Positions 1-64,000 of a stretch of DNA of 64,000 nucleotides are shown one piece after another (within the stretch, counting starts at the first letter, position 1; the number at the start of each line of letters is the position of its first letter). A program made the position numbers and the translations under genes. Under the pieces are notes generated by a model. It ran no database searches. It saw nothing but the letters and a program-made list of their open reading frames with translations, and had not been told where the DNA came from. Source of the DNA: a virus (lineage: Duplodnaviria > Caudoviricetes); the IMG/VR virus record IMGVR_UViG_3300028833_000116, positions 1 to 64,000 of that record; one strand, written 5' to 3'.

Positions 1-9
1 TTTCATTAA

Positions 10-177
10 GCTCTTATTGCTAGAGGTGAGTTAATTCGTCCCGAATTTAATCAGCAGATTTCTACAAGTGATGGTACATTTATTGGTAGTAATATCAATG
101 AGGCTGTTGCTTTCCTTAACAATCCAAAGAATGAAGCTATTTTGGAAGTTATGAAGAATAAATTCAAACTCCTTTAA
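10..177 (+). CDS. C-terminal fragment of a conserved crAss-like structural-module gene (gene75-like, downstream of the major capsid gene); partial
   Basis: Open frame ALIARGELIRPEFNQQISTSDGTFIGSNINEAVAFLNNPKN...KLL* ends 11 nt before the next ATG. Codon usage is typical of this genome. An in-frame TAA at 7-9 is at the window edge and unresolved. Confidence 0.5.
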   Translation, partial: ALIARGELIRPEFNQQISTSDGTFIGSNINEAVAFLNNPKNEAILEVMKNKFKLL

Positions 178-188
178 TTGTTGTAGTT

Positions 189-1400
189 ATGACTTTATCT
201 GAAATGCACGTTTGGTTTAGACAGTATGCTCAGCAAATGGGTATGCAAAACGTTCGAGCTTTACTTCCCGAACAGATTGACTTACTCATTAATACTAGTA
301 TTACTGATACTATTAACCAAATTATTGTTCAAAATATTGGAGTTACCAATGATAGAATTATCACTGATAACTCTAAGATTGGACAAATTAACGCATTGAA
401 GACTCTATATACTGTAAAATCTATTAAAATATTCGATTCTGAATTTAAAAACACTAATCAAATTGGAGAAGAAGGGCAATCTCTAACCGGTTTACTTAAA
501 GGTGATTGGGAAATATTAGAAGGTAATATGGTTTTTACTTTCAGTGTAGGAGATGGTGACAATTATGATGTTAACACTACAAGCCTTACTGCTGAGCAAA
601 TAATAAATTCTATAAATACTTATATAAAAAATAATCTAAATAATTTCTTTGATGAAAATATATTTATAAGTATTTCTGGTTATACCGATAGAAATTTTAT
701 TCCTCATCTAAAAGCAGAATATTATGTAAATAATGTTATGCAAATAAGTGTCAATAGTGAAGAAGGAATCTATGAGTTTTCTACATTAACTCCTAATGAT
801 AGACAATTTTCACTAAATACTGATGGAGTTTACAAAGGTTTAATAACATCGAATAGTGTTGATATTTCTTATCTTTATTTAGTAGATTTTGCAATAGATT
901 ATAAAAAGTCTGATAGTGGTATTACACAGTATAATATGGTTGATTTTGACGCAAATGGTTTTACTACTAAATTATTTCCTGTTAGATTAATCGACGATAT
1001 ATTTCTTGCTGATACTCTAAATGATTTTATATTATCTCCTAGACTTAGAAGTCCTATTCTAACAGTAAATGCTAACAATTATGATTTGTATTTTGGAGAG
1101 TTTGTAAAACTTTCTAATGGAAACTATACATTAGATAATAATTTAGTTCCTTACAATCTTAGAATATCTTATATAGCTAAACCTAATAAGGTAGAATATA
1201 GACTTGATAAAGGCTTTCCGACTAATATCGAATGTAATCTTCCTGAATACTTACACGTTGATATTCTTAAGCATGCTGTAGATTTGTATAGAGCTTCAAT
1301 TAGTGGTTCTTTGCTTTCTCAACAAGCACAAGACCAACAACAACAGAGAGAAATAGCTAGAAATAATGCTACTCCTTCTGATGGTTATCCTAATAATTAA
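189..1400 (+). CDS. Virion ring/tail-associated structural protein (crAss gene74-like)
   Basis: 403-aa ORF. The N-terminus LLPEQIDLLIN and C-terminus YIAKP...ECNLPEYLHVDILKHAV resemble crAss ring proteins, and the position in the structural module fits. Confidence 0.6.
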   Translation: MTLSEMHVWFRQYAQQMGMQNVRALLPEQIDLLINTSITDTINQIIVQNIGVTNDRIITDNSKIGQINALKTLYTVKSIKIFDSEFKNTNQIGEEGQSLTGLLKGDWEILEGNMVFTFSVGDGDNYDVNTTSLTAEQIINSINTYIKNNLNNFFDENIFISISGYTDRNFIPHLKAEYYVNNVMQISVNSEEGIYEFSTLTPNDRQFSLNTDGVYKGLITSNSVDISYLYLVDFAIDYKKSDSGITQYNMVDFDANGFTTKLFPVRLIDDIFLADTLNDFILSPRLRSPILTVNANNYDLYFGEFVKLSNGNYTLDNNLVPYNLRISYIAKPNKVEYRLDKGFPTNIECNLPEYLHVDILKHAVDLYRASISGSLLSQQAQDQQQQREIARNNATPSDGYPNN

Positions 1401-1417
1401 TAATAATGTAATTTAAT

Positions 1418-2302
1418 ATGAAACAACTATTTATTGTAAAAAAGACTGCTGCTCTTAATGGTGGTGCTGCAAAGCCGCAGGATGTTAGTGCAATGACTGA
1501 TGGTTCTATTGGTTTTTATAAGTTAAGCGATGATTCTGCTTGGCTTGCTGCTGCTGCATCTGAAGACTTTGCTATTGTTGGCGGTACTCCTGCTAATGCT
1601 CCTAGTAGAGTATTCCCTGAAGTAGACTTTAATAGTCTTAAGGTTGTTCTGACTGAGCCTAAGAATGGTGTTGCTTTCCAGGCTGAGATTACTATTCCTA
1701 CTCCTGTAGTTGGAAAGGATTACACTCTTAGTCTTGTTAAACTTGGCACTGTTCCTGGTCAGCGTAGTGTTTGGACTGCTAGTTTCCGCGCTTTGACTAC
1801 TACTGCTGCCGATGTTGCTACAGCTTTGGAAACTCAGTTGAAGAACTTTGCTCAGGGTGGAACTTATACCGATGGTGGCGGTGTGAATGTAACTGTTACT
1901 AGAGCTGGTGCTAAGATTACTGTAACAGGTAACGTTGCTGGCGAGCAGTATGCTCTTAAAGCTGGTGATGCTCTGTTTGGCACTACTGTAACAACTACAG
2001 TTGCTGAACCTGCTATTGGTGACAAGGCTTACGTTGAGAAGTTGGCTCAGCAATGTGCTGCTGATAAGGGCTTCAATTATCTCGACCAGGCTTCTAAGGA
2101 TATTTATCCTGGCTATCCTGAAGCTGTAGAAAATGAAAGTTATTATATCTTTAATCTTCATTTTGCTACAAGTCGTAAGGCTGGTAAGACTGGTGATGAA
2201 GCTGTTATGCAGTATGTACATATCGCTGTTCCTAGTGGTGCAACCTCTCTTAATACCATTAGAACAATTCTTGGTGTACCTGCACAACAGAATAACGGAT
2301 AA
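1418..2302 (+). CDS. Abundant structural protein (auxiliary capsid / gene73-like)
   Basis: 294 aa, Ala/Gly/Thr-rich, strongly biased codons suggesting high expression, followed by a terminator. Confidence 0.55.
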   Translation: MKQLFIVKKTAALNGGAAKPQDVSAMTDGSIGFYKLSDDSAWLAAAASEDFAIVGGTPANAPSRVFPEVDFNSLKVVLTEPKNGVAFQAEITIPTPVVGKDYTLSLVKLGTVPGQRSVWTASFRALTTTAADVATALETQLKNFAQGGTYTDGGGVNVTVTRAGAKITVTGNVAGEQYALKAGDALFGTTVTTTVAEPAIGDKAYVEKLAQQCAADKGFNYLDQASKDIYPGYPEAVENESYYIFNLHFATSRKAGKTGDEAVMQYVHIAVPSGATSLNTIRTILGVPAQQNNG

Positions 2303-2311
2303 GAAGAACAT

Positions 2312-2350
2312 AGCTATCATCTCTTCTACGGGGGAGGTGGTAGCTTTTAT
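2312..2350 (+). terminator. Rho-independent terminator with a cUACGg tetraloop, containing one copy of the dispersed G5 motif
   Basis: AGCTATCATCTCTTC-TACG-GGGGAGGTGGTAGCT followed by TTTAT, directly after the stop at 2302. Confidence 0.75.
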
Positions 2351-2359
2351 ACTTAAAGT

Positions 2360-2983
2360 ATGAACGACTTTCAGACAATTAATGATATTGTTAATGAAAG
2401 TGTCAGAAATTCTTCTTATTATACAGTTGCTATATCAAGCTGTGTATTTATTCTTTATACTTTAATTATTCAACTTATTGGATATTTTAAACAAAAAAGT
2501 AAAGCTAAGCCTATGATAGAAATGTCTAAGGCTATGCAAGAAATGGCAGCTAACATAGTTAAATTAAATAGCGTTTTAGATAAAACTTTAAAAGAAGCAG
2601 ATAAAAAGAAAGTTCGTCAATGTGAAGTAACTATTGATAGTGGATTTAAAGCTTTTGCTTATAGAATAGGTCAAGAGATATCCTCTATTATAGCTCATAA
2701 CAATATTGATAAAAACAAAGAGTTAATTACAGGAAATATTGCTAAACTTGTTAGTACTGAATATTATAAACTCTATTCTTCATTATCTGCTTATGAAATA
2801 GAAGAAGTAAACGTAGCAAGTAAACTTAAAGAAGAGTGGATAAGAGATATTACTGATAACATTATAGCTATTGTTTACAATGGACAAGACGCTATATCTA
2901 GAATTACTCAAATAAACAATAGATTGAATATATCTATTAGTGAGTATTCTACTTACATTAACAATAAAACTTTCAACACATAA
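2360..2983 (+). CDS. Membrane-anchored coiled-coil protein (possibly holin-like)
   Basis: 207 aa with one N-terminal hydrophobic helix (VAISSCVFILYTLIIQLIGYF) followed by a helical region. Confidence 0.5.
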   Translation: MNDFQTINDIVNESVRNSSYYTVAISSCVFILYTLIIQLIGYFKQKSKAKPMIEMSKAMQEMAANIVKLNSVLDKTLKEADKKKVRQCEVTIDSGFKAFAYRIGQEISSIIAHNNIDKNKELITGNIAKLVSTEYYKLYSSLSAYEIEEVNVASKLKEEWIRDITDNIIAIVYNGQDAISRITQINNRLNISISEYSTYINNKTFNT

Positions 2984-2988
2984 CGTTT

Positions 2989-3225
2989 ATGTTGTATGAA
3001 TCGAATTTAAAGCAAACAATGCTTGATGTCCTGGAAAATAGGGTGTCAGGCATTGCTGATTGTATTCTTGTATTATTTGATAATGGATATACACCTAATA
3101 AAAATAAAATGACTATTCTTGATTGGTGTAGTATTCTTATTGATGCTTATGAGAATATAGATGTTCTTTCTGAAGAACAACATAAGAAGTTAGATAACTT
3201 ATACAATAAAGTAATAAAGTTATGA
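2989..3225 (+). CDS. Hypothetical protein
   Basis: 78-aa ORF in the operon; ATGA overlap with the next gene. Confidence 0.7.
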   Translation: MLYESNLKQTMLDVLENRVSGIADCILVLFDNGYTPNKNKMTILDWCSILIDAYENIDVLSEEQHKKLDNLYNKVIKL

Positions 3226-3989
3226 GTAAATTAGTTACGGTTGACCCTGAATATGTTTATGTAACTATTCCTGCTGAATATATTTGCGTATATCATCGTA
3301 TATTAGCAATGCTTGCTGATTATGGTGAAGATATGCTTAAAGATTGTAAGGCTAGTTGCACTGATAAAAATTCTGGTGTGATTGAATGTTTTAATATGTT
3401 TAATGCCGCAGTTGCTGCAAGAAAACTTGGAAAAGATAAACTTGCTGAAACATTAATTAAATATATTAAAGCTAAAATTAATCAGATATATCAAGGTAAA
3501 GATAATTCTACTAGTTTTGTCTTTCCTGTTGACCCTAATGGTAGAATTAAAGCTTTTGTTTCTTGTGGAGAACTTCCTAAATTTGAGATTAATGCTGATG
3601 ATGCTGAATTATACGAACATGAAATGTATAATGGTTTTGATGAGCATTTTATTCTTGGACCAGAAGATAAACCACAAGAAGAACATTCTGTTGACCATGA
3701 TAAAGTAGAAACAGGTCTTGTTATTAGCTTTACTCCTAGTTATGAGAAACTTAATCCTAACGAGGAAGAATATACTCCTTGTGGAGAACTTCTTATTACA
3801 TATAATGGAGAAAGTGTTGATAAACAAGATTGTGCAATAGATTATTATTTTGATAATATTCCTATTTCATATTGGGACGACATTGTACTTACTATTGATG
3901 ATGTTGGTATGCACAACTTTAAAGTTGCTGTTGTCTACAAAGATGATGTAGATATTGCTAATCAAGATTTAATGTTTGAAATAAATTAA
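3222..3989 (+). CDS. Putative tail hub/structural protein
   Basis: 255 aa with a Cys-containing N-terminus, located before the fibre genes. Confidence 0.45.
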   Translation: MSKLVTVDPEYVYVTIPAEYICVYHRILAMLADYGEDMLKDCKASCTDKNSGVIECFNMFNAAVAARKLGKDKLAETLIKYIKAKINQIYQGKDNSTSFVFPVDPNGRIKAFVSCGELPKFEINADDAELYEHEMYNGFDEHFILGPEDKPQEEHSVDHDKVETGLVISFTPSYEKLNPNEEEYTPCGELLITYNGESVDKQDCAIDYYFDNIPISYWDDIVLTIDDVGMHNFKVAVVYKDDVDIANQDLMFEIN

Positions 3990-3994
3990 TATTT

Positions 3995-4543
3995 ATGAGA
4001 GCTAATACTAGAAATTTAGGAAAAGTTTCTATTACTGTAGAAAAAAGTTATCACGACATTAATAAAGATTATGATAAACTTACAATAGTAGAAGATAGTG
4101 TAAGTATTGCTACTTATATTAGTAGAAAATATGTTCCTGTTGGAATTTCTCTATCTAATAGAGAATATTGGATTTGCTTAGGACGAATTGATACTAATGC
4201 TGTAGAATATATTACTAATGTTAAGGCTCAACTCAACGCTATTATAGCACATGCTGCTACACTTAAAGATGGAGAAAGTGCTTATGATATAGCTGTTGAT
4301 GAAGGCTTTATAGGTACTGTAGAAGAATGGCTAGAATCTCTTAAAGGTGAAAAAGGTGATCCTGGTGATAAGGGTGATAAGGGTGACAAAGGAGATAAAG
4401 GTGACACAGGTCCTAGTGGAGCTTTCTTATTTCCTACAATGGAATTTGACCCTGCTACTGGAGATTTAGTTATTACTGGAGATGATATTGAAGATAATTT
4501 TCACTTTGATTATGAAACTGGTGAACTAATATTTATTAATTAA
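3995..4543 (+). CDS. Collagen-like tail/fibre protein
   Basis: GESAYDIAVDEGFIGTVEEWLESLKG motif followed by a Gly-X-Y run (GEKGDPGDKGDKGDKGDKGDTGPSG). Confidence 0.75.
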   Translation: MRANTRNLGKVSITVEKSYHDINKDYDKLTIVEDSVSIATYISRKYVPVGISLSNREYWICLGRIDTNAVEYITNVKAQLNAIIAHAATLKDGESAYDIAVDEGFIGTVEEWLESLKGEKGDPGDKGDKGDKGDKGDTGPSGAFLFPTMEFDPATGDLVITGDDIEDNFHFDYETGELIFIN

Positions 4544-4558
4544 TAAAACAATAAAATT

Positions 4559-7500
4559 ATGAGTAATGTAAGATTTAAAGTTGCTCCTGTTTGGAAAGGA
4601 GATTATGACAGTTCTGTAGTTTATAACATCTCTGATGAAGTAAGAGACCCTAATGGTACAGGTAATTATCGTTCTCTTATTAATGAAAATAATCAACCCC
4701 TTGAAAATACTGCAGCTTGGGTTAATATTTTAGATTTAACTGAGTTGAAAGAAACTGTAGATGACTCTAAAGAGGTAAACCAAACTATTAAGAATAATGA
4801 ATCTCTTCGTATAAGTAACGAAAATACTAGAAAAACTAACGAATCTAATAGAGTTAGTAGTGAGGATATTAGAGTTTCTAATGAAACTCTTAGAAATCGA
4901 AATGAAGTTAATCGTCAAGATGCTGAAAGCAGTCGTAGAACAGCTGAAAGTTCTAGAACAAGTGCAGAAAATACTAGAATTGCAAATGAAAATGCTAGAA
5001 AGTCTAGTGAAACTGCAAGACAATCTAGTGAAAGTACTAGAGTAAGTGCTGAGAATACTAGAAATACTAATGAGAATGCAAGAGTTAGTTCTGAGAATAC
5101 ACGTACTCAAAGCGAAACTACTCGTGTTCAAAACGAAACTACTCGTCAAACTAATGAGCAAACTCGTCAAACTAATGAACAAACTCGTCAGACTAACGAA
5201 GGTTTACCCACTGATGAACCTAATCCTAGCGGTTCTCGTTGGGCAAGATATAAAAATGCAGAAGATGGTAGAAATTTAACTTTCAATAATAATGAAGGTG
5301 CAGCTACTGATACTCCAAGTGCTACTGGAACTCGTTGGGCTAGATTTAAAAAAGGTGATGCTGATAGAGAAAATACTTTTGTAGAGAATGAAGGTACACC
5401 TGAAGATGAAGCTAGCGAAACAGGTTCTCGTTGGGCAAGATATAAGAAAGCTGAAGAATCTAGAAGTGCAGCTATTACTGACCTGCAACAAAATAAAGCT
5501 GACAAAGAAGGAGAATTTCCTAAATTAATTGCTGGTGCTGCTAGAAATATTGCAACTGATGACTATATTGAAGAAGAATTTATTAGCAGAACTAGTGGTG
5601 GTGAAGCTGAGATTGCTACTGGATTAGCTCAACTTGAAGGAGTTAAAGGTAATAGTGTGAAGTTTAATCAGTTGGTGCAGAATGGTAACTTTGCGGATGG
5701 GGCTAATGGATGGACTGCTGCTAATGGAACTATATCTGTTTCTGATGGTATATTAGAATATACTGTCACAACTGCCGTCGGTGGTTCAGCTCAATACCAA
5801 GGAAGGATGAAAAATCAACCGTGTATTGAAAATCACAAATATTACTTTAGTTATAAACTAAAATGTGATAAAGACACAGTATTCTATAATGGTGGCGTAG
5901 TAGCTTCTGGTGGTGTTTTTGAATATAGAGGTAATGGTTCATGGCAACGTTTTTGTAAAATATTCAACAGTACTATAACTACGGCAAATGGTAACTTATA
6001 TGTTTCATTAAGTCGTTATTCTGATAATAGTTCTATAGAAGTTGGAGATAAATTCTATTTACGTGATGTTGTTAGAATTGACCTCACAGCAATATTTGGT
6101 ACTGATGCTCAGATTGCTGCAGCTCTTGGTATTACTGAAGCTCAAATAACAACTAACTTAGGTGTTGCTGCTTTCGAATCATGGTTAGAACGTACTGTAG
6201 GTAAACAACCTTATTATGCTTATAATCCAGGTGAAGTCATCAATGTTAATATGACTGGTCTTGAGTCTGTTAGCAGAAATCTTCTTGATAGCAATGGTGA
6301 TGCTCAGATTCTTGGTACTTACTCTGATGTTTATGAAAGTTATTATGGTATTACTGGTACTCATGGTGCTATTACATTTACTAATAATAACGGCGAAACA
6401 TCTACTGTAACTCCTGACTCTGAAGGTAAATTCTTATTAGAAGAAGCTGGTACACTTCATGTTGCTACTCCTGGAGAAGATTGTTCAGTATTTATTTGGT
6501 GGGATGGTAGTAAGACAGATTATAGTGAACATAATGTAGATGTAGCTAAATTAGATGTTACACATATCTATGATGAAGGAGAACTTGTTCAGGTGTTCCC
6601 GTATGGTATGTGCTGTATCGGTGATGTTAAGGATAGTCTTGAAGTGATTGACGGTACACCTACAGCAATAAAATACATTGGCAAGCGTGCTTATGCAAGT
6701 GGTGATGAAAGTGACAGTGATGTGATTACTGATGGTACAAACACCTATTATATCCTTGATACCCCAGAAACCTATACTGAACTTGTTTATCAAGGTAGTT
6801 CTCTCTATCCAGATGGCACTCTTGTTACTTTACCTGTTAATTATGAAGTTGATAATTGGGGTATTGAAAATATTCTGCCTAAGAATACTTTAGCTGTTAA
6901 TACTGCTATGCCAACTATTACTAGTAAATATTCAACTGATATTATCGAAACTAGTAAAACTCTTGATGATAAGATTAATGCTAAACCTAATACAAACGGT
7001 AGTTATCCTAACATGAGTGTTGGTGCAGCCGATAAACTTAATGGAGTTAATCCTATTGATTCAGAGTTTGTAGTTAGAAAGACAGGTTATCCTAATGTAG
7101 TTAGTACTGGACTTGCAAGAATAACTGAGGTTAGAGGTAAGAGTTTGGTGTGGAATCAGTTATACAACAACTCAGAACCAACTCTAACGTCTGGTCACAA
7201 ATACTATTTCTCTGAAGATGTAGAAGGTACAAAAACGAGAGCTATTGGTACAAGTTACACTTATACTGAAGGAAGTACACAAAGGCAGTGTATTGACCTC
7301 ACCCTTATGTTCGGTGCTGGCAATGAACCTACTACTGTCGAAGAATTTGAAGCTATTTACAACGACTATCACGATTATAATCCTGGTGAAATAGTTAATA
7401 ATGCTACTGAGAGTATTGAAACTATTGGATTTAATCAGTGGGACGAAGAGTGGGAGTTAGGTACTTTAGATACCACAACAGGAGATGAGAAGATTAAATC

Positions 7501-8380
7501 AGACCAAATTAGAGCAAAAAAATACATACCAGTTCTCCCGTCAACTACTTATTATTGTAGATGTGATTTCGGGGTTTGGTTGGCTTTGTTTGATTGCAAT
7601 AAAAATATTATTGCACTTGACAATTGGACAGGTAGTGTTGTAACTTCTGGCAATATGAGAAATGTTGTTGATGATAAAACATTCACTACTTCTGCTAATG
7701 CAGCTTATGCGAGGTTTTATACAGTAAAGGGTTATGGAGCCACCTACAACCACGACATCTGCATCAACATATCAGATACTGTTAAAAATGGTACTTACGA
7801 ACCTTACAAACGTAATCTTCTTCCTCTCAATCTTACTACTATTACAGGTAAATCTGCTACATCTGAAGAAAGTGAAGTTATCTTCCCCGAAGGTCTTAGA
7901 AGTGCAGGAGAAGCTTATGATACTCTAGTAGTTGACGATGATGGATATGCAAGAAAGGCTATTGTAAGATGTGATAAGAGAGCATACAAAAGTGGTGACG
8001 AAAGTGATAGTACTGTTATTACAGACAGAACAAATACCGTATATGCACTTGCTACTCCTATAGAATACACTCTCGATACTCCTATCTACATGGGTTATCA
8101 AGCTTATGGTGATGGTGTTGAACGTAGACTTCCTGAAGATACTCAAGCTAAAGTCACTGCTCCATTTGTAGGAAAGATTATCTATCCTATCAATGCTGTC
8201 AAGCAGCTATTAAAAATGCCTCAAGATTATGATACTGTTGGTTCATTAGACAATCTTATTAGTGCATTAGCTACTACTTTATCTCAAATATTAAATGGAA
8301 CTCTTAGTATTATTAGAGGAGAATTTGATAGTGTTACTAATAAGTATGCATTTACTGTAACTTTTGTTCCTAACGAATAA
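4559..8380 (+). CDS. Tail fibre / receptor-binding protein
   Basis: 1273 aa: WKGDYD N-terminus, heptad (NE..R) coiled-coil repeats, a carbohydrate-binding-like segment (NQLVQNGNFADG), and an internally duplicated module. Confidence 0.75.
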   Translation: MSNVRFKVAPVWKGDYDSSVVYNISDEVRDPNGTGNYRSLINENNQPLENTAAWVNILDLTELKETVDDSKEVNQTIKNNESLRISNENTRKTNESNRVSSEDIRVSNETLRNRNEVNRQDAESSRRTAESSRTSAENTRIANENARKSSETARQSSESTRVSAENTRNTNENARVSSENTRTQSETTRVQNETTRQTNEQTRQTNEQTRQTNEGLPTDEPNPSGSRWARYKNAEDGRNLTFNNNEGAATDTPSATGTRWARFKKGDADRENTFVENEGTPEDEASETGSRWARYKKAEESRSAAITDLQQNKADKEGEFPKLIAGAARNIATDDYIEEEFISRTSGGEAEIATGLAQLEGVKGNSVKFNQLVQNGNFADGANGWTAANGTISVSDGILEYTVTTAVGGSAQYQGRMKNQPCIENHKYYFSYKLKCDKDTVFYNGGVVASGGVFEYRGNGSWQRFCKIFNSTITTANGNLYVSLSRYSDNSSIEVGDKFYLRDVVRIDLTAIFGTDAQIAAALGITEAQITTNLGVAAFESWLERTVGKQPYYAYNPGEVINVNMTGLESVSRNLLDSNGDAQILGTYSDVYESYYGITGTHGAITFTNNNGETSTVTPDSEGKFLLEEAGTLHVATPGEDCSVFIWWDGSKTDYSEHNVDVAKLDVTHIYDEGELVQVFPYGMCCIGDVKDSLEVIDGTPTAIKYIGKRAYASGDESDSDVITDGTNTYYILDTPETYTELVYQGSSLYPDGTLVTLPVNYEVDNWGIENILPKNTLAVNTAMPTITSKYSTDIIETSKTLDDKINAKPNTNGSYPNMSVGAADKLNGVNPIDSEFVVRKTGYPNVVSTGLARITEVRGKSLVWNQLYNNSEPTLTSGHKYYFSEDVEGTKTRAIGTSYTYTEGSTQRQCIDLTLMFGAGNEPTTVEEFEAIYNDYHDYNPGEIVNNATESIETIGFNQWDEEWELGTLDTTTGDEKIKSDQIRAKKYIPVLPSTTYYCRCDFGVWLALFDCNKNIIALDNWTGSVVTSGNMRNVVDDKTFTTSANAAYARFYTVKGYGATYNHDICINISDTVKNGTYEPYKRNLLPLNLTTITGKSATSEESEVIFPEGLRSAGEAYDTLVVDDDGYARKAIVRCDKRAYKSGDESDSTVITDRTNTVYALATPIEYTLDTPIYMGYQAYGDGVERRLPEDTQAKVTAPFVGKIIYPINAVKQLLKMPQDYDTVGSLDNLISALATTLSQILNGTLSIIRGEFDSVTNKYAFTVTFVPNE
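5113..5200 (+). repeat. 21-bp tandem repeats encoding heptads (ETTRVQN/EQTRQTN)
   Basis: gaaactactcgtgttcaaaac gaaactactcgtcaaactaat gagcaaactcgtcaaactaat gaacaaactcgtcagactaac. Confidence 0.85.
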
Positions 8381-8395
8381 TTTAATTAACTTAAT

Positions 8396-8427
8396 ATAAC
8401 TTGTAGGTGTAACAGCCTACAAGTTAT
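8396..8427 (+). terminator. Hairpin / terminator after the tail fibre gene
   Basis: Inverted repeat ATAACTTGTAGG-N8-CCTACAAGTTAT. Confidence 0.65.
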
Positions 8428-8435
8428 TAAACTTA

Positions 8436-8723
8436 ATGATTATGAAAAAGATTTATAATTGGTTTATCAATCTTGCAAAAGACAAGCTGCTGCACATCCA
8501 ACTGGAGGAAATAATAACGGCAGTAGCCACCATAGTTTTCCTGATTCTTGGCTGCAACAAGGAGTCGTGTGCCTACGGATGGGGTGTTGGTGTTCTTTTT
8601 GGTATAGGAAAGGAACTTTTTGACGAGAAGAAAAAAGGTACTTCAGAGGCTGCCGATTGGGCTGCTGACCTTGTTGGTGCTACAGTAGTAAGTTTGTATA
8701 GTTTAATAATAATGTTAATTTAA
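8436..8723 (+). CDS. Small membrane protein (VanZ/YfiM-like DKxxH...KExxD...D)
   Basis: DKLLH, GIGKELFD and DWAADLVG motifs with hydrophobic helices. Confidence 0.55.
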   Translation: MIMKKIYNWFINLAKDKLLHIQLEEIITAVATIVFLILGCNKESCAYGWGVGVLFGIGKELFDEKKKGTSEAADWAADLVGATVVSLYSLIIMLI

Positions 8724-8728
8724 ATATT

Positions 8729-8998
8729 ATGGAAGAGATTAAGAAGTATCGAAAAAAGCCTGTTATCATAGAGGCTATTCAATTTCAAGATGATGCTGAT
8801 ACTATCACTAAAATAAGCGATTTTATGCAGAAAGATTTAAGTGTAGATTATTCTGACAAAAATAATCCTATACTAAAAATTCAAACTCTTGAAGGTGTTA
8901 TGATGGCTAATGTTGGGGATTATATTATAAAAGGAATAAAAGGAGAGTTTTATCCTTGTAAGCCAGACATATTTAAAAATACTTATACTGAAATATAA
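8729..8998 (+). CDS. Conserved small phage protein (KKPVxIEA...TLEG...GDYIIKG...YPCKPDIF family)
   Basis: Recognisable widespread phage family motif; function unknown. Confidence 0.75.
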   Translation: MEEIKKYRKKPVIIEAIQFQDDADTITKISDFMQKDLSVDYSDKNNPILKIQTLEGVMMANVGDYIIKGIKGEFYPCKPDIFKNTYTEI

Positions 8999-9023
8999 AT
9001 ATTATAATTTAAATTTAAAGATT

Positions 9024-9404
9024 ATGGAAGAGAATAAAGTTTTTAGTTTGCCTTCTGAAATGTCTAAGTACATTATCAGAAGTACACAAGAAGAAGTAGA
9101 AGTAGTAGCTTTTAATCAAGTAGAAAATGGTGCTCGTTCTAATGATGACTGGGTTACTTATATTGACAGTCAAGGTAAAGAACATATTAAAGAGCATCTT
9201 AATATACAACTTGATTTTAAGGCAAAAATCTCTGATGTTTGGTCTAAAATAATGGATTTTTCTTCAAAGAACAAATATCCTACTGAAAGAAATCGTAGAA
9301 TATATGATGTTGCTAAAGAATTGTTCTTCAGAAATAACAGTATTGATGATGCTGTTACAATAGCAACTCAATTAGTAGATAAAATAGGTATAGAATTAGA
9401 GTAA
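9024..9404 (+). CDS. Hypothetical protein
   Basis: 126-aa ORF in tandem with its neighbours. Confidence 0.7.
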   Translation: MEENKVFSLPSEMSKYIIRSTQEEVEVVAFNQVENGARSNDDWVTYIDSQGKEHIKEHLNIQLDFKAKISDVWSKIMDFSSKNKYPTERNRRIYDVAKELFFRNNSIDDAVTIATQLVDKIGIELE

Positions 9405-9405
9405 T

Positions 9406-9654
9406 ATGACTTATAAAGAAGAAAGTTATGTTCTTAATACTCTTAAAGAGTTAAAAGAAACTATTAGGAGTCCTTCTTTTACACAACTTGTAAAAGAAAC
9501 TCATGAGAATAATATAATGCTTAAAGGTATAGTTAGAGCAATTAATACTCATATTGCTCATCATCCTCAAGAAAATCAAAATGATTTCTTTATGAATGTA
9601 GTGGCTAACCTTATGAGTAGTGGAATCGATATAAGTAAAATGTTTAAAAAATGA
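9406..9654 (+). CDS. Hypothetical protein
   Basis: 82-aa ORF; ATGA overlap with the next gene. Confidence 0.7.
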   Translation: MTYKEESYVLNTLKELKETIRSPSFTQLVKETHENNIMLKGIVRAINTHIAHHPQENQNDFFMNVVANLMSSGIDISKMFKK

Positions 9655-9959
9655 TTGATAGTATTATTCAAACAACATTTGATAGTTTTGACTTTACTTA
9701 TTGTATAATAGTTAATATTCTAACTTATCTAATTATTAAAATAATTGATAATAAAAGAACTCCTCTTACTACTTGGAAAAAGAGATTAGTTCTTGTTAGT
9801 GTAATAGTTGTTATTGGAGTTTTGTATTGGATATTTGGAAGTGAAAGCAAAGTCCTTCTTAATAGTGCTATACTTGCTCCTGTCTTTTGGTCTTGGATTA
9901 TGAAACCTATATGTAAACATTTTAATGTTGATTATAAACAAATAGATATGTTTAAGTAA
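9651..9959 (+). CDS. Small multi-pass membrane protein (holin-like)
   Basis: 102 aa with about three hydrophobic segments. Confidence 0.5.
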   Translation: MIDSIIQTTFDSFDFTYCIIVNILTYLIIKIIDNKRTPLTTWKKRLVLVSVIVVIGVLYWIFGSESKVLLNSAILAPVFWSWIMKPICKHFNVDYKQIDMFK

Positions 9960-9960
9960 A

Positions 9961-10081
9961 CTTAAAATTCTTATAGATTTTAAAATTCAATTACAGGCTG
10001 TCTGATTTTATAGCCTATTAGTTAATCAATAACGAATAGTTATAAGGTCAGACGGCTTAAATTTAGGCAAATAGAAAGTTT
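9961..10081 (+). repeat. Structured ~115-bp dispersed element, copy A
   Basis: Core AGCCTATTAGTTAATCA at 10012; long hairpin at 9995-10058; AAATAGAAAGTTT at +57 from the core. Confidence 0.7.
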
Positions 10082-10128
10082 TTGGACAAGAAATCAAGTA
10101 AAAAAACATCATGGTAAATATTGATATT

Positions 10129-10272
10129 ATGGCTAAGAATAATAATAAAAATAATGCTAGACCAGCACAAAAGAGGATTAAAGATAGAGGTGTAGCTGCA
10201 CCTTCTATTCCTAAAGCTGGTTATACTAAACATCGTAGAAGATTAGAAGATGGAGGCAAAATTACAAAATAG
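10129..10272 (+). CDS. Small basic protein (47 aa, absent from the ORF track)
   Basis: MAKNNNKNNARPAQKRIKDRGVAAPSIPKAGYTKHRRRLEDGGKITK*; typical codon usage; overlaps the next gene. Confidence 0.6.
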   Translation: MAKNNNKNNARPAQKRIKDRGVAAPSIPKAGYTKHRRRLEDGGKITK

Positions 10273-10651
10273 TTTATATAAGATAGAACTTCATTGTATC
10301 AAAATAATTCCTATATTGATTGCAATTAATTCTTTTACTGATACTATTCTTTCATATTGTGGAATAGAAGGAAATATTCTATCTTATATTAATGGTTTAT
10401 TAGTTTGGTTATTCTTATACTTATCTTCATTTGTATTTAAATTTTGTTCTTATCATAGAATGTTTCTATATTATATTCTAGTTATTGGCATTATTAATGT
10501 AATAGACTATGAGATAGGTATTCCTCTTGGATTTAGAGATATGGTTGGTTTACAACTCATTCTTGCAGGTATTTTTATATTTACAACTTTATATCTTTAT
10601 AAACATGATAAGCTCCCCCGTAAAGGAAATTGTGGCAAACCTGCTGATTAA
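10250..10651 (+). CDS. Multi-pass membrane protein
   Basis: 133 aa with about four hydrophobic segments and an FKFCSYHRM motif. Confidence 0.7.
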   Translation: MEAKLQNSLYKIELHCIKIIPILIAINSFTDTILSYCGIEGNILSYINGLLVWLFLYLSSFVFKFCSYHRMFLYYILVIGIINVIDYEIGIPLGFRDMVGLQLILAGIFIFTTLYLYKHDKLPRKGNCGKPAD

Positions 10652-10895
10652 CTACGCTAATAAGATTAAAGATGGAACATCTAATATTACTATAGAAGAA
10701 TGTAGTAATATTCTTTCAGCTATTGCTCACATAGCTATGACAAAACCAGAAGTTTGTGAGTATCTTAATATTAGTAGAAGTACTTTTGATGATTTAGTTC
10801 TTAAAGGTAAACTTCCTAGAGGTAAGAAAGATAAACATCGTAATAATCTTGTTTGGTATAAAGATGAGATTATAAGTGCTATTGATAGTGCATAA
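10605..10895 (+). CDS. Helix-turn-helix (excisionase/AlpA-like) DNA-binding protein
   Basis: MTKPEVCEYLNISRSTFDDLVLKGKLPRGKK...LVWYK. The probable start is ATG 10605 (the ORF track starts at 10527). Confidence 0.75.
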   Translation: MISSPVKEIVANLLINYANKIKDGTSNITIEECSNILSAIAHIAMTKPEVCEYLNISRSTFDDLVLKGKLPRGKKDKHRNNLVWYKDEIISAIDSA

Positions 10896-10937
10896 GTTAC
10901 AGTTCTTCTACGGGGGAGCTTATTTGGTAATCCTTTG

Positions 10938-10978
10938 AGTCGTTAACTGCTTAATAGTTAGCGACTTATTTTATTTTT
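10938..10978 (+). terminator. Rho-independent terminator
   Basis: AGTCGTTAACT-N7-AGTTAGCGACT followed by TATTTTATTTTT. Confidence 0.7.
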
Positions 10979-10987
10979 CGGTAATGC

Positions 10988-11018
10988 TGTGAAAAACATA
11001 CATTTGTTAGTACCTTTG
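10988..11018 (+). promoter_or_regulatory. Bacteroidetes-type sigma promoter
   Basis: -7 box TACCTTTG (TAnnTTTG) at 11011 with TGTG 19 nt upstream; precedes the 319-aa gene. Confidence 0.6.
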
Positions 11019-11085
11019 CAATATCTTTTATAGCTATTAAAGATATAATTAACTTAGTTATTAACAAATTAAAATTCTTAAAACT

Positions 11086-12045
11086 ATGGGTGAAAATGGA
11101 GTTTTTATCTACCCTGACGCAGCTGCAGGACGTGCTGCTTCTAGTATTGACCCTAATCTTCTGCTTGCTCTTCAAAACAATGGTGGTTTTGGTGGTGGCA
11201 ACGGATTCTATTGGATTTTCTTCCTTTGGATGATGTGGGTACAGAATGGTCGTAATGGTAACTTTAATGATTATGTTGCTCAGTTTGGCAATGAAGGTCG
11301 TCAATATCTTGCTGAAATTATGAATGGTAGATTTGATAATCTTAATACTCTCGCTCAGATTGTTAATCAGAGTGTTGAAACAGTTAAGACTGGTATCTTT
11401 ACTATTCAGAACGGTCTTACTGAAATTAGTGGTAATATTGGTATTACTGCTGCTCAGACTCAGAATGCTATTGCTTTAGGTAATGCTGCTCTTGCTAAGC
11501 AGTTATGTGAGTGCTGCTGCGAGAATCGTCTTGCTATTGCTAATCAGACTAATGCTCTGCAATCTACTATGGCTGCTAATCATGCTTCTGCTACTTTACA
11601 GGCTGCTCAGAATCAAGCTGCTACTCAACTTCAGATGGCTCAGATTGAAAGTGCAGACCAGCTTGCAGTATGTCAGCAGACTAATACTCTCGCTACTCAG
11701 GCAGACCGTAACACTAATAGTATTGTGAAAGCTATTGCTGACCAAAATGCTATGATTGTTAAAGAGTTCTGTGACTTGAAGGAACGTGAGATGCAGAATA
11801 AGATTGATAGTCAAGCTAATCTTATTACTCAGCTTCGTGACCAGATTACTACTGACCGTCAGACTCTTCAGTTTAATACTGCTTTCCATGCTCTTGATGA
11901 TAAGATTGATGCTATTGCAGCTAAACAGCCTAACACTGTTCCTGTTGCTTGGCCTAATCTTGTAGGTGTTAACGCTACTCCTTATATAGGTCAGGGTTAT
12001 TATCCTGGAGGTATAGGCTGGGGTGGCAACGGTGTTGTACTTTAA
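11086..12045 (+). CDS. Gly-rich/hydrophobic-tip, Gln/Asn/Ala coiled-coil protein with a CECCCE cluster; function unknown
   Basis: 319 aa: GGFGGGNGFYWIFFLWMMW, a long heptad region and LCECCCENR. Codon bias suggests high expression. Confidence 0.8.
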   Translation: MGENGVFIYPDAAAGRAASSIDPNLLLALQNNGGFGGGNGFYWIFFLWMMWVQNGRNGNFNDYVAQFGNEGRQYLAEIMNGRFDNLNTLAQIVNQSVETVKTGIFTIQNGLTEISGNIGITAAQTQNAIALGNAALAKQLCECCCENRLAIANQTNALQSTMAANHASATLQAAQNQAATQLQMAQIESADQLAVCQQTNTLATQADRNTNSIVKAIADQNAMIVKEFCDLKEREMQNKIDSQANLITQLRDQITTDRQTLQFNTAFHALDDKIDAIAAKQPNTVPVAWPNLVGVNATPYIGQGYYPGGIGWGGNGVVL

Positions 12046-12066
12046 ATATGGATAGGAGGTAAACGT

Positions 12067-12405
12067 ATGAATTGCTGCAATCAAATAATAGCAACTAATG
12101 CAGGTGGTATTCCATATATTCAGTCTACAAATACTATTATAGGCACAGAAAGTGTTAATATAGCATTAGGTAATCGTTGTCTTAAAGCAGCAGGATATAT
12201 TACTGTTATTATAACTAATCCTATTCCTGTTGATGCAACTGGAACCCTTCCTGTTAATTTAACTCTGAATGATGTTACTAAACCTTTGATGTTACCAAAT
12301 GGTACTCCAGTAACTGCTGCTGAGTTACTAAATGTAACTAATATTCTTATCTTTAATGATAGAACTAAAGGGTTGCTTACATTAATGTCTAGAACTGTGG
12401 ATTAA
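12067..12405 (+). CDS. Hypothetical beta-rich protein
   Basis: 112 aa starting MNCCN, preceded by GGAGG. Confidence 0.75.
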   Translation: MNCCNQIIATNAGGIPYIQSTNTIIGTESVNIALGNRCLKAAGYITVIITNPIPVDATGTLPVNLTLNDVTKPLMLPNGTPVTAAELLNVTNILIFNDRTKGLLTLMSRTVD

Positions 12406-12429
12406 TAATAACTTTAAAAATTAACAATT

Positions 12430-12927
12430 ATGTTTTCAAATTTAAGTAAAGGTAATGTTCTGTATGGACTTGACAGAAGAGATAAAATAAAGATTTTTAC
12501 AGGTTCTGTAGAAAAAGTTACGCCAACATATGGCAAAGTTCAAAACAATATGTTTGGACAATTTCCAGAATTAAGACTTGACATTATTGCTACAGTTAAT
12601 GGTGAACAAAAAGAATTCAAACAAGTGCCCAGTAATAGTGCTATTGCTGATTTTGGAGATAAAACGTTTATCATAGCTGACAATAAAGATTCTCTTTACA
12701 ATGGTATTAAGGAACTTCTTAAAACAAGTGAAAACATTGTAGAAAGTGCTCCTTATCATGAAACTCTTATTCCCCAGTATAAAGCTGCTATGAATGAGCT
12801 TATGCCTGGTAGTGCAAATAGTGCTGATGAGGTTAAAGCTTTAAAAGATGAAGTAGGAAGTCTTAAAGCGCAACTTGCAGAAGCAATATCTTTACTTAAA
12901 GCTGGAAATAATAAATCAACAAATTAA
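12430..12927 (+). CDS. Hypothetical protein with a C-terminal coiled coil
   Basis: 165-aa ORF starting MFSNLSKGNVLY. Confidence 0.75.
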   Translation: MFSNLSKGNVLYGLDRRDKIKIFTGSVEKVTPTYGKVQNNMFGQFPELRLDIIATVNGEQKEFKQVPSNSAIADFGDKTFIIADNKDSLYNGIKELLKTSENIVESAPYHETLIPQYKAAMNELMPGSANSADEVKALKDEVGSLKAQLAEAISLLKAGNNKSTN

Positions 12928-12930
12928 ATT

Positions 12931-13158
12931 ATGCTTGTAGTTAGATTTCGTAGTACTTCTGAAGCAAAAGACATGCTGAAGAAAGTTAAAAAGATGTATA
13001 AGTTCTCTAAAGAACTTAAAGAATGTCTTGAAGATAAAGTAGAGGATGAATACGATGAAGAAGATTATCGCTATGACGAAGAAGAGGATGAAGATATGGA
13101 AAAGCCTCATCATCGTGGTATGAATGGTACTTATCGTCGTTATCGTAGAAGTATGTAA
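12931..13158 (+). CDS. Small acidic/basic protein
   Basis: 75 aa with an acidic run followed by an Arg-rich tail. Confidence 0.7.
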   Translation: MLVVRFRSTSEAKDMLKKVKKMYKFSKELKECLEDKVEDEYDEEDYRYDEEEDEDMEKPHHRGMNGTYRRYRRSM

Positions 13159-13165
13159 TTAACTT

Positions 13166-13194
13166 GAGGGTGGTAGTCTTAGATTACTGCCCTC
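13166..13194 (+). terminator. Intergenic hairpin
   Basis: GAGGGTGGTAGTC-TTA-GATTACTGCCCTC. Confidence 0.55.
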
Positions 13195-13210
13195 TTAAAC
13201 TAATAAAGCT

Positions 13211-13633
13211 ATGCATAGTAGAGAAAATTTTACAGCTTACGAAGTAATGCCTGAAGATTTAGCAATTTATCTTAGTCATAATGGTCCTCACTTCAATAAG
13301 AAAGCTTGTATGTTTGCCGTTAGTCAAATGTATAAAGTTGATAATGAAGGAGAAGAAGAAGATATTACTCCTATAAGTAAGAAAGAAATAGATGAAATAC
13401 TTGCTACTTACGGCATTAAAATAAAGAATAATAAACTTTATGATGCTACTTATTTAGCAAATATGGTAAAAGCTGATTATTTAGGAAATAGTATTCCTTC
13501 TGAAGATTATATGGCTAGATGGATTAAAGATACTCTTGATGACCCTGATGGTTGTGAAGGTCTTACATTTAATCGTTGGATTGCTGATATGAAATGGCTT
13601 GGTATTCCTATTCCTTGGGATGAATTTTTATGA
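13211..13633 (+). CDS. Conserved hypothetical phage protein (YLSHNGPHFNKK...D.D family)
   Basis: 140-aa ORF; ATGA overlap with the next gene. Confidence 0.75.
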   Translation: MHSRENFTAYEVMPEDLAIYLSHNGPHFNKKACMFAVSQMYKVDNEGEEEDITPISKKEIDEILATYGIKIKNNKLYDATYLANMVKADYLGNSIPSEDYMARWIKDTLDDPDGCEGLTFNRWIADMKWLGIPIPWDEFL

Positions 13634-14028
13634 TTAGGAAAGTTATTAATATAGATAATTATTGGAAGGTTATAGTTTATTATAATATAAATTATAACCT
13701 TTTTAGTTATATAGCTGAAGATTTACTTGCTATAAACTCCCCCGTAGAGAGAATTGATGCTATTTACTTTAACTTGCGTTATAAAGCTAAAGCTGTTACT
13801 GTAAGTTCTTTTAAATATAGAACTTCTATTGTAGCTTTTAATATACATAAAACATTTAATGATTATCTTAATTCTATTGTTCATGAAGCTGAACACGTTA
13901 AACAAGCTATGCTTAAATATTATAGAATTAAAGATAAAGGAGAGCCTCCAGCTTACACAATAGGATATTTAGCCATGAAGATGTTAGGGATAAAGGTGAT
14001 GAAAAACCTTAAATATAAAAAATCTTAA
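13630..14028 (+). CDS. Putative HExxH metallopeptidase-like protein
   Basis: NSIVHEAEHVK...GEPPAYTIGYL. Confidence 0.6.
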   Translation: MIRKVINIDNYWKVIVYYNINYNLFSYIAEDLLAINSPVERIDAIYFNLRYKAKAVTVSSFKYRTSIVAFNIHKTFNDYLNSIVHEAEHVKQAMLKYYRIKDKGEPPAYTIGYLAMKMLGIKVMKNLKYKKS

Positions 14029-14040
14029 TTGTTAGCAAAG

Positions 14041-14108
14041 TTTAACATTAGATGTTTGAAAATGTCCAAAAAAAATCATATCTTTGCAACGTTACTTATA
14101 GTAACGTT
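14041..14108 (+). promoter_or_regulatory. Bacteroidetes-type promoter with upstream TTTAAC and a downstream palindrome
   Basis: TTTG at 14055, 20-nt spacer, TATCTTTG at 14079; palindrome AACGTTACT-TAT-AGTAACGTT at 14088-14108. Confidence 0.75.
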
Positions 14109-14121
14109 AAAGATAATGCTG

Positions 14122-14300
14122 CTAATATTATTTATAATATTATAAATATTATAAATAATTAAACAAATAAAAATAATAATATATATAATTATATTATAAA
14201 TAATAAAATAAATAATTATAATAATAAAATAAATAATATTAAATATAAATATTAAAATAATATAAATAACAACTCCCTTATAGATAATATTATAAAATTT
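14122..14300. other. Extremely AT-rich low-complexity non-coding tract
   Basis: Almost only A/T with AATATTATAAA-like repeats; no ORF. Confidence 0.85.
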
Positions 14301-14377
14301 AGAAATCTGCCAAATACTTATACTAAGTTTCTTCTATAGGGGAGCTTTTAAAAGATATTAACGATAATACTTATTAT

Positions 14378-15058
14378 ATGGCTAGTCTTGCTCAATTAAT
14401 TAGTGAAATGGCTCATTCTGTAAGGCAAGTTAATAACAAAGCTCTTAGAGAAAATCTAAGATTACTTATTATTCAGACTAGGAATGAAGTTATTCGACGC
14501 TCTTACGAAAATCATGGTTATACTGATAAGTTTTTAACTCAACGTTTTAGAGTTAGTCTTACTGCAGTAAACGATGGTGATATTAATCTTCCAGAAGGAT
14601 ATGAAGATATAGGCATTGAGAAAATAAAAAGAACTACTCAGAAAGTTCCACGACCTGTTAGACTTACAAATAATCTACCTTTTGATAGAGTAAGTTCGGC
14701 AGGTTATCGTAGTAATAGAGAGTTTCCTTTTATTAAAGAAACTTCTGCTAGGTTTAGGAGTGCTGTTCCTGGTTTATGTGCAATGCCATGTTATGATTAT
14801 ATTAACGAATATATTTATTTATTTCCTGCTGAAGGTAAATCTTTTGACATTAATTCTATAATTATCGAATCTGCTTTTGAGCATCCTAATGAAATTCATG
14901 AGATTAATGGAGAAGCAAAAGATACAATGTGGCTTGATGAAAATGAATATCTTCTTAGTGAGGATATGATTGGTCAAATAAAAGAGATTATTTATAAACG
15001 TGATTTATTGAATAATGTTAGAGAAACTGATGAGGTTCCTAATGTTGTTAAATTCTAA
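14378..15058 (+). CDS. Virion ring/tail structural protein
   Basis: 226 aa; position in the crAss tail module. Confidence 0.55.
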   Translation: MASLAQLISEMAHSVRQVNNKALRENLRLLIIQTRNEVIRRSYENHGYTDKFLTQRFRVSLTAVNDGDINLPEGYEDIGIEKIKRTTQKVPRPVRLTNNLPFDRVSSAGYRSNREFPFIKETSARFRSAVPGLCAMPCYDYINEYIYLFPAEGKSFDINSIIIESAFEHPNEIHEINGEAKDTMWLDENEYLLSEDMIGQIKEIIYKRDLLNNVRETDEVPNVVKF

Positions 15059-15064
15059 ACTGTT

Positions 15065-16015
15065 ATGGCTATAAAAGAAATTCCAACTAACTTCAGGGTT
15101 TATTACACAGCTATGCGTGCAGCTATAAAGCCTAAATACGAAGGTACAGTTGTAAAATATGAAAATCTTCTTAAAGAAGAGAAAGCTCTTCATAGTGAAG
15201 TTATTCTTCGTAGGGATGATTATCTTAAGAATTATAAGTTTGATTTTAAAGATTATCCTGAGATTCTTAACAATGAATATCAAGATGGAACGTTTTATGA
15301 CCATGCTAAAGGTCTGTTCTTAAATAAAAAAGATAATTATAAAGCAACAAGTTCTCTTTATAGACTTTATAAGTTAGCTAGATTGCAAAAAGAACTTTAT
15401 ACTTTAAAACATCAACTTCATATATGGGAAGTGATGCTTGACCTTAAACTTAATCAATACAGAGATATACTTGAAAATTATTATAATGAGGTTATTAAGA
15501 AACTTATTATTGATGGTTACGGTTATGTTTTTGGTGAAGGTATAGGATGGACTTGCATAAATAGATGTAAAATTGTTCAAGGTAAAAGAAAGATGTTAGA
15601 CTTTAAAGCTACTAACAAAAATAAAGAAAAATTATTAGCTGAAGGTAAACGTCTTTGGAATAAAGAAGAAGCTAACTATGCTGCAAAACTAGGACTTCCT
15701 TATTATGGTGTAGATTATAGAGTTTATAAAGATGATGAATATTGCTATGAATTTCCTCTTATACATAATAGAACTAATGCAGGAGAAAAATTAAGACTTG
15801 AGATAACTGATAGTCATAGAGGTGTTGCTGGTAAAACAGAAGAACAAATTTTAGAAGAATGTAATTATGATAAAGCTAAAATCTGCGAATTAAAATTAAA
15901 TCCTAGAAATAAACTTTATCTTTGTCTTAAAGCTGATAATATTTTATACTTAAATTTTATAAGAAATGAAGGTCAACAAACATATCACACTCCAAAGGCT
16001 AATAGGAAAAATTGA
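15065..16015 (+). CDS. Basic protein, possibly an IHF/HU-like DNA-binding protein of the crAss tail module
   Basis: Lys-rich, with NEVIKKLIIDGYGYVFGEGIGWTCINR resembling an HU/IHF core. It lies just before the tail tubular gene, as in other crAss-like phages. Confidence 0.45.
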   Translation: MAIKEIPTNFRVYYTAMRAAIKPKYEGTVVKYENLLKEEKALHSEVILRRDDYLKNYKFDFKDYPEILNNEYQDGTFYDHAKGLFLNKKDNYKATSSLYRLYKLARLQKELYTLKHQLHIWEVMLDLKLNQYRDILENYYNEVIKKLIIDGYGYVFGEGIGWTCINRCKIVQGKRKMLDFKATNKNKEKLLAEGKRLWNKEEANYAAKLGLPYYGVDYRVYKDDEYCYEFPLIHNRTNAGEKLRLEITDSHRGVAGKTEEQILEECNYDKAKICELKLNPRNKLYLCLKADNILYLNFIRNEGQQTYHTPKANRKN

Positions 16016-16712
16016 TAATGATTTTAATATTAGTGAAAGTGATTGGATTCCAAGAGTTGCTGCATGGACTATAGATGCACTTTCTCAAATGAAAGTTCTT
16101 CCTATGGAAAAGAAAAGAAGAACTCTTGAAGTATCTAATAGAATTGCAATTTTTCCTTGTACCATTACCTCAGATGAACTTAAAGTTTATGATGGTAATG
16201 GTATTGAAATACCTAGTTATTCTTCTGAAAAGCAATGTGGCTGTAATAAATCCAACATTTCTTCTACGGGGGAGGTAATTGGCATTACAGATTCTTCTGT
16301 TAGAAATGGTTGGGAAACTGTACAAGTTGCTAATGTTGTAAGTCCTAATGGAAGAAATTTTGTACTAGATGGAAATAAAATAGAACTTAATTTCGATACA
16401 GATAAGATTGAAGTTGAGAGTTTTGAAGTAGCTACTTATTATGATGAATATTATGACTGTGAATGTCCTTATATTTATGATGATGGTTTGTTGTTAGAAG
16501 CTCTCGAATGGTATTGTTTATTTAAGTATTTAAGTAGAGGTAGTAAGCATCCTGTTTATGATTTAAAATCTCCTAGTCCTATTGTTAATCCGTGGATTCA
16601 ATGGAATACTCTAAGACCTAAAGCTGCAGCATCAGTTAAAGGAAGTCTTTTAACTGATAATGATGGTTGGAATAATTTCTTTTATAATAGTACATTTTTA
16701 CCTCGTAGTTAA
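15966..16712 (+). CDS. Tail tubular/ring protein
   Basis: 248 aa, immediately upstream of the tail stabilisation gene. Confidence 0.55.
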   Translation: MKVNKHITLQRLIGKIDNDFNISESDWIPRVAAWTIDALSQMKVLPMEKKRRTLEVSNRIAIFPCTITSDELKVYDGNGIEIPSYSSEKQCGCNKSNISSTGEVIGITDSSVRNGWETVQVANVVSPNGRNFVLDGNKIELNFDTDKIEVESFEVATYYDEYYDCECPYIYDDGLLLEALEWYCLFKYLSRGSKHPVYDLKSPSPIVNPWIQWNTLRPKAAASVKGSLLTDNDGWNNFFYNSTFLPRS

Positions 16713-16715
16713 GAT

Positions 16716-19700
16716 ATGGATATAGTTAAAGAATTAAATTTAAATAGGAATCCTAAAGCTGTTTCAAACGGTAGTTTAGTCTGTGCTAAGAATATAAAGC
16801 TTAGTGCAGACGGTTCTTTTATTACTAATGATGACGGTTTTTCTTCAGCTATAGTAACTGCTGAAAGTGTAGATGAACTTAAAATAAGTAATGTAACTCT
16901 TCCTGAGGAACCTATAACAGTATTATATGGTAGTATTGTTGGATATATTAATATGCCTAATGAAATAGTTATATTTTGTTATACTTTTACAGAGGCTCCT
17001 AGATATAATTACATATATAGATTAATAGAACGTAAAGATGGTACTGGTGTTGTTGTTATTCCAGTAAATTCTTCTTGGAGATACACAATTAATTCTACTA
17101 TAATAGGTACAGGCTATTATAATTCTAATAATGAATTAATAATAGCTGTTGCTGAAAATGTAGATGATGTAGAAATACCACTTAAAGTTATAAATCTTAA
17201 TACTTGTGATGGTTCTGATAACCCTACTTCATATACAATAAATCCCGATGTTCCTATAGCTAATTTAATGTATATAGGTAGAGAATATGGTGGTACTATT
17301 CCTAATGGAACTTATAATTTTTTTATTAGATATAAAATATCTGAAGATAATTATACTAATTGGTTTCCTATAGGAAGAACTTATCATGCAACAAATCCTA
17401 AAGAAACTATAATAGTTTCTACAGGACAAGTTATATATAAGAATACTAGGAAAGAAAAAACTATTATTAAATTTCCTGTAGGAAATGATGATGATTGTAA
17501 TTATAATCCTATGTTTGAAATAAATTTTGATAGTTACTTTTTTTATAAAGAATTTCAAATAGGATATATTATTCAACATGATGGAAGTTTAGTTGGAAGA
17601 ATTTGGAAAAATTTTAATATTTCTACAAATAAATTTGCATTTGACGCTAAATATATAAAAGAAGAGAATATTACGAATTTTGTTAAAAATGTTTTCGGTT
17701 TATACAATGTAAAATCTCTTACTTCTTTTAAAAATAAATTATATTTGGCTAATTATAAAGAAACTGATTATAATGATGATATAGATGAAAACATAGTAAA
17801 TGCTATAGAACCTTATTATAAAATAGTACCTAGTAATATAAATGAAAACAGAGAAATTTCTTCAAATACTAAACGATATACTTTTTCTTGTAAAAATGAA
17901 ACATATACAATAGATAATTATAGTAATGAACAATTAACGTTATACAATGTATTGTCAGATGCTAACTTGTTTAGGTTGTTTTTTCTTAATGCAATGAATC
18001 TTGGTTTACCAGCATTCAATGCTGATGATTTGTATATAAAAGATAATGGAACTTATTATAAAATAGATAAATGGATAATAATAAATAACAATAGTACAGC
18101 TTTAGCTAATGTACAAATTCAAAGATTAGACCAATATGGCAGTCCTATAGGCAGTCCTAAAGGTACTTGGACATTTGGTGTAAAAAATGGAACTAATTAT
18201 ACCGACTTAGAGTATACTACAGCTGCTCCAAAAAGAACAGTTAAAGTAAAAGTTGAAACATTAATTCCAGAAGTTTATAAAGCAGCTCAAGCATTAAGTC
18301 TTGATGAAGGAGAAGTTTATTCTTTTTATGTTCATTATGTTAGAAGAGATGGTAGCTATACAAACGGTTATCCTATATATTTACAAAATGATAAAAGTTT
18401 AGGAGAAGCTATAGAAACTCCAGGACAACACGATTCTAGTCCTACTAATAACCTTTATAGATATTATAAATATAAAACAGAAAGTTCTAATGATAAATAT
18501 ATTTGTAGAACTGGGTATACAAGTGATTCGGTTACTGATGTTGTAAATGTTTTATATCCTGTATTCACAAATATTCAAATTCCTAATGGTTATGTTGGTG
18601 TTTTTTTCTCTTATGAAAAAGTTGAACCTAGAAAACTATTTAGTGGAATAATAAATTATGTTGGACAATATCCAAATGTAAGTCCTACTTCTTATTATTA
18701 CAAAATACATGCTTTAGGTCCAGAACTAGGACTTAGTGATTATAAATGTGATAAAATAAGATATAATAATAGTTTTTATAATGTTGTCGATTCAGAAATA
18801 AAAATATCTAATAATTATGATGATAATGTTTTTGCTTCAACATTAGGAAAAGAAGGAGGAATCTTTATAACTTTAGAAAGTGATTTAGGAATAACAAAGG
18901 CTAATAATTATGATAAAGCAACTTCTATAATAAATAATGTTGTTGGATATAACAAAAATAATAATATCTATAACAAAAAAGACAAAGAATTAATATCTTT
19001 AGGACATATTATAACAAAAATTGGAGATGCTCCTTTAACATATGATTCTACACAATACGATTGTAATCTTCCGAATTATATTCAAAAAGAATACAAAGTA
19101 ATTGTAAATCCTAAATTTTCAGCATTTGAAACTATTAATATTCCTTATCTAGGTATTATAATTATAGATTCTAGCGATTATATAGAAATATATTTAACAG
19201 GTGGCGATGGAACAGAAACTACTTTAGATTATAGAGAAGCTAAAGATAATAATAATCCTAAATATCCATTTCCTTACTATATAGCTTGTAGTTTTTATAA
19301 TAACTCTAGATATGATTTTAATGCTATAATTTACAAGGAAGCACCTCAACTTATAAAGACAGTAAAAGAAGGTATTACTACTGTAGTAAAACCTGATAAT
19401 CTTAGTGATTTATTCCAATATAAAAATTCTTTTAATAACAATCCTGTTAAAATATATTCTGAATATAATGATAGCAGATTAAATAATTATATAGTCACAA
19501 ATGTTATAAGAAGAAGTTATTCTTATAGAAGTGAGGGTATAGATTTACCTTGGAAACATTTTGATTCTGAAGATTATAAAGTTCTCGATTTTAAATACGG
19601 TCCTATAGTTAATTTGTTAGGTATAGGAAATAATTTATTTATTCATACCACAAATACTTTATGTTATATTACATCTGATGCTAAACTTCAAGCAGATAAT

Positions 19701-20729
19701 ACTTCTATTAGTATTGCTAATCATGATATATATGATTTAGACCCTGTTGATATATTCCCTTCTGACTTAGGTTATGGTGGTCTTAAATACATAGATTGTC
19801 AATTGTATTGTCAATATGGTTATATATGGTATGATACAGAACATCGTAAATTGTTTAGATTTGATAATAATAAACTTGAAGATTTAACTGCCAATATTCA
19901 AGAAATAGTTGATTATTTTACATTTGAAAAATGTTACATAAACATAGATAATGAATTTAATAGAATTTTTATAGCTTTTGAAGCAGATATTAATGATAAC
20001 AAAGAATACTTGACATTAGCTTTTAGTTCTATTACTAATAAATTTATTAGTATTATGGATTTTAAATTTGATATGGCATTACATACTACTAATACTGTTT
20101 ATTTTGCATTGAAAAGACAAGGTTATTTATGTAAATATGATAAATCCTCTAATCCAGCATTTTATGATGAACTAGTTAATATTTTTCCTTTATTTGATTT
20201 TAATAATTCAGTCGAACAATCTTTTGGACAATCAATTATAGATGTAATATTTAATGAAAGTTATGAAATTATTAAAAATGTAGAATCTATTTCTTTGATA
20301 CATAATATTATAAATGTTAGTAATAGGTTTGATAATATCTATAGTTTATTTAAAAATTCAAATGACATAGAATACAATAAAGATTTAATAGGAATATCAA
20401 TACAATTATATACTGATAGAACTAGAACTGATATATTACCTTTATATAAACAACCTAGTGAAACCGAAATAGAAGATTATAAAAATAAAAATAATATATT
20501 TGATACAAATCATCTTGATGCTTATAAATATCCTTGGTATAATAAAGGTATTTGGCAATTTAATTATTTTAGAGATGTACTAAATAAAAAAATTGCAGAT
20601 GCTTATACACATTCTGATGACCAATCGTTAATATATGGTAAATTTGTTATAGTTAGGTTTATATATAATGGTGAAACTGGTAAAAGATTAAAGTTAGATA
20701 ATTTAAGTGTAAATTTTAATAGATACTAA
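16716..20729 (+). CDS. Tail stabilisation / muzzle protein
   Basis: 1337 aa, beta-rich, with NKLYLANY and GEVYSFYVHYVRRDGSYT motifs typical of this crAss protein. Confidence 0.7.
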   Translation: MDIVKELNLNRNPKAVSNGSLVCAKNIKLSADGSFITNDDGFSSAIVTAESVDELKISNVTLPEEPITVLYGSIVGYINMPNEIVIFCYTFTEAPRYNYIYRLIERKDGTGVVVIPVNSSWRYTINSTIIGTGYYNSNNELIIAVAENVDDVEIPLKVINLNTCDGSDNPTSYTINPDVPIANLMYIGREYGGTIPNGTYNFFIRYKISEDNYTNWFPIGRTYHATNPKETIIVSTGQVIYKNTRKEKTIIKFPVGNDDDCNYNPMFEINFDSYFFYKEFQIGYIIQHDGSLVGRIWKNFNISTNKFAFDAKYIKEENITNFVKNVFGLYNVKSLTSFKNKLYLANYKETDYNDDIDENIVNAIEPYYKIVPSNINENREISSNTKRYTFSCKNETYTIDNYSNEQLTLYNVLSDANLFRLFFLNAMNLGLPAFNADDLYIKDNGTYYKIDKWIIINNNSTALANVQIQRLDQYGSPIGSPKGTWTFGVKNGTNYTDLEYTTAAPKRTVKVKVETLIPEVYKAAQALSLDEGEVYSFYVHYVRRDGSYTNGYPIYLQNDKSLGEAIETPGQHDSSPTNNLYRYYKYKTESSNDKYICRTGYTSDSVTDVVNVLYPVFTNIQIPNGYVGVFFSYEKVEPRKLFSGIINYVGQYPNVSPTSYYYKIHALGPELGLSDYKCDKIRYNNSFYNVVDSEIKISNNYDDNVFASTLGKEGGIFITLESDLGITKANNYDKATSIINNVVGYNKNNNIYNKKDKELISLGHIITKIGDAPLTYDSTQYDCNLPNYIQKEYKVIVNPKFSAFETINIPYLGIIIIDSSDYIEIYLTGGDGTETTLDYREAKDNNNPKYPFPYYIACSFYNNSRYDFNAIIYKEAPQLIKTVKEGITTVVKPDNLSDLFQYKNSFNNNPVKIYSEYNDSRLNNYIVTNVIRRSYSYRSEGIDLPWKHFDSEDYKVLDFKYGPIVNLLGIGNNLFIHTTNTLCYITSDAKLQADNTSISIANHDIYDLDPVDIFPSDLGYGGLKYIDCQLYCQYGYIWYDTEHRKLFRFDNNKLEDLTANIQEIVDYFTFEKCYINIDNEFNRIFIAFEADINDNKEYLTLAFSSITNKFISIMDFKFDMALHTTNTVYFALKRQGYLCKYDKSSNPAFYDELVNIFPLFDFNNSVEQSFGQSIIDVIFNESYEIIKNVESISLIHNIINVSNRFDNIYSLFKNSNDIEYNKDLIGISIQLYTDRTRTDILPLYKQPSETEIEDYKNKNNIFDTNHLDAYKYPWYNKGIWQFNYFRDVLNKKIADAYTHSDDQSLIYGKFVIVRFIYNGETGKRLKLDNLSVNFNRY

Positions 20730-20730
20730 T

Positions 20731-22248
20731 ATGGAAAGAAAATTAAGAAATCGTGGTGAAAGACCTCAAGCTTTTATTGGTGCTTTAATTGGTGCTGCTG
20801 GAAGTCTAGTAGGTAGCATTATTAATGCTAATGCTCAAAAAAGACAAGCTGAGGAACAAGCTAGACTTCAAAGAGAAGCTCAAGCTAGAGAAGAAGCTAA
20901 AAATATGACTACCGCTTTGAATCTAACTGAGAACGCTCAAAAAGCTTATGAAGACCAATTTAGAATTAATTTTAAATGTGGTGGAAGAAGAAAACTTAAA
21001 AATGGTGGTCATGGTTATTATAATGCAGCTATAACTGATGGTGGCTATGCTATTCCTATCGACAATGATACATTTCTTCTACGGGGGAGCTCACATGAAG
21101 ATGTGAACGAATCTGGTAATACTGGTATTGGTATTAAAGTTTATAAGAAAGGTGGCTCTACTAAACGTAAAGGTGAAGAGATAGAAGCTGAGGGTGGTGA
21201 AGTTATACAGGAGAAACCTAATGAAGTTAGAATATTTAGTGATACTCTTAGATTACCTAATGGTATGACTTTCGCTGAAGCTGCAGCTGCTGGTTATAAT
21301 AAAGATGAACTATTTGCTCTTCAACAGCAAATGAATGGAGGTTATTCTATCTCCCCCGTAGAGAAAAGAAAGAAAGCTCCTTTTGGTGCTCAATTTGGAA
21401 CTGCTGACTATATAGGTTTAGGTACTAATGTTTTAGGTTCAGTTTTATCTAAAATATATTCTAGAAGAATGTATAATAATTTAGAGAAATATGCACCTGA
21501 AAGACCTGCTTTATATAATGCTGGTAAACTTATAACTAATTATAATATAAATCCACAATTATCTAATCTTGAACTGCAAAGACAACAGGCTTATAGAAGT
21601 ATAGATAGAGATGTTTCTAATTCAGCTGCTGCCAATGATAGAAGAAATACTATTGCTCTTCAAACAGCTTTAGCACAAAATGAATTATATAACACTAAGT
21701 ATGGAAAGGAAGCCGAGTTGATGAATAAAGATATTCTTAATCAACAAGAAGTTGCTAATAAAAATGTTGAAGAATACAATAAATGGAAAAATGATAGACA
21801 ATCATATTTAGCTGGTATTGCTTTAAATAGAGATAAATCTACAGTTGATATGATTCAAGGTATTGGTAATTCTATTGGTGGTTTCTTACAGCAAGGTATT
21901 GATAATTATCAAGCTGAACAAGCAATTTCAGCTGAAATAGCTAAATCTCCTTATGGTACTGCTGAAAGAATGGCTTCTTTAGGCTTTAATTTTAGACGTG
22001 GAAAGATGAAACAATTTTTAGCTGACGCTACTAATAGGTTAGAATTGTATAAAGATGATAATTCTGAAGCTGGTATAAAAGCTTATAATAATGCTTTAGA
22101 AAGTTATTTATTTTGGAATAATGCTCTTGGTAAAAATCCTTCTTCTAATTATAAAAGAAGAAGTTTAGCTAATCCTAGTGTTGGTAATTTAATAGGTAGC
22201 GGTACTCCTTATATAACAATATATCCTTCAGATAGAGGAACTATTTGA
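20731..22248 (+). CDS. Virion cargo/ejection protein
   Basis: 505 aa with a hydrophobic Gly/Ala N-terminal helix, GxSHE...GIG and EAEGGE motifs, and a coiled coil. Confidence 0.6.
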   Translation: MERKLRNRGERPQAFIGALIGAAGSLVGSIINANAQKRQAEEQARLQREAQAREEAKNMTTALNLTENAQKAYEDQFRINFKCGGRRKLKNGGHGYYNAAITDGGYAIPIDNDTFLLRGSSHEDVNESGNTGIGIKVYKKGGSTKRKGEEIEAEGGEVIQEKPNEVRIFSDTLRLPNGMTFAEAAAAGYNKDELFALQQQMNGGYSISPVEKRKKAPFGAQFGTADYIGLGTNVLGSVLSKIYSRRMYNNLEKYAPERPALYNAGKLITNYNINPQLSNLELQRQQAYRSIDRDVSNSAAANDRRNTIALQTALAQNELYNTKYGKEAELMNKDILNQQEVANKNVEEYNKWKNDRQSYLAGIALNRDKSTVDMIQGIGNSIGGFLQQGIDNYQAEQAISAEIAKSPYGTAERMASLGFNFRRGKMKQFLADATNRLELYKDDNSEAGIKAYNNALESYLFWNNALGKNPSSNYKRRSLANPSVGNLIGSGTPYITIYPSDRGTI

Positions 22249-22257
22249 TTAACAACT

Positions 22258-22303
22258 TTTAACTTCCGATATTTCTTAATGTCGGAAGTTTTATCTATAT
22301 TTG
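22258..22303 (+). promoter_or_regulatory. Terminator hairpin overlapping a Bacteroidetes-type promoter
   Basis: Inverted repeat AACTTCCGAT...GTCGGAAGTT at 22261-22290; TATATTTG at 22296; TTTAAC at 22258. Confidence 0.55.
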
Positions 22304-22322
22304 TAAATAAAATATTATAATT

Positions 22323-23540
22323 ATGGCTGCATACGAAGAAACAGTTAGTAGAGGAGGTTATAATCCTTTTCAACTTAAACGAGATTATCATCTCAATATT
22401 TTTGGTAATGCTGTTGATAAGATATCTCAACAACATGAGAAAGCTCTTCAACAGCAATCTCAAATAAGACTTGCTTTAGACCAACTTAATCTTAATGAGG
22501 CTGAAGATGAATTTAAACAAAATTACATTAATAATGTAATGAATCAAATTGATAATGCTGCTAGATTTGGTAACTATTCTGGTGCATTAGATACTGCTAT
22601 TAGACTTGCTGGAGAAGCTGCTACAGACCCAAATATTACAGGTAGAGTTAGAGCTAATGAACAATATCAAGCTAAAAGAAAAGAAGTAGAAGCTTTAGCT
22701 GCAAATGGTAAAATCAAAGATATTACTAAAGAAAGATGGCTTGCTCAAAATCAATATAATTATGTTCCTATTATAGATGCTAATGGACGAGTAGTTGGTT
22801 CTAAGAGATGGGAAGATGTAGGGTTTAACGGAGGTGAAATTTGGAATCCTGTTCAAAATGTTGATATTACTAAATTAGCTTTAATTGCTGAAAACTTTGT
22901 TAAACCTGAGAAAAAAACTTGGAGTGGACAATCTACCGACGAAGAGGGATATAGTACTGGTGGTGGAGGCAGTTATGAAAGAGTAACTGAAGATAGATTA
23001 GATGCTGCTTTAAACGCTGCGTTTGCAAGTGCTCCTGGTGCTAGGGAAAGTCTTATGCAAGATTATAAAGATAATCAATGGCTTATAAAGAAATTAGAAC
23101 AAGATAGAGATAATACTCAAGACCCTGCTGAAAAGGATAGACTTCAAAGAGAAATTGATGATATATTTGATACTCTTTATAAAAGAGAAGGAGATAAGAT
23201 AATAGAACTTGATGCTAAAGAATATATGACTAAAAGAATTAGTCCATTATTACACGAAGCAGCTTACAATCATACAACTAGTCATAGTATGAGTAAAGCT
23301 AAAAGTACACCTGTACGTGAAAGACTTGGATTAGGAGATGAAACATTTCCTACTGGTATGGTTTATGGTAATTCTGCTGGAGCAGCTCAAGTAGAAAATA
23401 TGAAACAAGCTGATAGTAAAAGATGGCATCCAGGTATGTTAATTTCTGAAAGTGGTTCTACTGGTGGACAAGGTGGAAGTTCTACTGGAAAACAAAATGG
23501 TGGTTCTAATCACGCAAGTAATGTAACAAAGGGGTATTAA
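22323..23540 (+). CDS. Virion cargo protein (hypothetical)
   Basis: 405 aa, helical, upstream of the giant RNAP-cluster genes. Confidence 0.6.
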   Translation: MAAYEETVSRGGYNPFQLKRDYHLNIFGNAVDKISQQHEKALQQQSQIRLALDQLNLNEAEDEFKQNYINNVMNQIDNAARFGNYSGALDTAIRLAGEAATDPNITGRVRANEQYQAKRKEVEALAANGKIKDITKERWLAQNQYNYVPIIDANGRVVGSKRWEDVGFNGGEIWNPVQNVDITKLALIAENFVKPEKKTWSGQSTDEEGYSTGGGGSYERVTEDRLDAALNAAFASAPGARESLMQDYKDNQWLIKKLEQDRDNTQDPAEKDRLQREIDDIFDTLYKREGDKIIELDAKEYMTKRISPLLHEAAYNHTTSHSMSKAKSTPVRERLGLGDETFPTGMVYGNSAGAAQVENMKQADSKRWHPGMLISESGSTGGQGGSSTGKQNGGSNHASNVTKGY

Positions 23541-23558
23541 TTTTAAATTCGTAGTATT

Positions 23559-25289
23559 ATGCCAAAATATAATAAAGAAACAGGTAAGAAATATCTTTTA
23601 GACTGTGATTTTTTAAGTCTTTCTGATTATTTATATTCATCTACTCCTGAAAATCCTACAAATAGACGTAAGATGGATGAAGATGCTGCATATTTTAGAA
23701 AATTAGGAGAATATGCTACTACCATGTTTGATAGAAGTGACAATAAAGAAAGAACTGCTCTTTATTTTCAAAATATTACAGGTACCTATAATCCTAATAA
23801 TAAATATATTAAACAATTATATGATGCTATTAGCAATATCAAATTAAAAGACGGTCGTTCTACAAATAAATTCGTTTACGCATTTGATGATGATAATGCT
23901 TATAATAAATTTGCAAGCTCTTTTTCTGAAGATAAATATGATAGCTTTGTTAGTCATGTTTATGATACAGGAAAACATTATGTAACTGTAGATAAAGGTA
24001 TATTTTATCGTGACTTAAATAAAGCTACAGATTTAATGAATGCTCTTAGTAACATTTACACTTATGACGTTCACGATGAAAGTAATGTAAATAAAGACGT
24101 TAGGAAATCTATATGGGGTGAAACTTATCAAGAAGACTATGATACTCACACTAGACGTAAAGGTACTCCATGGAGCGTAACTAATCCTAACGCTAAAGCA
24201 AGTATTTGGAGTAAAAAACCTGTTGCTACTAAACGTTATAATTATAAAACTATAAATGCTGTTCAGCTTCCTAATGGTACTCTACAATACAACGATGCTT
24301 TTGAAGGTAATGACCCTAGAGTTTCAAATGCTATGGCTACATTTGCCACAGCTTTAGCTGCTGAAAAACTTAAAATGGCTTCTTATGATATATTGCCTAG
24401 AGTTAATGAAATAAAAGAAGGAGATACAACTAGTCTTACTAATCTAGTTTTTACTGGCTATATGTGTGAGGCAGAAGCTAAACTTAAAAAAGCAAAACTT
24501 AATCGTACTGTTGATAAAGAATATGCTAATGATATATTAAAAGATATAGACGATTATTATAAACATATATTATACAATGTAGATTTAAATAATCCTCAAT
24601 ATTCTGAAGTATATGCTTCTGACATTAATGGAGAAACTACTACTTTAAAATCTGTAGGAACAGAAGATAATCAAAGAACTATACTTAATCAACTTATAAG
24701 ACAAGGTTTAGACCATAATAGAATATCTTATGTTTCAGCTATGGGAGGAGGTAGAAGTGGTACTTATATTACTATATCACCAGATGTAGATACTGAAGGT
24801 AAACCTATAGGAAATTTAAAAGCTGGTGTTACTATATTTGTTCCTGGATTGTTTGAAGAAGATATAGCTAAAGTTCAAAGCAATAATTCTGGAATTAAAG
24901 CTTTCCAAGAATATAATGATAGAATTAAATACAACTATAATTATACAACAGCTACTGACGGTACAATATCTGATTTTAATGATTATAATGCTAAGATAAC
25001 TAAAGACGGTGTATCTAAAACGTATAGCAGAGAAGACATTCAAAGGATTATGGAAAAAGATATTCTTTTACGAAATGCATCTAGAGCTATTCAAAGGTCT
25101 ACCGTTAATGATAAAGGAGAATATATTGGTATAACCAATAAAACCAAAGATATGGCTAAAGTATCTGCTACTAATATAGCAGAAAGTCTTTATGGTAATC
25201 TTAAAGATTTATATCCAGCAGAATTTGAAGCTGAATATCAAAAAATTTTTAGATATTTTCAAAGTTTATTAGATTATAGTTTAAACTAA
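23559..25289 (+). CDS. Hypothetical virion-associated protein
   Basis: 576-aa ORF. Confidence 0.65.
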   Translation: MPKYNKETGKKYLLDCDFLSLSDYLYSSTPENPTNRRKMDEDAAYFRKLGEYATTMFDRSDNKERTALYFQNITGTYNPNNKYIKQLYDAISNIKLKDGRSTNKFVYAFDDDNAYNKFASSFSEDKYDSFVSHVYDTGKHYVTVDKGIFYRDLNKATDLMNALSNIYTYDVHDESNVNKDVRKSIWGETYQEDYDTHTRRKGTPWSVTNPNAKASIWSKKPVATKRYNYKTINAVQLPNGTLQYNDAFEGNDPRVSNAMATFATALAAEKLKMASYDILPRVNEIKEGDTTSLTNLVFTGYMCEAEAKLKKAKLNRTVDKEYANDILKDIDDYYKHILYNVDLNNPQYSEVYASDINGETTTLKSVGTEDNQRTILNQLIRQGLDHNRISYVSAMGGGRSGTYITISPDVDTEGKPIGNLKAGVTIFVPGLFEEDIAKVQSNNSGIKAFQEYNDRIKYNYNYTTATDGTISDFNDYNAKITKDGVSKTYSREDIQRIMEKDILLRNASRAIQRSTVNDKGEYIGITNKTKDMAKVSATNIAESLYGNLKDLYPAEFEAEYQKIFRYFQSLLDYSLN

Positions 25290-25295
25290 GTTAAT

Positions 25296-28200
25296 ATGGA
25301 TATTAATGATTTGTTTATTGTCGGAGGTAAAAAAGTAAAAAATCCGAGATATAATAGGAGAACTAAAAATAAAGAACCTGAATATATAACTATTACAGAT
25401 GAAGGTTCTGGTAGTGTAATTTTAGATATCGCATCTAAAAATCCTTATTTTAATACTAGAATAGATGTTGATACGGAGAAATACAAAGATGCTGAAGACT
25501 ATGGAATAACTGTTACTCCTGGTAATATTGATAACATAGACTCTATGCTTGCGGAACATCAATCTAATTGGACTAAAGCTTTTAATGCTTTAGCCCAAAC
25601 TGTTGTATCTGAAATAGGTCTAGGTACTCTTAAAGGCTTTAGTGATTTATTCGACTTTGTAGTAGGTGGTGCGTTAAGATTATCAAATGGAGAACAAGAA
25701 AATGATTATTCTAATCCTGTATCAAAATTTCTAGAAAACCTTCAAGAAGATTTTAGAAAGGCTACTCCTATTTATGTAGAACCTGGAGTTTCTATAGACA
25801 ATGGAGGTCTTACTAATTTTGGTTGGTGGATGAGTAATCTACCATCAGTTGCTAGTTCTTTAACTCTTATGATTCCAGCTAGAGCTATGACTACTGGTGT
25901 AAGTAAATTAGGAAGTTTAGCTAAAGCTACTAATATTGGTCGTAGAGCAAGTGTTAATGGAAGAAGAATGCTTGGTAACATTGTAGGTGGTCAAACTAAT
26001 CTTAAGCGTCTTGAAACTATGGGTAAGTTTGGTGCCGAAGGTACTCTTATGCGTATAGCTGAAAACTATCAAGAGTCTAGACAAACCTATAATGAAATGT
26101 ATCCTCAAGCACTCGAAACATTAAACAATATGTCTGATGATGAATATCAATCTTATGTTGATTCACATAAAGAAATATTAGGAAATGATATAGATTATAA
26201 TAATAAAGAAGCTGTTGCTAAAAGAATATCTTCTTATTCTGCTGATGAAACTTTTAAAAGTGATATGTTAAATGCTGTGTTTGATATTTATCAGCTTTAT
26301 GGTTTAAGAAATATTGGTAGAATTATGAATGCTCCTGGTAGAGCATCTGTTAGAAGATTAGATAAACTTAGCAGAAAGTTTCCAAATAAATCTAAAGATG
26401 AACTTAAAGAAATACTTAATAAACGTAGTAAATTAAGAAAAGCTTGGGATTGGACAACTGATGCTGCTAGAGGAAGTGCTATTGCTATAACATCAGAAGC
26501 AAGTGAAGGTATAGAAGAAGCTGTAAACTATGCTGCTCAGCAAGAAGGTCTTAGTTATGGACAAGCTCTTTTAACACAAGGTCTTGATGAAGCTACAGGT
26601 AAATATAATCTTACAGATGAAGAAAAAGATGATTTAAAAAGAAAAGAATTCTTTAGTAAAGATAGAATTTTTCCATTTAGTAGACTTACTCAACAAGCAT
26701 TAGAAGATTATATAAAAGCACCAGAACTTCATGATGCTGCTTTTTGGGGAATTCTTGGTGGTATTACTTTTGGCGCAATGGGTTCTGGTGTTAATAAAAT
26801 ATCTCAAGCTTATAAAGCCTATAATACCAAAAAAGAATTACGTGAAGCTGGTGTTGCAGAAGAAGATATTCCTGATTATGTTACATTGATGCAAACACCT
26901 GAAATAGAAGCTCGTATAAATAATATCGAAAGTCGTTATAATAAATTTGAAGAACTTAAAAATAAGCTTAAAACTATAAATGATGACCATAAAGACCCCT
27001 TTAACAGTGATAGAGTTTTAGAAACAGAAGAAGAACGTGAAGTTGCTCGTAAGAGAGTTATAGAAGACCATGATATTAGTCTTCTTTTATCATCTATGGA
27101 TGTTGGTAACTGGGGTATTACAAAAGCTTATCTTGAATCTGATGGTGTAAGAGATGCTTTTGTTGAAGCTGGTATTATGAGTCAAGAAGAAGCTACACAA
27201 AGACAACAAGAAATTAAAACATTAGCAACAAAAGTTGAAAAACTTTATAATGATAATGTTAAAACAATAGATAATGCTTTAAGCAGATATAAAGATGATA
27301 ATACAGATTTAAGTGATATTCCTATCGAAACATTTGGAATTGTAGCTAGATTAAATATTACACATCAAATAGCTGCTGATAGATTAGCTGAAGATATAAA
27401 AAGATTAGAAAGTGATACTGGACAAGAAGAAGATAGAGTTAGAAAAGCTTTAGCAGATACTGGAATAGAAGTTAGAAAACTTGTAGCAGCTAGAATTCAA
27501 GCACAAGCTCTTGGTGAACTTATGGCTGAACGTAAAGAAGTAGCTAATAGTAAAGAAGCTTCAACATTAGATGGACAAATGCAACTTGATATGTTAGATA
27601 AAAAGATAGCTGTTGTAAAACAACAACTTTTATCTAATGTAGCAACACAAGAAGATTATGCTAGAGTAATAGATGCTTTCAGATTTGCAAGTGGTGTTAG
27701 GAAAAGAGATGACGATTATTATTTTGATGAATATGATGAAAACTTTAAGAAGATAGATGAAGCTATAAGAAATAATGATGTTAAAACTCTTAAAGAACTA
27801 GGTATTTTTGGTAATCTTCAAAATAATGCACCATACGATAATCTATTGCATTTAGTATCAGAAGATGGTACTGAATCAAATATAGATTTGAACACTATAA
27901 ATTCTGACTTACAACTTATAGATAATGCTTATGAAATTCTTTATAATACAGATAAAAATAGAACTATATCTAATCTTAAAGACATTTCAAAAAAGCTTGA
28001 TGAAAATTATCATAATTTGGCTGCACTTGAATTACAAAGAGAACTTGAATTACAGCAAATTGCTTTAACTAAAGAAGATGTAGCAAAAGAAGTTGATAGG
28101 ACAAATAATACTTTAACTTCTGTACGTCCAGCTCTTTTAAATCATGCTATGGAAGGTCTACAGCATCTTGCTAAAAAATATGGAAAAGAAGGTATTATAG

Positions 28201-31200
28201 ATGAAATTAATAGACTTAATAGAAGACAAGAAAGAGGTGAAACTTATAATAATTTTACACAAGACGAAAAAAGATGGTTTAACGATTATAGTAAAATAAT
28301 GGCTTTAGACAAAGGTATAAACAGTAATCTTTATAAACGTTCAATAAGAGCCATAAATCTAAATGACGTTTATGAGTTTACAACTACTGAAGATATGTTT
28401 AAAGCCAAATCTGAAGAAACTCAAAATTCTTCTACATCTCAAAATTCAACGTCAGCCGCTCAAACCTCGCAGCCTATTACTTCATCAGCAGAAGAGGAAA
28501 AAGTTGTTGTAGAGCCTGAAAGTGAGGAAATAGAGCCTCAAACAGAAGAAGAACCGACGGAAGAAGAACCAAAAGTAAAGACCACAAAAGTTAATCTTGT
28601 TGCTGACATTAATGATAATAATCCTTCTGGTTTAAATATAGAAAGTGTTCCTGACAGTGAAGCTGGAATAGATGCTCTTGAAGATACAAATGGAAATATT
28701 ACTCTAGACTTTATTAATGCTGATGATGAAGCTGTTAAAGATTGGATGCTTGATAATGAAGATTTATTTGAAACTACAGGTATTCCAGAAGGTGAAGAAG
28801 TTCCAGAAGATGCTGATGTAGAACTTATTAAAAATCCTATTGTTAAAAGAACACCAACAGGTATAGAAATAGTAGAAAAAGGCGTGTTTAATGTCACAAT
28901 TCCTTCTACGGGGGAGGTAGAAGAAACTCTTCCTCCTCCTGTTAATGATGAAGATACTTCTGTTGATGATTTAGCTGCTCGTGCCGCTGAGTTTGAATCT
29001 GACAATTTAGGTGAAGATTTGGCAAATGCAATAATTGATTATATACGAGATAACGATACTTACAATTATAATGATGTAGCTTCTTATCTTAGAGAAAGAT
29101 TTAAAGATAGGGACCAAGCTAGACTTGAAAGTTTACTTGAGAGTTTTATAACAGACCCCGAAATGAGTAATCTAGCTGAAATGGCTGGAAGAAAAGTCGA
29201 AGCTGTACCTATTGCTAAACTTGTATCTTTTAGTGCTTTGAATGATATTGTTAGGACTGATGCTGCTAAACAAAAAGTAAATGAATTACTTAATGATGCT
29301 TTCAAAGATATTTTAAAAAATTATGCTAGTCATTCAGCATTAGATTTTGATGCTGTTAACGGTAAATATATTCTTAGTCTTGAAAATCTTCTTAGATATT
29401 GTACTGATGTTACAGAAAATAAAAACGATGCTGATAGGTTGTACACATCATTACTTAATATAATAAGAAAATCTGATGAATATGTTACTATAGATAGTAC
29501 AACTCCTGTAGCTGAATTAATAGCTAATGCTAAAAAATCTTATGAAGAACGTAAAGCTGAGTTAGCTGATGCCCATAATGCTACTTCTATTAATATAAAA
29601 AGATATATAGGAAGACTTATAAATCAACTTAACAACGATAATATTAGAGAAGAAGATAAAGACCATATTAGACGTCAATTAGAAGATATTTATGATGCAT
29701 TAGATACTGCTAATCCTGGAGATAATTTAACTCATATAAATCAATCTGGAAATGGTCAACATGGTATTAACTTCTTTATTCTTAATTCAAAAGGAATTGA
29801 AGTAAAAGTTGGTGAAATTCCTGCTCCTAAATCCATTAATGGTGGAACTCATTGGGAAATGAATAACATGGGTTGGCTTACTGATGTTCCTAAAGGTAAT
29901 GGTTCAAGTAAATTTCAAAAAGTTATTACTCGTATTCTTGTACCAGAAGCTAGTGATAGTGTTGGACAAGAAATTAATAAACTTCTTAGAGAATATATAA
30001 CTAAAGGAGGTACTAGAAGTCTTGCTAATAAGATTATGGATTTAGTTCGTAGTGATAACGAATTAAGAGAACGTTTAAATAATAAGATTTCTAATACTCT
30101 TGATAGTTTATGTGTAAAACATCTTGTTGATTTATATAACTATGTTAAACAAGTTAACGATATGTTTTTACAAACTTATGGTTTAACAAGAGAACAAGCT
30201 GAAATTGCTCTAAGAGATAATAGACTTGAATCTATTCAAAATTGGATGGACAAACTTAAGGTTAGTTATAATAATGCAGAATATTTATATAATAGTCCTA
30301 ATGTTCCTATAAAAATAGAAACTATAGCTGAAGGTAACGCTATAATAACACCAACTCAAAGACCTGTTTCACAAGCTGTTGGAAGTGAACATAAAGGTTT
30401 AGCAAGAATAGGTATTGTAACATTTAACAAGCCTGGTGAAATAACAGTTGCTGGTGGTACAAGTGTCAAAAATAATTTTGGTAAAGTAGGTACTCCTATT
30501 TTAACAATACCTGGTGCTCATGGTTCTGTTGCCCAAATTCAGGTTACTACTCAAACATTAGATTCTGATAATTTTAGAGGCAATAAAGTTATTCAAGATA
30601 TTTATAATGATGTAATGTCTGAACTAGAAAAACATCTTGATAGTTGGGGTGAATCTCATGATGAAGCTGAATTACTTGATTTCTTTAGAAAACTTCTTGA
30701 ACGTGGTTATAGAAATAATGTTCCTTTATTCCAAGGAGTTTCAGTAGAACCTCTTACTGAAGGATTTAAAGGTTTTCAACTTATTTATACTACGAAAGAT
30801 GGTGAAACTCATTATACTAAATTTTTTAGTAGTCAAACTATTCAAGGTAATACATATCCTGTAAGTAATGTAAGATTTGAAATTAGAAACAAAAAAGGAG
30901 AAATTAAAGGTATTTCACTTAATCCTAAAACAAAAACTCCTGATGCTAGAAAGCAAGCTATAAAAGATATTAAACAACATCTTAAAGAATGTCTTAAGTT
31001 CAATTTAGATTTTGCTTATATTAATTCAGATAATTCTAATATACCTGTTCAAGGTTTTGCAACTAGAAATAATGGAAAATTTGTTATTAATATTACAGGA
31101 AATAAAGAATATGAATTTAATTCATTTAATGATTTTGTAATAGAAAATGATGTTATAAATGCAGCAACAGAACCAAACAAACATGGAAGAAACTTTAATC

Positions 31201-32396
31201 GTCCAGGTGAAGGTGGATTTATGGATAGTAATGGTTTAACATATGCTATAGTAAATGAAGATAATAATACCTCCCCCGTAGAAGAACGTAAGACTAATCC
31301 CGAAAAAGATTCAACTCCTTATAGACAAAGAGGTAATGAGATAGCTGAAATAGTTTCTAAAAGATTAAATAAAACTTTGTTTGGAGAATTACAATCTGAC
31401 AATAAAGTAAATCTTAGTAAAGAAATATTAAAAGTGCTATTAAGCAACAAACAGTTAAATATAGTTAATAATAGTGGTATTATTACAAAATTGTTGCATA
31501 AAAATGTTATCTTTGTAGAGGACTACAATGAATTAACTTATACAAATAGTAAAGGTGAAGAAGTAAAAGTTCCTGCTACAGCTAAAGCTGCATATCATAA
31601 AGCTTCTGTTACTTATAAGAGAGCAGATGGTAGTGAGATTACAATAGCTGCTGACACAATAGTTATAAGTAAAAGATGGATTGATTTAGCAAATGGTACA
31701 TTAGCTGAACAAGAACAAGCTGCTAGAGATATTATTCATGAAAATATTCATAGAATTCTTACATTTCCTGAAAACTCTGGATGGGTTGCTAAAGCTCAAG
31801 AAGTTTTAGATGCGTTTAATAATGCTGAACTTACAGACGATAATGATATACTTGTTAGAGATGCATATGGTAATATAGGTCTTGAAGAATTTCTTGTTGA
31901 AAGTTTAACTAGACCTGAACTTATGAGAGTTCTTAACAAGATTCCTACAGAGTTGCCTATAGGTTCTAAAGCTAAACTTAAAAAAGGTAATCTATTACAA
32001 AGAGTTTTAAAACTTATAGGAGAACTATTTGGTATAAATATAAATGAAAATAGTCTTTTAGAAAAAGAATATAAACTTTTTGAAGATTTAGGTAAAACTA
32101 CAGAAGTTAAAAAAGAAGAACCTGCCAAAACTTCAAGTCAAACTAATTCTCAACAACAAGATAATACTCAACCGATTCAAACTCAAACTAATATTCAACA
32201 ACCTCAAACTCAAGAACAAGTTGCTCAACAAAGTGTTCAAAACACTGGAGGTAGAAGAAGAAAAGTTGATTTTAGTACTAGAAACGATTTAGGCATAGCA
32301 TCTAAATCTAGTATACAAGAAACTTTAGAAGATGATATTAGAGCTTGGTTTGATGAAGCAATTAATAATGGAGTAGTAAGTATAACTTGTAAATAA
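25296..32396 (+). CDS. Giant virion protein of the RNAP cluster with a C-terminal zincin (HExxH) motif
   Basis: 2366 aa; IIHENIH at about 31737-31751 with EEFLVE downstream; acidic linker at about 28400-29000. Confidence 0.75.
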   Translation: MDINDLFIVGGKKVKNPRYNRRTKNKEPEYITITDEGSGSVILDIASKNPYFNTRIDVDTEKYKDAEDYGITVTPGNIDNIDSMLAEHQSNWTKAFNALAQTVVSEIGLGTLKGFSDLFDFVVGGALRLSNGEQENDYSNPVSKFLENLQEDFRKATPIYVEPGVSIDNGGLTNFGWWMSNLPSVASSLTLMIPARAMTTGVSKLGSLAKATNIGRRASVNGRRMLGNIVGGQTNLKRLETMGKFGAEGTLMRIAENYQESRQTYNEMYPQALETLNNMSDDEYQSYVDSHKEILGNDIDYNNKEAVAKRISSYSADETFKSDMLNAVFDIYQLYGLRNIGRIMNAPGRASVRRLDKLSRKFPNKSKDELKEILNKRSKLRKAWDWTTDAARGSAIAITSEASEGIEEAVNYAAQQEGLSYGQALLTQGLDEATGKYNLTDEEKDDLKRKEFFSKDRIFPFSRLTQQALEDYIKAPELHDAAFWGILGGITFGAMGSGVNKISQAYKAYNTKKELREAGVAEEDIPDYVTLMQTPEIEARINNIESRYNKFEELKNKLKTINDDHKDPFNSDRVLETEEEREVARKRVIEDHDISLLLSSMDVGNWGITKAYLESDGVRDAFVEAGIMSQEEATQRQQEIKTLATKVEKLYNDNVKTIDNALSRYKDDNTDLSDIPIETFGIVARLNITHQIAADRLAEDIKRLESDTGQEEDRVRKALADTGIEVRKLVAARIQAQALGELMAERKEVANSKEASTLDGQMQLDMLDKKIAVVKQQLLSNVATQEDYARVIDAFRFASGVRKRDDDYYFDEYDENFKKIDEAIRNNDVKTLKELGIFGNLQNNAPYDNLLHLVSEDGTESNIDLNTINSDLQLIDNAYEILYNTDKNRTISNLKDISKKLDENYHNLAALELQRELELQQIALTKEDVAKEVDRTNNTLTSVRPALLNHAMEGLQHLAKKYGKEGIIDEINRLNRRQERGETYNNFTQDEKRWFNDYSKIMALDKGINSNLYKRSIRAINLNDVYEFTTTEDMFKAKSEETQNSSTSQNSTSAAQTSQPITSSAEEEKVVVEPESEEIEPQTEEEPTEEEPKVKTTKVNLVADINDNNPSGLNIESVPDSEAGIDALEDTNGNITLDFINADDEAVKDWMLDNEDLFETTGIPEGEEVPEDADVELIKNPIVKRTPTGIEIVEKGVFNVTIPSTGEVEETLPPPVNDEDTSVDDLAARAAEFESDNLGEDLANAIIDYIRDNDTYNYNDVASYLRERFKDRDQARLESLLESFITDPEMSNLAEMAGRKVEAVPIAKLVSFSALNDIVRTDAAKQKVNELLNDAFKDILKNYASHSALDFDAVNGKYILSLENLLRYCTDVTENKNDADRLYTSLLNIIRKSDEYVTIDSTTPVAELIANAKKSYEERKAELADAHNATSINIKRYIGRLINQLNNDNIREEDKDHIRRQLEDIYDALDTANPGDNLTHINQSGNGQHGINFFILNSKGIEVKVGEIPAPKSINGGTHWEMNNMGWLTDVPKGNGSSKFQKVITRILVPEASDSVGQEINKLLREYITKGGTRSLANKIMDLVRSDNELRERLNNKISNTLDSLCVKHLVDLYNYVKQVNDMFLQTYGLTREQAEIALRDNRLESIQNWMDKLKVSYNNAEYLYNSPNVPIKIETIAEGNAIITPTQRPVSQAVGSEHKGLARIGIVTFNKPGEITVAGGTSVKNNFGKVGTPILTIPGAHGSVAQIQVTTQTLDSDNFRGNKVIQDIYNDVMSELEKHLDSWGESHDEAELLDFFRKLLERGYRNNVPLFQGVSVEPLTEGFKGFQLIYTTKDGETHYTKFFSSQTIQGNTYPVSNVRFEIRNKKGEIKGISLNPKTKTPDARKQAIKDIKQHLKECLKFNLDFAYINSDNSNIPVQGFATRNNGKFVINITGNKEYEFNSFNDFVIENDVINAATEPNKHGRNFNRPGEGGFMDSNGLTYAIVNEDNNTSPVEERKTNPEKDSTPYRQRGNEIAEIVSKRLNKTLFGELQSDNKVNLSKEILKVLLSNKQLNIVNNSGIITKLLHKNVIFVEDYNELTYTNSKGEEVKVPATAKAAYHKASVTYKRADGSEITIAADTIVISKRWIDLANGTLAEQEQAARDIIHENIHRILTFPENSGWVAKAQEVLDAFNNAELTDDNDILVRDAYGNIGLEEFLVESLTRPELMRVLNKIPTELPIGSKAKLKKGNLLQRVLKLIGELFGININENSLLEKEYKLFEDLGKTTEVKKEEPAKTSSQTNSQQQDNTQPIQTQTNIQQPQTQEQVAQQSVQNTGGRRRKVDFSTRNDLGIASKSSIQETLEDDIRAWFDEAINNGVVSITCK
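28420..28534 (+). repeat. Structured dispersed element, copy B (inside a CDS)
   Basis: 25/30 ungapped identity to the 5' part of copy A; core AGCCTATTACTTCATCA at 28471; AAATAG at +57. Confidence 0.6.
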
Positions 32397-32405
32397 ATTA
32401 AAATT

Positions 32406-35400
32406 ATGAATGGATGTGTTTCTGGAATTGATATTAATGCTAATAAAGCGTTAATTGAATTACAAAAAATGTGTGGTACTAATGTATCTCAATTTTATAG
32501 ATATATTGGTAAAGTAGTTAAATCTACTACAACAACAGGTAGTCTTGAATTTGAAGATGAATTTAAGACTTGGTGGAAAGATACTGCTAAAATGAAGTCT
32601 GAATTAGATATAAATAATACTAATCCGACTACTTTAAAGAATAAAATTGTTCAATATTTTGAAGAAACTGCTGCAACTTTTGAAGCTGGTGTTCGTAAGA
32701 GCACTGGCTTTGATAAAGTTGGATTATTTGGTTATGATAGTATTGCTACGAGAGAATTAGGTAAACGTTTGTTTGCTAATCGTATGATACTTCATTTTCA
32801 TAAATTACAAACTCAAGGCATAAAAGTAGAAAATCCTTTTATTGCTTGTGCTACAGAAGCTATAGATGTTTTTAGAAATCTTCTTGCTGATAAATTAGAA
32901 GAATATAAAGGAATAAACGGTGATGAAGCATACGATGCTTTAGTTGATAATTGTGCTACATATCTTAATTCTATAATCAAAGAAGATGATAATTATCAAT
33001 TAAGAATGCTTGCATCTTTATATAAAGAAATTATTAGCACCCCCGTAGAAGAAAATGATACTAATGCTAGAGCTGAGTTTCTTAAAGAAGTTATGAGAGA
33101 TTCTCGTCTTGGTGTAATTAGGGACTTGAACGCTAAAGATAAAGATTTTGAAGCTATAGATATAGCAGCACAAGAAGATGCTATTAATGACCCTAATGTT
33201 AATCCAGAAGATACTTCTCAAGAAGCAACATTTAATGTTAGTATCAGAGTATATAATGAACATGGTGGAATATATACTAATTACATGACTCATGTTAGTC
33301 AAAGTATTAAAGCTCTTCTTGACAGTATTCCAAAGCTTAATGATTATAATTACGCAGCAAATGAACCCGATTATAATCTAGATAATGCTTTTGGAATACC
33401 TGATGTTTATAATGCAAATGAAATAGCTAGTATATTATATCATTATGGAGAATATGATGATGTATATTATATGATTGAAAGTATAGATGAAATTGCTAAA
33501 TCTATTCCAGGTTACGCAGGTCTTAAACTTCTTGCAGATAAACTTAGAGCAAATCGTGATTTAGCTTTTGATTTCTATAGAACATTTGGTAAAGCAGTTA
33601 TTAGCAAACTTGAAACTGTTGTAGAAGGAGAAGGTGCAGAAAGTAGAAGGTCAAACCAAACTTCTTCTAAGGGGGAGGTACTTCGCTATACTTTTGTTAA
33701 TCATCTTAAATCTACAGCTATTCGTCTTGATTTAGATTTTGCTAAAGCTGAATTAGGTATGCTTAAACTTCAGCTTGGAACAAAACAATTAACTGAAGAT
33801 AGAGAAGCTGATAAATTTATTCATGATTTATATGTTCAATTAAGAACATTTTATCCTAGTATTACAGAAAATGCTATAAGTAGATTCGTAAAAAATAACA
33901 AAATTAAAGGCGTTGTAAATAGACGTAAGAATTTTGACCAACTTACTAGAATATTAAATAATACTATAGAAAGTAGTAATCTTATTAAAGATAAATATGA
34001 TGAATTGCAAGCTGCTCGTTCAAGTGCTTATTATAAAAATAAAAGACTTGAAATAGAAAATGCTGAAACTCCTGGCCTTCATAGTCCTGAAGAATTTGAA
34101 AATTTAGACCCTTTATATTCTATTTCTTATGTAAGTAAAGAAAATCAACAGCCATGTGTTGAATTAGCAGACGCTCTTTTAAAATATACACCTGTTAGAA
34201 CAAATCTTAATTCTAGAAATGTTCATGGTAATCAATCATCAGATGTTATTAATAATAGTATGATTACTAATTTAATGCATACTTTTGAAAGTGTTCTTAA
34301 TAATCCTGATGATTATGGCAATATATCTGATAATTCTCCTTTGATGAGATTTGCACAACATAAATTTCAAAGTCAGCAATATGACCATGGAAATTTACTT
34401 CTTGAAAAGAAAGATGAAAATGGTAAAATTATAAACTATGGCTTATTTTATCGTGATAAAGATGGTAAAATTAAGCCTACTACTTATGCTAGACAACTTT
34501 TACAATTTAGTTTATTTAATGGTGCTAGTAATTTAGATGATGGTACAAATGTTTTATATAATGAAATGAGTAGAGGTGACTATATTGGTACCGCTTGGAT
34601 TAATTTCTTTCACGAAGATTCTATTGACGTAGATGGTGCTAAAATAAGTGTTGCTCAATATTTCTTACGTATTCCATCAGATGCTCCTAAAACATTTACA
34701 TTAAGAGCTCCTAAATATGATGCAAAAGGATTTAGAACTGTTATAAATCAAAGAGAAATAAATCAAGCTATAGCAGATGAAATAAATAAAGTTACAGATA
34801 AGTTCTTTGCTTCAAACAATGTTTTATTTGGTGATAAACCAATAACTGGTTATCGTAAAGATAAACCTTGGACTAATGATGATTTATTAAAACATATTCG
34901 CTTTGATGGTAAAGGTAAATTTACAATTCCTACAGGTCTTCGTAAAAATAGTAAATTTAAGAATGGCGAAGTTGTAACTGTAGCATTAGCTTATAATGTA
35001 AATGTTGAAAATAGTGACGAACCACAACAAGTATATTATGCTATAAGTGGTACTTATAACGATGGTGTTTTAGAAAATGCAAACTTTGAAGGTTTTGCTA
35101 GAGAAGGATTTACTGAAGATATTTATATTGAACTTCGTGCAGCTTTAAATAATGAACTTAAAAGAACAGGTGAAGTAAATGGTGTAAAAGAACAATATAG
35201 AGTTAATACAAAACATCAATTATTTAGACAAATGAGAAGTTCTTTTGTACAAGAACTTCAAGATGCAGCTACTGCACTTGATGTTATGTTTGAAAGAAAA
35301 GAACTTACAAAAGCTCAAAAACAAAAACTTGGTATTCCTGAAAATGTAAAAGCATTTACTGTTGCTAGAGAAAGAGGAACTCATGAATTAAAATTTAAAA

Positions 35401-38400
35401 AAGGTAATAATACAAATCATGGGCATTTAAATAGTATTTATCATTACGATGGCTCTGGAAAATTAGTTACTGGAGAAATTGGTAGTGAAAAGCTTACAGG
35501 TAAAGTATTTACTTCTGATAGATTTACAGTTTATGATAGCGTTAATAAAAAAATAATTAACTATGGTCAACAAATTATAGATGAAGCAATAGATTTCCTC
35601 TACGGGGGAGATATTCAGCGAGCGTTTATATTTGTAGAAACAGCTGAAGGAAAAGTTGAACCTAGAATTTCTCCTGAACTTGAAGCTAAAATTGAAGAAA
35701 AATTAAGTGCTTGGACTGATGCTTATATAGAATCAGCTAGAGAAAGATTAACACCTATGGCTGGATTTTTAAGAAGTGTTAGTCTTAATACTGACAATAT
35801 TACAGAATTTGCTATTAATCATCACCTCATGTATATTAATTTTAATGATATACTTGAAGGTGATACTAAGTTTTATAAAGATTCTCAAACATTTTTAAAG
35901 CGTGCTAAAGAATATCAAGGTTCTGGAGTTCCTTATGGTATTATGAACTATAAATTAGGTATTGATAATCTTATGCCTAATGGTCATATAGTAAGTGAAC
36001 TTGATAAATTTCCCGAAATCGGTATTTATCTTAGAACTAAATTTAAAGCTGTTACTATAAAAAATACAATAAAAACAGATGATGAAACTATTGATAGACT
36101 TATAGACCAACTTGTTGAAGAATCTGGTCTTTCAAGAGAAGCTGCTGAAACATTAATGAGAGGTCCTCTAAAGAAAGGCAAACGTAGTGGTGGTTTCCAA
36201 GAGGTTACTGTTAATGATGCTCAATCGTATATTACTTTTGATGAATGGGTTCGTCGTATAACTGCTCGTGGTCAATTCTATAAATATAAACATCTTATTG
36301 ATAAGATTCGTGACCCAAATAGTACAATTAGTGCTAAGGACATGGAAGAATTTGTTCAAGTTCAAAAGAATTTTTATTATGACCAACATTATAATAGTGA
36401 TACTAGAGTTATAGGTCCTCGTCAAATTAAAAATGCTGAATTTGTTATAGTTCCTAGATTTGTTCAAGGTACAGAACTTGAGAAAGTTTATGACTTAATG
36501 AAGAAATATGGTATTGACCAATTAAATACATCAGAAACTTCTAAAGCTTCTAAATCTTATGAATTAGAATTATTTGATTCTAATACTGGTCTTATGAAAG
36601 AAGATATTTTAGCAGAACTTGCAGATACAAGTGGTAAAACTAAAAGTAAATTTGGACAAGTTGTTAATGATGCTATTGAAGAATTCGACTATAATCATCT
36701 TTATACTCAACAAGAAACTCCACAACATATAGATGCCTCTAATAAAGCAGGTATTCAAATTATGAAGAAGATTCTTGATAATATTGATGAAAATAGTCCT
36801 CTTTATGATAAAAAGAATGAATTCTTTAGACTTTATTCTGCTAATATTAAAGAATCATTTACTAATCTTATGACAGAGTTTAATATTCCTTTAGATGCAA
36901 ATGGAAATATTAAACTTAATGAAGATGGAAGTATAGATGGTCTTAATTATGAAGTTTTTTATGAAAGACTTCAAGAAGAACTTGTTCGATTAGGACTTGA
37001 TAGCAACATGGCTGACTATGTAACTCTTGATGGTGTTACAGTAGGTAGTACAGTTATGCCAAATTATATGAGTCTTGTTGCTCAAAAGCTTGAAAATATT
37101 GCTCAAAGTCTTTTTAATAATAGAATTACTCGTCAGCTTCTTCCTGGTTTCCATGCTGCTCAAATTACTGGTGTAGGTTTTACATCTTTAGCTCAACAAG
37201 GAATTGAAAAGAAAGCTTATTCTGATAAACTTCGTTATCATCCTGTTGTTGATGGAAAAGTTCAACCTTATGTTGAAATAATGCTTCCTGCAGCAGCATT
37301 CGGTTTTGATATTAATAGTGAATCTTCTCAAGCTTTTATTGCAGCAGAAATTGCAAAAGGTAAAACTAAGGATGAAGCTGAACGTGCTCTTAAAGATTTT
37401 TGGCTTGAACAACTTAATAATAAAAAACTAGGAAATATAGGTACTATACTTGGTTATCGTATTCCTACTGAAGGTAAGCAATCTGTTTGTATTATGAAAG
37501 TTGTAGACTTTACTGACGATGCTCTTGGTTCTACAATTGTTGTACCAGATGCTTGGGTTGCACAAACAGGTTCTGATTTTGATATTGACTCTGTATATGG
37601 AATTCAATATAGTACATATATTGATAAAAATGGTATAATTCATAGACATGATTATAAGACTTCTAATGAACAACTTTATATGGATTATGTTCGTAGAAGT
37701 TTAGGTAAAGAAAGATGGAATGAAATATTTGAAACAGCTAGACTTGAAAAAGATGAAAAAGATGAAATAAAAGCTAAATTTACAGATGCTGAAGGCCATG
37801 TAGATTGGGAAGCTGTTAAAGCTAATATTAAAGCTGAAAGTCGTAAAATTCTTCAAGAAGAATTAATAAATGCTATTAATAGTAATCATCTAGAATCTTT
37901 TTCTGAATATAGTAAAAAGAGTGTAGAAGAACGTAACACTAAAAAAGCTAGAAATAATAAGATGTTAGATATTATGAAGGATATTCTTGGACATAAAGAT
38001 AGTCTTGAAGAAAATCTTTCTCGTTCTAATTTCGATGATATTCTTGATTCTTTCTCGAAAGTTCTTGATATTATGCCTGATTATGCTTCACAACGAGCAT
38101 CTCGTAGTCCATATAATTTCTTTGACCAAGCAGAATATATGGAAGATGCTATGAGTGGTGCTAAACTTAAAGCTTTTTCTGTAACTCGTGATACTTTCTG
38201 TTCTGTATGTAATACTGTTAAACCTACTCTTGCTAAAAATTCAGAACTTGAAATTATTTATGATTTTTCTAATCTTACAAAAGATGAATATCAAGCTAAA
38301 TTAAACACTATTAATGAAAATTTTGATAATGTTGCAGAAGTTGGTAATCAAAAAATTAAAGTTACTCATAAAACTTTTGGTTGGACTAAGAAAAATAAAA

Positions 38401-41400
38401 ATGTTGAAGGCAAAATATTAACTGCTTACTCTTCACAAACTACAGCTCATATTCTTGACGCTATTAAATCTGGTAATATACCTAACGTTAATGATTTAAC
38501 ATTTGCTGTTTATAAGACTTTTGTTGATGTAGGTAGTAATTATGATACTGCTATATCATTTATGATGCAACCAGGTGTTCGTAGAATAGTTGAAGCTTAT
38601 AATTCATCTAAATCTATTTATTCTGAAAACAATAGTAAGAATTATGTAGGTAGTGCTATAAGAAATATAGTTAAATCACTTAATCTTGATATATCAAAAA
38701 ATGCAACAATCGATGATATTCTTGCAGAGATAAATCATAAATATGGTGGTCTTATAAATAAACTATTTGGTACAAAAGGAGTTGTTTATACTCTTGAAGA
38801 AGAAGATATTGCTAAGATTCCATTTAATGTAGAGTTACAATTTAAACGACTTAGTAACGAATTAAGCTCCCCCGTAGAAGAGATTAGTAAAGATGAAGTT
38901 AATGCTATTTATGACTTGGCTATAGTTCTTCAGTATAATAAACTTAGCCTTCTTGCAAATCAAGTAGGAAGTGCTGCTAGAGTTTGTAATCCTGATAGAT
39001 TTGGAGCAAAACAATCTATTTTTGCTACAAATGATGTATTTACTTCTATTGAGGAATTAGCAACAGATGATACATTTAGACTTCTTGTAGGTAAAACAAA
39101 TCTTATAGATGCTATTTATCCTGGTGCGAGAAAAGGTGCTGAATCTTTTGCTACTCAAGATGATTCTAAGTTACCTAATCAGTCAGCATATCCATCATTA
39201 TTTGCTTTCTTAAAGTATGCAACTGCTACTAGTATTCTTGTTAATAGACAACTTTTTAAGACTCAAGAAAAAGATTTTGTTGATTATGTAATGTCTATCG
39301 AAGAAGTACTTAGTGATGATGCTAAAATTGACGAAAAGACAGCTAAAGAATTTCAAAATTATATAATTAATGCTCTTTATAGAAAGGTTAGGTTTATAAA
39401 TCAACCTCTTGTATATAAAACAGGTGTAGGCTTTGTTTATACTGAAAAAGATAATGAAGAGCCTAATCTTGCCGAACAAACAAGAATTTATGGTTATGGT
39501 CATACACCTGATTTAAGTCTTGACTATGAAGAAGAATCATATACATATGACGATAAAGGAGAATTAATAAAAAGAGAAGTTAAAGTTGTAAGACGTCCTT
39601 TCAGAGTTGAAAATCCTGCAAGTCCAACTAAGGATGAAATTAAAGATTTTGCTAGATTAAGTCCTGCTCAGAAAGTTGCTTATATTCAAGAACATTTTGC
39701 TACTAGAGGTATTTTTGATTACGTTAAGACTACATTATCTAATGATTATGCCACACGTAATACTCAAGCAGGTGCACAAACTCTCAGTTTCGATGAGGAT
39801 GCAATAGATGCTGAAACAAGGTATCAATTATTTTATGATAGTTTTACTAATAAAAATCCTCTTATTGCTTTGACTGCTGCTGACATAATAAAGTATGCTT
39901 TTGTAGTAGAAGGTTATAAAATGGGTATGCACAATGTATCTAAGATGATTAGTAACAAAGTTCTTGTAAGCACTAGTAAACTTTATGGTACTAATTTCAT
40001 TCAAGAAATGAATGAATTTATGGCTACTGTTGACAGTCAATTTACTGAACAGCTTAAAGAGAATTTTGTTAGAAGTCATTCTACTATGCAAGGTATTAAT
40101 CGTAGAAGTGTTCAAAAAGAAACAACTGGTGGTTATGAGCTTAAACAACGTGGTCAAGGTCTTATAATTATAGAAACTAATAAACAAGGTAAAGAACTTG
40201 CTGAAAAATATGGAATTATACATAGAGATAAAAAAGGTAAAGTTGATAAAGTAAATCAATATGTTGTATTAAAATTTGGTAAAAAGCCTACTTTATATAA
40301 AATTAAAGAACGTAGTGGATTAGGCTATGTATTAACTCCACTTAATAAACTTGAAGCTAATGAAAATGACGTTTGGAGTGTAAGGTCAGATAATAATATT
40401 TATCCTTATCTTGATAAAGATGGAAGTAATTATTATGACAATATTATATCTAAATATCAAGATGCTGTAACAGAAAAAAATATAAGTTCTTTTAGTGCTT
40501 CTGAACTAATGGAAGTTGGTCGTTCTATAGACACAGCTCCATATAAAGTTCAAAAAACTAAAAAAGTTAAAGGTCGTTATGGTGATGCTTTTAGAGTTAA
40601 TAAAGATGACCAGCTAGGAAAAATTCTTATAAAAACTGTAGGTAATTGGTTTGAAAATTCTGTTAAGGATAATAAACCTGCTTGTTATTTGATAAATAAT
40701 TCTCTTGGACAATTTATTAAAACTTTTGGTCCTGAAGGTTCTATTATAACAAGCGTACCTGTCTTTGAAATAAATGAAAAAGGAGAAGAAGTTCTTAAAT
40801 ATAAAGTTCCTGTTAAAATAACTAAGAAAAATGTTAAAAGTTTAATGTGGACTTATGTTAAAGAAAAAGGTGCTCTTGATAGACCTGCTCCAAAAGGAAA
40901 AGAAGATTTAGTTGCTGTTCTTCGTAATTTCTCTGCTGGTCATGAACAAACTATGCAAACGAATTTGGATAATGTTTATGAAATTACAACTACAGAACAA
41001 CAAGTAGACCCTGGTGCTGAAGTTATGTTCTCTACTATAGATGATGTAATAGGACAAGGAGTTCAAACTATAAATCGTAGAGCTTATAGACAAGAAGATG
41101 TTGCTGCTAGAAAAATAGCAAAACGCTGGGAAACTGAAGGTACTGTTGCAAGTGATGAAAATAAAAAGAAAAATACTACTGAAATTGTAGTAGAACTTGC
41201 TAAATATGCTACAGATACAGCTAGAGAAATTAATAAATCTTTAACTTCATTTATAGAAGACCCTGACAATCCTAATCATTATCTTAGTATAGTAGATGAT
41301 AAAACATTGAAACTTGTTAAGAAAAATCCTGAGATTCGTAGACTATTCCTTAAAACTATTATGGAACCTCATGCTTTTGCTCAACAATTTAGTATGATTA

Positions 41401-44400
41401 AAGAACTTGATATGGATTCTGCTGATACTCGTACTAGAATGTATCTAGAACGTATTAAACAAGCAGTTGACCAAGTTGAAAATGCATCTATTATAGCTAC
41501 AGCTAGAGAAAAATATATTCATGAATATATTGATAAAATTTCTGATAATCCTCTTGTTAGACACGGTCTTATAAGTGTTATTGATGGTTTTTATAAAACA
41601 AATTTCTTAAATGCTTGGTTTAACGATATTCAAGAAACATCTAATGGTCTTATACAAGTTACAATGAAAAATGTAATGAGAGATATTAGAGCTCAAGAAA
41701 TGGAAGCTAGAAGAGCTATAGATAAATTTGTTAAAAACATTGATGCTATAAAAGCAGAAGCTAAAGCTAATGGAAAAGAATTTAATTTTTCTCATATTAT
41801 AGATGAATATGGAAGATTTATTCAAGATTATAATGAGAAGTTTATAGAAGATAGAGATAGATTACAAAAAGCTGCTCAAGATGCTAAAATCAAAGCTAAT
41901 GATATTGCAAAAGAAAAAGGTAAAGATAATAACGAATATATCAAAGCACAAGTAGACTGGCTTAGACGTCGTCTTGAATATAATGAATGGAAAGCTAAAT
42001 ATGTTCATCAACCTGTTGTTCAAGAATATTATGATAAAATAAATGCTTTAGAACGTAAGATTCTTTTCGGTGAACCTACTCGTGATGAAGAAACAGGTAA
42101 GATAGAATATCTTGGTGCATCTCCTTATATTTATGCTATGTATCAAACTCTTCGTGAAGAAAGAGTTGAAACTAGAAATCAATTTATAGATGATGCTGAA
42201 GACCCTGAATTAGATGCAAAACTTGATGAATTAGACATTGCTATTAGAAATCTAACTTCTGATTATATAACAAATCCTACTACAGGAATAATAGAAGAAA
42301 AAATTGATTTTGAATTTGAGGCTAAAGACGAAGATGAAATGATTAATAGAGCTAGACTTAGTCTTACAGCAGCTAATCGTTTAAAGAAATTCATAGACTC
42401 TCGTAAAGATTTAGAAGAACAATATTTTAAATATGACCCTGTATATAATTTTAATGAAGAAGTAGAACGTTATCAAGCTATTATAGATAAAGCAGAACGT
42501 CGTGATGCTAATGATATTCCTCAAGCTAGTGAATATGAACTTACTAATAATGAAGAATATCAAAAAGCTAGAATATGGCTTCGTAGAAATGCTATAAGAC
42601 AACCTATTATAGATGATGAAAATGATTGGTATAATGAGCTTAAAGCTGCATATGAAGAACTTCATGATGATGATAAATCTTTAGATTACGGTAAAAGATA
42701 TTATGATATAATTCATAATGATAAGTATAAAGATGAACTTGGTCAAGTTAATCCTATGCTTTTATCTAAAGAAGATTTAGAAAAGCTTAAAACAGCTCAA
42801 GAAACTAATTATAAACTTAAGAAAGAAAATCCATATAGTGATAGAAATCTTCTTAGTAATAAAGCTAAAGATGAGAAAATAGTTTATACTTCTGCTTTCT
42901 ATAGAGGACTTAGTGGAATTCCAGCTCCAAGTGCTACTCAAAAAAGTGCTAATCCTGAATGGCAAAAAACTGTTACAGATATTAATAATCTTCTTGCGCC
43001 TTATTATAGTGAATCTACTCAATCTATTTTATTTAACAAAATTATAGAAGAACCAAATGCTGAAGAAATTCTAGAAAAACTAGGAAATCTTTATGATAAA
43101 CTTCATAGTTTTGCTGATGAGAAACGTAAAGATAAAAGTAGAGCTAAGAGAAAACAAGTTAGAGAATTTGTAGAAAAGAATGTAGAATTTGTTACAAATG
43201 AAGATGCTCTTGAAGCAGACAAAAGACTTCTTGATGTTAAAAAATCTCGTATTAAAACATTACTTAACAATGTTATGTACGAAATAGGTTACGATGGTAA
43301 TCGCAAACCTAATAGATTCTTATATCAAACTGTTTCTCTTAAACTTAAAAATAAAAATTCTCTTGAACTTTATTTAAAAGATGATAGAGATATAGATAAA
43401 ACTATTGATAAAGAAGATTTTAACAAGCTTAAACAGTTTGTAGATAGGAAAAGAACTAATGCTATTAGGACTATTGAAAAATATACGTATCAACGTCCTT
43501 CTAGACATTATTACACTGCAGAAGCTGAAGCTAGAACTGGTAGGAATTTATTTGGTTATAGTAGCTATAAAGAATGGTTTACTGCTAATCATATTTATAA
43601 TCCAAATACTAATCGTTTTGAACCTCTTAAGATTTGGATGGTTACTTCTTATAAGGAAAGTCTTAAACATAAATGGAGTCCTAAATTTCCTCAACAAATT
43701 CGTACTGTTCGTGATGGTTATTATGATACAGCCCATTATGGTCCTATAGATGTTGAAGATATTGAAGCTTCAAAAGAATATCATGAAGAAATAGACTTCC
43801 GTAATAAAGAGTATAAACCAGATGGTGGTCATAGACTTAATTACAGAAAAGGAGTAAATAAAGAATATGATGCTAAAATAGATGCTAACGAATATGAACT
43901 TAAAGCCGCTAAATTAATGCAAGATGTTTGTATGGCTCTTGCTCACGAAACTAGTGCTAAAAAATACTTTGAACAAGGTTGGCTTCCTAGTAAAGCTAGA
44001 CATGGTGAAAGAGGTGCTGAATTCTGGAAAGATGAAATGCTTAAAACTTTTGGTTGGAATGAATCAGCTACAGGTTATGAAGATTGGTATAAAAATATAG
44101 ATTATTATAAAGATAAAGCTCCTTCTATGCCTATGCTTTCTAAACTTAAAAATAAATATATTGAAGAGAAGAAAAAAGAATTAGGTAGTAGACCTGTTAG
44201 AAAAGCTGGAGAAAGTGAATCTGATTACATCGCCCGTAAAAAGAGATGGGATGAGATGTATAAAGAGTATCAAAAAGAAGAACTTAAAGTTCAAAAAGAA
44301 TTACTTGAAGGTGACCCTGTAAGAGCTATTTCAGAATTTATTCTAAAAGCTAGTCATTATAATGCTATTCAAAATAATAAATATGAACTCTTCTTTGCTC

Positions 44401-46286
44401 AACAAGCACTTCGTAAATATGGTGTTTATCAAAGACGTTATACTGTAACTGGTTCTCTTAATGTAGATAGACTTGCATCAACTGATGAACAAGCTGCTTA
44501 TGTTAAAGAACTTGATGATAATCTTATACAGCAATTTGATAATCAAATTAGACGTCTTGTTTATGACCAATGGAAGATGCCAAATGCCAAATTGACAAAA
44601 TGGATGAGTGTACTACAGTCATTTACTTCTGCTAAATACATGATGATGAATGTAAAAGGTGGTATTGCTAACGTTACTCTTGGTGAATCTCAGATTTTAG
44701 CTGAAGCTTTTGCTAGAGAATACTTTAATGTTAAACAATGGGCTAAAGGTAAAGGTTTGTATCTATCTGCTATGTATGATTTTATTGCAAATGCTTATAG
44801 TGAAAAATCTTCTACTCTTCAAGGTGCAATTATTAAGTTCTTTGACGTTATTGATTACGATGAACATACTGGATTAGGACATATTAATACTGACCCAGCT
44901 GTTATTCTTGAACGTATTCGTAATGCAGGTTATACTCCTCAAACATCTGGTGAACATTTTATGCAAAATAGTGCTCTTCTTACAATGATGAAAAGTCATA
45001 AAGTTGTTGCCAATGAACGTGCTGGAGAATTTGGACAACCTGCTTTTAAAATTATTAATTTTGAAGAATATGTTAGAGATGCTAATGAAGATGCACTCAA
45101 AGCTATTGTTAAACCAGAAGTCTGGGCAAAGTATCAAAAACGTGTAGAAGAAATATCTTCCGATGCTAATCAAATGAAAGAATTTGCTTGGTTTAGAAAA
45201 GATATGACTGATGAATTTGCTAAATCTTTCTTAAGTGTAGAAGAACGTAAAGCTCTTGTTAAGAAAAAGAATGCTATTCGTAAGGAGGCTAAAGATAAAT
45301 TTAATAAACTTCCTGATGTTTATAGTCAAGTAGAACTAGATAAAACTACAGGTAAGATGGCTTTCAAAGCTGGTAGTTTATTAGCTAGTATAGATGAAGC
45401 TAAGTCTGATGGTTCTGCAACTGATGCTATGCAACTTGTAGCTAACTTCAAAGGTCGTGTGATAGCTGTTAATAAGAAAATACACGGTGTGTATGACAAA
45501 ACAGGTAGAGCACAAGTTGAAAGTGGTAATGGATTTGGTGGTCCTCTTGGTGCTTTAATTATGCAATATCATAAACATCTTCCTGTTGGTATAATGAAAC
45601 GTTATAGAGTTAGAGGAATGTTTAATGAAGAAAGAGGTACTGTTGAAAAAGGTGTCTATACTTCTATTATTGACTTCCTTTCAGTTCCATTTAAACGTCA
45701 TCAAGAAATGTTAGGTCTTACTGATAAAGAAGTTAAAGCTGGTATAGGTGTTCAAAATATATTAAAGAATGTTTTGAATTTCATTGCTCATCCAGTTCTT
45801 AATTATGAAGAAATGCCTGAATACGATAAAGCTAATTTAAGACGTTCCTTTGGTGATGTTGTAGGAGCACTTGGTGCATTACTTTTAGTAATAGCTATAA
45901 AAGCTGCTGGAGGAGATGATGACGATGATGTATGGTATAATTTAGCTCTTTATGAAGCAGACCGTCTTTCTACTGAGGCTACTGAATACTTCCCACTATT
46001 TGCTCCTGCTGCTGCTAAAAAACTATGGACAACTCCTATTGCTGGTATGAATGTTATTAATGATGTAATGATGTCTGTACAATTTATAAGTCAATATCTA
46101 TTTGACCCAGACTTTGATAATACTTACAAAACAGGTAAATATGCTGGTAGAGATAAAATTGCAGTACGTCTTGAAGGTAACATTCCAATTTGGAGAGGTA
46201 TTAAGAGTAGCTTTGTTGATATTTCTGAAAATAATAAATATTACAAAGTAGGAGGTAACTTACTTACTATTGTAGGTGCAAACTAA
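32406..46286 (+). CDS. Virion-packaged DNA-dependent RNA polymerase (crAss-type giant polyprotein)
   Basis: 4626 aa with the catalytic QTGSDFDIDS (DxDxD at 37575-37589), GYRIPTEGKQS and LRIPSDAPK motifs. Confidence 0.85.
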   Translation: MNGCVSGIDINANKALIELQKMCGTNVSQFYRYIGKVVKSTTTTGSLEFEDEFKTWWKDTAKMKSELDINNTNPTTLKNKIVQYFEETAATFEAGVRKSTGFDKVGLFGYDSIATRELGKRLFANRMILHFHKLQTQGIKVENPFIACATEAIDVFRNLLADKLEEYKGINGDEAYDALVDNCATYLNSIIKEDDNYQLRMLASLYKEIISTPVEENDTNARAEFLKEVMRDSRLGVIRDLNAKDKDFEAIDIAAQEDAINDPNVNPEDTSQEATFNVSIRVYNEHGGIYTNYMTHVSQSIKALLDSIPKLNDYNYAANEPDYNLDNAFGIPDVYNANEIASILYHYGEYDDVYYMIESIDEIAKSIPGYAGLKLLADKLRANRDLAFDFYRTFGKAVISKLETVVEGEGAESRRSNQTSSKGEVLRYTFVNHLKSTAIRLDLDFAKAELGMLKLQLGTKQLTEDREADKFIHDLYVQLRTFYPSITENAISRFVKNNKIKGVVNRRKNFDQLTRILNNTIESSNLIKDKYDELQAARSSAYYKNKRLEIENAETPGLHSPEEFENLDPLYSISYVSKENQQPCVELADALLKYTPVRTNLNSRNVHGNQSSDVINNSMITNLMHTFESVLNNPDDYGNISDNSPLMRFAQHKFQSQQYDHGNLLLEKKDENGKIINYGLFYRDKDGKIKPTTYARQLLQFSLFNGASNLDDGTNVLYNEMSRGDYIGTAWINFFHEDSIDVDGAKISVAQYFLRIPSDAPKTFTLRAPKYDAKGFRTVINQREINQAIADEINKVTDKFFASNNVLFGDKPITGYRKDKPWTNDDLLKHIRFDGKGKFTIPTGLRKNSKFKNGEVVTVALAYNVNVENSDEPQQVYYAISGTYNDGVLENANFEGFAREGFTEDIYIELRAALNNELKRTGEVNGVKEQYRVNTKHQLFRQMRSSFVQELQDAATALDVMFERKELTKAQKQKLGIPENVKAFTVARERGTHELKFKKGNNTNHGHLNSIYHYDGSGKLVTGEIGSEKLTGKVFTSDRFTVYDSVNKKIINYGQQIIDEAIDFLYGGDIQRAFIFVETAEGKVEPRISPELEAKIEEKLSAWTDAYIESARERLTPMAGFLRSVSLNTDNITEFAINHHLMYINFNDILEGDTKFYKDSQTFLKRAKEYQGSGVPYGIMNYKLGIDNLMPNGHIVSELDKFPEIGIYLRTKFKAVTIKNTIKTDDETIDRLIDQLVEESGLSREAAETLMRGPLKKGKRSGGFQEVTVNDAQSYITFDEWVRRITARGQFYKYKHLIDKIRDPNSTISAKDMEEFVQVQKNFYYDQHYNSDTRVIGPRQIKNAEFVIVPRFVQGTELEKVYDLMKKYGIDQLNTSETSKASKSYELELFDSNTGLMKEDILAELADTSGKTKSKFGQVVNDAIEEFDYNHLYTQQETPQHIDASNKAGIQIMKKILDNIDENSPLYDKKNEFFRLYSANIKESFTNLMTEFNIPLDANGNIKLNEDGSIDGLNYEVFYERLQEELVRLGLDSNMADYVTLDGVTVGSTVMPNYMSLVAQKLENIAQSLFNNRITRQLLPGFHAAQITGVGFTSLAQQGIEKKAYSDKLRYHPVVDGKVQPYVEIMLPAAAFGFDINSESSQAFIAAEIAKGKTKDEAERALKDFWLEQLNNKKLGNIGTILGYRIPTEGKQSVCIMKVVDFTDDALGSTIVVPDAWVAQTGSDFDIDSVYGIQYSTYIDKNGIIHRHDYKTSNEQLYMDYVRRSLGKERWNEIFETARLEKDEKDEIKAKFTDAEGHVDWEAVKANIKAESRKILQEELINAINSNHLESFSEYSKKSVEERNTKKARNNKMLDIMKDILGHKDSLEENLSRSNFDDILDSFSKVLDIMPDYASQRASRSPYNFFDQAEYMEDAMSGAKLKAFSVTRDTFCSVCNTVKPTLAKNSELEIIYDFSNLTKDEYQAKLNTINENFDNVAEVGNQKIKVTHKTFGWTKKNKNVEGKILTAYSSQTTAHILDAIKSGNIPNVNDLTFAVYKTFVDVGSNYDTAISFMMQPGVRRIVEAYNSSKSIYSENNSKNYVGSAIRNIVKSLNLDISKNATIDDILAEINHKYGGLINKLFGTKGVVYTLEEEDIAKIPFNVELQFKRLSNELSSPVEEISKDEVNAIYDLAIVLQYNKLSLLANQVGSAARVCNPDRFGAKQSIFATNDVFTSIEELATDDTFRLLVGKTNLIDAIYPGARKGAESFATQDDSKLPNQSAYPSLFAFLKYATATSILVNRQLFKTQEKDFVDYVMSIEEVLSDDAKIDEKTAKEFQNYIINALYRKVRFINQPLVYKTGVGFVYTEKDNEEPNLAEQTRIYGYGHTPDLSLDYEEESYTYDDKGELIKREVKVVRRPFRVENPASPTKDEIKDFARLSPAQKVAYIQEHFATRGIFDYVKTTLSNDYATRNTQAGAQTLSFDEDAIDAETRYQLFYDSFTNKNPLIALTAADIIKYAFVVEGYKMGMHNVSKMISNKVLVSTSKLYGTNFIQEMNEFMATVDSQFTEQLKENFVRSHSTMQGINRRSVQKETTGGYELKQRGQGLIIIETNKQGKELAEKYGIIHRDKKGKVDKVNQYVVLKFGKKPTLYKIKERSGLGYVLTPLNKLEANENDVWSVRSDNNIYPYLDKDGSNYYDNIISKYQDAVTEKNISSFSASELMEVGRSIDTAPYKVQKTKKVKGRYGDAFRVNKDDQLGKILIKTVGNWFENSVKDNKPACYLINNSLGQFIKTFGPEGSIITSVPVFEINEKGEEVLKYKVPVKITKKNVKSLMWTYVKEKGALDRPAPKGKEDLVAVLRNFSAGHEQTMQTNLDNVYEITTTEQQVDPGAEVMFSTIDDVIGQGVQTINRRAYRQEDVAARKIAKRWETEGTVASDENKKKNTTEIVVELAKYATDTAREINKSLTSFIEDPDNPNHYLSIVDDKTLKLVKKNPEIRRLFLKTIMEPHAFAQQFSMIKELDMDSADTRTRMYLERIKQAVDQVENASIIATAREKYIHEYIDKISDNPLVRHGLISVIDGFYKTNFLNAWFNDIQETSNGLIQVTMKNVMRDIRAQEMEARRAIDKFVKNIDAIKAEAKANGKEFNFSHIIDEYGRFIQDYNEKFIEDRDRLQKAAQDAKIKANDIAKEKGKDNNEYIKAQVDWLRRRLEYNEWKAKYVHQPVVQEYYDKINALERKILFGEPTRDEETGKIEYLGASPYIYAMYQTLREERVETRNQFIDDAEDPELDAKLDELDIAIRNLTSDYITNPTTGIIEEKIDFEFEAKDEDEMINRARLSLTAANRLKKFIDSRKDLEEQYFKYDPVYNFNEEVERYQAIIDKAERRDANDIPQASEYELTNNEEYQKARIWLRRNAIRQPIIDDENDWYNELKAAYEELHDDDKSLDYGKRYYDIIHNDKYKDELGQVNPMLLSKEDLEKLKTAQETNYKLKKENPYSDRNLLSNKAKDEKIVYTSAFYRGLSGIPAPSATQKSANPEWQKTVTDINNLLAPYYSESTQSILFNKIIEEPNAEEILEKLGNLYDKLHSFADEKRKDKSRAKRKQVREFVEKNVEFVTNEDALEADKRLLDVKKSRIKTLLNNVMYEIGYDGNRKPNRFLYQTVSLKLKNKNSLELYLKDDRDIDKTIDKEDFNKLKQFVDRKRTNAIRTIEKYTYQRPSRHYYTAEAEARTGRNLFGYSSYKEWFTANHIYNPNTNRFEPLKIWMVTSYKESLKHKWSPKFPQQIRTVRDGYYDTAHYGPIDVEDIEASKEYHEEIDFRNKEYKPDGGHRLNYRKGVNKEYDAKIDANEYELKAAKLMQDVCMALAHETSAKKYFEQGWLPSKARHGERGAEFWKDEMLKTFGWNESATGYEDWYKNIDYYKDKAPSMPMLSKLKNKYIEEKKKELGSRPVRKAGESESDYIARKKRWDEMYKEYQKEELKVQKELLEGDPVRAISEFILKASHYNAIQNNKYELFFAQQALRKYGVYQRRYTVTGSLNVDRLASTDEQAAYVKELDDNLIQQFDNQIRRLVYDQWKMPNAKLTKWMSVLQSFTSAKYMMMNVKGGIANVTLGESQILAEAFAREYFNVKQWAKGKGLYLSAMYDFIANAYSEKSSTLQGAIIKFFDVIDYDEHTGLGHINTDPAVILERIRNAGYTPQTSGEHFMQNSALLTMMKSHKVVANERAGEFGQPAFKIINFEEYVRDANEDALKAIVKPEVWAKYQKRVEEISSDANQMKEFAWFRKDMTDEFAKSFLSVEERKALVKKKNAIRKEAKDKFNKLPDVYSQVELDKTTGKMAFKAGSLLASIDEAKSDGSATDAMQLVANFKGRVIAVNKKIHGVYDKTGRAQVESGNGFGGPLGALIMQYHKHLPVGIMKRYRVRGMFNEERGTVEKGVYTSIIDFLSVPFKRHQEMLGLTDKEVKAGIGVQNILKNVLNFIAHPVLNYEEMPEYDKANLRRSFGDVVGALGALLLVIAIKAAGGDDDDDVWYNLALYEADRLSTEATEYFPLFAPAAAKKLWTTPIAGMNVINDVMMSVQFISQYLFDPDFDNTYKTGKYAGRDKIAVRLEGNIPIWRGIKSSFVDISENNKYYKVGGNLLTIVGAN

Positions 46287-46293
46287 AAAGATT

Positions 46294-46321
46294 AGAGGAG
46301 TAGAAATACTCCTCTTTCTTT
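46294..46321 (+). terminator. Terminator of the + strand module
   Basis: AGAGGAGTA-GAAA-TACTCCTCT followed by TTCTTT. Confidence 0.8.
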
Positions 46322-46348
46322 ATGTACCGAATGTGTTGCATAACATAT

Positions 46349-46389
46349 AAAAAAAAGCCTCAAGCTACTCTCACGAGCAACTTGGGGCT
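46349..46389 (-). terminator. Terminator of the - strand module
   Basis: AGCCTCAAG...CTTGGGGCT stem preceded on the + strand by A8. Confidence 0.7.
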
Positions 46390-46450
46390 ACTAATAACTA
46401 AAAACCTAAAACTATTTTTATGAATTACACATTATTTAGTTAAGACCTAA

Positions 46451-46570
46451 CTTAAATTTTTTGTGTTTTATTTTATTCAATTTGAGGCTTTCTATTTTTC
46501 AGCTTATTAGTTAATCATAAAGCTATTAAAAACGCAGTAGAAGGCAAGCAAACTACTAAATAGAAAGTTT
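46451..46570 (+). repeat. Structured dispersed element, copy C
   Basis: Core AGCTTATTAGTTAATCA at 46501; stem GCTTTCTA/TAGAAGGC; AAATAGAAAGTTT at +57, identical to copy A. Confidence 0.7.
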
Positions 46571-46571
46571 A

Positions 46572-46847
46572 TTAGTAACCATCGGGCAAAATAACTTTGC
46601 CAAACTGGTCATGTCTAACTGTAACATCATCACTATCAATAACCTCAATAGTAAGACGAGCATCAAGAATAGAATCAACAGTAGTAACAAGCTGTCTATG
46701 ATACATTTCTTCTACGGGGGAGCTAGTTACTCCATTTACTACTACTAATTTTAAACCATAATAGCATATAACAAGAGGAATTATTAGAATTGTTATTGCT
46801 ATAATAAATCTTATAATATGGTCTAATATTTTATAAAGTATATTCAT
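46572..46847 (-). CDS. Small membrane protein
   Basis: 91 aa with an N-terminal hydrophobic helix. Confidence 0.65.
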   Translation of the reverse strand: MNILYKILDHIIRFIIAITILIIPLVICYYGLKLVVVNGVTSSPVEEMYHRQLVTTVDSILDARLTIEVIDSDDVTVRHDQFGKVILPDGY

Positions 46848-46863
46848 AATATTTTATAATAAT

Positions 46864-46889
46864 GGGTGGTAGCCATATTACTACCACCC
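46864..46889 (-). terminator. Intergenic hairpin
   Basis: GGGTGGTAG-N8-CTACCACCC. Confidence 0.5.
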
Positions 46890-46924
46890 GAACCAACACG
46901 TTTAATAGGTAAAAAGGGAAAAGT

Positions 46925-47206
46925 TTATTTAAAATCTATATCAATCCAACGAAGAACTACTATAGCTGGTTTAGTACCTATTTCTTTACGAACTACTTTA
47001 CCATCTTTAATAAAAACAGTTGTTGGAAAGTCACTTAAATGAAGTTCATTATAAAGAGCTTTTTCCATTTGACGTAAGGTTTTATAATTGCTTTCTCTAA
47101 AAGTAATATCTTTTTTCTTAGTAGAACCAAGAGCTTCCTTTATAGAGTTTTGCATAATTTCACAACCTTCACATCCAACAGTAGTTATTAATAGTATTTC
47201 TTTCAT
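46925..47206 (-). CDS. Thioredoxin/glutaredoxin-like protein
   Basis: CEGC motif and DFPTTVFIKDG cis-Pro segment; probable start MKEILL at 47206. Confidence 0.8.
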   Translation of the reverse strand: MKEILLITTVGCEGCEIMQNSIKEALGSTKKKDITFRESNYKTLRQMEKALYNELHLSDFPTTVFIKDGKVVRKEIGTKPAIVVLRWIDIDFK

Positions 47207-47207
47207 A

Positions 47208-47504
47208 TTACTCTTTAGTATTTTGGTCAGCATCTTTAGCAGGTCCTGTAGATTCTGGTTCTACATCCTCAACTTTTACTTCAGTGTAGAATTTGCCATT
47301 ATCACCTTTATAGTAGCCTTCATTATGAAGAATTGCTTCAGTTGCATCAGCAACCATTCTAAAACCTCTAAGAGCAACACAACAGTTACCAAAATTAGCT
47401 TTAGACTTTTCATCATTTACAACTGCATTTTTAATACTCTCTTCTAACTCTGCAATATTATCTGTTGCAAACTTATTAACATTAATAAGAAATTTGTATT
47501 CCAT
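47208..47504 (-). CDS. Hypothetical protein
   Basis: 98-aa ORF. Confidence 0.7.
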   Translation of the reverse strand: MEYKFLINVNKFATDNIAELEESIKNAVVNDEKSKANFGNCCVALRGFRMVADATEAILHNEGYYKGDNGKFYTEVKVEDVEPESTGPAKDADQNTKE

Positions 47505-47528
47505 AACTTTTAAATTTTTAATAATTAT

Positions 47529-47966
47529 TTATTTCATACCACTATGTCCAAAACCACCTTCACCACGTTCAGTTTCGTCAAGAACTTCTACTTCTTCAAA
47601 GACTCCTTGTTCACACTTATGAATAACCATTTGAGCAATACGTTCTCCAGGCTTAACAATAAAATCTTCATGAGAAAGATTTACAAGTTCTACACCAACT
47701 TCACCACGGTAGTCAGAATCAATAGTACCTGGACTATTTAAGCAAGTAATACCATGTTTAATAGCAAGACCACTACGAGGACGAACCTGCGCTTCATAAC
47801 CTTCAGGTAATTGAATATACAAACCTGTACCTATAAGTTTACGGTCAAGAGATTTAAGAAGGATAGGGTTATCAATATTAGCCCTTAAATCCATACCAGC
47901 ACTCTGAGGAGTAGCATAAGCTGGAAGAGGCTGATTACCTTTGTTAATTACTTTAATCTTAATCAT
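47529..47966 (-). CDS. dut: Trimeric dUTPase
   Basis: Motifs [27 protein letters not shown] and [10 protein letters not shown]. Confidence 0.97.
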
Positions 47967-47998
47967 TATCTTTATAAATATTTAAGTTAATAACCTTA

Positions 47999-48064
47999 CA
48001 AAGATAGTAATTATTTTTTATAGTCGATAAAAATAATAGTTAAATTATGTTATCAACATAATTT
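47999..48064 (-). promoter_or_regulatory. Bacteroidetes-type promoter upstream of dut, with a palindrome
   Basis: TATCTTTG on - strand at 48006-47999; TTTAAC 38 nt upstream; palindrome AAATTATGTT-ATC-AACATAATTT at 48042-48064. Confidence 0.65.
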
Positions 48065-48162
48065 TCTACAGGGAAGTTAATTAATTATTAACACTAATAG
48101 GAGGAAAGCATTAAATATTAGTATTAAAATTATAAACTCCCCCGTAGAAGAAATATACCATG

Positions 48163-49224
48163 TTATGCAGCTTTATACATTACTACTGTATTAAGAGCTT
48201 TATTCATTGCAAGTCTATCACTACCAAAAATAAGATTATTCATTCTCTTCTCACCTTCTTGGTTCTTAACATTTGCATAATAGCCAGTTATAGCATTATA
48301 TGCACCCCAAGCATTGCCAACAATTTCTTCTTGAGCAATACCATTGTGATAATAATCAAAGATAGTATTAAGAATGTTAGCTTTTCTAGTTGTTACACCA
48401 GTTCTTTGTAGAGTAAGCCAATCTTTATCAAAGACTTTTCTAACAGTATAATCTTTATCTTCAGACATTACAGACTCATATTCTTTAGAATCAAGAATTA
48501 ATCTAGCAATATAATCTCTTACTTGATTATCATTCATCTTAATTGTAAGAAGACTTTCATATAGAAGTTGAGAAGTCTTAGCATATTCTATAGCTGCTCT
48601 AAGAGTTTCAGCACCAAAATCAAGACGGTCTTTAGCTGTCTTTGTATGCTTAATTCTTATATGAGAACTGTTTTCTTCAAATGCTGAGTTAAGACAATTA
48701 GTACAGAAAACTCTAACAGGAGTAAATAGAATATCTATACTACCACTCCCATCATGCGAAGTACTAAATACAAGATAATTATCAATAGGGTCACCACCGA
48801 CAGTAGTTTTAATAGGAAGTTTAGCCGTAATGAACACTTTATGTCCATAGCCAAAACATCCAGCATATTGAAATAGTGCTTTATCTTCTCCAATAGCATT
48901 ATCTATAAAATTAAAAGCATCAATGTTTTGAACAACTTCATACTTAGATTTAACAATTCCAAGTGGAATATTTAAATCTGTACGATATGTAGCATAACCA
49001 TTAGGACACTCACGATAAATTTCTCCATCGTGAACAAAATCACCTGAACCTTCTTTAATATCATTATTACCATTTAGACTAAATGGCATACGAGCAACAA
49101 GGTCACACTTTTCTACAGACCAATTAAGACCTGCTTTCTTTAATACTTCCGCTGATGTTTTACAATCATCTACTTCAGTACCTAATCCATTACTCCATGG
49201 GAGTCCAGCAACTTTATAAGCCAT
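48163..49224 (-). CDS. DUF932 family phage protein
   Basis: AGLNWSV, LGIVKSKYEVVQN, SHDGSGS, TPVRVFCTN and WGAYNAITGY motifs. Confidence 0.85.
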   Translation of the reverse strand: MAYKVAGLPWSNGLGTEVDDCKTSAEVLKKAGLNWSVEKCDLVARMPFSLNGNNDIKEGSGDFVHDGEIYRECPNGYATYRTDLNIPLGIVKSKYEVVQNIDAFNFIDNAIGEDKALFQYAGCFGYGHKVFITAKLPIKTTVGGDPIDNYLVFSTSHDGSGSIDILFTPVRVFCTNCLNSAFEENSSHIRIKHTKTAKDRLDFGAETLRAAIEYAKTSQLLYESLLTIKMNDNQVRDYIARLILDSKEYESVMSEDKDYTVRKVFDKDWLTLQRTGVTTRKANILNTIFDYYHNGIAQEEIVGNAWGAYNAITGYYANVKNQEGEKRMNNLIFGSDRLAMNKALNTVVMYKAA

Positions 49225-49229
49225 AATTA

Positions 49230-49385
49230 TTAAGATATAGTTATTATCACATTAGTTGAATTGTATTCAATTTCATCTATGCGTAGGTTAAGAATACTTC
49301 CATTAGAAACAAGTACTTCACTTCTACCATCTACACAATGTTCTTTAGCTTCTAAAAGCTTTTCTATTAACTCATCTAGTGTCAT
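49230..49385 (-). CDS. Small hypothetical protein (51 aa, absent from the ORF track)
   Basis: MTLDELIEKLLEAKEHCVDGRSEV...ITIS*; ATGA overlap with the Gp157 stop. Confidence 0.65.
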   Translation of the reverse strand: MTLDELIEKLLEAKEHCVDGRSEVLVSNGSILNLRIDEIEYNSTNVIITIS

Positions 49386-50122
49386 TTTATTTGAACAGTT
49401 TTATTAGGAACAATGCTAGCTATATTATGTAAATCAGCATTTCCTTCTTTAAGAATGCCTTTTACTATAGTCTTATCAATATTACTTTTAACTTTATAAG
49501 AATTTATAAACTTGAAGAACTTTTTAGTAAACTCAAGACCATTTCCAAATATTAAATCTCTAATGTTTACATTAAAAGATAAGTTAGCTTGAATGTTATA
49601 AAGTTCATCATCTGTAATATTTATAGGATTATCTGTATTTTTAAGAGCTTTTAGTAAATCATTACAATCCAAATTATCTTCTTCAAGTTCATTAGTGTAG
49701 CTTAATTGATTTAAGTATGAAAATACATTGTTAACTACATTATCAACAAGTTCATCATTTGTTTCTACTTTTTCTGAATTTCTAACACTAATCTTACCAG
49801 TTCCATAATCTATATATTTACCTCCAGATTTAGTTTCATCACCGAACATATCAACAGCCCAAATTATAATCTTTTTCAGACGTTCGATAGCTTTCTTTTT
49901 AGATTCTTTTAAATCTTTAAGACGAGAAATTTCTTCATCTACAAGTTTAATATCAGATTCAGCTTGTTTAATAACATCGGTGTAATTTTTAACTTTAGTC
50001 TTAAAGTCAGCCTGCGAAATAGCAAGCTGACTTTCAAGTTCTTCAGTTAATTCCCCACCATTATCTTCTATTTCTTGAAATATATCAAGAAGTTCTTGTG
50101 ATATTTGAAAAATATTACCCAT
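49382..50122 (-). CDS. Siphovirus Gp157-family protein
   Basis: N-terminus NIFQISQEL...GGELTEELE, coiled coil EISRLKDLK and C-terminus IDKTIVKGILKEG. Confidence 0.75.
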   Translation of the reverse strand: MGNIFQISQELLDIFQEIEDNGGELTEELESQLAISQADFKTKVKNYTDVIKQAESDIKLVDEEISRLKDLKESKKKAIERLKKIIIWAVDMFGDETKSGGKYIDYGTGKISVRNSEKVETNDELVDNVVNNVFSYLNQLSYTNELEEDNLDCNDLLKALKNTDNPINITDDELYNIQANLSFNVNIRDLIFGNGLEFTKKFFKFINSYKVKSNIDKTIVKGILKEGNADLHNIASIVPNKTVQIK

Positions 50123-50125
50123 AAT

Positions 50126-50311
50126 TTATAGTTCTATTATTAATTTTTCTTTCTTATAATAAGGAATTTCATCTTCATTGTTAAAAGATATAACAAATAG
50201 ACCATCATTTACTAGTAAAACACCATTTTCATTTTCTACAGAGATATAATCTTTGCAAGTTTTACCTTTATTAATAGAGGCTTTAACTTTGTAAATCTTT
50301 GTCGGAATCAT
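50126..50311 (-). CDS. Hypothetical protein
   Basis: 61-aa ORF in the operon. Confidence 0.55.
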   Translation of the reverse strand: MIPTKIYKVKASINKGKTCKDYISVENENGVLLVNDGLFVISFNNEDEIPYYKKEKLIIEL

Positions 50312-50585
50312 AATCGTGTTCGTAATCAGAAGTCATAACTACAATATCATAAATAGCATCATATAATGGATGCATATCACCATAAAAAGCACTATCTTCT
50401 TCTATACATTTATCATGTTTATCTATATATTTATTAAATATTCCTGTAGAACGAATACGAATATCATGCAAAAGCTGTTGCTCAGAAAAATCTTTAGCAG
50501 CATAAGCTTTCTCACGCTCAATAAAACAAATAGCAATACTAATAATAGCAATAATTAATACTATTGTAGAACAAATAATAATCAT
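50283..50585 (-). CDS. Membrane-anchored hypothetical protein
   Basis: 100 aa with an N-terminal hydrophobic helix. Confidence 0.65.
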   Translation of the reverse strand: MIIICSTIVLIIAIISIAICFIEREKAYAAKDFSEQQLLHDIRIRSTGIFNKYIDKHDKCIEEDSAFYGDMHPLYDAIYDIVVMTSDYEHDYDSDKDLQS

Positions 50586-50586
50586 A

Positions 50587-50823
50587 TTATATCTTATATT
50601 TTAATTCACCTTTAACTTTAATTGATAACCTAGTATCAATAATTTTCAAATCAGAACCTGGAAATTTTTCGTTAAGAACATCTACAAGTTCTTCAAGACA
50701 GTCAACAGCTGCACGTCTATATTCTTGAGATTTGTCAAGTCCTATAGCAGTTAAACAAATAGCTGCTGTACTAATAAGAATAGTTACACTAAAAATAATA
50801 GCTGCAATAATAATTACACTCAT
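50587..50823 (-). CDS. Membrane-anchored hypothetical protein
   Basis: 78 aa with an N-terminal hydrophobic helix. Confidence 0.65.
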   Translation of the reverse strand: MSVIIIAAIIFSVTILISTAAICLTAIGLDKSQEYRRAAVDCLEELVDVLNEKFPGSDLKIIDTRLSIKVKGELKYKI

Positions 50824-51002
50824 CTTCTATAATAATTATCTAAATAAACTGGAGTTTCTTTAATCTTACCACAATTGGTACAACGAGAGATAATAGTAGT
50901 TCCTACTACAACACCATAAGGATTTTTAATATCCTTCTTTTCAAGAACTTCATAATGATGAAGTCCGATGATACATTTAAAATCTTTACTCATAACAAAC
51001 AA
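50820..51002 (-). CDS. Small Cys/His (zinc-ribbon-like) protein
   Basis: CIIGLHHY...RCTNCGK. Confidence 0.65.
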   Translation of the reverse strand: MFVMSKDFKCIIGLHHYEVLEKKDIKNPYGVVVGTTIISRCTNCGKIKETPVYLDNYYRR

Positions 51003-51940
51003 CGTTTAATAAATTCTTCTTTTAAAGGTTTAGCAAGTAATGCAGCATTAGGATGAGGAGGACCTGAAACACCATCTGCTCTTAAAGCAAAGAAATGTTT
51101 CCAATCATCTACAAAAGCAGTGTGAATAAGTTGAGTCTTAGTAGAAAGAGGAAGAACTTCTCTAGCTTGTTGAGGTTTCCAGCCTTTTTTAATAAGACCA
51201 TTATAACAAAATTCAGCAACTGTAAGACTAAATAGATAATAATCTATATCACACCACTGTGTATCTCTAGCTTCTAAATAATCATCACAATAAGTAACAA
51301 GTTTATCAAATTGATGACTTTCTACATATGGAAGATTTTCTTCATTTAAAAGCCAAGCAGGAAGTCCAATCTTAATCTGACCATCATTATGCTTATTATA
51401 ATTACAATATCTAGTACTTTCTTCTGCAATAGAATTAACTCTGTGACGATTAAATTCACGAGTCACACCTATATTAGTTGTAAAAGAAACAGTAACTCTT
51501 TTAGCATGATGTTCAGTTGGAGTACAAATATATTTAAGGTCAGCAAGCCAATTATGTTCTATAAGAACACGAAGATTAGTTGTTACGTAAGACCCTGGAT
51601 TATCGTCATAGATATAATTTTCTTTAGAATGAGGATTATTACAATAATGCTTTATAACTTCTGGTAATCTAGTATTAACATCATCTAGCCAAGGAATAAA
51701 TAGATAAACAGTTCCATGTTCAAGCATAGCACCATGAATCTTATCAATATCAAGCTCCCCCGTAGAAGATATTTGCCTTAGAATAACTCTTTTAACAAAA
51801 TCTTCTTTAGTTTCATTATCAGATTTCTTTTCAGATTGATAACAAACACGAGTACATCTAGCAATATGAGCATACATTCCTTCTACGGGGGAGGTAGTAT
51901 CTTGTTCCCATATTTCAAAGTTTGGTCTAATTAGTTCCAT
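50990..51940 (-). CDS. thyX: FAD-dependent thymidylate synthase
   Basis: ARCTRVCY, HGAMLEH, REFNRHR...ESTRYC and QQAREVLP motifs. Confidence 0.92.
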   Translation of the reverse strand: MELIRPNFEIWEQDTTSPVEGMYAHIARCTRVCYQSEKKSDNETKEDFVKRVILRQISSTGELDIDKIHGAMLEHGTVYLFIPWLDDVNTRLPEVIKHYCNNPHSKENYIYDDNPGSYVTTNLRVLIEHNWLADLKYICTPTEHHAKRVTVSFTTNIGVTREFNRHRVNSIAEESTRYCNYNKHNDGQIKIGLPAWLLNEENLPYVESHQFDKLVTYCDDYLEARDTQWCDIDYYLFSLTVAEFCYNGLIKKGWKPQQAREVLPLSTKTQLIHTAFVDDWKHFFALRADGVSGPPHPNAALLAKPLKEEFIKRCLL

Positions 51941-52277
51941 TTTTATCTGTATTTAAATAGTTATAGGTCATAATTGCATAACAAGCTAAATCGAGAAGAG
52001 TATCATTAATACTTTCATCTCTAACTTGAGGTTTATCAAAAGGATTAAGATTTGTAAGAGTAATTATACGATTCATTTTATCATATAATCGTCCTATACC
52101 ATAAGCAGTACCAATAATTTCCATTCCTTTATTAAAAGAATTACCATAATCATGATTTTTCCTAGCATAAAGGTTACACATATTTGCACAGGTCTTAGCA
52201 AAAGCTAATACTTCATGCGTTGTAAGTTCTTCTGGAATTCTAAAATCAAGAACAAAATCTCTACTATCCTCTACCAT
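51927..52277 (-). CDS. Nucleotide-modification-associated domain protein (DUF1599/Nmad1-like)
   Basis: RKNHDYGNSF...RLYDKMNR...ESINDTLLDLACYAIM. Confidence 0.85.
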   Translation of the reverse strand: MVEDSRDFVLDFRIPEELTTHEVLAFAKTCANMCNLYARKNHDYGNSFNKGMEIIGTAYGIGRLYDKMNRIITLTNLNPFDKPQVRDESINDTLLDLACYAIMTYNYLNTDKNGTN

Positions 52278-52476
52278 TGTTTTCTAGTTTAAAATAAGTA
52301 TTAATAACGTTACGAGTAACGTTAAGTAATATAGTCCCAATATGAAGCATTTGCACTTTAGATAGTTCTAAAACATTAACATCTTCATCATTTATTAAAA
52401 TTCTAATAGCAAAGCCATTATCTTGTTCCATAACTTTAGTATGGATAATCTGTATTTCTATATCTTCCTTATTCAT
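52264..52476 (-). CDS. Hypothetical protein
   Basis: Probable start MNKEDIE at 52476, directly downstream of a -7 box. Confidence 0.55.
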   Translation of the reverse strand: MNKEDIEIQIIHTKVMEQDNGFAIRILINDEDVNVLELSKVQMLHIGTILLNVTRNVINTYFKLENNGRG

Positions 52477-52480
52477 ATTA

Positions 52481-52526
52481 CAAAGATAATAAATTATTTT
52501 AAAATACAAGAATTTTAAGTGTTAAA
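52481..52526 (-). promoter_or_regulatory. Bacteroidetes-type promoter
   Basis: TATCTTTG on - strand at 52488-52481, CTTG 18 nt upstream, TTTAACA 38 nt upstream. Confidence 0.6.
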
Positions 52527-52636
52527 TTTTTCAGACATTTTTAACGTTTCTGACGAGATAATTTTGCCAGCTTATTAGTTAATCATCTGACATATAAAAA
52601 TGCTCTGACAAGGCTAAAAAGTGGCAAATAAAGAAA
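52521..52636 (+). repeat. Structured dispersed element, copy D
   Basis: Core AGCTTATTAGTTAATCA at 52569; GGCAAATAAAG with AAATA at +57. Confidence 0.65.
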
Positions 52637-52667
52637 ATAATAAAGCCCTACCACTATAGGCAGGGCT
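52634..52667 (-). terminator. Terminator hairpin
   Basis: AGCCCT...AGGGCT stem preceded by an A-rich tract on the + strand. Confidence 0.55.
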
Positions 52668-52674
52668 GATTAGA

Positions 52675-53031
52675 TTAAATATTTATTTTATAAATATCTC
52701 CGTCACTATCATGTTCTATATGTATAATATCTACATTAGAATCATTCTGAATTTCACTTAATCCTGATTCATAAAATATAGTTTTAACATTAAATTTTAA
52801 TCTACCATAATCATCTTTTTTAGTTCTAAAATATACTGTGTTTTGAGGAATACAATCAAGTAATACTATAAAGTACACAGTAGTCTTTAATGTAGGTTCA
52901 AACCTTTTAACAAAAGTATAATATGGTCTATATTTTATACTTCTACTTAACAGAAGTTGTTTATTAGAATCAAGCCAAGTTTTAAATTTATTAGTTTTAT
53001 TTTTTACGTTATCATAAGCACTAAGATTCAT
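52675..53031 (-). CDS. Hypothetical protein
   Basis: 118-aa ORF. Confidence 0.7.
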   Translation of the reverse strand: MNLSAYDNVKNKTNKFKTWLDSNKQLLLSRSIKYRPYYTFVKRFEPTLKTTVYFIVLLDCIPQNTVYFRTKKDDYGRLKFNVKTIFYESGLSEIQNDSNVDIIHIEHDSDGDIYKINI

Positions 53032-53034
53032 AAT

Positions 53035-53316
53035 TTATTTATTTTCAAATTCTAATTGATAAAACGCATAGTATTCCAAATTTAAAAACTTTATACAATA
53101 TTCAAAACCGTTTACAAAATCTATACTTATAGTAGGAAATATATAAAAGTCTGAATGGGAATATATGCCAGATTCTCTTTTAAGTTGACTATATTCTTTA
53201 CTTACAGGTACATAATATCTATAAATTTTATAATAAACTTCTATAAAACAATTAATTATAAAACTAATAAATTTAAGCGCACCTAATATAGATAATATTA
53301 TAATTATTACTTTCAT
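53035..53316 (-). CDS. Hypothetical membrane protein
   Basis: 93 aa with a hydrophobic N-terminus. Confidence 0.55.
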   Translation of the reverse strand: MKVIIIILSILGALKFISFIINCFIEVYYKIYRYYVPVSKEYSQLKRESGIYSHSDFYIFPTISIDFVNGFEYCIKFLNLEYYAFYQLEFENK

Positions 53317-53317
53317 A

Positions 53318-54562
53318 TTATTTATCTATTATTTCAATACCTCTAGCATGGAAAGGAACTTGATTTACACCAGACCTAGCTCTAAATTCAACTAGCATAT
53401 ACTTACCAATATATTTATCTTTATTAGCAAGAATTTCTCGTTGAACATCTTGAGGTTTATTAATACTACATTCAAATAATTCGTCATTTATGTCATTAAA
53501 ACATACAAATAGAGGAAGGTTACTACGTTTATGTTCAGATTTAATGTCAGCAATTATAAATTTACCATCATCAACTTTCTTAAACTTAAACATAGCTTGA
53601 TTACGTTTACCAAATTGATACTCAGCAGAAGGATTACGAAGAATAAGACCTTCAAATCCTAAATCAATAAATTGATTTCTATGAATTATAGCATCTTCAT
53701 AACTATCTATTTGTACCCATGTAGGAAGTACAACAAATTGTTTAGTATTATTAAGATGTTCTTCTTTTGTATTAAAATAAGTCATGCCAACAGATTCTAG
53801 ATTATTATCTTTAAATTTAAATCTAGCTTCTGCACTCATATTCTCACAAGCAATATCATAACACCAATATTGAAGTTTATAATGTTGTGGAAGTTGAGTA
53901 TTTTTAACAAAAGAGTTAATATCATTAACAGCATATCCAGGAAGATATAATTCTCCATCAAGACAAGCACCTTCTTCTAGCATCATGTCTAGAAGTTCTT
54001 TACTTATCTTAGGAAGAAGAATTTCATCCATCCAAGACATCTTATGAGTCCAATCTTCACCTGTACGAGAATGATAAGTTAAATGTATAGGATTAAATAA
54101 ATCCATACCATTTTGTTCAGCACCTATAATACAACGAAGACCATCAATCTTCCACTGACCAAGCATAGTACCATACTTATCAAAAGGCTTATTATCTTCT
54201 AATACTTTTGCAAGCATAGGAAGAACAAAACCTTCTGAGGTAGTAGAGTATTTAGGAAGGTAAGTATTAAGAACATAAATTAAAGGTTTAGCATCATTTA
54301 GTTGAGTATAAGCATTTTCTGCTATTTTTATAGCATCGTCACTTAAGCTATCTTTAAGTTCACTTAATTCTTTATAACCTTCTTTACGTTTAGCATTAAC
54401 TCTAGATTGAAGCTCATTAGCATTTTTAAGAGTTATAGGAATATATTCCATGTGAAGTTTTCCTCCTACAAGTCCATATTCTATAATAATCTCTACTGCA
54501 TCACTAACAGCATGCCATACAAGAGGCTTGCCTTGAGCATTACGTTTATAAAGTGTTATCAT
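53318..54562 (-). CDS. ATP-dependent DNA ligase
   Basis: Motif I QWKIDGLRC plus LDGELY, FEGLILR, FKFK and a C-terminal VPFH. Confidence 0.9.
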   Translation of the reverse strand: MITLYKRNAQGKPLVWHAVSDAVEIIIEYGLVGGKLHMEYIPITLKNANELQSRVNAKRKEGYKELSELKDSLSDDAIKIAENAYTQLNDAKPLIYVLNTYLPKYSTTSEGFVLPMLAKVLEDNKPFDKYGTMLGQWKIDGLRCIIGAEQNGMDLFNPIHLTYHSRTGEDWTHKMSWMDEILLPKISKELLDMMLEEGACLDGELYLPGYAVNDINSFVKNTQLPQHYKLQYWCYDIACENMSAEARFKFKDNNLESVGMTYFNTKEEHLNNTKQFVVLPTWVQIDSYEDAIIHRNQFIDLGFEGLILRNPSAEYQFGKRNQAMFKFKKVDDGKFIIADIKSEHKRSNLPLFVCFNDINDELFECSINKPQDVQREILANKDKYIGKYMLVEFRARSGVNQVPFHARGIEIIDK

Positions 54563-54632
54563 AATTAAAATAATATTGGTAATCTACAAAAATGTTCATT
54601 ATCTGGAGTATTTATTTATTACAAAACATAAT

Positions 54633-54842
54633 TCAATCTTTAAAACCTCTTATATCTATAATATCTAATTCTTCTAATAAAATATTATATGTTCTATCAG
54701 ATAGTTTATGACCGCAATTATTACTATCGCTATCAGAATTTGTCCAAATATAATGAGATGCATCTTCAGCAGATATAACAGCTATGTTGTAAATAGGAAT
54801 GATAGTTCCATTTTCACTTCTAATACATTTAATTTTACTCAT
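54633..54842 (-). CDS. Hypothetical protein
   Basis: 69-aa ORF. Confidence 0.6.
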   Translation of the reverse strand: MSKIKCIRSENGTIIPIYNIAVISAEDASHYIWTNSDSDSNNCGHKLSDRTYNILLEELDIIDIRGFKD

Positions 54843-55341
54843 CTTTCTTAGGAGGTTTAATTTTAAAAGTTAAATTACCAAACTGAGCACTAAGCTTTTT
54901 AAGTCTTTCTTTATTACTTATTTCTTTACCCATACCAGGTAAAGTACCCTCATTAGCTTTCCTTCTACGGGCGGGATTACTATGCTCTTTATCCCATTTA
55001 TCTTTAGCTTTCTTATCACCATACCAAACAGGAGGATTTTCTTTTTCATATTCAAGGTTAGCTTGATGTCTTTCAAGAAGAGCAACAATTCTTCTTTTAT
55101 CAACATCAAAGTCATTACCTGCAAACTTATTAGATGCATACCAGTATGCACTAATTTCTTTTTGATAAGGATAACCTATTGTTTGCATCATTCTCATGCC
55201 ATTAATTACGCGAGAACAATCTAGATAAACTAATTGCTGAGAAAGATACTTATCAATACCTTTCTCAGCAATATCTTTATCAATCATGTTAATATAATCC
55301 TTATCTAAATCTATTATATATTTAGACAACTCTTCTAACAT
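54835..55341 (-). CDS. Hypothetical protein
   Basis: 168-aa ORF overlapping its neighbours. Confidence 0.7.
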   Translation of the reverse strand: MLEELSKYIIDLDKDYINMIDKDIAEKGIDKYLSQQLVYLDCSRVINGMRMMQTIGYPYQKEISAYWYASNKFAGNDFDVDKRRIVALLERHQANLEYEKENPPVWYGDKKAKDKWDKEHSNPARRRKANEGTLPGMGKEISNKERLKKLSAQFGNLTFKIKPPKKDE

Positions 55342-55807
55342 TTTTCACAATTTCTCTAAAAATACAACATCTTTCAGGTTTACCTAGTACAGCATGCTTG
55401 TATTGTGATATAACAGCTGGATTAGTAGTATCATAGTATCTAGCTCTTTTTATTGGACTATAACAACAATGTTCATCATAATTATAATCAGAAGGAACAC
55501 ATATTCCTAACCCAATAAGAAAATCTAACCATTTCATATTTTCTATAGCATAGAAATCATCAGAATTTGTATGAAAATCTATATTACCATAACAAATAAT
55601 ATCAGTACTATGTATTTTAAACGATGCGTTTCCTTTATTAGTCATAAGAAATCCAGAGTCTAACTTCTTTTCTTCTTCTTCACTAATAGGAATCATAACT
55701 ACTAACTCATTTTCATATTTGTTAATAGAATGGCAACATATCACCTGATAACCAGCTGTTGTTAATGGCATCTGTATCTTTTTTAGTTTTAAATCTGATT
55801 TCGACAT
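55322..55807 (-). CDS. Hypothetical protein
   Basis: 161-aa ORF; the real start may be MPLTT at 55771. Confidence 0.65.
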   Translation of the reverse strand: MSKSDLKLKKIQMPLTTAGYQVICCHSINKYENELVVMIPISEEEEKKLDSGFLMTNKGNASFKIHSTDIICYGNIDFHTNSDDFYAIENMKWLDFLIGLGICVPSDYNYDEHCCYSPIKRARYYDTTNPAVISQYKHAVLGKPERCCIFREIVKNVRRVV

Positions 55808-56948
55808 ATTTTCTAGTATCTTCTATAAAATGATTAATTTGTTCTATGTTAAACTTATCGTGAAGGTCTGAAAAATCTTTAGAATTAAAATTAGGCAGAC
55901 CAAATTCACCTCTAGTTATAAATAGGTAAGGAATACCATATTTTTCTTCTAAGTATTTAGCACCTTGACGACCAGTTTGGTCAAAATCAAGCAAACTTAA
56001 TATAAGACCATCATCATTTAATTTATTTAATAACCAATCATATTCTTTTTGATTAAGTTGATAATTTTCAGAAGGAAGATTTATAACTCCAATATTGAGT
56101 TTTTTAGCTCCCCCGTAGAGAGGATGTAGCATTAAATGATTGCCTATGCTTAATCTATCTTTTGTACTTTTTGTAATAAGAATATAATCATAATTGTCAA
56201 GTTCAAGATTAAGTAAACCTTCAAGAACATTACAATTAGTTATAAATTTTAATCCAGTACGACGATTTCTACGAGGGAAATAAAGTTTAATAAGACGAAT
56301 ACCTTGTCTATTAGTTCCTAACATATAAGCATAACAAGGGTCTTTAGCTTTATAATAATATTTAGGTTCAGTGTCAACAGTTCTATCAATATAATATTGG
56401 TCTACAGGAATAACAAAGTGTGTATTTAAATAATTTAGACTTACACCCCATCTTGCCCATATATCTTTATCATATTTATTCCAACTTCTAGGAACAATAT
56501 CAATAATATGTTTTTTAGTTTTACCTTTATATAAAGCATTAGCTATTAAAGGTTGAATATTAGGGTCTGTTTCTTTACCATCAATTATATCACTAAAAGT
56601 ATATGCTATATGTTTAAGAATAAAATAGAAATCTTGTTTATTATTAGTTTCAATCTTTCTTTCATAAGCTAAACTCAATACATAAGCTACAACGCCATAC
56701 ACATCTTCAAAGAATCCCCAACCACCAAAGTCACGAACTTTAAGCCTACCTTTAGCATTATATTGAATACCCATACTACAATTAACATCATCATCTCTAA
56801 AAATGGATTTAATTAAAACATTTTTGTCAATGCATTTTTTAATAGTTTCCATAGGTATATCAAGATATTTACTAATAATAGCTTCTTGACTTATTTTAGA
56901 TTCAATATATTCTTTAGTCAAGTTGGTAGTACATATATTACGTTTCAT
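55722..56948 (-). CDS. DNA primase (crAss-type, TOPRIM)
   Basis: SIFRDD, VRDFGG, ILITKSTKD, DFDQTG and KDFSD motifs; located in the replication module. Confidence 0.8.
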   Translation of the reverse strand: MKRNICTTNLTKEYIESKISQEAIISKYLDIPMETIKKCIDKNVLIKSIFRDDDVNCSMGIQYNAKGRLKVRDFGGWGFFEDVYGVVAYVLSLAYERKIETNNKQDFYFILKHIAYTFSDIIDGKETDPNIQPLIANALYKGKTKKHIIDIVPRSWNKYDKDIWARWGVSLNYLNTHFVIPVDQYYIDRTVDTEPKYYYKAKDPCYAYMLGTNRQGIRLIKLYFPRRNRRTGLKFITNCNVLEGLLNLELDNYDYILITKSTKDRLSIGNHLMLHPLYGGAKKLNIGVINLPSENYQLNQKEYDWLLNKLNDDGLILSLLDFDQTGRQGAKYLEEKYGIPYLFITRGEFGLPNFNSKDFSDLHDKFNIEQINHFIEDTRKYVEIRFKTKKDTDAINNSWLSGDMLPFY

Positions 56949-56966
56949 ATTTGTATTGAGTTAATA

Positions 56967-57005
56967 AGTAAAAGCTAGCCTCTTATTATAGAAGCTAGCT
57001 TTACT
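56967..57005 (-). terminator. Terminator (possibly bidirectional)
   Basis: AAAGCTAGC...GCTAGCTTT. Confidence 0.65.
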
Positions 57006-57031
57006 ATGAACATCTTGCCTAATATAAGTTA

Positions 57032-57955
57032 TTAGAAAGGCATTTCTTCGCCAGCTTCACTATAAGCACCTCCTGTGGGAGAGCCTAATATACCAGGAGC
57101 GGCTGCAATTACTCCTCCTTCAATTCCAATAGCACCAGGTATTGTAGGAGTCTTCTTTACCTCTTTAGGAGTAATTGATTCCTTAGAAGTATCAAGACTT
57201 ATAATCTTAGGCATTTCATTACCCTTAGCTATTTCTACAACACCAGTTCCAATAAATGGGTCAAAAGCAAGGTCACCATTAGACTGAATATTCTTCCACT
57301 CACCTTTAATTTTCTTATGACGAAGAAGTTTCATCCAAACACGAATAAATTTACCATCTTCATCACGGAAACAAGGTTTAGGAGTTTCACCATCAGGAAG
57401 GTTATAACGACCATTCATAATGTCAGCAACAGTATTAAACAACTGAGCATAACCAGCAAGAATGTCTTTAACATCAAGAGCAACATAATTACCTTCATCG
57501 TCGAAATCAACAAACGGAAGACTCAGAGCATCCTCTTCTTCTTCAGTAAGTTTACGACCCTTCAGATAATAAACATCAAGCATATGCTTAATGAAGTTCA
57601 TAACTTGATTTACCTTCCACTCTTCAGTTCCTCCAGGAATAGTATTAACATTACTTTCAACAGGGAAGAGAGTATGATACACATGCCTCATCTGAGTAAC
57701 ATCCTTAGTATTACTACAGAACTCAAATACAAGACGAGGAACTTTCTCACCTGTAAATTGCTTACCATCTGCGTTTACAGACCAAGCAACTTCAACAGAA
57801 TGAAGATGTCCCATAAATAGACCATTTGGAGAAGCATCTTTCTCATGAAATCTAAGCTGACTAGTAGCTTGAGTTTCATTACTAATACCTCTCCTAACTT
57901 TCTTTGCAGGAGCTTCTGCAGTGGCTCCAGCTAACTTTGTTTTTTCTTCAGACAT
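57032..57955 (-). CDS. Putative single-stranded DNA-binding protein
   Basis: 307 aa with a flexible tail ending EEMPF (SSB-like acidic PF tip). Confidence 0.55.
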   Translation of the reverse strand: MSEEKTKLAGATAEAPAKKVRRGISNETQATSQLRFHEKDASPNGLFMGHLHSVEVAWSVNADGKQFTGEKVPRLVFEFCSNTKDVTQMRHVYHTLFPVESNVNTIPGGTEEWKVNQVMNFIKHMLDVYYLKGRKLTEEEEDALSLPFVDFDDEGNYVALDVKDILAGYAQLFNTVADIMNGRYNLPDGETPKPCFRDEDGKFIRVWMKLLRHKKIKGEWKNIQSNGDLAFDPFIGTGVVEIAKGNEMPKIISLDTSKESITPKEVKKTPTIPGAIGIEGGVIAAAPGILGSPTGGAYSEAGEEMPF

Positions 57956-57987
57956 AACTTAATTAAGTTTTTATTGTTTATAAAGAT

Positions 57988-58021
57988 GAAAATAGGGAGG
58001 AACTCACTAGGAGAACCTCCC
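57988..58021 (-). terminator. Terminator hairpin
   Basis: GGGAGG...CCTCCC stem after the stop of the 274-aa gene. Confidence 0.5.
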
Positions 58022-58050
58022 CGAAATTAGATATTAGGACAAATTAAAGA

Positions 58051-58875
58051 TTAATCCTCAGCTTCGTCTTTCTTACCACGAACCATAGGAGTCTTATCAG
58101 AATCAAACTCCAGAGGATAAGCCATCACCTTAACAATGCCATCGTCACCAGCCTTACCATTATTGAATTCAGCTTCAACGGCTTCATCAAGCTTAACGTT
58201 AAATACACGATTGACAGAACTCTTGTCAGCGAGGTCAGACTTCATAGAATCCCAAATAGCGGTATCAGTGAAGTTGAGCTGCAGACCAATACCTGTGGCA
58301 TTAGCAGTAGCAGCAGTCTTAGAACCACTAGCAGCATGGAATGTAGGACTGGGAACATCATCAGGAGTCAGAGCAGAAGCAAGAGTTTCATCATCTGCAC
58401 CCTCAAGACCCTTAGAAGCAGCAAACTTAGCCTTATCCTCTTCAGACATTTCGCCAATCATCTCAACACCATGTTCAGCAATGTAAGCAGCCTTATCTTC
58501 CTTAGTAATACGAACTGTACCGAGGATAGGCTCACCATTACGCTTAAACATAAGGACACCCTTAGCAATATACCAAACCAACTGGTCTTTGATAAAAGCA
58601 TCAGCACCCTCACGAGTATTCAGGTCCCAGCCCTGTTCATTAGCATAAGCTACAATCTCATCAGCAGGATTGTTCAGAGCAGCTTCAATCTCACTCTTAT
58701 TATTGAAGAACATTACATTCTCACCAGCAGCAATAGCAAGAGCCTTACTTACAGGAGAAGTAATTGTGAATTGACCTTGCGTACTCTTAACGATAAGCTG
58801 AGGAGTAGCATTAACTAAAGAACTCTTCTGACCTGCCATAATGGCGTTAATACCAAACTTAATACCAAGTTTCAT
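58051..58875 (-). CDS. Highly expressed hypothetical protein
   Basis: 274 aa with strongly biased codon usage. Confidence 0.75.
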   Translation of the reverse strand: MKLGIKFGINAIMAGQKSSLVNATPQLIVKSTQGQFTITSPVSKALAIAAGENVMFFNNKSEIEAALNNPADEIVAYANEQGWDLNTREGADAFIKDQLVWYIAKGVLMFKRNGEPILGTVRITKEDKAAYIAEHGVEMIGEMSEEDKAKFAASKGLEGADDETLASALTPDDVPSPTFHAASGSKTAATANATGIGLQLNFTDTAIWDSMKSDLADKSSVNRVFNVKLDEAVEAEFNNGKAGDDGIVKVMAYPLEFDSDKTPMVRGKKDEAED

Positions 58876-58938
58876 AACTTTAATGTTTTTAAAAGGGTTA
58901 ATAAATAAATAAAATTAGTTATATGTAGCAGAACTACA

Positions 58939-59871
58939 TTATTCGCTTTCTTGATTAACTTCTACGTATTCAGCATTCTCAATGGCATAATCAAGACCTC
59001 CATTGATAAGCGCATTTTCAGTATCTTCAAGGACACCCATAAGAACGTCACTAGCAATATCTCTTGCACCAAGAGTAAAAGCTCTATGTCCAATCATTAT
59101 TCTAGCATATTTCTTATAAGTATCTTTATTGAAGAACTCAGCGGTAACAGCTTCACTATAACTAAAGTGACTTGTAGCAGTTTGTTCTACTATTTTACCC
59201 ATAATTTTATGGAATCTAGTAAACTTATATTCAGTCACAAAGTCAATAGGAACTGCAGGGATTCTAATAACAGGAAATGCACCCTCAGATTTAATCTTTT
59301 GGGCATGAGCTTGATTAATAGCAACTTCGCATTTGTTACTAAGTTGAAACTCATTATATTTCTTTCCTGCAAGGTCAGTGTACCATTTAACTGGGTAAAC
59401 ACCAATCTTATCTCCATTACTTTCTTCAGTAAGTTTAACAGCTTCGGTAGTGGTACGACATCTAACACAATAATTAGGAAGTTGTGTTTCGTTATAAATC
59501 GTATTACCGTCAGTATACTGATACTGAGGAGTATAATCTTTAGTGCATTCCCAAGTTACTCCTGCCCTCGATAATAACGACTTTATAATATGAATATCAG
59601 CAACAGTCTTACCACTAACAACGTGGATATGTTCTATACAAGTTGAGAAAGGTAGTTGCAAATCTTGTGCTCTCATAAGGATAGCTAAACCCTCATTTAC
59701 ACTTTTAACTCCACCTTTATCAGTTGCAATAATCTTCTTTAAGAATATCTCAGCAGAAGCTAATTGCTTTTCATCAAGAAGATTTAGAACTTTAAGACCA
59801 GTAACTGCATCATCATGTCTAATAGTCAATGCACGACCATTACTGCCGTCTTTTGCATTTAATTTGTCCAT
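58939..59871 (-). CDS. Putative ssDNA-annealing protein (RecT-like)
   Basis: IEHIHVVSGK and YKKYARIMIGHRAFTLGARDIASDVLMG resemble a RecT/Bet core. Confidence 0.55.
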   Translation of the reverse strand: MDKLNAKDGSNGRALTIRHDDAVTGLKVLNLLDEKQLASAEIFLKKIIATDKGGVKSVNEGLAILMRAQDLQLPFSTCIEHIHVVSGKTVADIHIIKSLLSRAGVTWECTKDYTPQYQYTDGNTIYNETQLPNYCVRCRTTTEAVKLTEESNGDKIGVYPVKWYTDLAGKKYNEFQLSNKCEVAINQAHAQKIKSEGAFPVIRIPAVPIDFVTEYKFTRFHKIMGKIVEQTATSHFSYSEAVTAEFFNKDTYKKYARIMIGHRAFTLGARDIASDVLMGVLEDTENALINGGLDYAIENAEYVEVNQESE

Positions 59872-59906
59872 TATTTCAAAGAGCGTTATTTGTACTAATT
59901 ACAATG

Positions 59907-59937
59907 CAAAGATACAAAAAATATTTCAATCTACAAT
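59907..59937 (-). promoter_or_regulatory. Bacteroidetes-type promoter
   Basis: TATCTTTG on - strand at 59914-59907 with ATTG 19 nt upstream. Confidence 0.6.
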
Positions 59938-61347
59938 AAGAAAATCAGAATTATTTTCAACACCAATCATTATTTCATTTTTATTAACAATTAAATGCGT
60001 TTCTTCTGTCGGTTTGTTAAACAATCTTTGTTGTTCTATAGTGTTTCGACAAAATATAGAAAATAATTTTATAGTTTCAGTATTAAATTGAACATTAGAT
60101 AATCTATATAGATAAGATTTTATATCTTCACATAGAGGGGAAGTAATAATAACAATATCAACATTTACACTTAGAGATTTATCTGGAGCATTAGATAAAC
60201 TAAGACAATGAATTTTATCAGCATTAAATCTTCTTTCATTAAGAGTCATTTGTGCTTTATAACCCATAGATTTTCGTTTACCTTTCTCCATACCAGTCTT
60301 AATATAGACAGGATTACCATCTATATCAACAGCAGGAATATCATCAACTTGATTGTGATAATTTCCACAAACATCATACTCTGAATTATTATTTAAATAT
60401 TCAGTTACTTTGTTAGCGAATTGACCTCGCTTGTTAATAATTAAAATCTTTTCTTTCTCATGTTCTTTTACAATTTTAAGAATTTGTTCAAGTTTACCTT
60501 CATAATCACAAACAAGAGCATTTCTATTACGAATACATTCGTATGTTTGACTTGCTCTTTCTCTTAGATTATTAGGATTATATAAATCATCTATTTGTCT
60601 ATTAAAATCATAAGACATATCAAGATGTTCATTCCATCCGTTTTCTTGAGCTATTTGAGCACAAATAGTAGCAGCAGATATATTAAGTTTCTCATTACCT
60701 ATTCTAGCTTGTTGCATAATATCAAAACTACCGAAAATATTAATAGAAGTTTCTATATATTTACAATAATATTGATATAATTTCCAATTTTCACTATCAG
60801 AAGGAATAGTGACATCTACCCACATTTCTTCTACGGGGGAGCTTACTCTCATTTCATCTAATTCAGCTTGTTTAAAACAATCTAAAAGAGGAGCACAAGA
60901 ATAAACATTTCCAGTATTTTTATCCTTAGGCAGAAATTTATTTAGAATACATAGTTTATAATGACAACTTACAAAATAAGAATGTAACTTAGCATCATAA
61001 TCATTAGAATGATAAATAATACAAAGAGTTGGAAATACAGTCCAGTTTGTATTAACAACAAAAGATTTAGTAAAAACTTTTATAAGTTTATTATCTATTA
61101 AATCTTTAAATTCTTTATTATTATCTTCATCTTCTTGATGCGTAAGAAATTCAATTATTGTTTGTCTTTCATAAAATTCTTCTACTACTATAACAGATGA
61201 TATTTTAGGATTTTTACTATATACTCTAGCTAAAACTTGATATAATAGCACTTTATCATTAAGAGGAGCTGGAACATATGCTGTTCCAATTCCACCATTA
61301 TTTCTCCAACAAAATGCCGCTTTATCAAATAATTCTTCAGCAGTCAT
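59926..61347 (-). CDS. SF2/SNF2-like helicase-fold protein with degenerate motifs
   Basis: The C-terminal lobe (KLEQIL...KILII...VDIVII...YLYRL) is helicase-like and the gene sits next to PolB. No canonical GKT or DExH is visible. Confidence 0.55.
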   Translation of the reverse strand: MTAEELFDKAAFCWRNNGGIGTAYVPAPLNDKVLLYQVLARVYSKNPKISSVIVVEEFYERQTIIEFLTHQEDEDNNKEFKDLIDNKLIKVFTKSFVVNTNWTVFPTLCIIYHSNDYDAKLHSYFVSCHYKLCILNKFLPKDKNTGNVYSCAPLLDCFKQAELDEMRVSSPVEEMWVDVTIPSDSENWKLYQYYCKYIETSINIFGSFDIMQQARIGNEKLNISAATICAQIAQENGWNEHLDMSYDFNRQIDDLYNPNNLRERASQTYECIRNRNALVCDYEGKLEQILKIVKEHEKEKILIINKRGQFANKVTEYLNNNSEYDVCGNYHNQVDDIPAVDIDGNPVYIKTGMEKGKRKSMGYKAQMTLNERRFNADKIHCLSLSNAPDKSLSVNVDIVIITSPLCEDIKSYLYRLSNVQFNTETIKLFSIFCRNTIEQQRLFNKPTEETHLIVNKNEIMIGVENNSDFLIVD

Positions 61348-61353
61348 AATACT

Positions 61354-63669
61354 TTAATCAAACATATCTTCATCAAATAACGTAAGATAATCCTTAGAAT
61401 ATTTTTGTATTAACTTTTTACCAGATTTAGTACCTTTACTCGCATTAGCTTTTGTAGTAGCACTTATACCTAGTTTAATAGGGTCTATTATTTTGTAGGC
61501 TTCAGAGTAATAGTAACCATAGTCAATATTTCTTTCTTCTATAGGCTTATCATCAAGAGAATTAAGAATTTGAACTGGAAGACCAGATGCTAATCTACTC
61601 TTTTTATGGTCATTTTTATTTTCTTTTTGAATTACCACGCCCTTAGTGGAAACATAGAATCTGACATGACGTTGAGAATGAATAGTCTTAATTTTTCCAT
61701 TTTCAACTATATCATAAACTACATCAAATTGTTTACCAACATTTTGAGTTTTACAAAAATCAAGAATATTGGTGTGTTTTTGAAGTGTTTCCATTACAGG
61801 AACATTGTGATAAAGATATTCGAAAACAGCTTTTGCTACAATAGGCATATCATAACCTTTCTTTAAATCTTTAATATATTGTTTAGGGTCTAAAGAACCT
61901 TTAGCATCAACTTTTTCATCAGGCCATACTGCAAAGTAATTATTAACATCTCTTGCAAAATATGCTTTATAATCTTCACTATCAGCACCCATTTTATTAG
62001 TTTCATTCCATCTTTTAGTAATATCATTAAATACATCTAATTTATTTTTAGGAAGTTTAATAACAATACCATCAGTGTTTGCACTTATAACATGAATGCC
62101 GTTAAGTTCTAATTCTTCAACAAGAGTCATAGTCATTAATTGACCATTAATAGTAACTTGAAGCTGAGCAAATCTATCATATAGAAAGAATAGTTCAGAA
62201 CCAAATTTACCATAAATGGAATTAACAACAATCTTTAATGCTTCAGCAGCAATTTTATTAAGAACTCCAGGAATTACGTATCCATCTTCATCTTTAGTAT
62301 GTTTACATTTTACACGAGTATCTCTAAAATATTTAACCATCTCAACAAAAACTTTATTATTGAGATGCTTTGGTGCTATACTATAACTTACAACAATACT
62401 AGGATAATATGAGTTATAATCGAAATGCTTATAAATGTAATTATCATCAGATATAAGAATTACAGGATTATCTTGAGTATGAATACCTCCACAAGCTAGA
62501 GTATATGTAGTACCATAAAAAGTAATTTCTCTACAAAAATCATCTTTATTTGTATGATACACATAAACTTTCTTCATATCTTCAAGTAAGGCTTGAAGTT
62601 CAGGAGTTTTAAACTTAATATGAGGAAAGATAATCTTATTAAAACTAAGACGAGTTCTTTCAGTACGACCTTTCTCAAATTGCTTTGGAGATAGTCCACT
62701 CATTTTAGAGTAAAATGCAGTAGTAAGTTTATCTGCAATATTTGCTCTAGAACTACATAATACGTTTACACCAAAAGCATTAGTAATAGAATAACGGAGT
62801 TTAATCTCATCAGGCTTTTGACGAGCCATTTCACAGACAAGAAACACATCATTCTTATTATAATAAAGCATTGGTTCAACATATTTTGGAAGAATATATC
62901 TTTCAAAATCATTAGTAATAAGAGAATTTAATTCATCAAGAGTTAAACCTCTATAATTATCTAAATGTTTCCAATAAAGATTATACTCTTCTTCATCTAT
63001 AGGAGGAAGTTTAAAATCAAGTAATTCATGCCATTTAAGATTAATAGAAGTCTGTTTAAGACTCTTACCAAATTTATTTCGGTTACCTTCTTTATCAACT
63101 ACTACATTAGCAGAATGAAGACCGAAAACTTGTTGAAGGTCAACAGTAGCATATGGAAGTTTATAATGCCTAATTAACTCTAGTTCTTTATCACCATAAA
63201 ATGCATCTTTATCACTTTGTAAATCAATTACTTTATTATTAAGACCTTTAAGATACTTAATTAAAGATTTTGTCGTATCATAACGATTAAAATGCATCAT
63301 AAAACCTTTTATCATAAGGTCATCATAACCTTGATTATTAAAACCAAATAAATCAGTTCTAACAGGAGTTTGAGCGACACAGCCGTTATCATCAATTTTA
63401 GTATCATAGTGGTCTTTCATATTGTTTATAAAAGCAACTAATTCTAATAATTGACTATCGTCTGTGTCGCTTATCCGAAAGATTTTACTTTCTACAATAT
63501 CAAGTCTAGATTTAATCTCAGCAACAGATAGTTTCTCTGTTAAAGGAACAGGATTACCTTTATCATCAACACAATCTGCAAATACTTGCATATAATGTTT
63601 CAAATTAACAAAAGTGACGCTGAAAAGATTTCTAAATATTTCAACATCCATTCCCCAAGAATTAATCAT
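61354..63669 (-). CDS. Family B DNA polymerase
   Basis: ExoI MDVE, ExoII GFNNQGYD, ExoIII YNKND, motif A FDYNSYYPS, motif B KIVVNSIYGK, motif C ANTDG. Confidence 0.92.
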   Translation of the reverse strand: MINSWGMDVEIFRNLFSVTFVNLKHYMQVFADCVDDKGNPVPLTEKLSVAEIKSRLDIVESKIFRISDTDDSQLLELVAFINNMKDHYDTKIDDNGCVAQTPVRTDLFGFNNQGYDDLMIKGFMMHFNRYDTTKSLIKYLKGLNNKVIDLQSDKDAFYGDKELELIRHYKLPYATVDLQQVFGLHSANVVVDKEGNRNKFGKSLKQTSINLKWHELLDFKLPPIDEEEYNLYWKHLDNYRGLTLDELNSLITNDFERYILPKYVEPMLYYNKNDVFLVCEMARQKPDEIKLRYSITNAFGVNVLCSSRANIADKLTTAFYSKMSGLSPKQFEKGRTERTRLSFNKIIFPHIKFKTPELQALLEDMKKVYVYHTNKDDFCREITFYGTTYTLACGGIHTQDNPVILISDDNYIYKHFDYNSYYPSIVVSYSIAPKHLNNKVFVEMVKYFRDTRVKCKHTKDEDGYVIPGVLNKIAAEALKIVVNSIYGKFGSELFFLYDRFAQLQVTINGQLMTMTLVEELELNGIHVISANTDGIVIKLPKNKLDVFNDITKRWNETNKMGADSEDYKAYFARDVNNYFAVWPDEKVDAKGSLDPKQYIKDLKKGYDMPIVAKAVFEYLYHNVPVMETLQKHTNILDFCKTQNVGKQFDVVYDIVENGKIKTIHSQRHVRFYVSTKGVVIQKENKNDHKKSRLASGLPVQILNSLDDKPIEERNIDYGYYYSEAYKIIDPIKLGISATTKANASKGTKSGKKLIQKYSKDYLTLFDEDMFD

Positions 63670-63689
63670 AGCCTTAATATTATGGTGAT

Positions 63690-63920
63690 TTACATATATT
63701 GTTTAAGAGTTCTAGCAGACATACTACCAGTATGTTTATGACCGCGCTTTCTAAGAAAGTTCTTAACAGTTCGATACTTATCAGTATTTTCCCTATTTCC
63801 CATAGTGATATAATCACCTTCTAAATTAGTTGGAACAAAACCTGAAGTAGTACCTTCTCCTTTAAAACCTTGTTTATTGCGACGTCTAATTCTAGCACTA
63901 AGACTTTTATTGTATTCCAT
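63690..63920 (-). CDS. Small basic hypothetical protein
   Basis: 76-aa ORF. Confidence 0.65.
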   Translation of the reverse strand: MEYNKSLSARIRRRNKQGFKGEGTTSGFVPTNLEGDYITMGNRENTDKYRTVKNFLRKRGHKHTGSMSARTLKQYM

Positions 63921-64000
63921 ATTGTTTTTCTAAATTATTTAAATTATCAATTTCATTATTTTTACAATTACCATATTTACTATATATTATAAGTTTAATA

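Follow-up and report, generated by a model that had tools for sequence, protein, structure and literature searches.

The window considered here, a 64,000-nt stretch of the genome of a crAss-like gut phage, raises the question of why a GC-rich 12-mer recurs across AT-rich DNA, on both strands, within genes as well as between them, and what might read it. The word, TCTACGGGGGAG, is a real genome signal of this phage family that has apparently gone undescribed hitherto; our literature search found no paper describing it, and the original prediction likewise knew of no such signal in crAss-like phages.

Copies in the window and in the genome

The 16 exact copies counted from the letters of the window were borne out, and none was found in 100 dinucleotide shuffles; the G+C content, estimated at about 30%, was computed to be 30.3%. 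In the 91.9-kb genome (91,933 bp), the word occurs 23 times exactly and 28 times with at most one mismatch, where about zero would be expected, at a density of about one per 3.3 kb. The word does extend beyond 12 nt, the full consensus being about 20 bp (A-T-T-T-C-T-T-C-T-A-C-G-G-G-G-G-A-G-C-T) rather than the 22 bp or so first proposed, and the 27 identical bases attributed to copies at 21065 and 46698 are indeed common to those at 21078 and 46711. The minus-strand coordinates of the original prediction were exact, while the true starts of the plus-strand copies lie 2 nt further right (Table 1 gives the corrected positions). Six of its seven or so near-exact variants were recovered with one or two mismatches, but the one at 14272 has more than two.

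The enrichment also holds against a codon-aware null. When synonymous codons were permuted over the 91.9-kb genome with all peptides kept, a mean of 7.1 copies remained; since 7 of these are untouched intergenic copies, only about 0.09 genic copies are expected by chance, compared with the 16 observed. An assembly or adapter artefact, which had been named as a possible refutation, is ruled out by the presence of the word, or of its dialects, in cultured isolates that were sequenced separately and in dozens of independently made assemblies.

Table 1. Copies of the word in the window, and the candidate reader gene
Position	Strand	Feature	Context	Occurrence in relatives
2325..2336	+	exact	intergenic, 23 nt upstream of ORF 2360-2983	plus-strand copies at same place in G001, G003
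10613..10624	-	one mismatch (TTTACGGGGGAG)	antisense, 5' end of HTH_17 gene	degenerate copy at that place in G002
10907..10918	+	exact	intergenic, 12 nt past HTH_17 stop codon, before hairpin terminator	lineage-specific
13737..13748	-	exact	antisense in ORF 13630-14028, read as SPVE	G002, G003
14333..14344	+	two mismatches	intergenic, upstream of ring-protein-2 gene	one-mismatch copy at orthologous place in G002
16263..16274	+	exact	sense in ring-protein-1 gene, read as STGE	G002, prototype crAssphage
21078..21089	+	exact	sense in ORF 20731-22248, read as LLRGS	G003, cr8_1, jaberico
21351..21362	-	exact	antisense in ORF 20731-22248; convergent partner, 273 bp from 21078 copy	
28905..28916	+	exact	sense in gene of 2366-aa virion protein	G002
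31271..31282	-	exact	antisense in gene of 2366-aa virion protein	5/10 genomes, though protein identity only 24-30%
33038..33049	-	one mismatch	antisense in gene of 4626-aa protein	
33666..33677	+	one mismatch	sense in gene of 4626-aa protein	
35599..35610	+	exact	sense in 4626-aa virion RNA-polymerase protein gene, read as LYGG	family-wide; same codon position and orientation in 10/10 Intestiviridae genomes
38867..38878	-	exact	antisense in gene of 4626-aa protein	6/10 genomes
46711..46722	+	exact	at convergence of two gene blocks	G002
48065..48076	+	two mismatches	intergenic; left half of convergent pair	well-formed plus-strand copies at same place in G001-G004
48137..48148	-	exact	intergenic, DUF932/dUTPase genes either side; right half of convergent pair	pair 48065/48137 kept in G001-G004
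51755..51766	-	exact	sense in thyX, read as STGE, lineage-specific loop	G002
51882..51893	+	exact	antisense in thyX, read as SPVE	2-codon insertion relative to G002, G003
54964..54975	+	two mismatches	antisense in ORF 54835-55341	well-formed copies at same place in G002, G003
56108..56119	-	exact	sense in primase gene	family-wide; 9/10 genomes
60830..60841	+	exact	antisense in SNF2-type ATPase gene	family-wide; 10/10 genomes
55722..56948	-	DnaG/T7 gp4/T4 gp61-type primase gene	putative reader of the word	

Conservation of the DNA and dialects among relatives

The word was found in other Crassvirales lineage by lineage, each with its own dialect. There are 21-28 copies in each of the relatives with about 70% nucleotide identity, the family as a whole, prototype crAssphage included, has about 25-30 per genome, and the number is near-constant overall (21-31). 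There is one dialect per genome, common to all copies within it: TCTACGGGGGAG here, CCTCyACGGGG in prototype crAssphage, CTCCTyTAyGGGGG in crAss002, CyTyTACAGGGG in jaberico ('R. jaberico') and TTACGGGG(G/C)GG in cr8_1. Outside this family, crAss001 (Steigviridae) has a related 9-mer, CTTCTGGAG, in 29 copies; no clear word was found in phi14:2 and no strong one was seen in cr85_1 or cr7_1.

Purifying selection acts on the nucleotides of the word and not on the encoded peptide, as the original prediction had held and as the synonymous permutation, the orthologous cores and the shifted frames at fixed sites all indicate. Identity at orthologous sites is 95% in the 12-nt core, compared with about 45% in the ungapped flanks, and the orientation of each site is conserved. 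In 9-10 of 10 Intestiviridae genomes, five sites keep both codon and orientation, although the reading frame sometimes differs, and the word is kept at the primase site and at an 80.3-kb site despite frames that differ between lineages. The primase site is translated as PLYGG here, but jaberico and crAss002 have PLQGS or PLRGN; a shifting frame thus overlies conserved DNA.

Orientation and spacing

The word behaves as the dispersed recognition site that had been proposed, and its orientation is independent of transcription, 49 of 111 copies (44%) being opposed to local transcription and 65% lying within genes, essential ones among them. Both strands carry similar numbers of copies, and the orientation of sites around the genome has no replichore-like polarity. 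Copies on the same strand keep a distance of at least 1.15 kb and are regularly spaced at about 6-7 kb, with coefficients of variation (CVs) of the gaps of 0.29-0.83 compared with about 0.9 expected; this regularity survives a null model in which an exclusion zone of 1.5 kb is imposed (Fisher p = 2e-14, though the genomes are not independent of one another). Copies on opposite strands, on the other hand, are placed independently of each other: 36 of the 37 gaps shorter than 700 bp separate opposite-strand copies, the lone exception being an assembly overlap, and opposite-strand copies 27-60 bp apart are common, some of them conserved. When strand is ignored, the regularity of the spacing hardly exceeds that of random placement (CV 0.69-0.88 compared with 0.94-0.95 under the null), and close pairs are about as numerous as under orientation-blind random placement.

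Candidate readers, rival explanations and known systems

These properties are best explained if the word is a cis-acting DNA signal private to the phage, read in an orientation-dependent manner, effectively strand by strand, by a co-evolving phage-encoded factor that would need a copy on each strand roughly every 6-7 kb. The two proteins first suggested as readers fared poorly. The HTH protein (10605-10895), whose gene has a copy of the word at either end, is too restricted among relatives: tblastn (E below 0.001) matched only G002 and G003, and a more sensitive profile search added weak matches in G004 and G005, with none in G001 or in any of the five Intestiviridae outside the G000-G004 group. 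The 'IHF-like' protein (15065-16015) matches no DNA-binding family, and its gene sits between two tail ring-protein genes. No universal candidate binding protein for the word was found, nor any repressor or single-subunit RNA polymerase in the phage.

We tentatively suggest, at a low level of confidence, that the copies are preferred start sites of the phage DnaG-type primase on the lagging-strand template. The pyrimidine run TTCTTCT would be the copied stretch, giving a primer that starts pppAGAAG; CTA, TTA or CTG at the junction would serve as the initiation trinucleotide, and the G-run on the 3' side would be the flank gripped by the zinc-finger-derived domain of the primase. This suggestion is supported because the primase gene (PHROG 'DNA primase' match, E 2e-60; AlphaFold model pLDDT 92) has its best fold matches in Aquifex DnaG, T4 gp61 and T7 gp4 primase, and its family retains a degenerate zinc-finger-like motif; the gene is also among the very few replication genes common to Intestiviridae and crAss001. 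Published primase signals lend further support: DnaG primases initiate at d(CTA), d(TTA) and d(CTG) from the middle base to give pppAG (PMC2978363), and T7 primase has about 26 strong sites, each a pentanucleotide with a 10-nt 3' flank, mostly 1-6 kb apart (PMC12839067). It is weakened, however, because known primases need a trinucleotide and a modest flank rather than 12-20 fixed bases, because the trinucleotide match was made post hoc and has a chance of about 40% in a word of 12-20 nt (in one crAssphage variant the trinucleotide there is CCA), because cr85_1 and cr7_1 have weak primase homologues without a strong word, because priming alone does not demand such long-kept codon positions, and because the sites show no replichore-like polarity.

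Two other readings are each unlikely. The copies might be duplex-DNA sites for an architectural, partition or packaging protein of the phage, for which orientation would be functionally irrelevant; strand alternation would then be just a by-product of the loss of close direct repeats through RecT annealing or replication slippage. The 20 bp or so of information and the genome-specific dialects are what a protein-DNA pair typically shows, the RecT and PD-(D/E)XK exonuclease of the phage would make close direct repeats hazardous, and the number of close pairs fits orientation-blind placement; but the nearly random spacing once strand is ignored, the per-strand regularity under the hard-core null, the conservation in full of some close inverted pairs, the conserved orientation of orthologous sites, and the empty search for a universal binding protein all speak against it. 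The analogy with parS/matS-like sites drawn in the original prediction also fits poorly, because the word is asymmetric and its regularity holds per strand. Alternatively, the copies might be nick sites, each cut on one strand of virion DNA by a phage nickase, as is known for T5, phiKMV-like and tf/LUZ24-like phages. This is the closest published pattern: the nick-associated consensus is short and asymmetric, with 9-14 occurrences per ~45 kb and enrichment confined to its clade; it has no known function, and its positions are similar even between relatives that share little nucleotide identity (PMC3517423; PMC11780129). The density is similar here, and the phage codes for a ligase and a PD-(D/E)XK nuclease. 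Known nick sites, however, all lie on a single strand, double nicking at the close opposite-strand pairs would nearly break the duplex, and nicking leaves the same-strand avoidance beyond 1 kb unexplained.

The search of candidate Bacteroidetes hosts that the original prediction called for showed no enrichment: across 41 Bacteroidales genomes the core is found no more often than its reversed control, and a Chi or uptake signal of the host type is accordingly rejected. Chi-like polar control of a phage helicase-nuclease or RecT/exonuclease, limiting resection from either end or directing recombination, is quite improbable. Strand-specific signals in both orientations genome-wide would suit a machine entering from either end, and the phage has genes for an SF1 RecD-like helicase, a PD-(D/E)XK exonuclease, RecT and a Gam-like inhibitor; yet known Chi sites are host-owned, and crAss001, where a related word occurs, has no detectable homologue of RecT, the exonuclease or the SF1 helicase. 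We consider it very doubtful that the copies are promoters or start sites of the virion RNA polymerase, for example for pulling DNA into the cell or making RNA primers. The length, the asymmetry and the G-run after the upstream part do resemble T7-type promoters, intergenic sense copies often lie 23-70 nt upstream of start codons, and the polymerase favours single-stranded templates (bioRxiv 10.1101/2020.03.07.982082) and is universal in Crassvirales. Against this stand the antisense and intragenic copies, their spread beyond any early region, and phi14:2, which has no clear word and whose early transcripts have no common upstream motif (bioRxiv 10.1101/2020.03.07.982082). Finally, the word is not a mobile insertion. 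A selfish miniature element or gene-conversion tract inserting in frame, comparable to Rickettsia palindromic elements or mitochondrial GC clusters, would suit a GC-rich word found in protein loops of an AT-rich genome, with 2-3 codon length differences at some lineage-specific copies, but it is extremely unlikely: there is no fixed insertion length, terminal repeat or target duplication, some copies were born by substitution without an indel, and positions and orientations are conserved across subfamilies with near-constant copy number and even spacing.

Among known systems, primase sites are alike in being strand-specific template signals that combine a 5' part to be copied with an initiation trinucleotide and an affinity-adding 3' flank, at kilobase-range spacing, and the phage primase has the DnaG/T7 gp4/T4 gp61 fold (PMC2978363, PMC12839067); known primase signals, however, are 3-5 nt with a loose flank and are unreported as conserved landmarks, whereas the crAss word is 12-20 nt, near-invariant and positionally conserved, and its role in priming is predicted. 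The nick motifs of T5, phiKMV-like and tf/LUZ24-like phages (for example TACTRTGMC / WACTRTGAC) are likewise clade-only, asymmetric and intragenic, at about one per 3-5 kb, but they lie unevenly on one strand, while the crAss word is evenly spaced on each of both strands and forms close opposite pairs. Chi of RecBCD/AddAB is also asymmetric and read on a single strand by a tracking enzyme for which orientation matters; but Chi sites measure 5-8 nt, are specified by the host and abound in its chromosome with a replichore skew, in contrast to a 12-20 nt word that is unenriched in Bacteroidales and unskewed. The Pasteurellaceae USS and Neisseria DUS also occur in both orientations, within genes in a few tolerated frames, and in clade-specific dialects, but they belong to competent bacteria, occur at about ten times the density and have the uptake machinery as their reader, whereas the crAss word belongs to a phage genome and is spaced per strand. 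The stoperators of Cluster A mycobacteriophages and the promoters of the T7 group are dispersed asymmetric sites of 13-23 bp with a phage-encoded reader, in sets of comparable size (about 17 T7 promoters and 20-35 stoperators, roughly 17-36 overall); these are co-oriented with transcription, the promoters lying upstream of genes, whereas the crAss word is 44% antisense and 65% intragenic.

The word and its lineage dialects

The 64-kb window contains 16 copies of the 12-mer TCTACGGGGGAG, which is absent from all of 100 dinucleotide-preserving shuffles of it; the whole record of 91,933 bp holds 23 exact copies, and 28 when one mismatch is allowed. It is the core of an asymmetric GC-rich signal, hereafter the word, whose consensus of about 20 bp, ATTTCTTCTACGGGGGAGCT, was obtained by aligning these 28 copies. 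One-mismatch copies lie in the window at 10613 and 33038 on the minus strand and at 33666 on the plus strand, and two-mismatch copies at 14333, 48065 and 54964, all on the plus strand. The recount confirmed all 16 exact copies of the original prediction; its minus-strand coordinates are identical to ours, while its plus-strand ones have to be moved 2 nt to the right. Furthermore, a shuffle of synonymous codons that keeps the peptides left a mean of 7.1 copies, 7 of them being untouched intergenic ones, so that about 0.09 genic copies are expected versus the 16 observed, a strong excess over the codon-preserving control proposed in that prediction.

The major capsid protein of this virus matches the Pfam crassvirus capsid family and shares 80% identity with its counterpart in uncultured phage cr271_1 and 78% with the one in Wotdevirus murinus, both of the Intestiviridae (Crassvirales). 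By de novo k-mer counts, each Intestiviridae genome examined carries its own version of the word, or dialect, in 24-31 copies, e.g. TTACGGGG(G/C)GG in cr8_1, CyTyTACAGGGG in the cultured 'Rudgehvirus jaberico' (jaberico), CTCCTyTAyGGGGG in the cultured crAss002 and TCCATCCTCyACGGGGrGT in the prototype crAssphage, the last with 31 copies versus none in the reversed control. The copies within one genome change in concert, which is the pattern that co-evolution with a trans-acting reader would yield. The search of other Crassvirales that had been suggested also revealed a related 9-mer, CTTCTGGAG, in crAss001 (Steigviridae, MH675552), which equals the word of the present genome minus its central ACGGG. 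It occurs 29 times on both strands and in all six frame/orientation classes, versus 2.0 expected under an order-2 Markov model and 7.9 left by a codon shuffle, 4 of which are untouched intergenic copies; its minus-strand spacing is regular (CV 0.46, p = 0.0002), and its congener cr112_1 has 15 copies. As no comparably strong word was found in phi14:2, cr85_1, IAS virus, cr7_1 and cr1_1, a claim for the whole order was rejected. A weak family of related 9-mers (TTACTyTrG-like) is seen in cr1_1 (NC_055873), i.e. TTACTTTGG (19 copies), TTACTCTGG (10) and TTACTATAG (15), which might be a degenerate AT-rich Suoliviridae counterpart or codon bias. The linear cr8_1 record (MT774384) begins and ends inside one word copy, its ends thus overlapping, so that the assembly break coincides with a word site; this record also has a convergent pair of copies at positions 45 and 112.

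We have found no description of the word in the searchable literature, including full-text searches for the core strings, in agreement with the original prediction, which knew of no such signal in crAss-like phages. It is likewise absent from the work on the crAssphage phage-plasmid, the B. cellulosilyticus isolate, crAss001 persistence and the phi14:2 RNA polymerase.

Selection on the DNA and per-strand spacing

Public viral contigs contain a 16-mer version of the word in 81 stretches, most of them in relatives of about 90 kb from animal guts. Four relatives taken whole (about 70% nucleotide identity) carry 21-28 copies each, with the variants TCTACAGGGGAG and TCTACGGGGGTG. Many copies lie at orthologous positions in the same orientation, while the surrounding proteins are only 25-70% identical, and identity over nine orthologous classes is 95% in the 12-nt core versus about 45% in the ungapped flanks. 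Five sites are common to 9-10 of ten Intestiviridae genomes (see table). At the one in the primase gene the word translates to PLYGG here and to PLQGS or PLRGN in jaberico and crAss002, and at the 80.3-kb one to SSTGE here and HPPRGV in crAssphage; the nucleotides are kept and the reading frame shifts. Together with the contrast between core and flanks, these shifts bear out the earlier proposal that selection acts on the DNA rather than on the peptide. The preferred sense readings of the genic copies are STGE (27), LYGG (11) and LLRGS (3), the preferred antisense readings are SPVE (27) and LPRR (4), and no copy lies in the antisense frame in which it would introduce a TAG.

Genes and other features, with positions in the virus record; gene names follow PHROG and Pfam matches and orthology to annotated crAssphage and 'Rudgehvirus jaberico'
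Feature	Position	Strand of word	Remark
HTH_17 gene	10605-10895		excisionase/AlpA-like
Terminator-like hairpin	10919-10990		GC-rich, then T-run
Ring proteins	14378-15058 and 15966-16712
'IHF-like' gene	15065-16015		tail ring region
Two giant virion proteins	25296-32396 and 32406-46286
dUTPase	47529-47966
DUF932	48163-49224
Gam/Gp157-like	49382-50122
ThyX	50990-51940
Ligase	53318-54562
Primase	55722-56948		PHROG match
SSB	57032-57955
RecT	58939-59871
SNF2-type ATPase	59926-61347
DNA polymerase B	61354-63669
SF1 helicase	64315-65778
Non-coding stretch	75.6-76.5 kb		outside the window
PD-(D/E)XK exonuclease	78407-79396
Family-wide word site	35.6 kb	+	giant virion RNA-polymerase protein gene
Family-wide word site	56.1 kb	-	primase gene
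Family-wide word site	60.8 kb	+	SNF2 ATPase gene, antisense
Family-wide word site	80.3 kb	+
Family-wide word site	88.2 kb	+

Over five genomes, 62 copies are sense and 49 antisense, which upholds the earlier view that orientation is independent of transcription; 72 of the 111 are intragenic, and intergenic DNA, which makes up 9% of the sequence, holds 35% of the copies. The strands are balanced, with 15 plus and 13 minus copies here and similar numbers in 10 other genomes. Copies of the same orientation are at least 1.15 kb apart, and of the 37 neighbour gaps shorter than 700 bp in ten genomes, 36 separate copies on opposite strands, the lone exception being an assembly overlap. Same-strand spacing is more regular than random (CV 0.29-0.83 versus about 0.9), and is barely regular once the strand is ignored. 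This strand-wise behaviour suggests that the word is read by a process acting on a single strand, or in a single orientation, at a time. The close opposite-strand pairs comprise 29 convergent and 26 divergent ones with variable spacings of 28-958 bp, so that a fixed pair geometry, as in origins or transposon ends, was rejected; some of these pairs, e.g. the one at 48.1 kb, are kept in all five close relatives. No consistent polarity relative to the terminase gene was found across 11 genomes, both orientations being interleaved over the whole map. Invertible segments and site-specific recombination were also set aside, since copies of the word are found within essential genes and the order of genes is kept.

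The non-coding stretch, 0.9 kb long with 13-22% G+C, lies where two gene blocks diverge and contains three 17-nt direct repeats (CTATTAAAGATACTTAT-like) 33-34 nt apart; it is a candidate origin or divergent control region. The terminator-like hairpin directly follows the word copy at 10907, and a Bacteroidetes-type promoter box (TACCTTTG) is located downstream of it, upstream of ORF 11086.

Proposed primase start sites and rival readings

By analogy with known primases, the word copies may be preferred start sites for the phage primase, a reading that we favour, although with low confidence. In DnaG primases, synthesis begins at the middle base of a d(CTA), d(TTA) or d(CTG) trinucleotide (PMC2978363), and phage T7 has about 26 strong priming sites, each a pentanucleotide plus a 10-nt 3' flank (PMC12839067). 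In a post hoc comparison, the trinucleotide between the pyrimidine run and the G-run of the word is CTA here, TTA in cr8_1, jaberico and crAss002, CTG in crAss001, and CCA in half of the crAssphage copies. A site would consist of a copied pyrimidine run, the CTA/TTA/CTG initiation trinucleotide and a G-run as anchor. The broader proposal, which we put forward just as tentatively, is a hard-wired priming map in Crassvirales, in which a DnaG-type primase would rarely start the lagging strand anywhere but at some 13 conserved sites on each strand; the genome itself would then fix the boundaries of the Okazaki fragments, which would be shared throughout the family and, in the shorter dialect, by crAss001.

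The primase has no Pfam match and no direct PDB sequence match; a profile of 83 homologues weakly matches Aquifex DnaG (E 0.0014). Its structural model (pLDDT 92) matches Aquifex DnaG, over the full length, and the T4 gp61 and T7 gp4 primases, all with probability 1.00, and the family keeps a degenerate zinc-finger-like motif, SPLRxDxxPSxGF, and the TOPRIM acidic residues. The zinc-binding motif of DnaG is CPFHxExxPSF; the zinc ligands are lost in this family and the fold is kept. By its PHROG, profile and fold matches, the phage encodes a primase of the DnaG/T7 gp4 type. Several points weigh against priming: the trinucleotide match is post hoc, half of the crAssphage copies depart from it with CCA, weak homologues of this primase are also encoded by phages without a clear word, and no primase is known to require 12-20 fixed bases.

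The closest published pattern is that of the nick-associated motifs of T5, phiKMV-like and tf/LUZ24-like phages (PMC3517423, PMC11780129). The word likewise has a short asymmetric consensus, is enriched in a clade and occupies similar positions in relatives, and by this analogy its copies might be nick sites, each with a single-strand break in virion DNA. In all these known cases, however, the motifs lie on one strand only (PMC3517423, PMC11780129), whereas the word lies on both (15 plus, 13 minus), with conserved opposite-strand pairs 27-60 bp apart. Alternatively, the copies could be binding sites on duplex DNA, combined with avoidance of direct repeats; the same-strand regularity persists when the null model keeps copies 1.5 kb apart (Fisher p = 2e-14, a value inflated by the shared ancestry of the genomes). 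In another rival reading, the copies would exert polar control over a phage nuclease or recombinase. The copies could also be start sites of the virion RNA polymerase, a crAss-type enzyme that is the sole RNA polymerase of this phage: a PHROG and Pfam scan of the replication-module and accessory ORFs found no single-subunit RNA polymerase gene, and the unassigned ORFs are all too small for one. Promoters, terminators and stoperators were rejected because of the mixed orientation of the copies inside genes.

Neither of the two proteins originally put forward as the reader of the word stood up. The small HTH_17 gene, the sole HTH gene close to copies, is flanked by two outward-facing ones; tblastn (E <0.001) matched it in only two of the close relatives, a profile search of higher sensitivity added weak matches in two more, and it is not conserved across the family. 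The 'IHF-like' gene is situated in the tail ring region, with no match to any DNA-binding family.

Among human gut phages, Crassvirales are the most abundant, and how they replicate, are packaged and enter cells is poorly understood. The roughly 25-30 sites per genome, more strongly conserved than the proteins hosting them, give direct evidence of a DNA transaction, so far unstudied, in which one strand is read at a time; if the priming reading is true, a fixed priming map would span the most abundant human gut phage family. With dialects in the cultured crAss002 and jaberico and the related 9-mer in crAss001, these ideas can now be tested at the bench. The word also accounts for unusual codon choices and short insertions in the loops of phage enzymes that are otherwise conserved, its sites would have to be kept in any recoding or engineering of crAss-like phages, and its dialects can serve as compact markers of lineage in crAss-like contigs, even in those mis-binned into bacterial MAGs.

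Comparison with known dispersed signals

A scan of 185,579 species genomes with an 18-mer found only mis-binned phage contigs and one single-copy chance site in genomes of the Streptococcus oralis group. In a goat 'Bacilli' MAG, the 93.8-kb contig JAFRAK010000011.1 carries all 22 word-core copies of that MAG, and in a yak 'Acholeplasmatales' MAG, the 79-kb contig JAGCWW010000084.1 carries 11 of 13; both are crAss-like phage contigs mis-binned into bacterial genomes. In 41 Bacteroidales genomes, the hosts suggested for searching, the 9-mer core YTACRGGGG is about as frequent as its reversed control, and at example host sites the similarity to the word does not extend beyond this core. The scan and this lack of enrichment rule out a host signal. 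A hairpin or other structured element was rejected as well: the mean folding z in 100-nt windows is -0.60 at copies versus -0.52 at random, and a pseudo-hairpin of the pyrimidine run, TAC and G-run requires G·T pairs, shows no covariation and is impossible in the crAss001 word.

Miniature mobile elements, such as RPE-like elements and GC clusters, insert as a unit of fixed length with defined ends and show presence/absence polymorphism, a pattern that does not fit the word. In the loops of ThyX and ring protein 1, its copies arise by substitution or by indels that vary in size (2-3 codons), with no unit insertion, and its sites are orthologous across subfamilies, so that this origin was rejected. 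Promoters of the T7 type are co-oriented with and upstream of genes, unlike the mixed, largely intragenic copies of the word, and go with a cognate single-subunit RNA polymerase gene, for which the ORFs scanned here gave no match. The stoperators of Cluster A mycobacteriophages all face one way with respect to transcription and have a matching immunity repressor, whereas the word is mixed in orientation and the sole HTH gene close to its copies lacks conservation across the family. DNA uptake sequences (USS/DUS), one of the analogues originally proposed, belong to bacteria with natural competence, whose uptake machinery reads them; the carrier of the word is a phage, its bacterial 18-mer matches being mis-binned contigs or single chance sites. 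The proposed analogy to Chi fails on two counts: Chi depends on the RecBCD/AddAB of the host, in whose chromosome it is over-represented, while the word core is not over-represented in the 41 Bacteroidales, and Chi is skewed in orientation with the direction of replication or toward DNA ends, whereas the two orientations of the word are interleaved, without skew, in 11 genomes.

Follow-up and report, generated by a model that had tools for sequence, protein, structure and literature searches.

Six co-oriented DNA elements in a crAss-like gut phage genome, one of them written into a protein-coding linker

CrAss-like phages are among the most abundant viruses in the human and animal gut. Several described systems offer points of comparison for the elements considered here. 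The sso and ssi signals (ssoA-type sso of rolling-circle plasmids, ssi signals, and Frpo of the F plasmid) start RNA primers on one strand; the early promoters of phage N4, short stems of 5–7 bp that carry 3-nt loops, sit together upstream of the early genes at one end of the genome; and the stoperators of cluster A mycobacteriophages have an orientation that is fixed relative to transcription, and are therefore flipped between the genome arms. The virion RNA polymerase of phage phi14:2 accepts single-stranded DNA as a template for transcription but hardly uses double-stranded DNA; no known motif is common to the regions upstream of its early transcripts, and the most abundant of these transcripts correspond to two intergenic regions (preprint 10.1101/2020.03.07.982082). 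No relevant description of an intergenic repeat or ncRNA in crAss phages was found in the literature.

The 91.9-kb genome of the crAss-like gut phage studied here (G000) contains six copies of an element of approximately 150 bp, all on the + strand. Copies A to D lie in the window, i.e., the stretch of 64,000 nucleotides that was analyzed, and two further copies (E and F) lie beyond it at genome positions 87619–87775 and 67616–67762, both on the + strand (near 87.7 and 67.7 kb). The preliminary description had listed the four window copies, and they were recovered by a degenerate 17-mer exactly at 10012, 28471, 46501, and 52569, always on the + strand; four occurrences stand against none expected in shuffles, a post hoc figure, as the pattern was fitted to these data. 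The upstream T(T/C)AAA(A/T)TT box, the AAATA(G/A) word at exactly +57 in four of four copies, and the A–B and B–C spacings of 18459 and 18030 nt were equally confirmed. What defines the family is not a conserved fold but a set of five sequence blocks whose spacing is fixed: boxes I and II, both of the TTAAAATTC type, stand in tandem with approximately 20 bp between them, and the others are the GCTTATTAGTTAATCA core, a GCAACACAG block, and a GCAAATAGAGC block. These internal blocks are more conserved than the arms, and box II, which reads TCnATTT(G/C), is rare elsewhere in the genomes. A small ORF within the elements was considered and rejected, as the core carries stop codons in all frames of both strands. 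The G-run motif TCTACGGGGGAG occurs in 29 copies on both strands of the genome and shows no tie to the elements except for one copy 84 nt after E.

Copy A (9942–10095, +; nhmmer 82.9 bits) is intergenic within the + strand (virion) gene block, with box I at 9958–9970, box II at 9978–9996, the core at 10012–10028, and block V at 10066–10078; it has syntenic counterparts in G001, G003, and G008. Copy C (46431–46588, +; core 46501–46517; 91.5 bits) occupies the gap of 285 bp between the converging + and – gene blocks, and its counterparts were found in G001, G003, L114, and L121. Copy D (52498–52656, +; core 52569–52585; 97.9 bits) is located near the DNA ligase gene and is flanked by two – strand genes, to both of which it is antisense; 13 relatives share the site and its orientation beside the ligase gene at E < 1e-10, further relatives give weaker matches, and the site is orthologous by position to a copy at 19.6 kb in p-crAssphage.

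All six sites keep their gene positions and orientation in two related complete genomes, and several do so in fragments as well. In G001, six of six copies lie on one strand; in G003, five copies were detected by HMM and copy B by its box II and block V, again all on one strand. The orientation is the same in the fragments G007 (D and F) and G008 (A and E), and all 21 metagenome-locus matches (21/21) share one orientation relative to the ligase gene. The earlier claim of a conserved, non-coding signal whose strand stays constant regardless of the switch in transcription direction is thus borne out by six syntenic copies across several genomes, and the comparison shows an old, phage-private family of cis-acting DNA sites in six orthologous places and one orientation. 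The copies are also spaced more evenly than expected by chance (largest gap 20.0 kb, P = 0.003; CV 0.30, P = 0.007), with B located at 0.50–0.53 of the A-to-C interval. Since related genomes share orthologous sites, orientation and spacing count as one evolutionary observation; for six of six copies in one orientation, the two-sided chance is 1/16 (1/32 for one named strand).

Among other genomes, G004 has only four copies by its own HMM, and G002 yields only a weak A-site match to the family HMM (E 0.03) together with a weak A-to-C similarity. A-site elements were not detectable with the family HMM in 50 further relatives, and the recognizable family is therefore narrow. An exact-core scan of IMG/VR returned one match (L006); L006 is an unrelated phage of higher GC content in which the word overlaps a stop codon, and was set aside as a chance match, as were all three IMG/VR matches to a gapped box II-to-block V pattern. 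In p-crAssphage, five diverged and more palindromic copies were found at 5.1, 19.6, 26.4, 52.8, and 86.2 kb; one of them is flipped, and their spacing is uneven (14.5, 6.7, 26.4, 33.4, and 16 kb). Database relatives of these p-crAssphage copies are at least 93% identical.

The elements had at first been read as hairpins with a conserved apex and covarying stems, and this conserved-structure reading is already largely refuted. RNAalifold returned no consensus pair across 26 family members, and the alignment contains no conserved helix of at least 4 columns at 75% pairing or more; for the stem proposed on the basis of copy A, 40.1% of cells are paired versus 40.9% in shuffles, and slid registers perform equally well. 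The + strand preference that had been proposed from G–U pairs likewise disappeared, as both strands fold equally well, with a mean z of –1.4 on the + strand, a value that includes many copies near 0, and of –1.3 on the – strand. What can be said for a structured RNA family or single-strand hairpins is that several copies are strong palindromes: copy A with arms of approximately 25 bp (z –6.9), the A and F copies of G003 (z –7.5 for A), and the p-crAssphage copies at 5.1 and 26.4 kb (z –5.2 to –6.0). In three of the 26 copies (A of G000, A and F of G003), the arms are complementary at a clearly significant level (P = 0.003), and a Fisher combination of 23 + strand P values, treated as non-redundant, gives approximately 1e-4; arm complementarity is therefore enriched overall. 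Yet the stems, where present, sit in different registers in different copies; the B and E copies have no stable fold (z between –0.7 and +0.7), with only B of G001 reaching nominal arm complementarity (P = 0.013), and within G000 the arms of B (P = 0.23), C (P = 0.10), and D (P = 0.26) are not significantly complementary. Only some copies are palindromic, and they share neither a consensus structure nor in-register covariation. The suggestion of an ncRNA family found no match either: the window has none to Rfam at gathering scores, and in four element loci nothing matched on the elements at E values up to 5; searches for tRNA and tmRNA were negative. Altogether, a structured RNA or single-strand hairpin family appears improbable. 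An intrinsic terminator was considered for the palindromic copies and rejected, as the T-runs fall within the stem and an A-run follows the stem on both strands.

Copy B (28413–28536, +; core 28471–28487) is written in frame into the central, low-complexity linker of a 2366-aa protein. The gene for this protein (25296–32396, +) is homologous to p-crAssphage gp45, annotated as “RNAP associated protein” (BLASTP E 7e-62), and that for the 4626-aa virion RNA polymerase (32406–46286, +) is homologous to gp44, with a DFDID motif and a BLASTP score of 775 bits at 33% identity over 1785 residues; a PHROGs search of both giant proteins returned no family. The two genes form 21 kb without intergenic space. 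That a copy lies within a gene, as the preliminary description held, proved to be real: an HMM built without B finds it at E = 4e-6 (24.5 bits), and B and D both pass a shuffled control in which the best score across 60 locally dinucleotide-shuffled genome copies was 9.9 bits. By their coordinates, boxes I and II of B fall at residue ~1048 of the protein in both G000 and G001, and at residue ~1061 in G003, i.e., at about the same residue of a variable linker of this virion-RNA-polymerase-associated protein in three genomes; residues ~771–1354, B included, lie outside the segments that align with gp45. B has been kept even though its host protein is only 28–31% identical between G000, G001, and G003, and the identity at third codon positions (synonymous sites) is 0.60–0.67 in the B region versus gene-wide means of 0.47–0.51. 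Where B differs from the family consensus, it does so mainly at TAA stops that needed removal, with TAA changed to CAA or TCA. A diversity-generating retroelement (template and variable repeat) was rejected as the source of the A–B likeness; for the most part, the two copies differ by T-to-C changes that affect stop codons, not by changes at adenines.

The elements could in principle be decayed, MITE-like small palindromic mobile elements with no present function; they are AT-rich, ~100–150 bp long, and present in several copies per genome, with imperfect inverted repeats. Such an origin is very unlikely, given that orthologous copies are fixed across genera rather than polymorphic, that the arms are less conserved than the internal blocks, and that an in-frame copy was kept with its stop codons edited out. 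A search of prokaryote genomes (one per species, 185,579 species) found seven pattern matches in unrelated taxa, the best at 5.7 bits and E 0.26, and no convincing member.

An orientation that is blind to transcription, an even spacing of 20 kb or less, and a copy forced into the only 21-kb stretch free of intergenic DNA suggest, in combination, sites that would be read by a phage factor during a one-directional, whole-genome process. Our tentative reading is that the elements are polar DNA sites, private to the phage, at which a process starts that travels round the genome in one direction. In the version that we favor, RNA or primer synthesis would start at the sites on one strand, possibly by a virion-type RNA polymerase that prefers single-stranded DNA, and could contribute either to replication of the complementary strand or to DNA entry driven by transcription; the polarity of the site would come from the tandem direct-repeat boxes, and the palindromic arms of some copies and of p-crAssphage would aid local unwinding. 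Intestiviridae crAss-like phages may then, though we hold this as a possibility and not as the probable case, carry about six polar sites for starting or docking, arranged as a relay with no more than 20 kb between neighbors over the whole genome. The relay would serve a one-directional transaction, for example DNA entry driven by a polymerase or priming of the complementary strand by a virion-type RNA polymerase; one site would be written into a protein linker because the two giant genes leave no intergenic DNA. We know of no phage in which such a relay of polar sites has been described.

That the elements function as start sites we infer purely from sequence, and several observations count against it. 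In p-crAssphage, the flipped copy and the uneven spacing do not fit a one-way relay; the low copy number in G004 and the weak match in G002 are likewise unfavorable, and there is no consistent hairpin to mark a single-strand signal. A primase is presumably among the phage’s putative proteins, and dedicated priming sites may therefore be unnecessary. Further, D, F, and p-crAssphage copies lie upstream of genes, as would be expected of a local regulatory site.

This last point leads to a doubtful alternative, in which the elements are local gene-regulatory sites (upstream operators, activator sites, or 5′-leader modules) whose shared orientation and spacing reflect inheritance and chance. The copies in the replication block (D and F; p-crAssphage 5.1, 19.6, and 26.4 kb) are located just upstream of genes. 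At D, a host-type promoter read from the sequence (52481–52526, –; TTTAAC at 52526–52521, CTTG at 52510–52507, TATCTTTG at 52488–52481) serves the – strand gene starting at 52476; this canonical arrangement, TTTAAC ... CTTG-N18-TATCTTTG followed by ATG, abuts the element, and its TTTAAC upstream element overlaps box I of D. A – strand ORF begins right beside box I of F, the p-crAssphage copies at 5.1, 19.6, 26.4, and 52.8 kb lie ~5–100 bp from a gene start on the box side, with the 52.8-kb copy flipped to match its own gene, and the palindromic core of the TGATTAATC type resembles the site of a dimeric protein. The local promoter at D is shown to be separate from blocks II–V, and the blocks themselves depart from the Bacteroidota host-type promoter (TTTG–N17-23–TAnnTTTG), none of whose 17 genome-wide matches falls within blocks II–V of any copy; block V, when reversed, reads TCTATTTG, without A at position 2 and with no –33 box at the right distance. 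The local host-type promoters at D and E lie on opposite sides of the element, the one at E being 190 nt away. Moreover, no gene is present on the box side or strand of A, B, C, E, or the p-crAssphage copy at 86.2 kb, B itself is located within coding sequence, and a regulatory role leaves unexplained both the even spacing and a copy embedded close to the middle of the longest stretch that consists of genes only.

The even spacing would also suit polar whole-genome roles that do not involve a synthesis start, namely single-strand nicks like those of T5 and phiKMV, a pause or checkpoint in ejection or packaging, or anchors for genome loops of ~15 kb. Few copies, all on one strand, independent of transcription and tolerated within a gene, would be compatible with these roles, as would the 16-bp core, near-invariant within G000; this core, however, is the least conserved block among the B copies, and conservation extends over five blocks and ~150 bp, whereas known nick sites are short words. 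To our knowledge, evenly spaced packaging or ejection signals like these have no precedent in any phage, and we consider these roles unlikely. As an evenly spaced, strand-constant set of conserved sites, the elements provide concrete, mutable targets for questions of DNA entry, of recognition by a giant injected RNA polymerase, and of replication start, with one copy important enough to be retained inside a gene and with recognizable relatives in the prototype crAssphage.

In comparison with known systems, the elements resemble the sso and ssi signals in length (~100–200 nt), in being non-coding, in the alternation of short conserved motifs with variable, partly self-complementary segments, and in strict orientation dependence, which is matched here by the co-orientation of all copies in G000, G001, G003, G007, and G008. 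In contrast, sso and ssi signals act via an extensive, conserved fold of single-stranded DNA that is not conserved in the phage elements; their signature motifs are not evident on inspection of the element alignments, and a double-stranded phage genome of 92 kb with six copies at even distances is not the setting in which they are known. The early promoters of the N4 virion RNA polymerase are likewise co-oriented and strand-specific, and belong to a phage of comparable life style with a giant injected RNA polymerase; the crAss-like phage elements differ in having no conserved short hairpin (a helix scan and RNAalifold found no N4-type stem-loop at a fixed place in every copy) and in being dispersed over the genome, with half of the copies pointing away from any gene. 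Nick sites of the T5 and phiKMV type also number a handful per genome, occur on one strand independently of gene direction, and are allowed inside genes, yet they are short consensus words, whereas the elements comprise five conserved blocks over ~150 bp. The stoperators share the pattern of many dispersed, asymmetric, intergenic sites and are recognized by one phage protein; they are 13 bp long and flip between the arms, whereas the elements do not flip. Finally, copy B has its counterpart in the lambda origin within gene O, and in pac sites within terminase genes, where a cis-acting DNA site likewise runs through a protein-coding flexible linker; a disordered protein linker can double as the carrier of a DNA signal. 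Lambda has a single origin in the gene of its own initiator, whereas the embedded site described here is one of six dispersed copies and resides in a virion-RNAP-associated protein.

The 91,933-bp record, of which the window covers the first 64 kb, is a crAss-like phage whose closest named relatives belong to the Crassvirales, Intestiviridae. Its virion genes form a + block that starts near 76.6 kb, crosses the record ends and reaches 46.3 kb; it includes homologues of p-crAssphage gp45 and of gp44, the virion RNA polymerase; replication and early genes make up a - block from 46.6 to 75.4 kb. The gp44 homologue, a 4626-aa protein (gene at window 32406-46286), aligns with gp44 throughout the catalytic region, with DFDID at the position of the DFDVD of gp44. 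The divergent - and + blocks are separated by a gene-free gap of 1.25 kb (genome 75365-76615, outside the window); this gap may be a control region, an origin or a genome end, and its - strand has two TTTG...TAnnTTTG matches.

Aligned in + orientation, the repeated element begins with box I (AACTTAAAATT), and box II (TTTTAAAATTCGATTT(C/G)AG) follows after about 20 bp, the two boxes forming a tandem direct repeat; a variable stretch of about 19 nt leads to the core (GCTTATTAGTTAATCA), followed by block IV (ACGCAACA(C/G)AG) about 17 nt past the core and block V (GCAAATAGAGCATTT) about 24 nt past block IV. Box II is nearly exclusive to the elements, and the blocks do not fit the host-type promoter of ordinary genes in this genome. 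The four window copies of the preliminary description are confirmed: its degenerate 17-mer occurs four times, always on the + strand (A, 10012; B, 28471; C, 46501; D, 52569), with A-B and B-C spacings of 18459 and 18030 nt, and sequence inspection finds the upstream box and the AAATA(G/A) box at +57 in all four. Two further + copies lie outside the window, E with its core at genome 87688 and F at genome 67616-67762. Because copy B scores 24.5 bits (E 4e-6) with an HMM built without it, against a top score of 9.9 bits in 60 locally dinucleotide-shuffled genomes, the family withstands the shuffled-control comparison that the preliminary description had proposed beforehand. No description of the family was found in Rfam or in the literature searched.

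Copy B lies in the central region of the 2366-aa protein that has no alignment to p-crAssphage gp45; its boxes I and II map, by arithmetic from coordinates, to residue ~1048 in this genome and in its relative G001, and to ~1061 in the relative G003, in host proteins that share only 28-31% identity. In the B frame, box I, box II and the core of the family consensus would contain TAA. None of the three B copies keeps these stops, which have become CAA, CAA and TCA, CAA or a rewritten core, and elsewhere boxes I, II and V are preserved. Third-codon-position identity is 0.60-0.67 in the B window vs. a gene-wide mean of 0.47-0.51; this window ranks between 5th and 8th of 187 in two of the three comparisons, and 40th of 212 in the other. 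Copy B is a DNA-level constraint overlying a disordered linker.

The HMM recovers six copies in G001 (89.7 kb) and five in G003 (91.4 kb), in each case on a single strand, and flanking genes identify them with the same sites A to F; site B of G003, missed by the HMM, shows block V and an exact box II at the equivalent position of its gp45 homologue. Orientation is unchanged in two fragments, one with the D+F pair and one with the A+E pair, and 21/21 matches are co-oriented relative to the ligase gene in metagenome loci fetched via that gene, which cover the C and D sites. The element is polar, phage-private and conserved; it is a cis element defined by sequence and occupies six fixed sites, one of them intragenic. 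A dead mobile element, ranked last, is a very improbable reading. More distant genomes keep weaker versions: G002 has weak A and C copies only, and G004 (IMGVR_UViG_3300045988_056679) carries four, all co-oriented, whose core differs (TGATAAATCTATC). At about 37188-37257, and again close to its E copy, G004 also carries G000-type cores, that is, those of the present genome (GCTATTAGTTAATCA, TTTATCAGTTAATTATCA), running opposite to its own co-oriented family; two sub-families or the palindromic core may confuse its orientation calls. Five copies are recognisable in p-crAssphage (5.1, 19.6, 26.4, 52.8 and 86.2 kb). By position, the 19.6-kb copy corresponds to site D (adjoining the ligase gene) and that at 86.2 kb to site E (portal/gp75 gap); four of the five are oriented alike, and the 52.8-kb copy is flipped. 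A second, unrelated and partly self-complementary repeat family occurs in the same genome (BK010471.1; 27957-28321, 95632-96137 and about 44.9, 58.7, 93.6 and 6.0 kb), two members occupying the gaps that adjoin the two RepL genes.

The relation of the elements to local genes is inconsistent. Box I of copy D abuts a canonical host-type promoter on the - strand (window 52481-52526), in which a TTTAAC element lies 38 nt upstream of the -7 box; the ATG is only 5 nt past the -7 box, which implies a leaderless or near-leaderless mRNA. On the other side, a hairpin (AGCCCTACC...GGCAGGGCT, window 52643-52668) and then a T-rich run on the - strand probably act as terminator for the - gene that ends at 52675; the T-tract overlaps block V. 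Copy E has a + terminator before box I and a local + promoter 190 nt past block V. The hairpin plus T-run immediately before E (genome 87602-87650, outside the window; about 1416-1465 of fetched locus L005) is conserved at the same site in G001 and G003, with compensatory changes between genomes (GTCCTAG...CTAGGAC, GTCCTG...CAGGAC, GTCCTTA...TAAGGAC); it probably serves the upstream + operon as its intrinsic terminator. No gene lies on the box side of copies A, B or C. Local regulatory sites, ranked second and at best a doubtful reading, draw support from the replication-block copies and from the p-crAssphage copy that is flipped, but leave A, B, C and E unaccounted for. A GC-rich word, TCTACGGGGGAG, is a system separate from the six elements; it occurs 29 times in the whole genome, on both strands and mostly within genes (e.g., window 2325, 10907, 28905 and 46711), with one degenerate copy 84 nt past element E.

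Successive gaps between the copies are 18.5, 18.0, 6.1, 15.1, 20.0 and 14.3 kb; for six random points on a circle, a largest gap of <=20.0 kb has P = 0.003, and a gap CV as low as observed P = 0.007. B stands at 0.51, 0.53 and 0.50 of the A-to-C interval, which contains a 21-kb giant-gene pair without intergenic space, in three genomes; since their sites are orthologous, they provide a single observation of spacing rather than three. Orientation is likewise a single observation, and six copies out of six pointing alike has a two-sided chance of 1/16. We infer that the element serves some one-way process round the genome; other polar roles, such as nicks, ejection or packaging checkpoints, or loop anchors, rank third and are rather unlikely as a group.

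The conserved hairpin with covarying stems of the preliminary description is not borne out: RNAalifold predicts 0 pairs for 26 family members, and the copy-A stem pairs in 40.1% of cells vs. a shuffled mean of 40.9%, slid registers being equally good. A structured RNA or hairpin, fourth in rank, is improbable. Single-sequence fold z ranges from -7.5 to +0.9 (mean for the + strand, -1.4; for the - strand, -1.3). Complementarity between the arms reaches clear significance (P = 0.003) in just three copies, A of this genome and A and F of G003; it is nominal in G001 copy B (P = 0.013) and not significant in copies B, C and D of this genome; stems, where present, lie in differing registers. Since the Fisher combination of + strand arm P values, over 23 copies treated as non-redundant, gives about 1e-4, a loose palindromic tendency is real. 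It is much clearer in p-crAssphage, where the copies at 5.1 and 26.4 kb have ~20-bp arms flanking a GTGAT/ATCAC mini-hairpin, with z of -5.2 to -6.0 whichever strand is folded; the other three are weak. On our reading, the ancestor of the family was an imperfect palindrome; in most copies of the G000 clade the arms have since decayed and the blocks remained. The elements might be start sites for RNA or primer synthesis, the top-ranked if still tentative reading, which draws on the tandem polar boxes, on the residual palindromy and on a published crAss-like virion RNA polymerase that prefers single-stranded templates and has no known promoter motif (10.1101/2020.03.07.982082).
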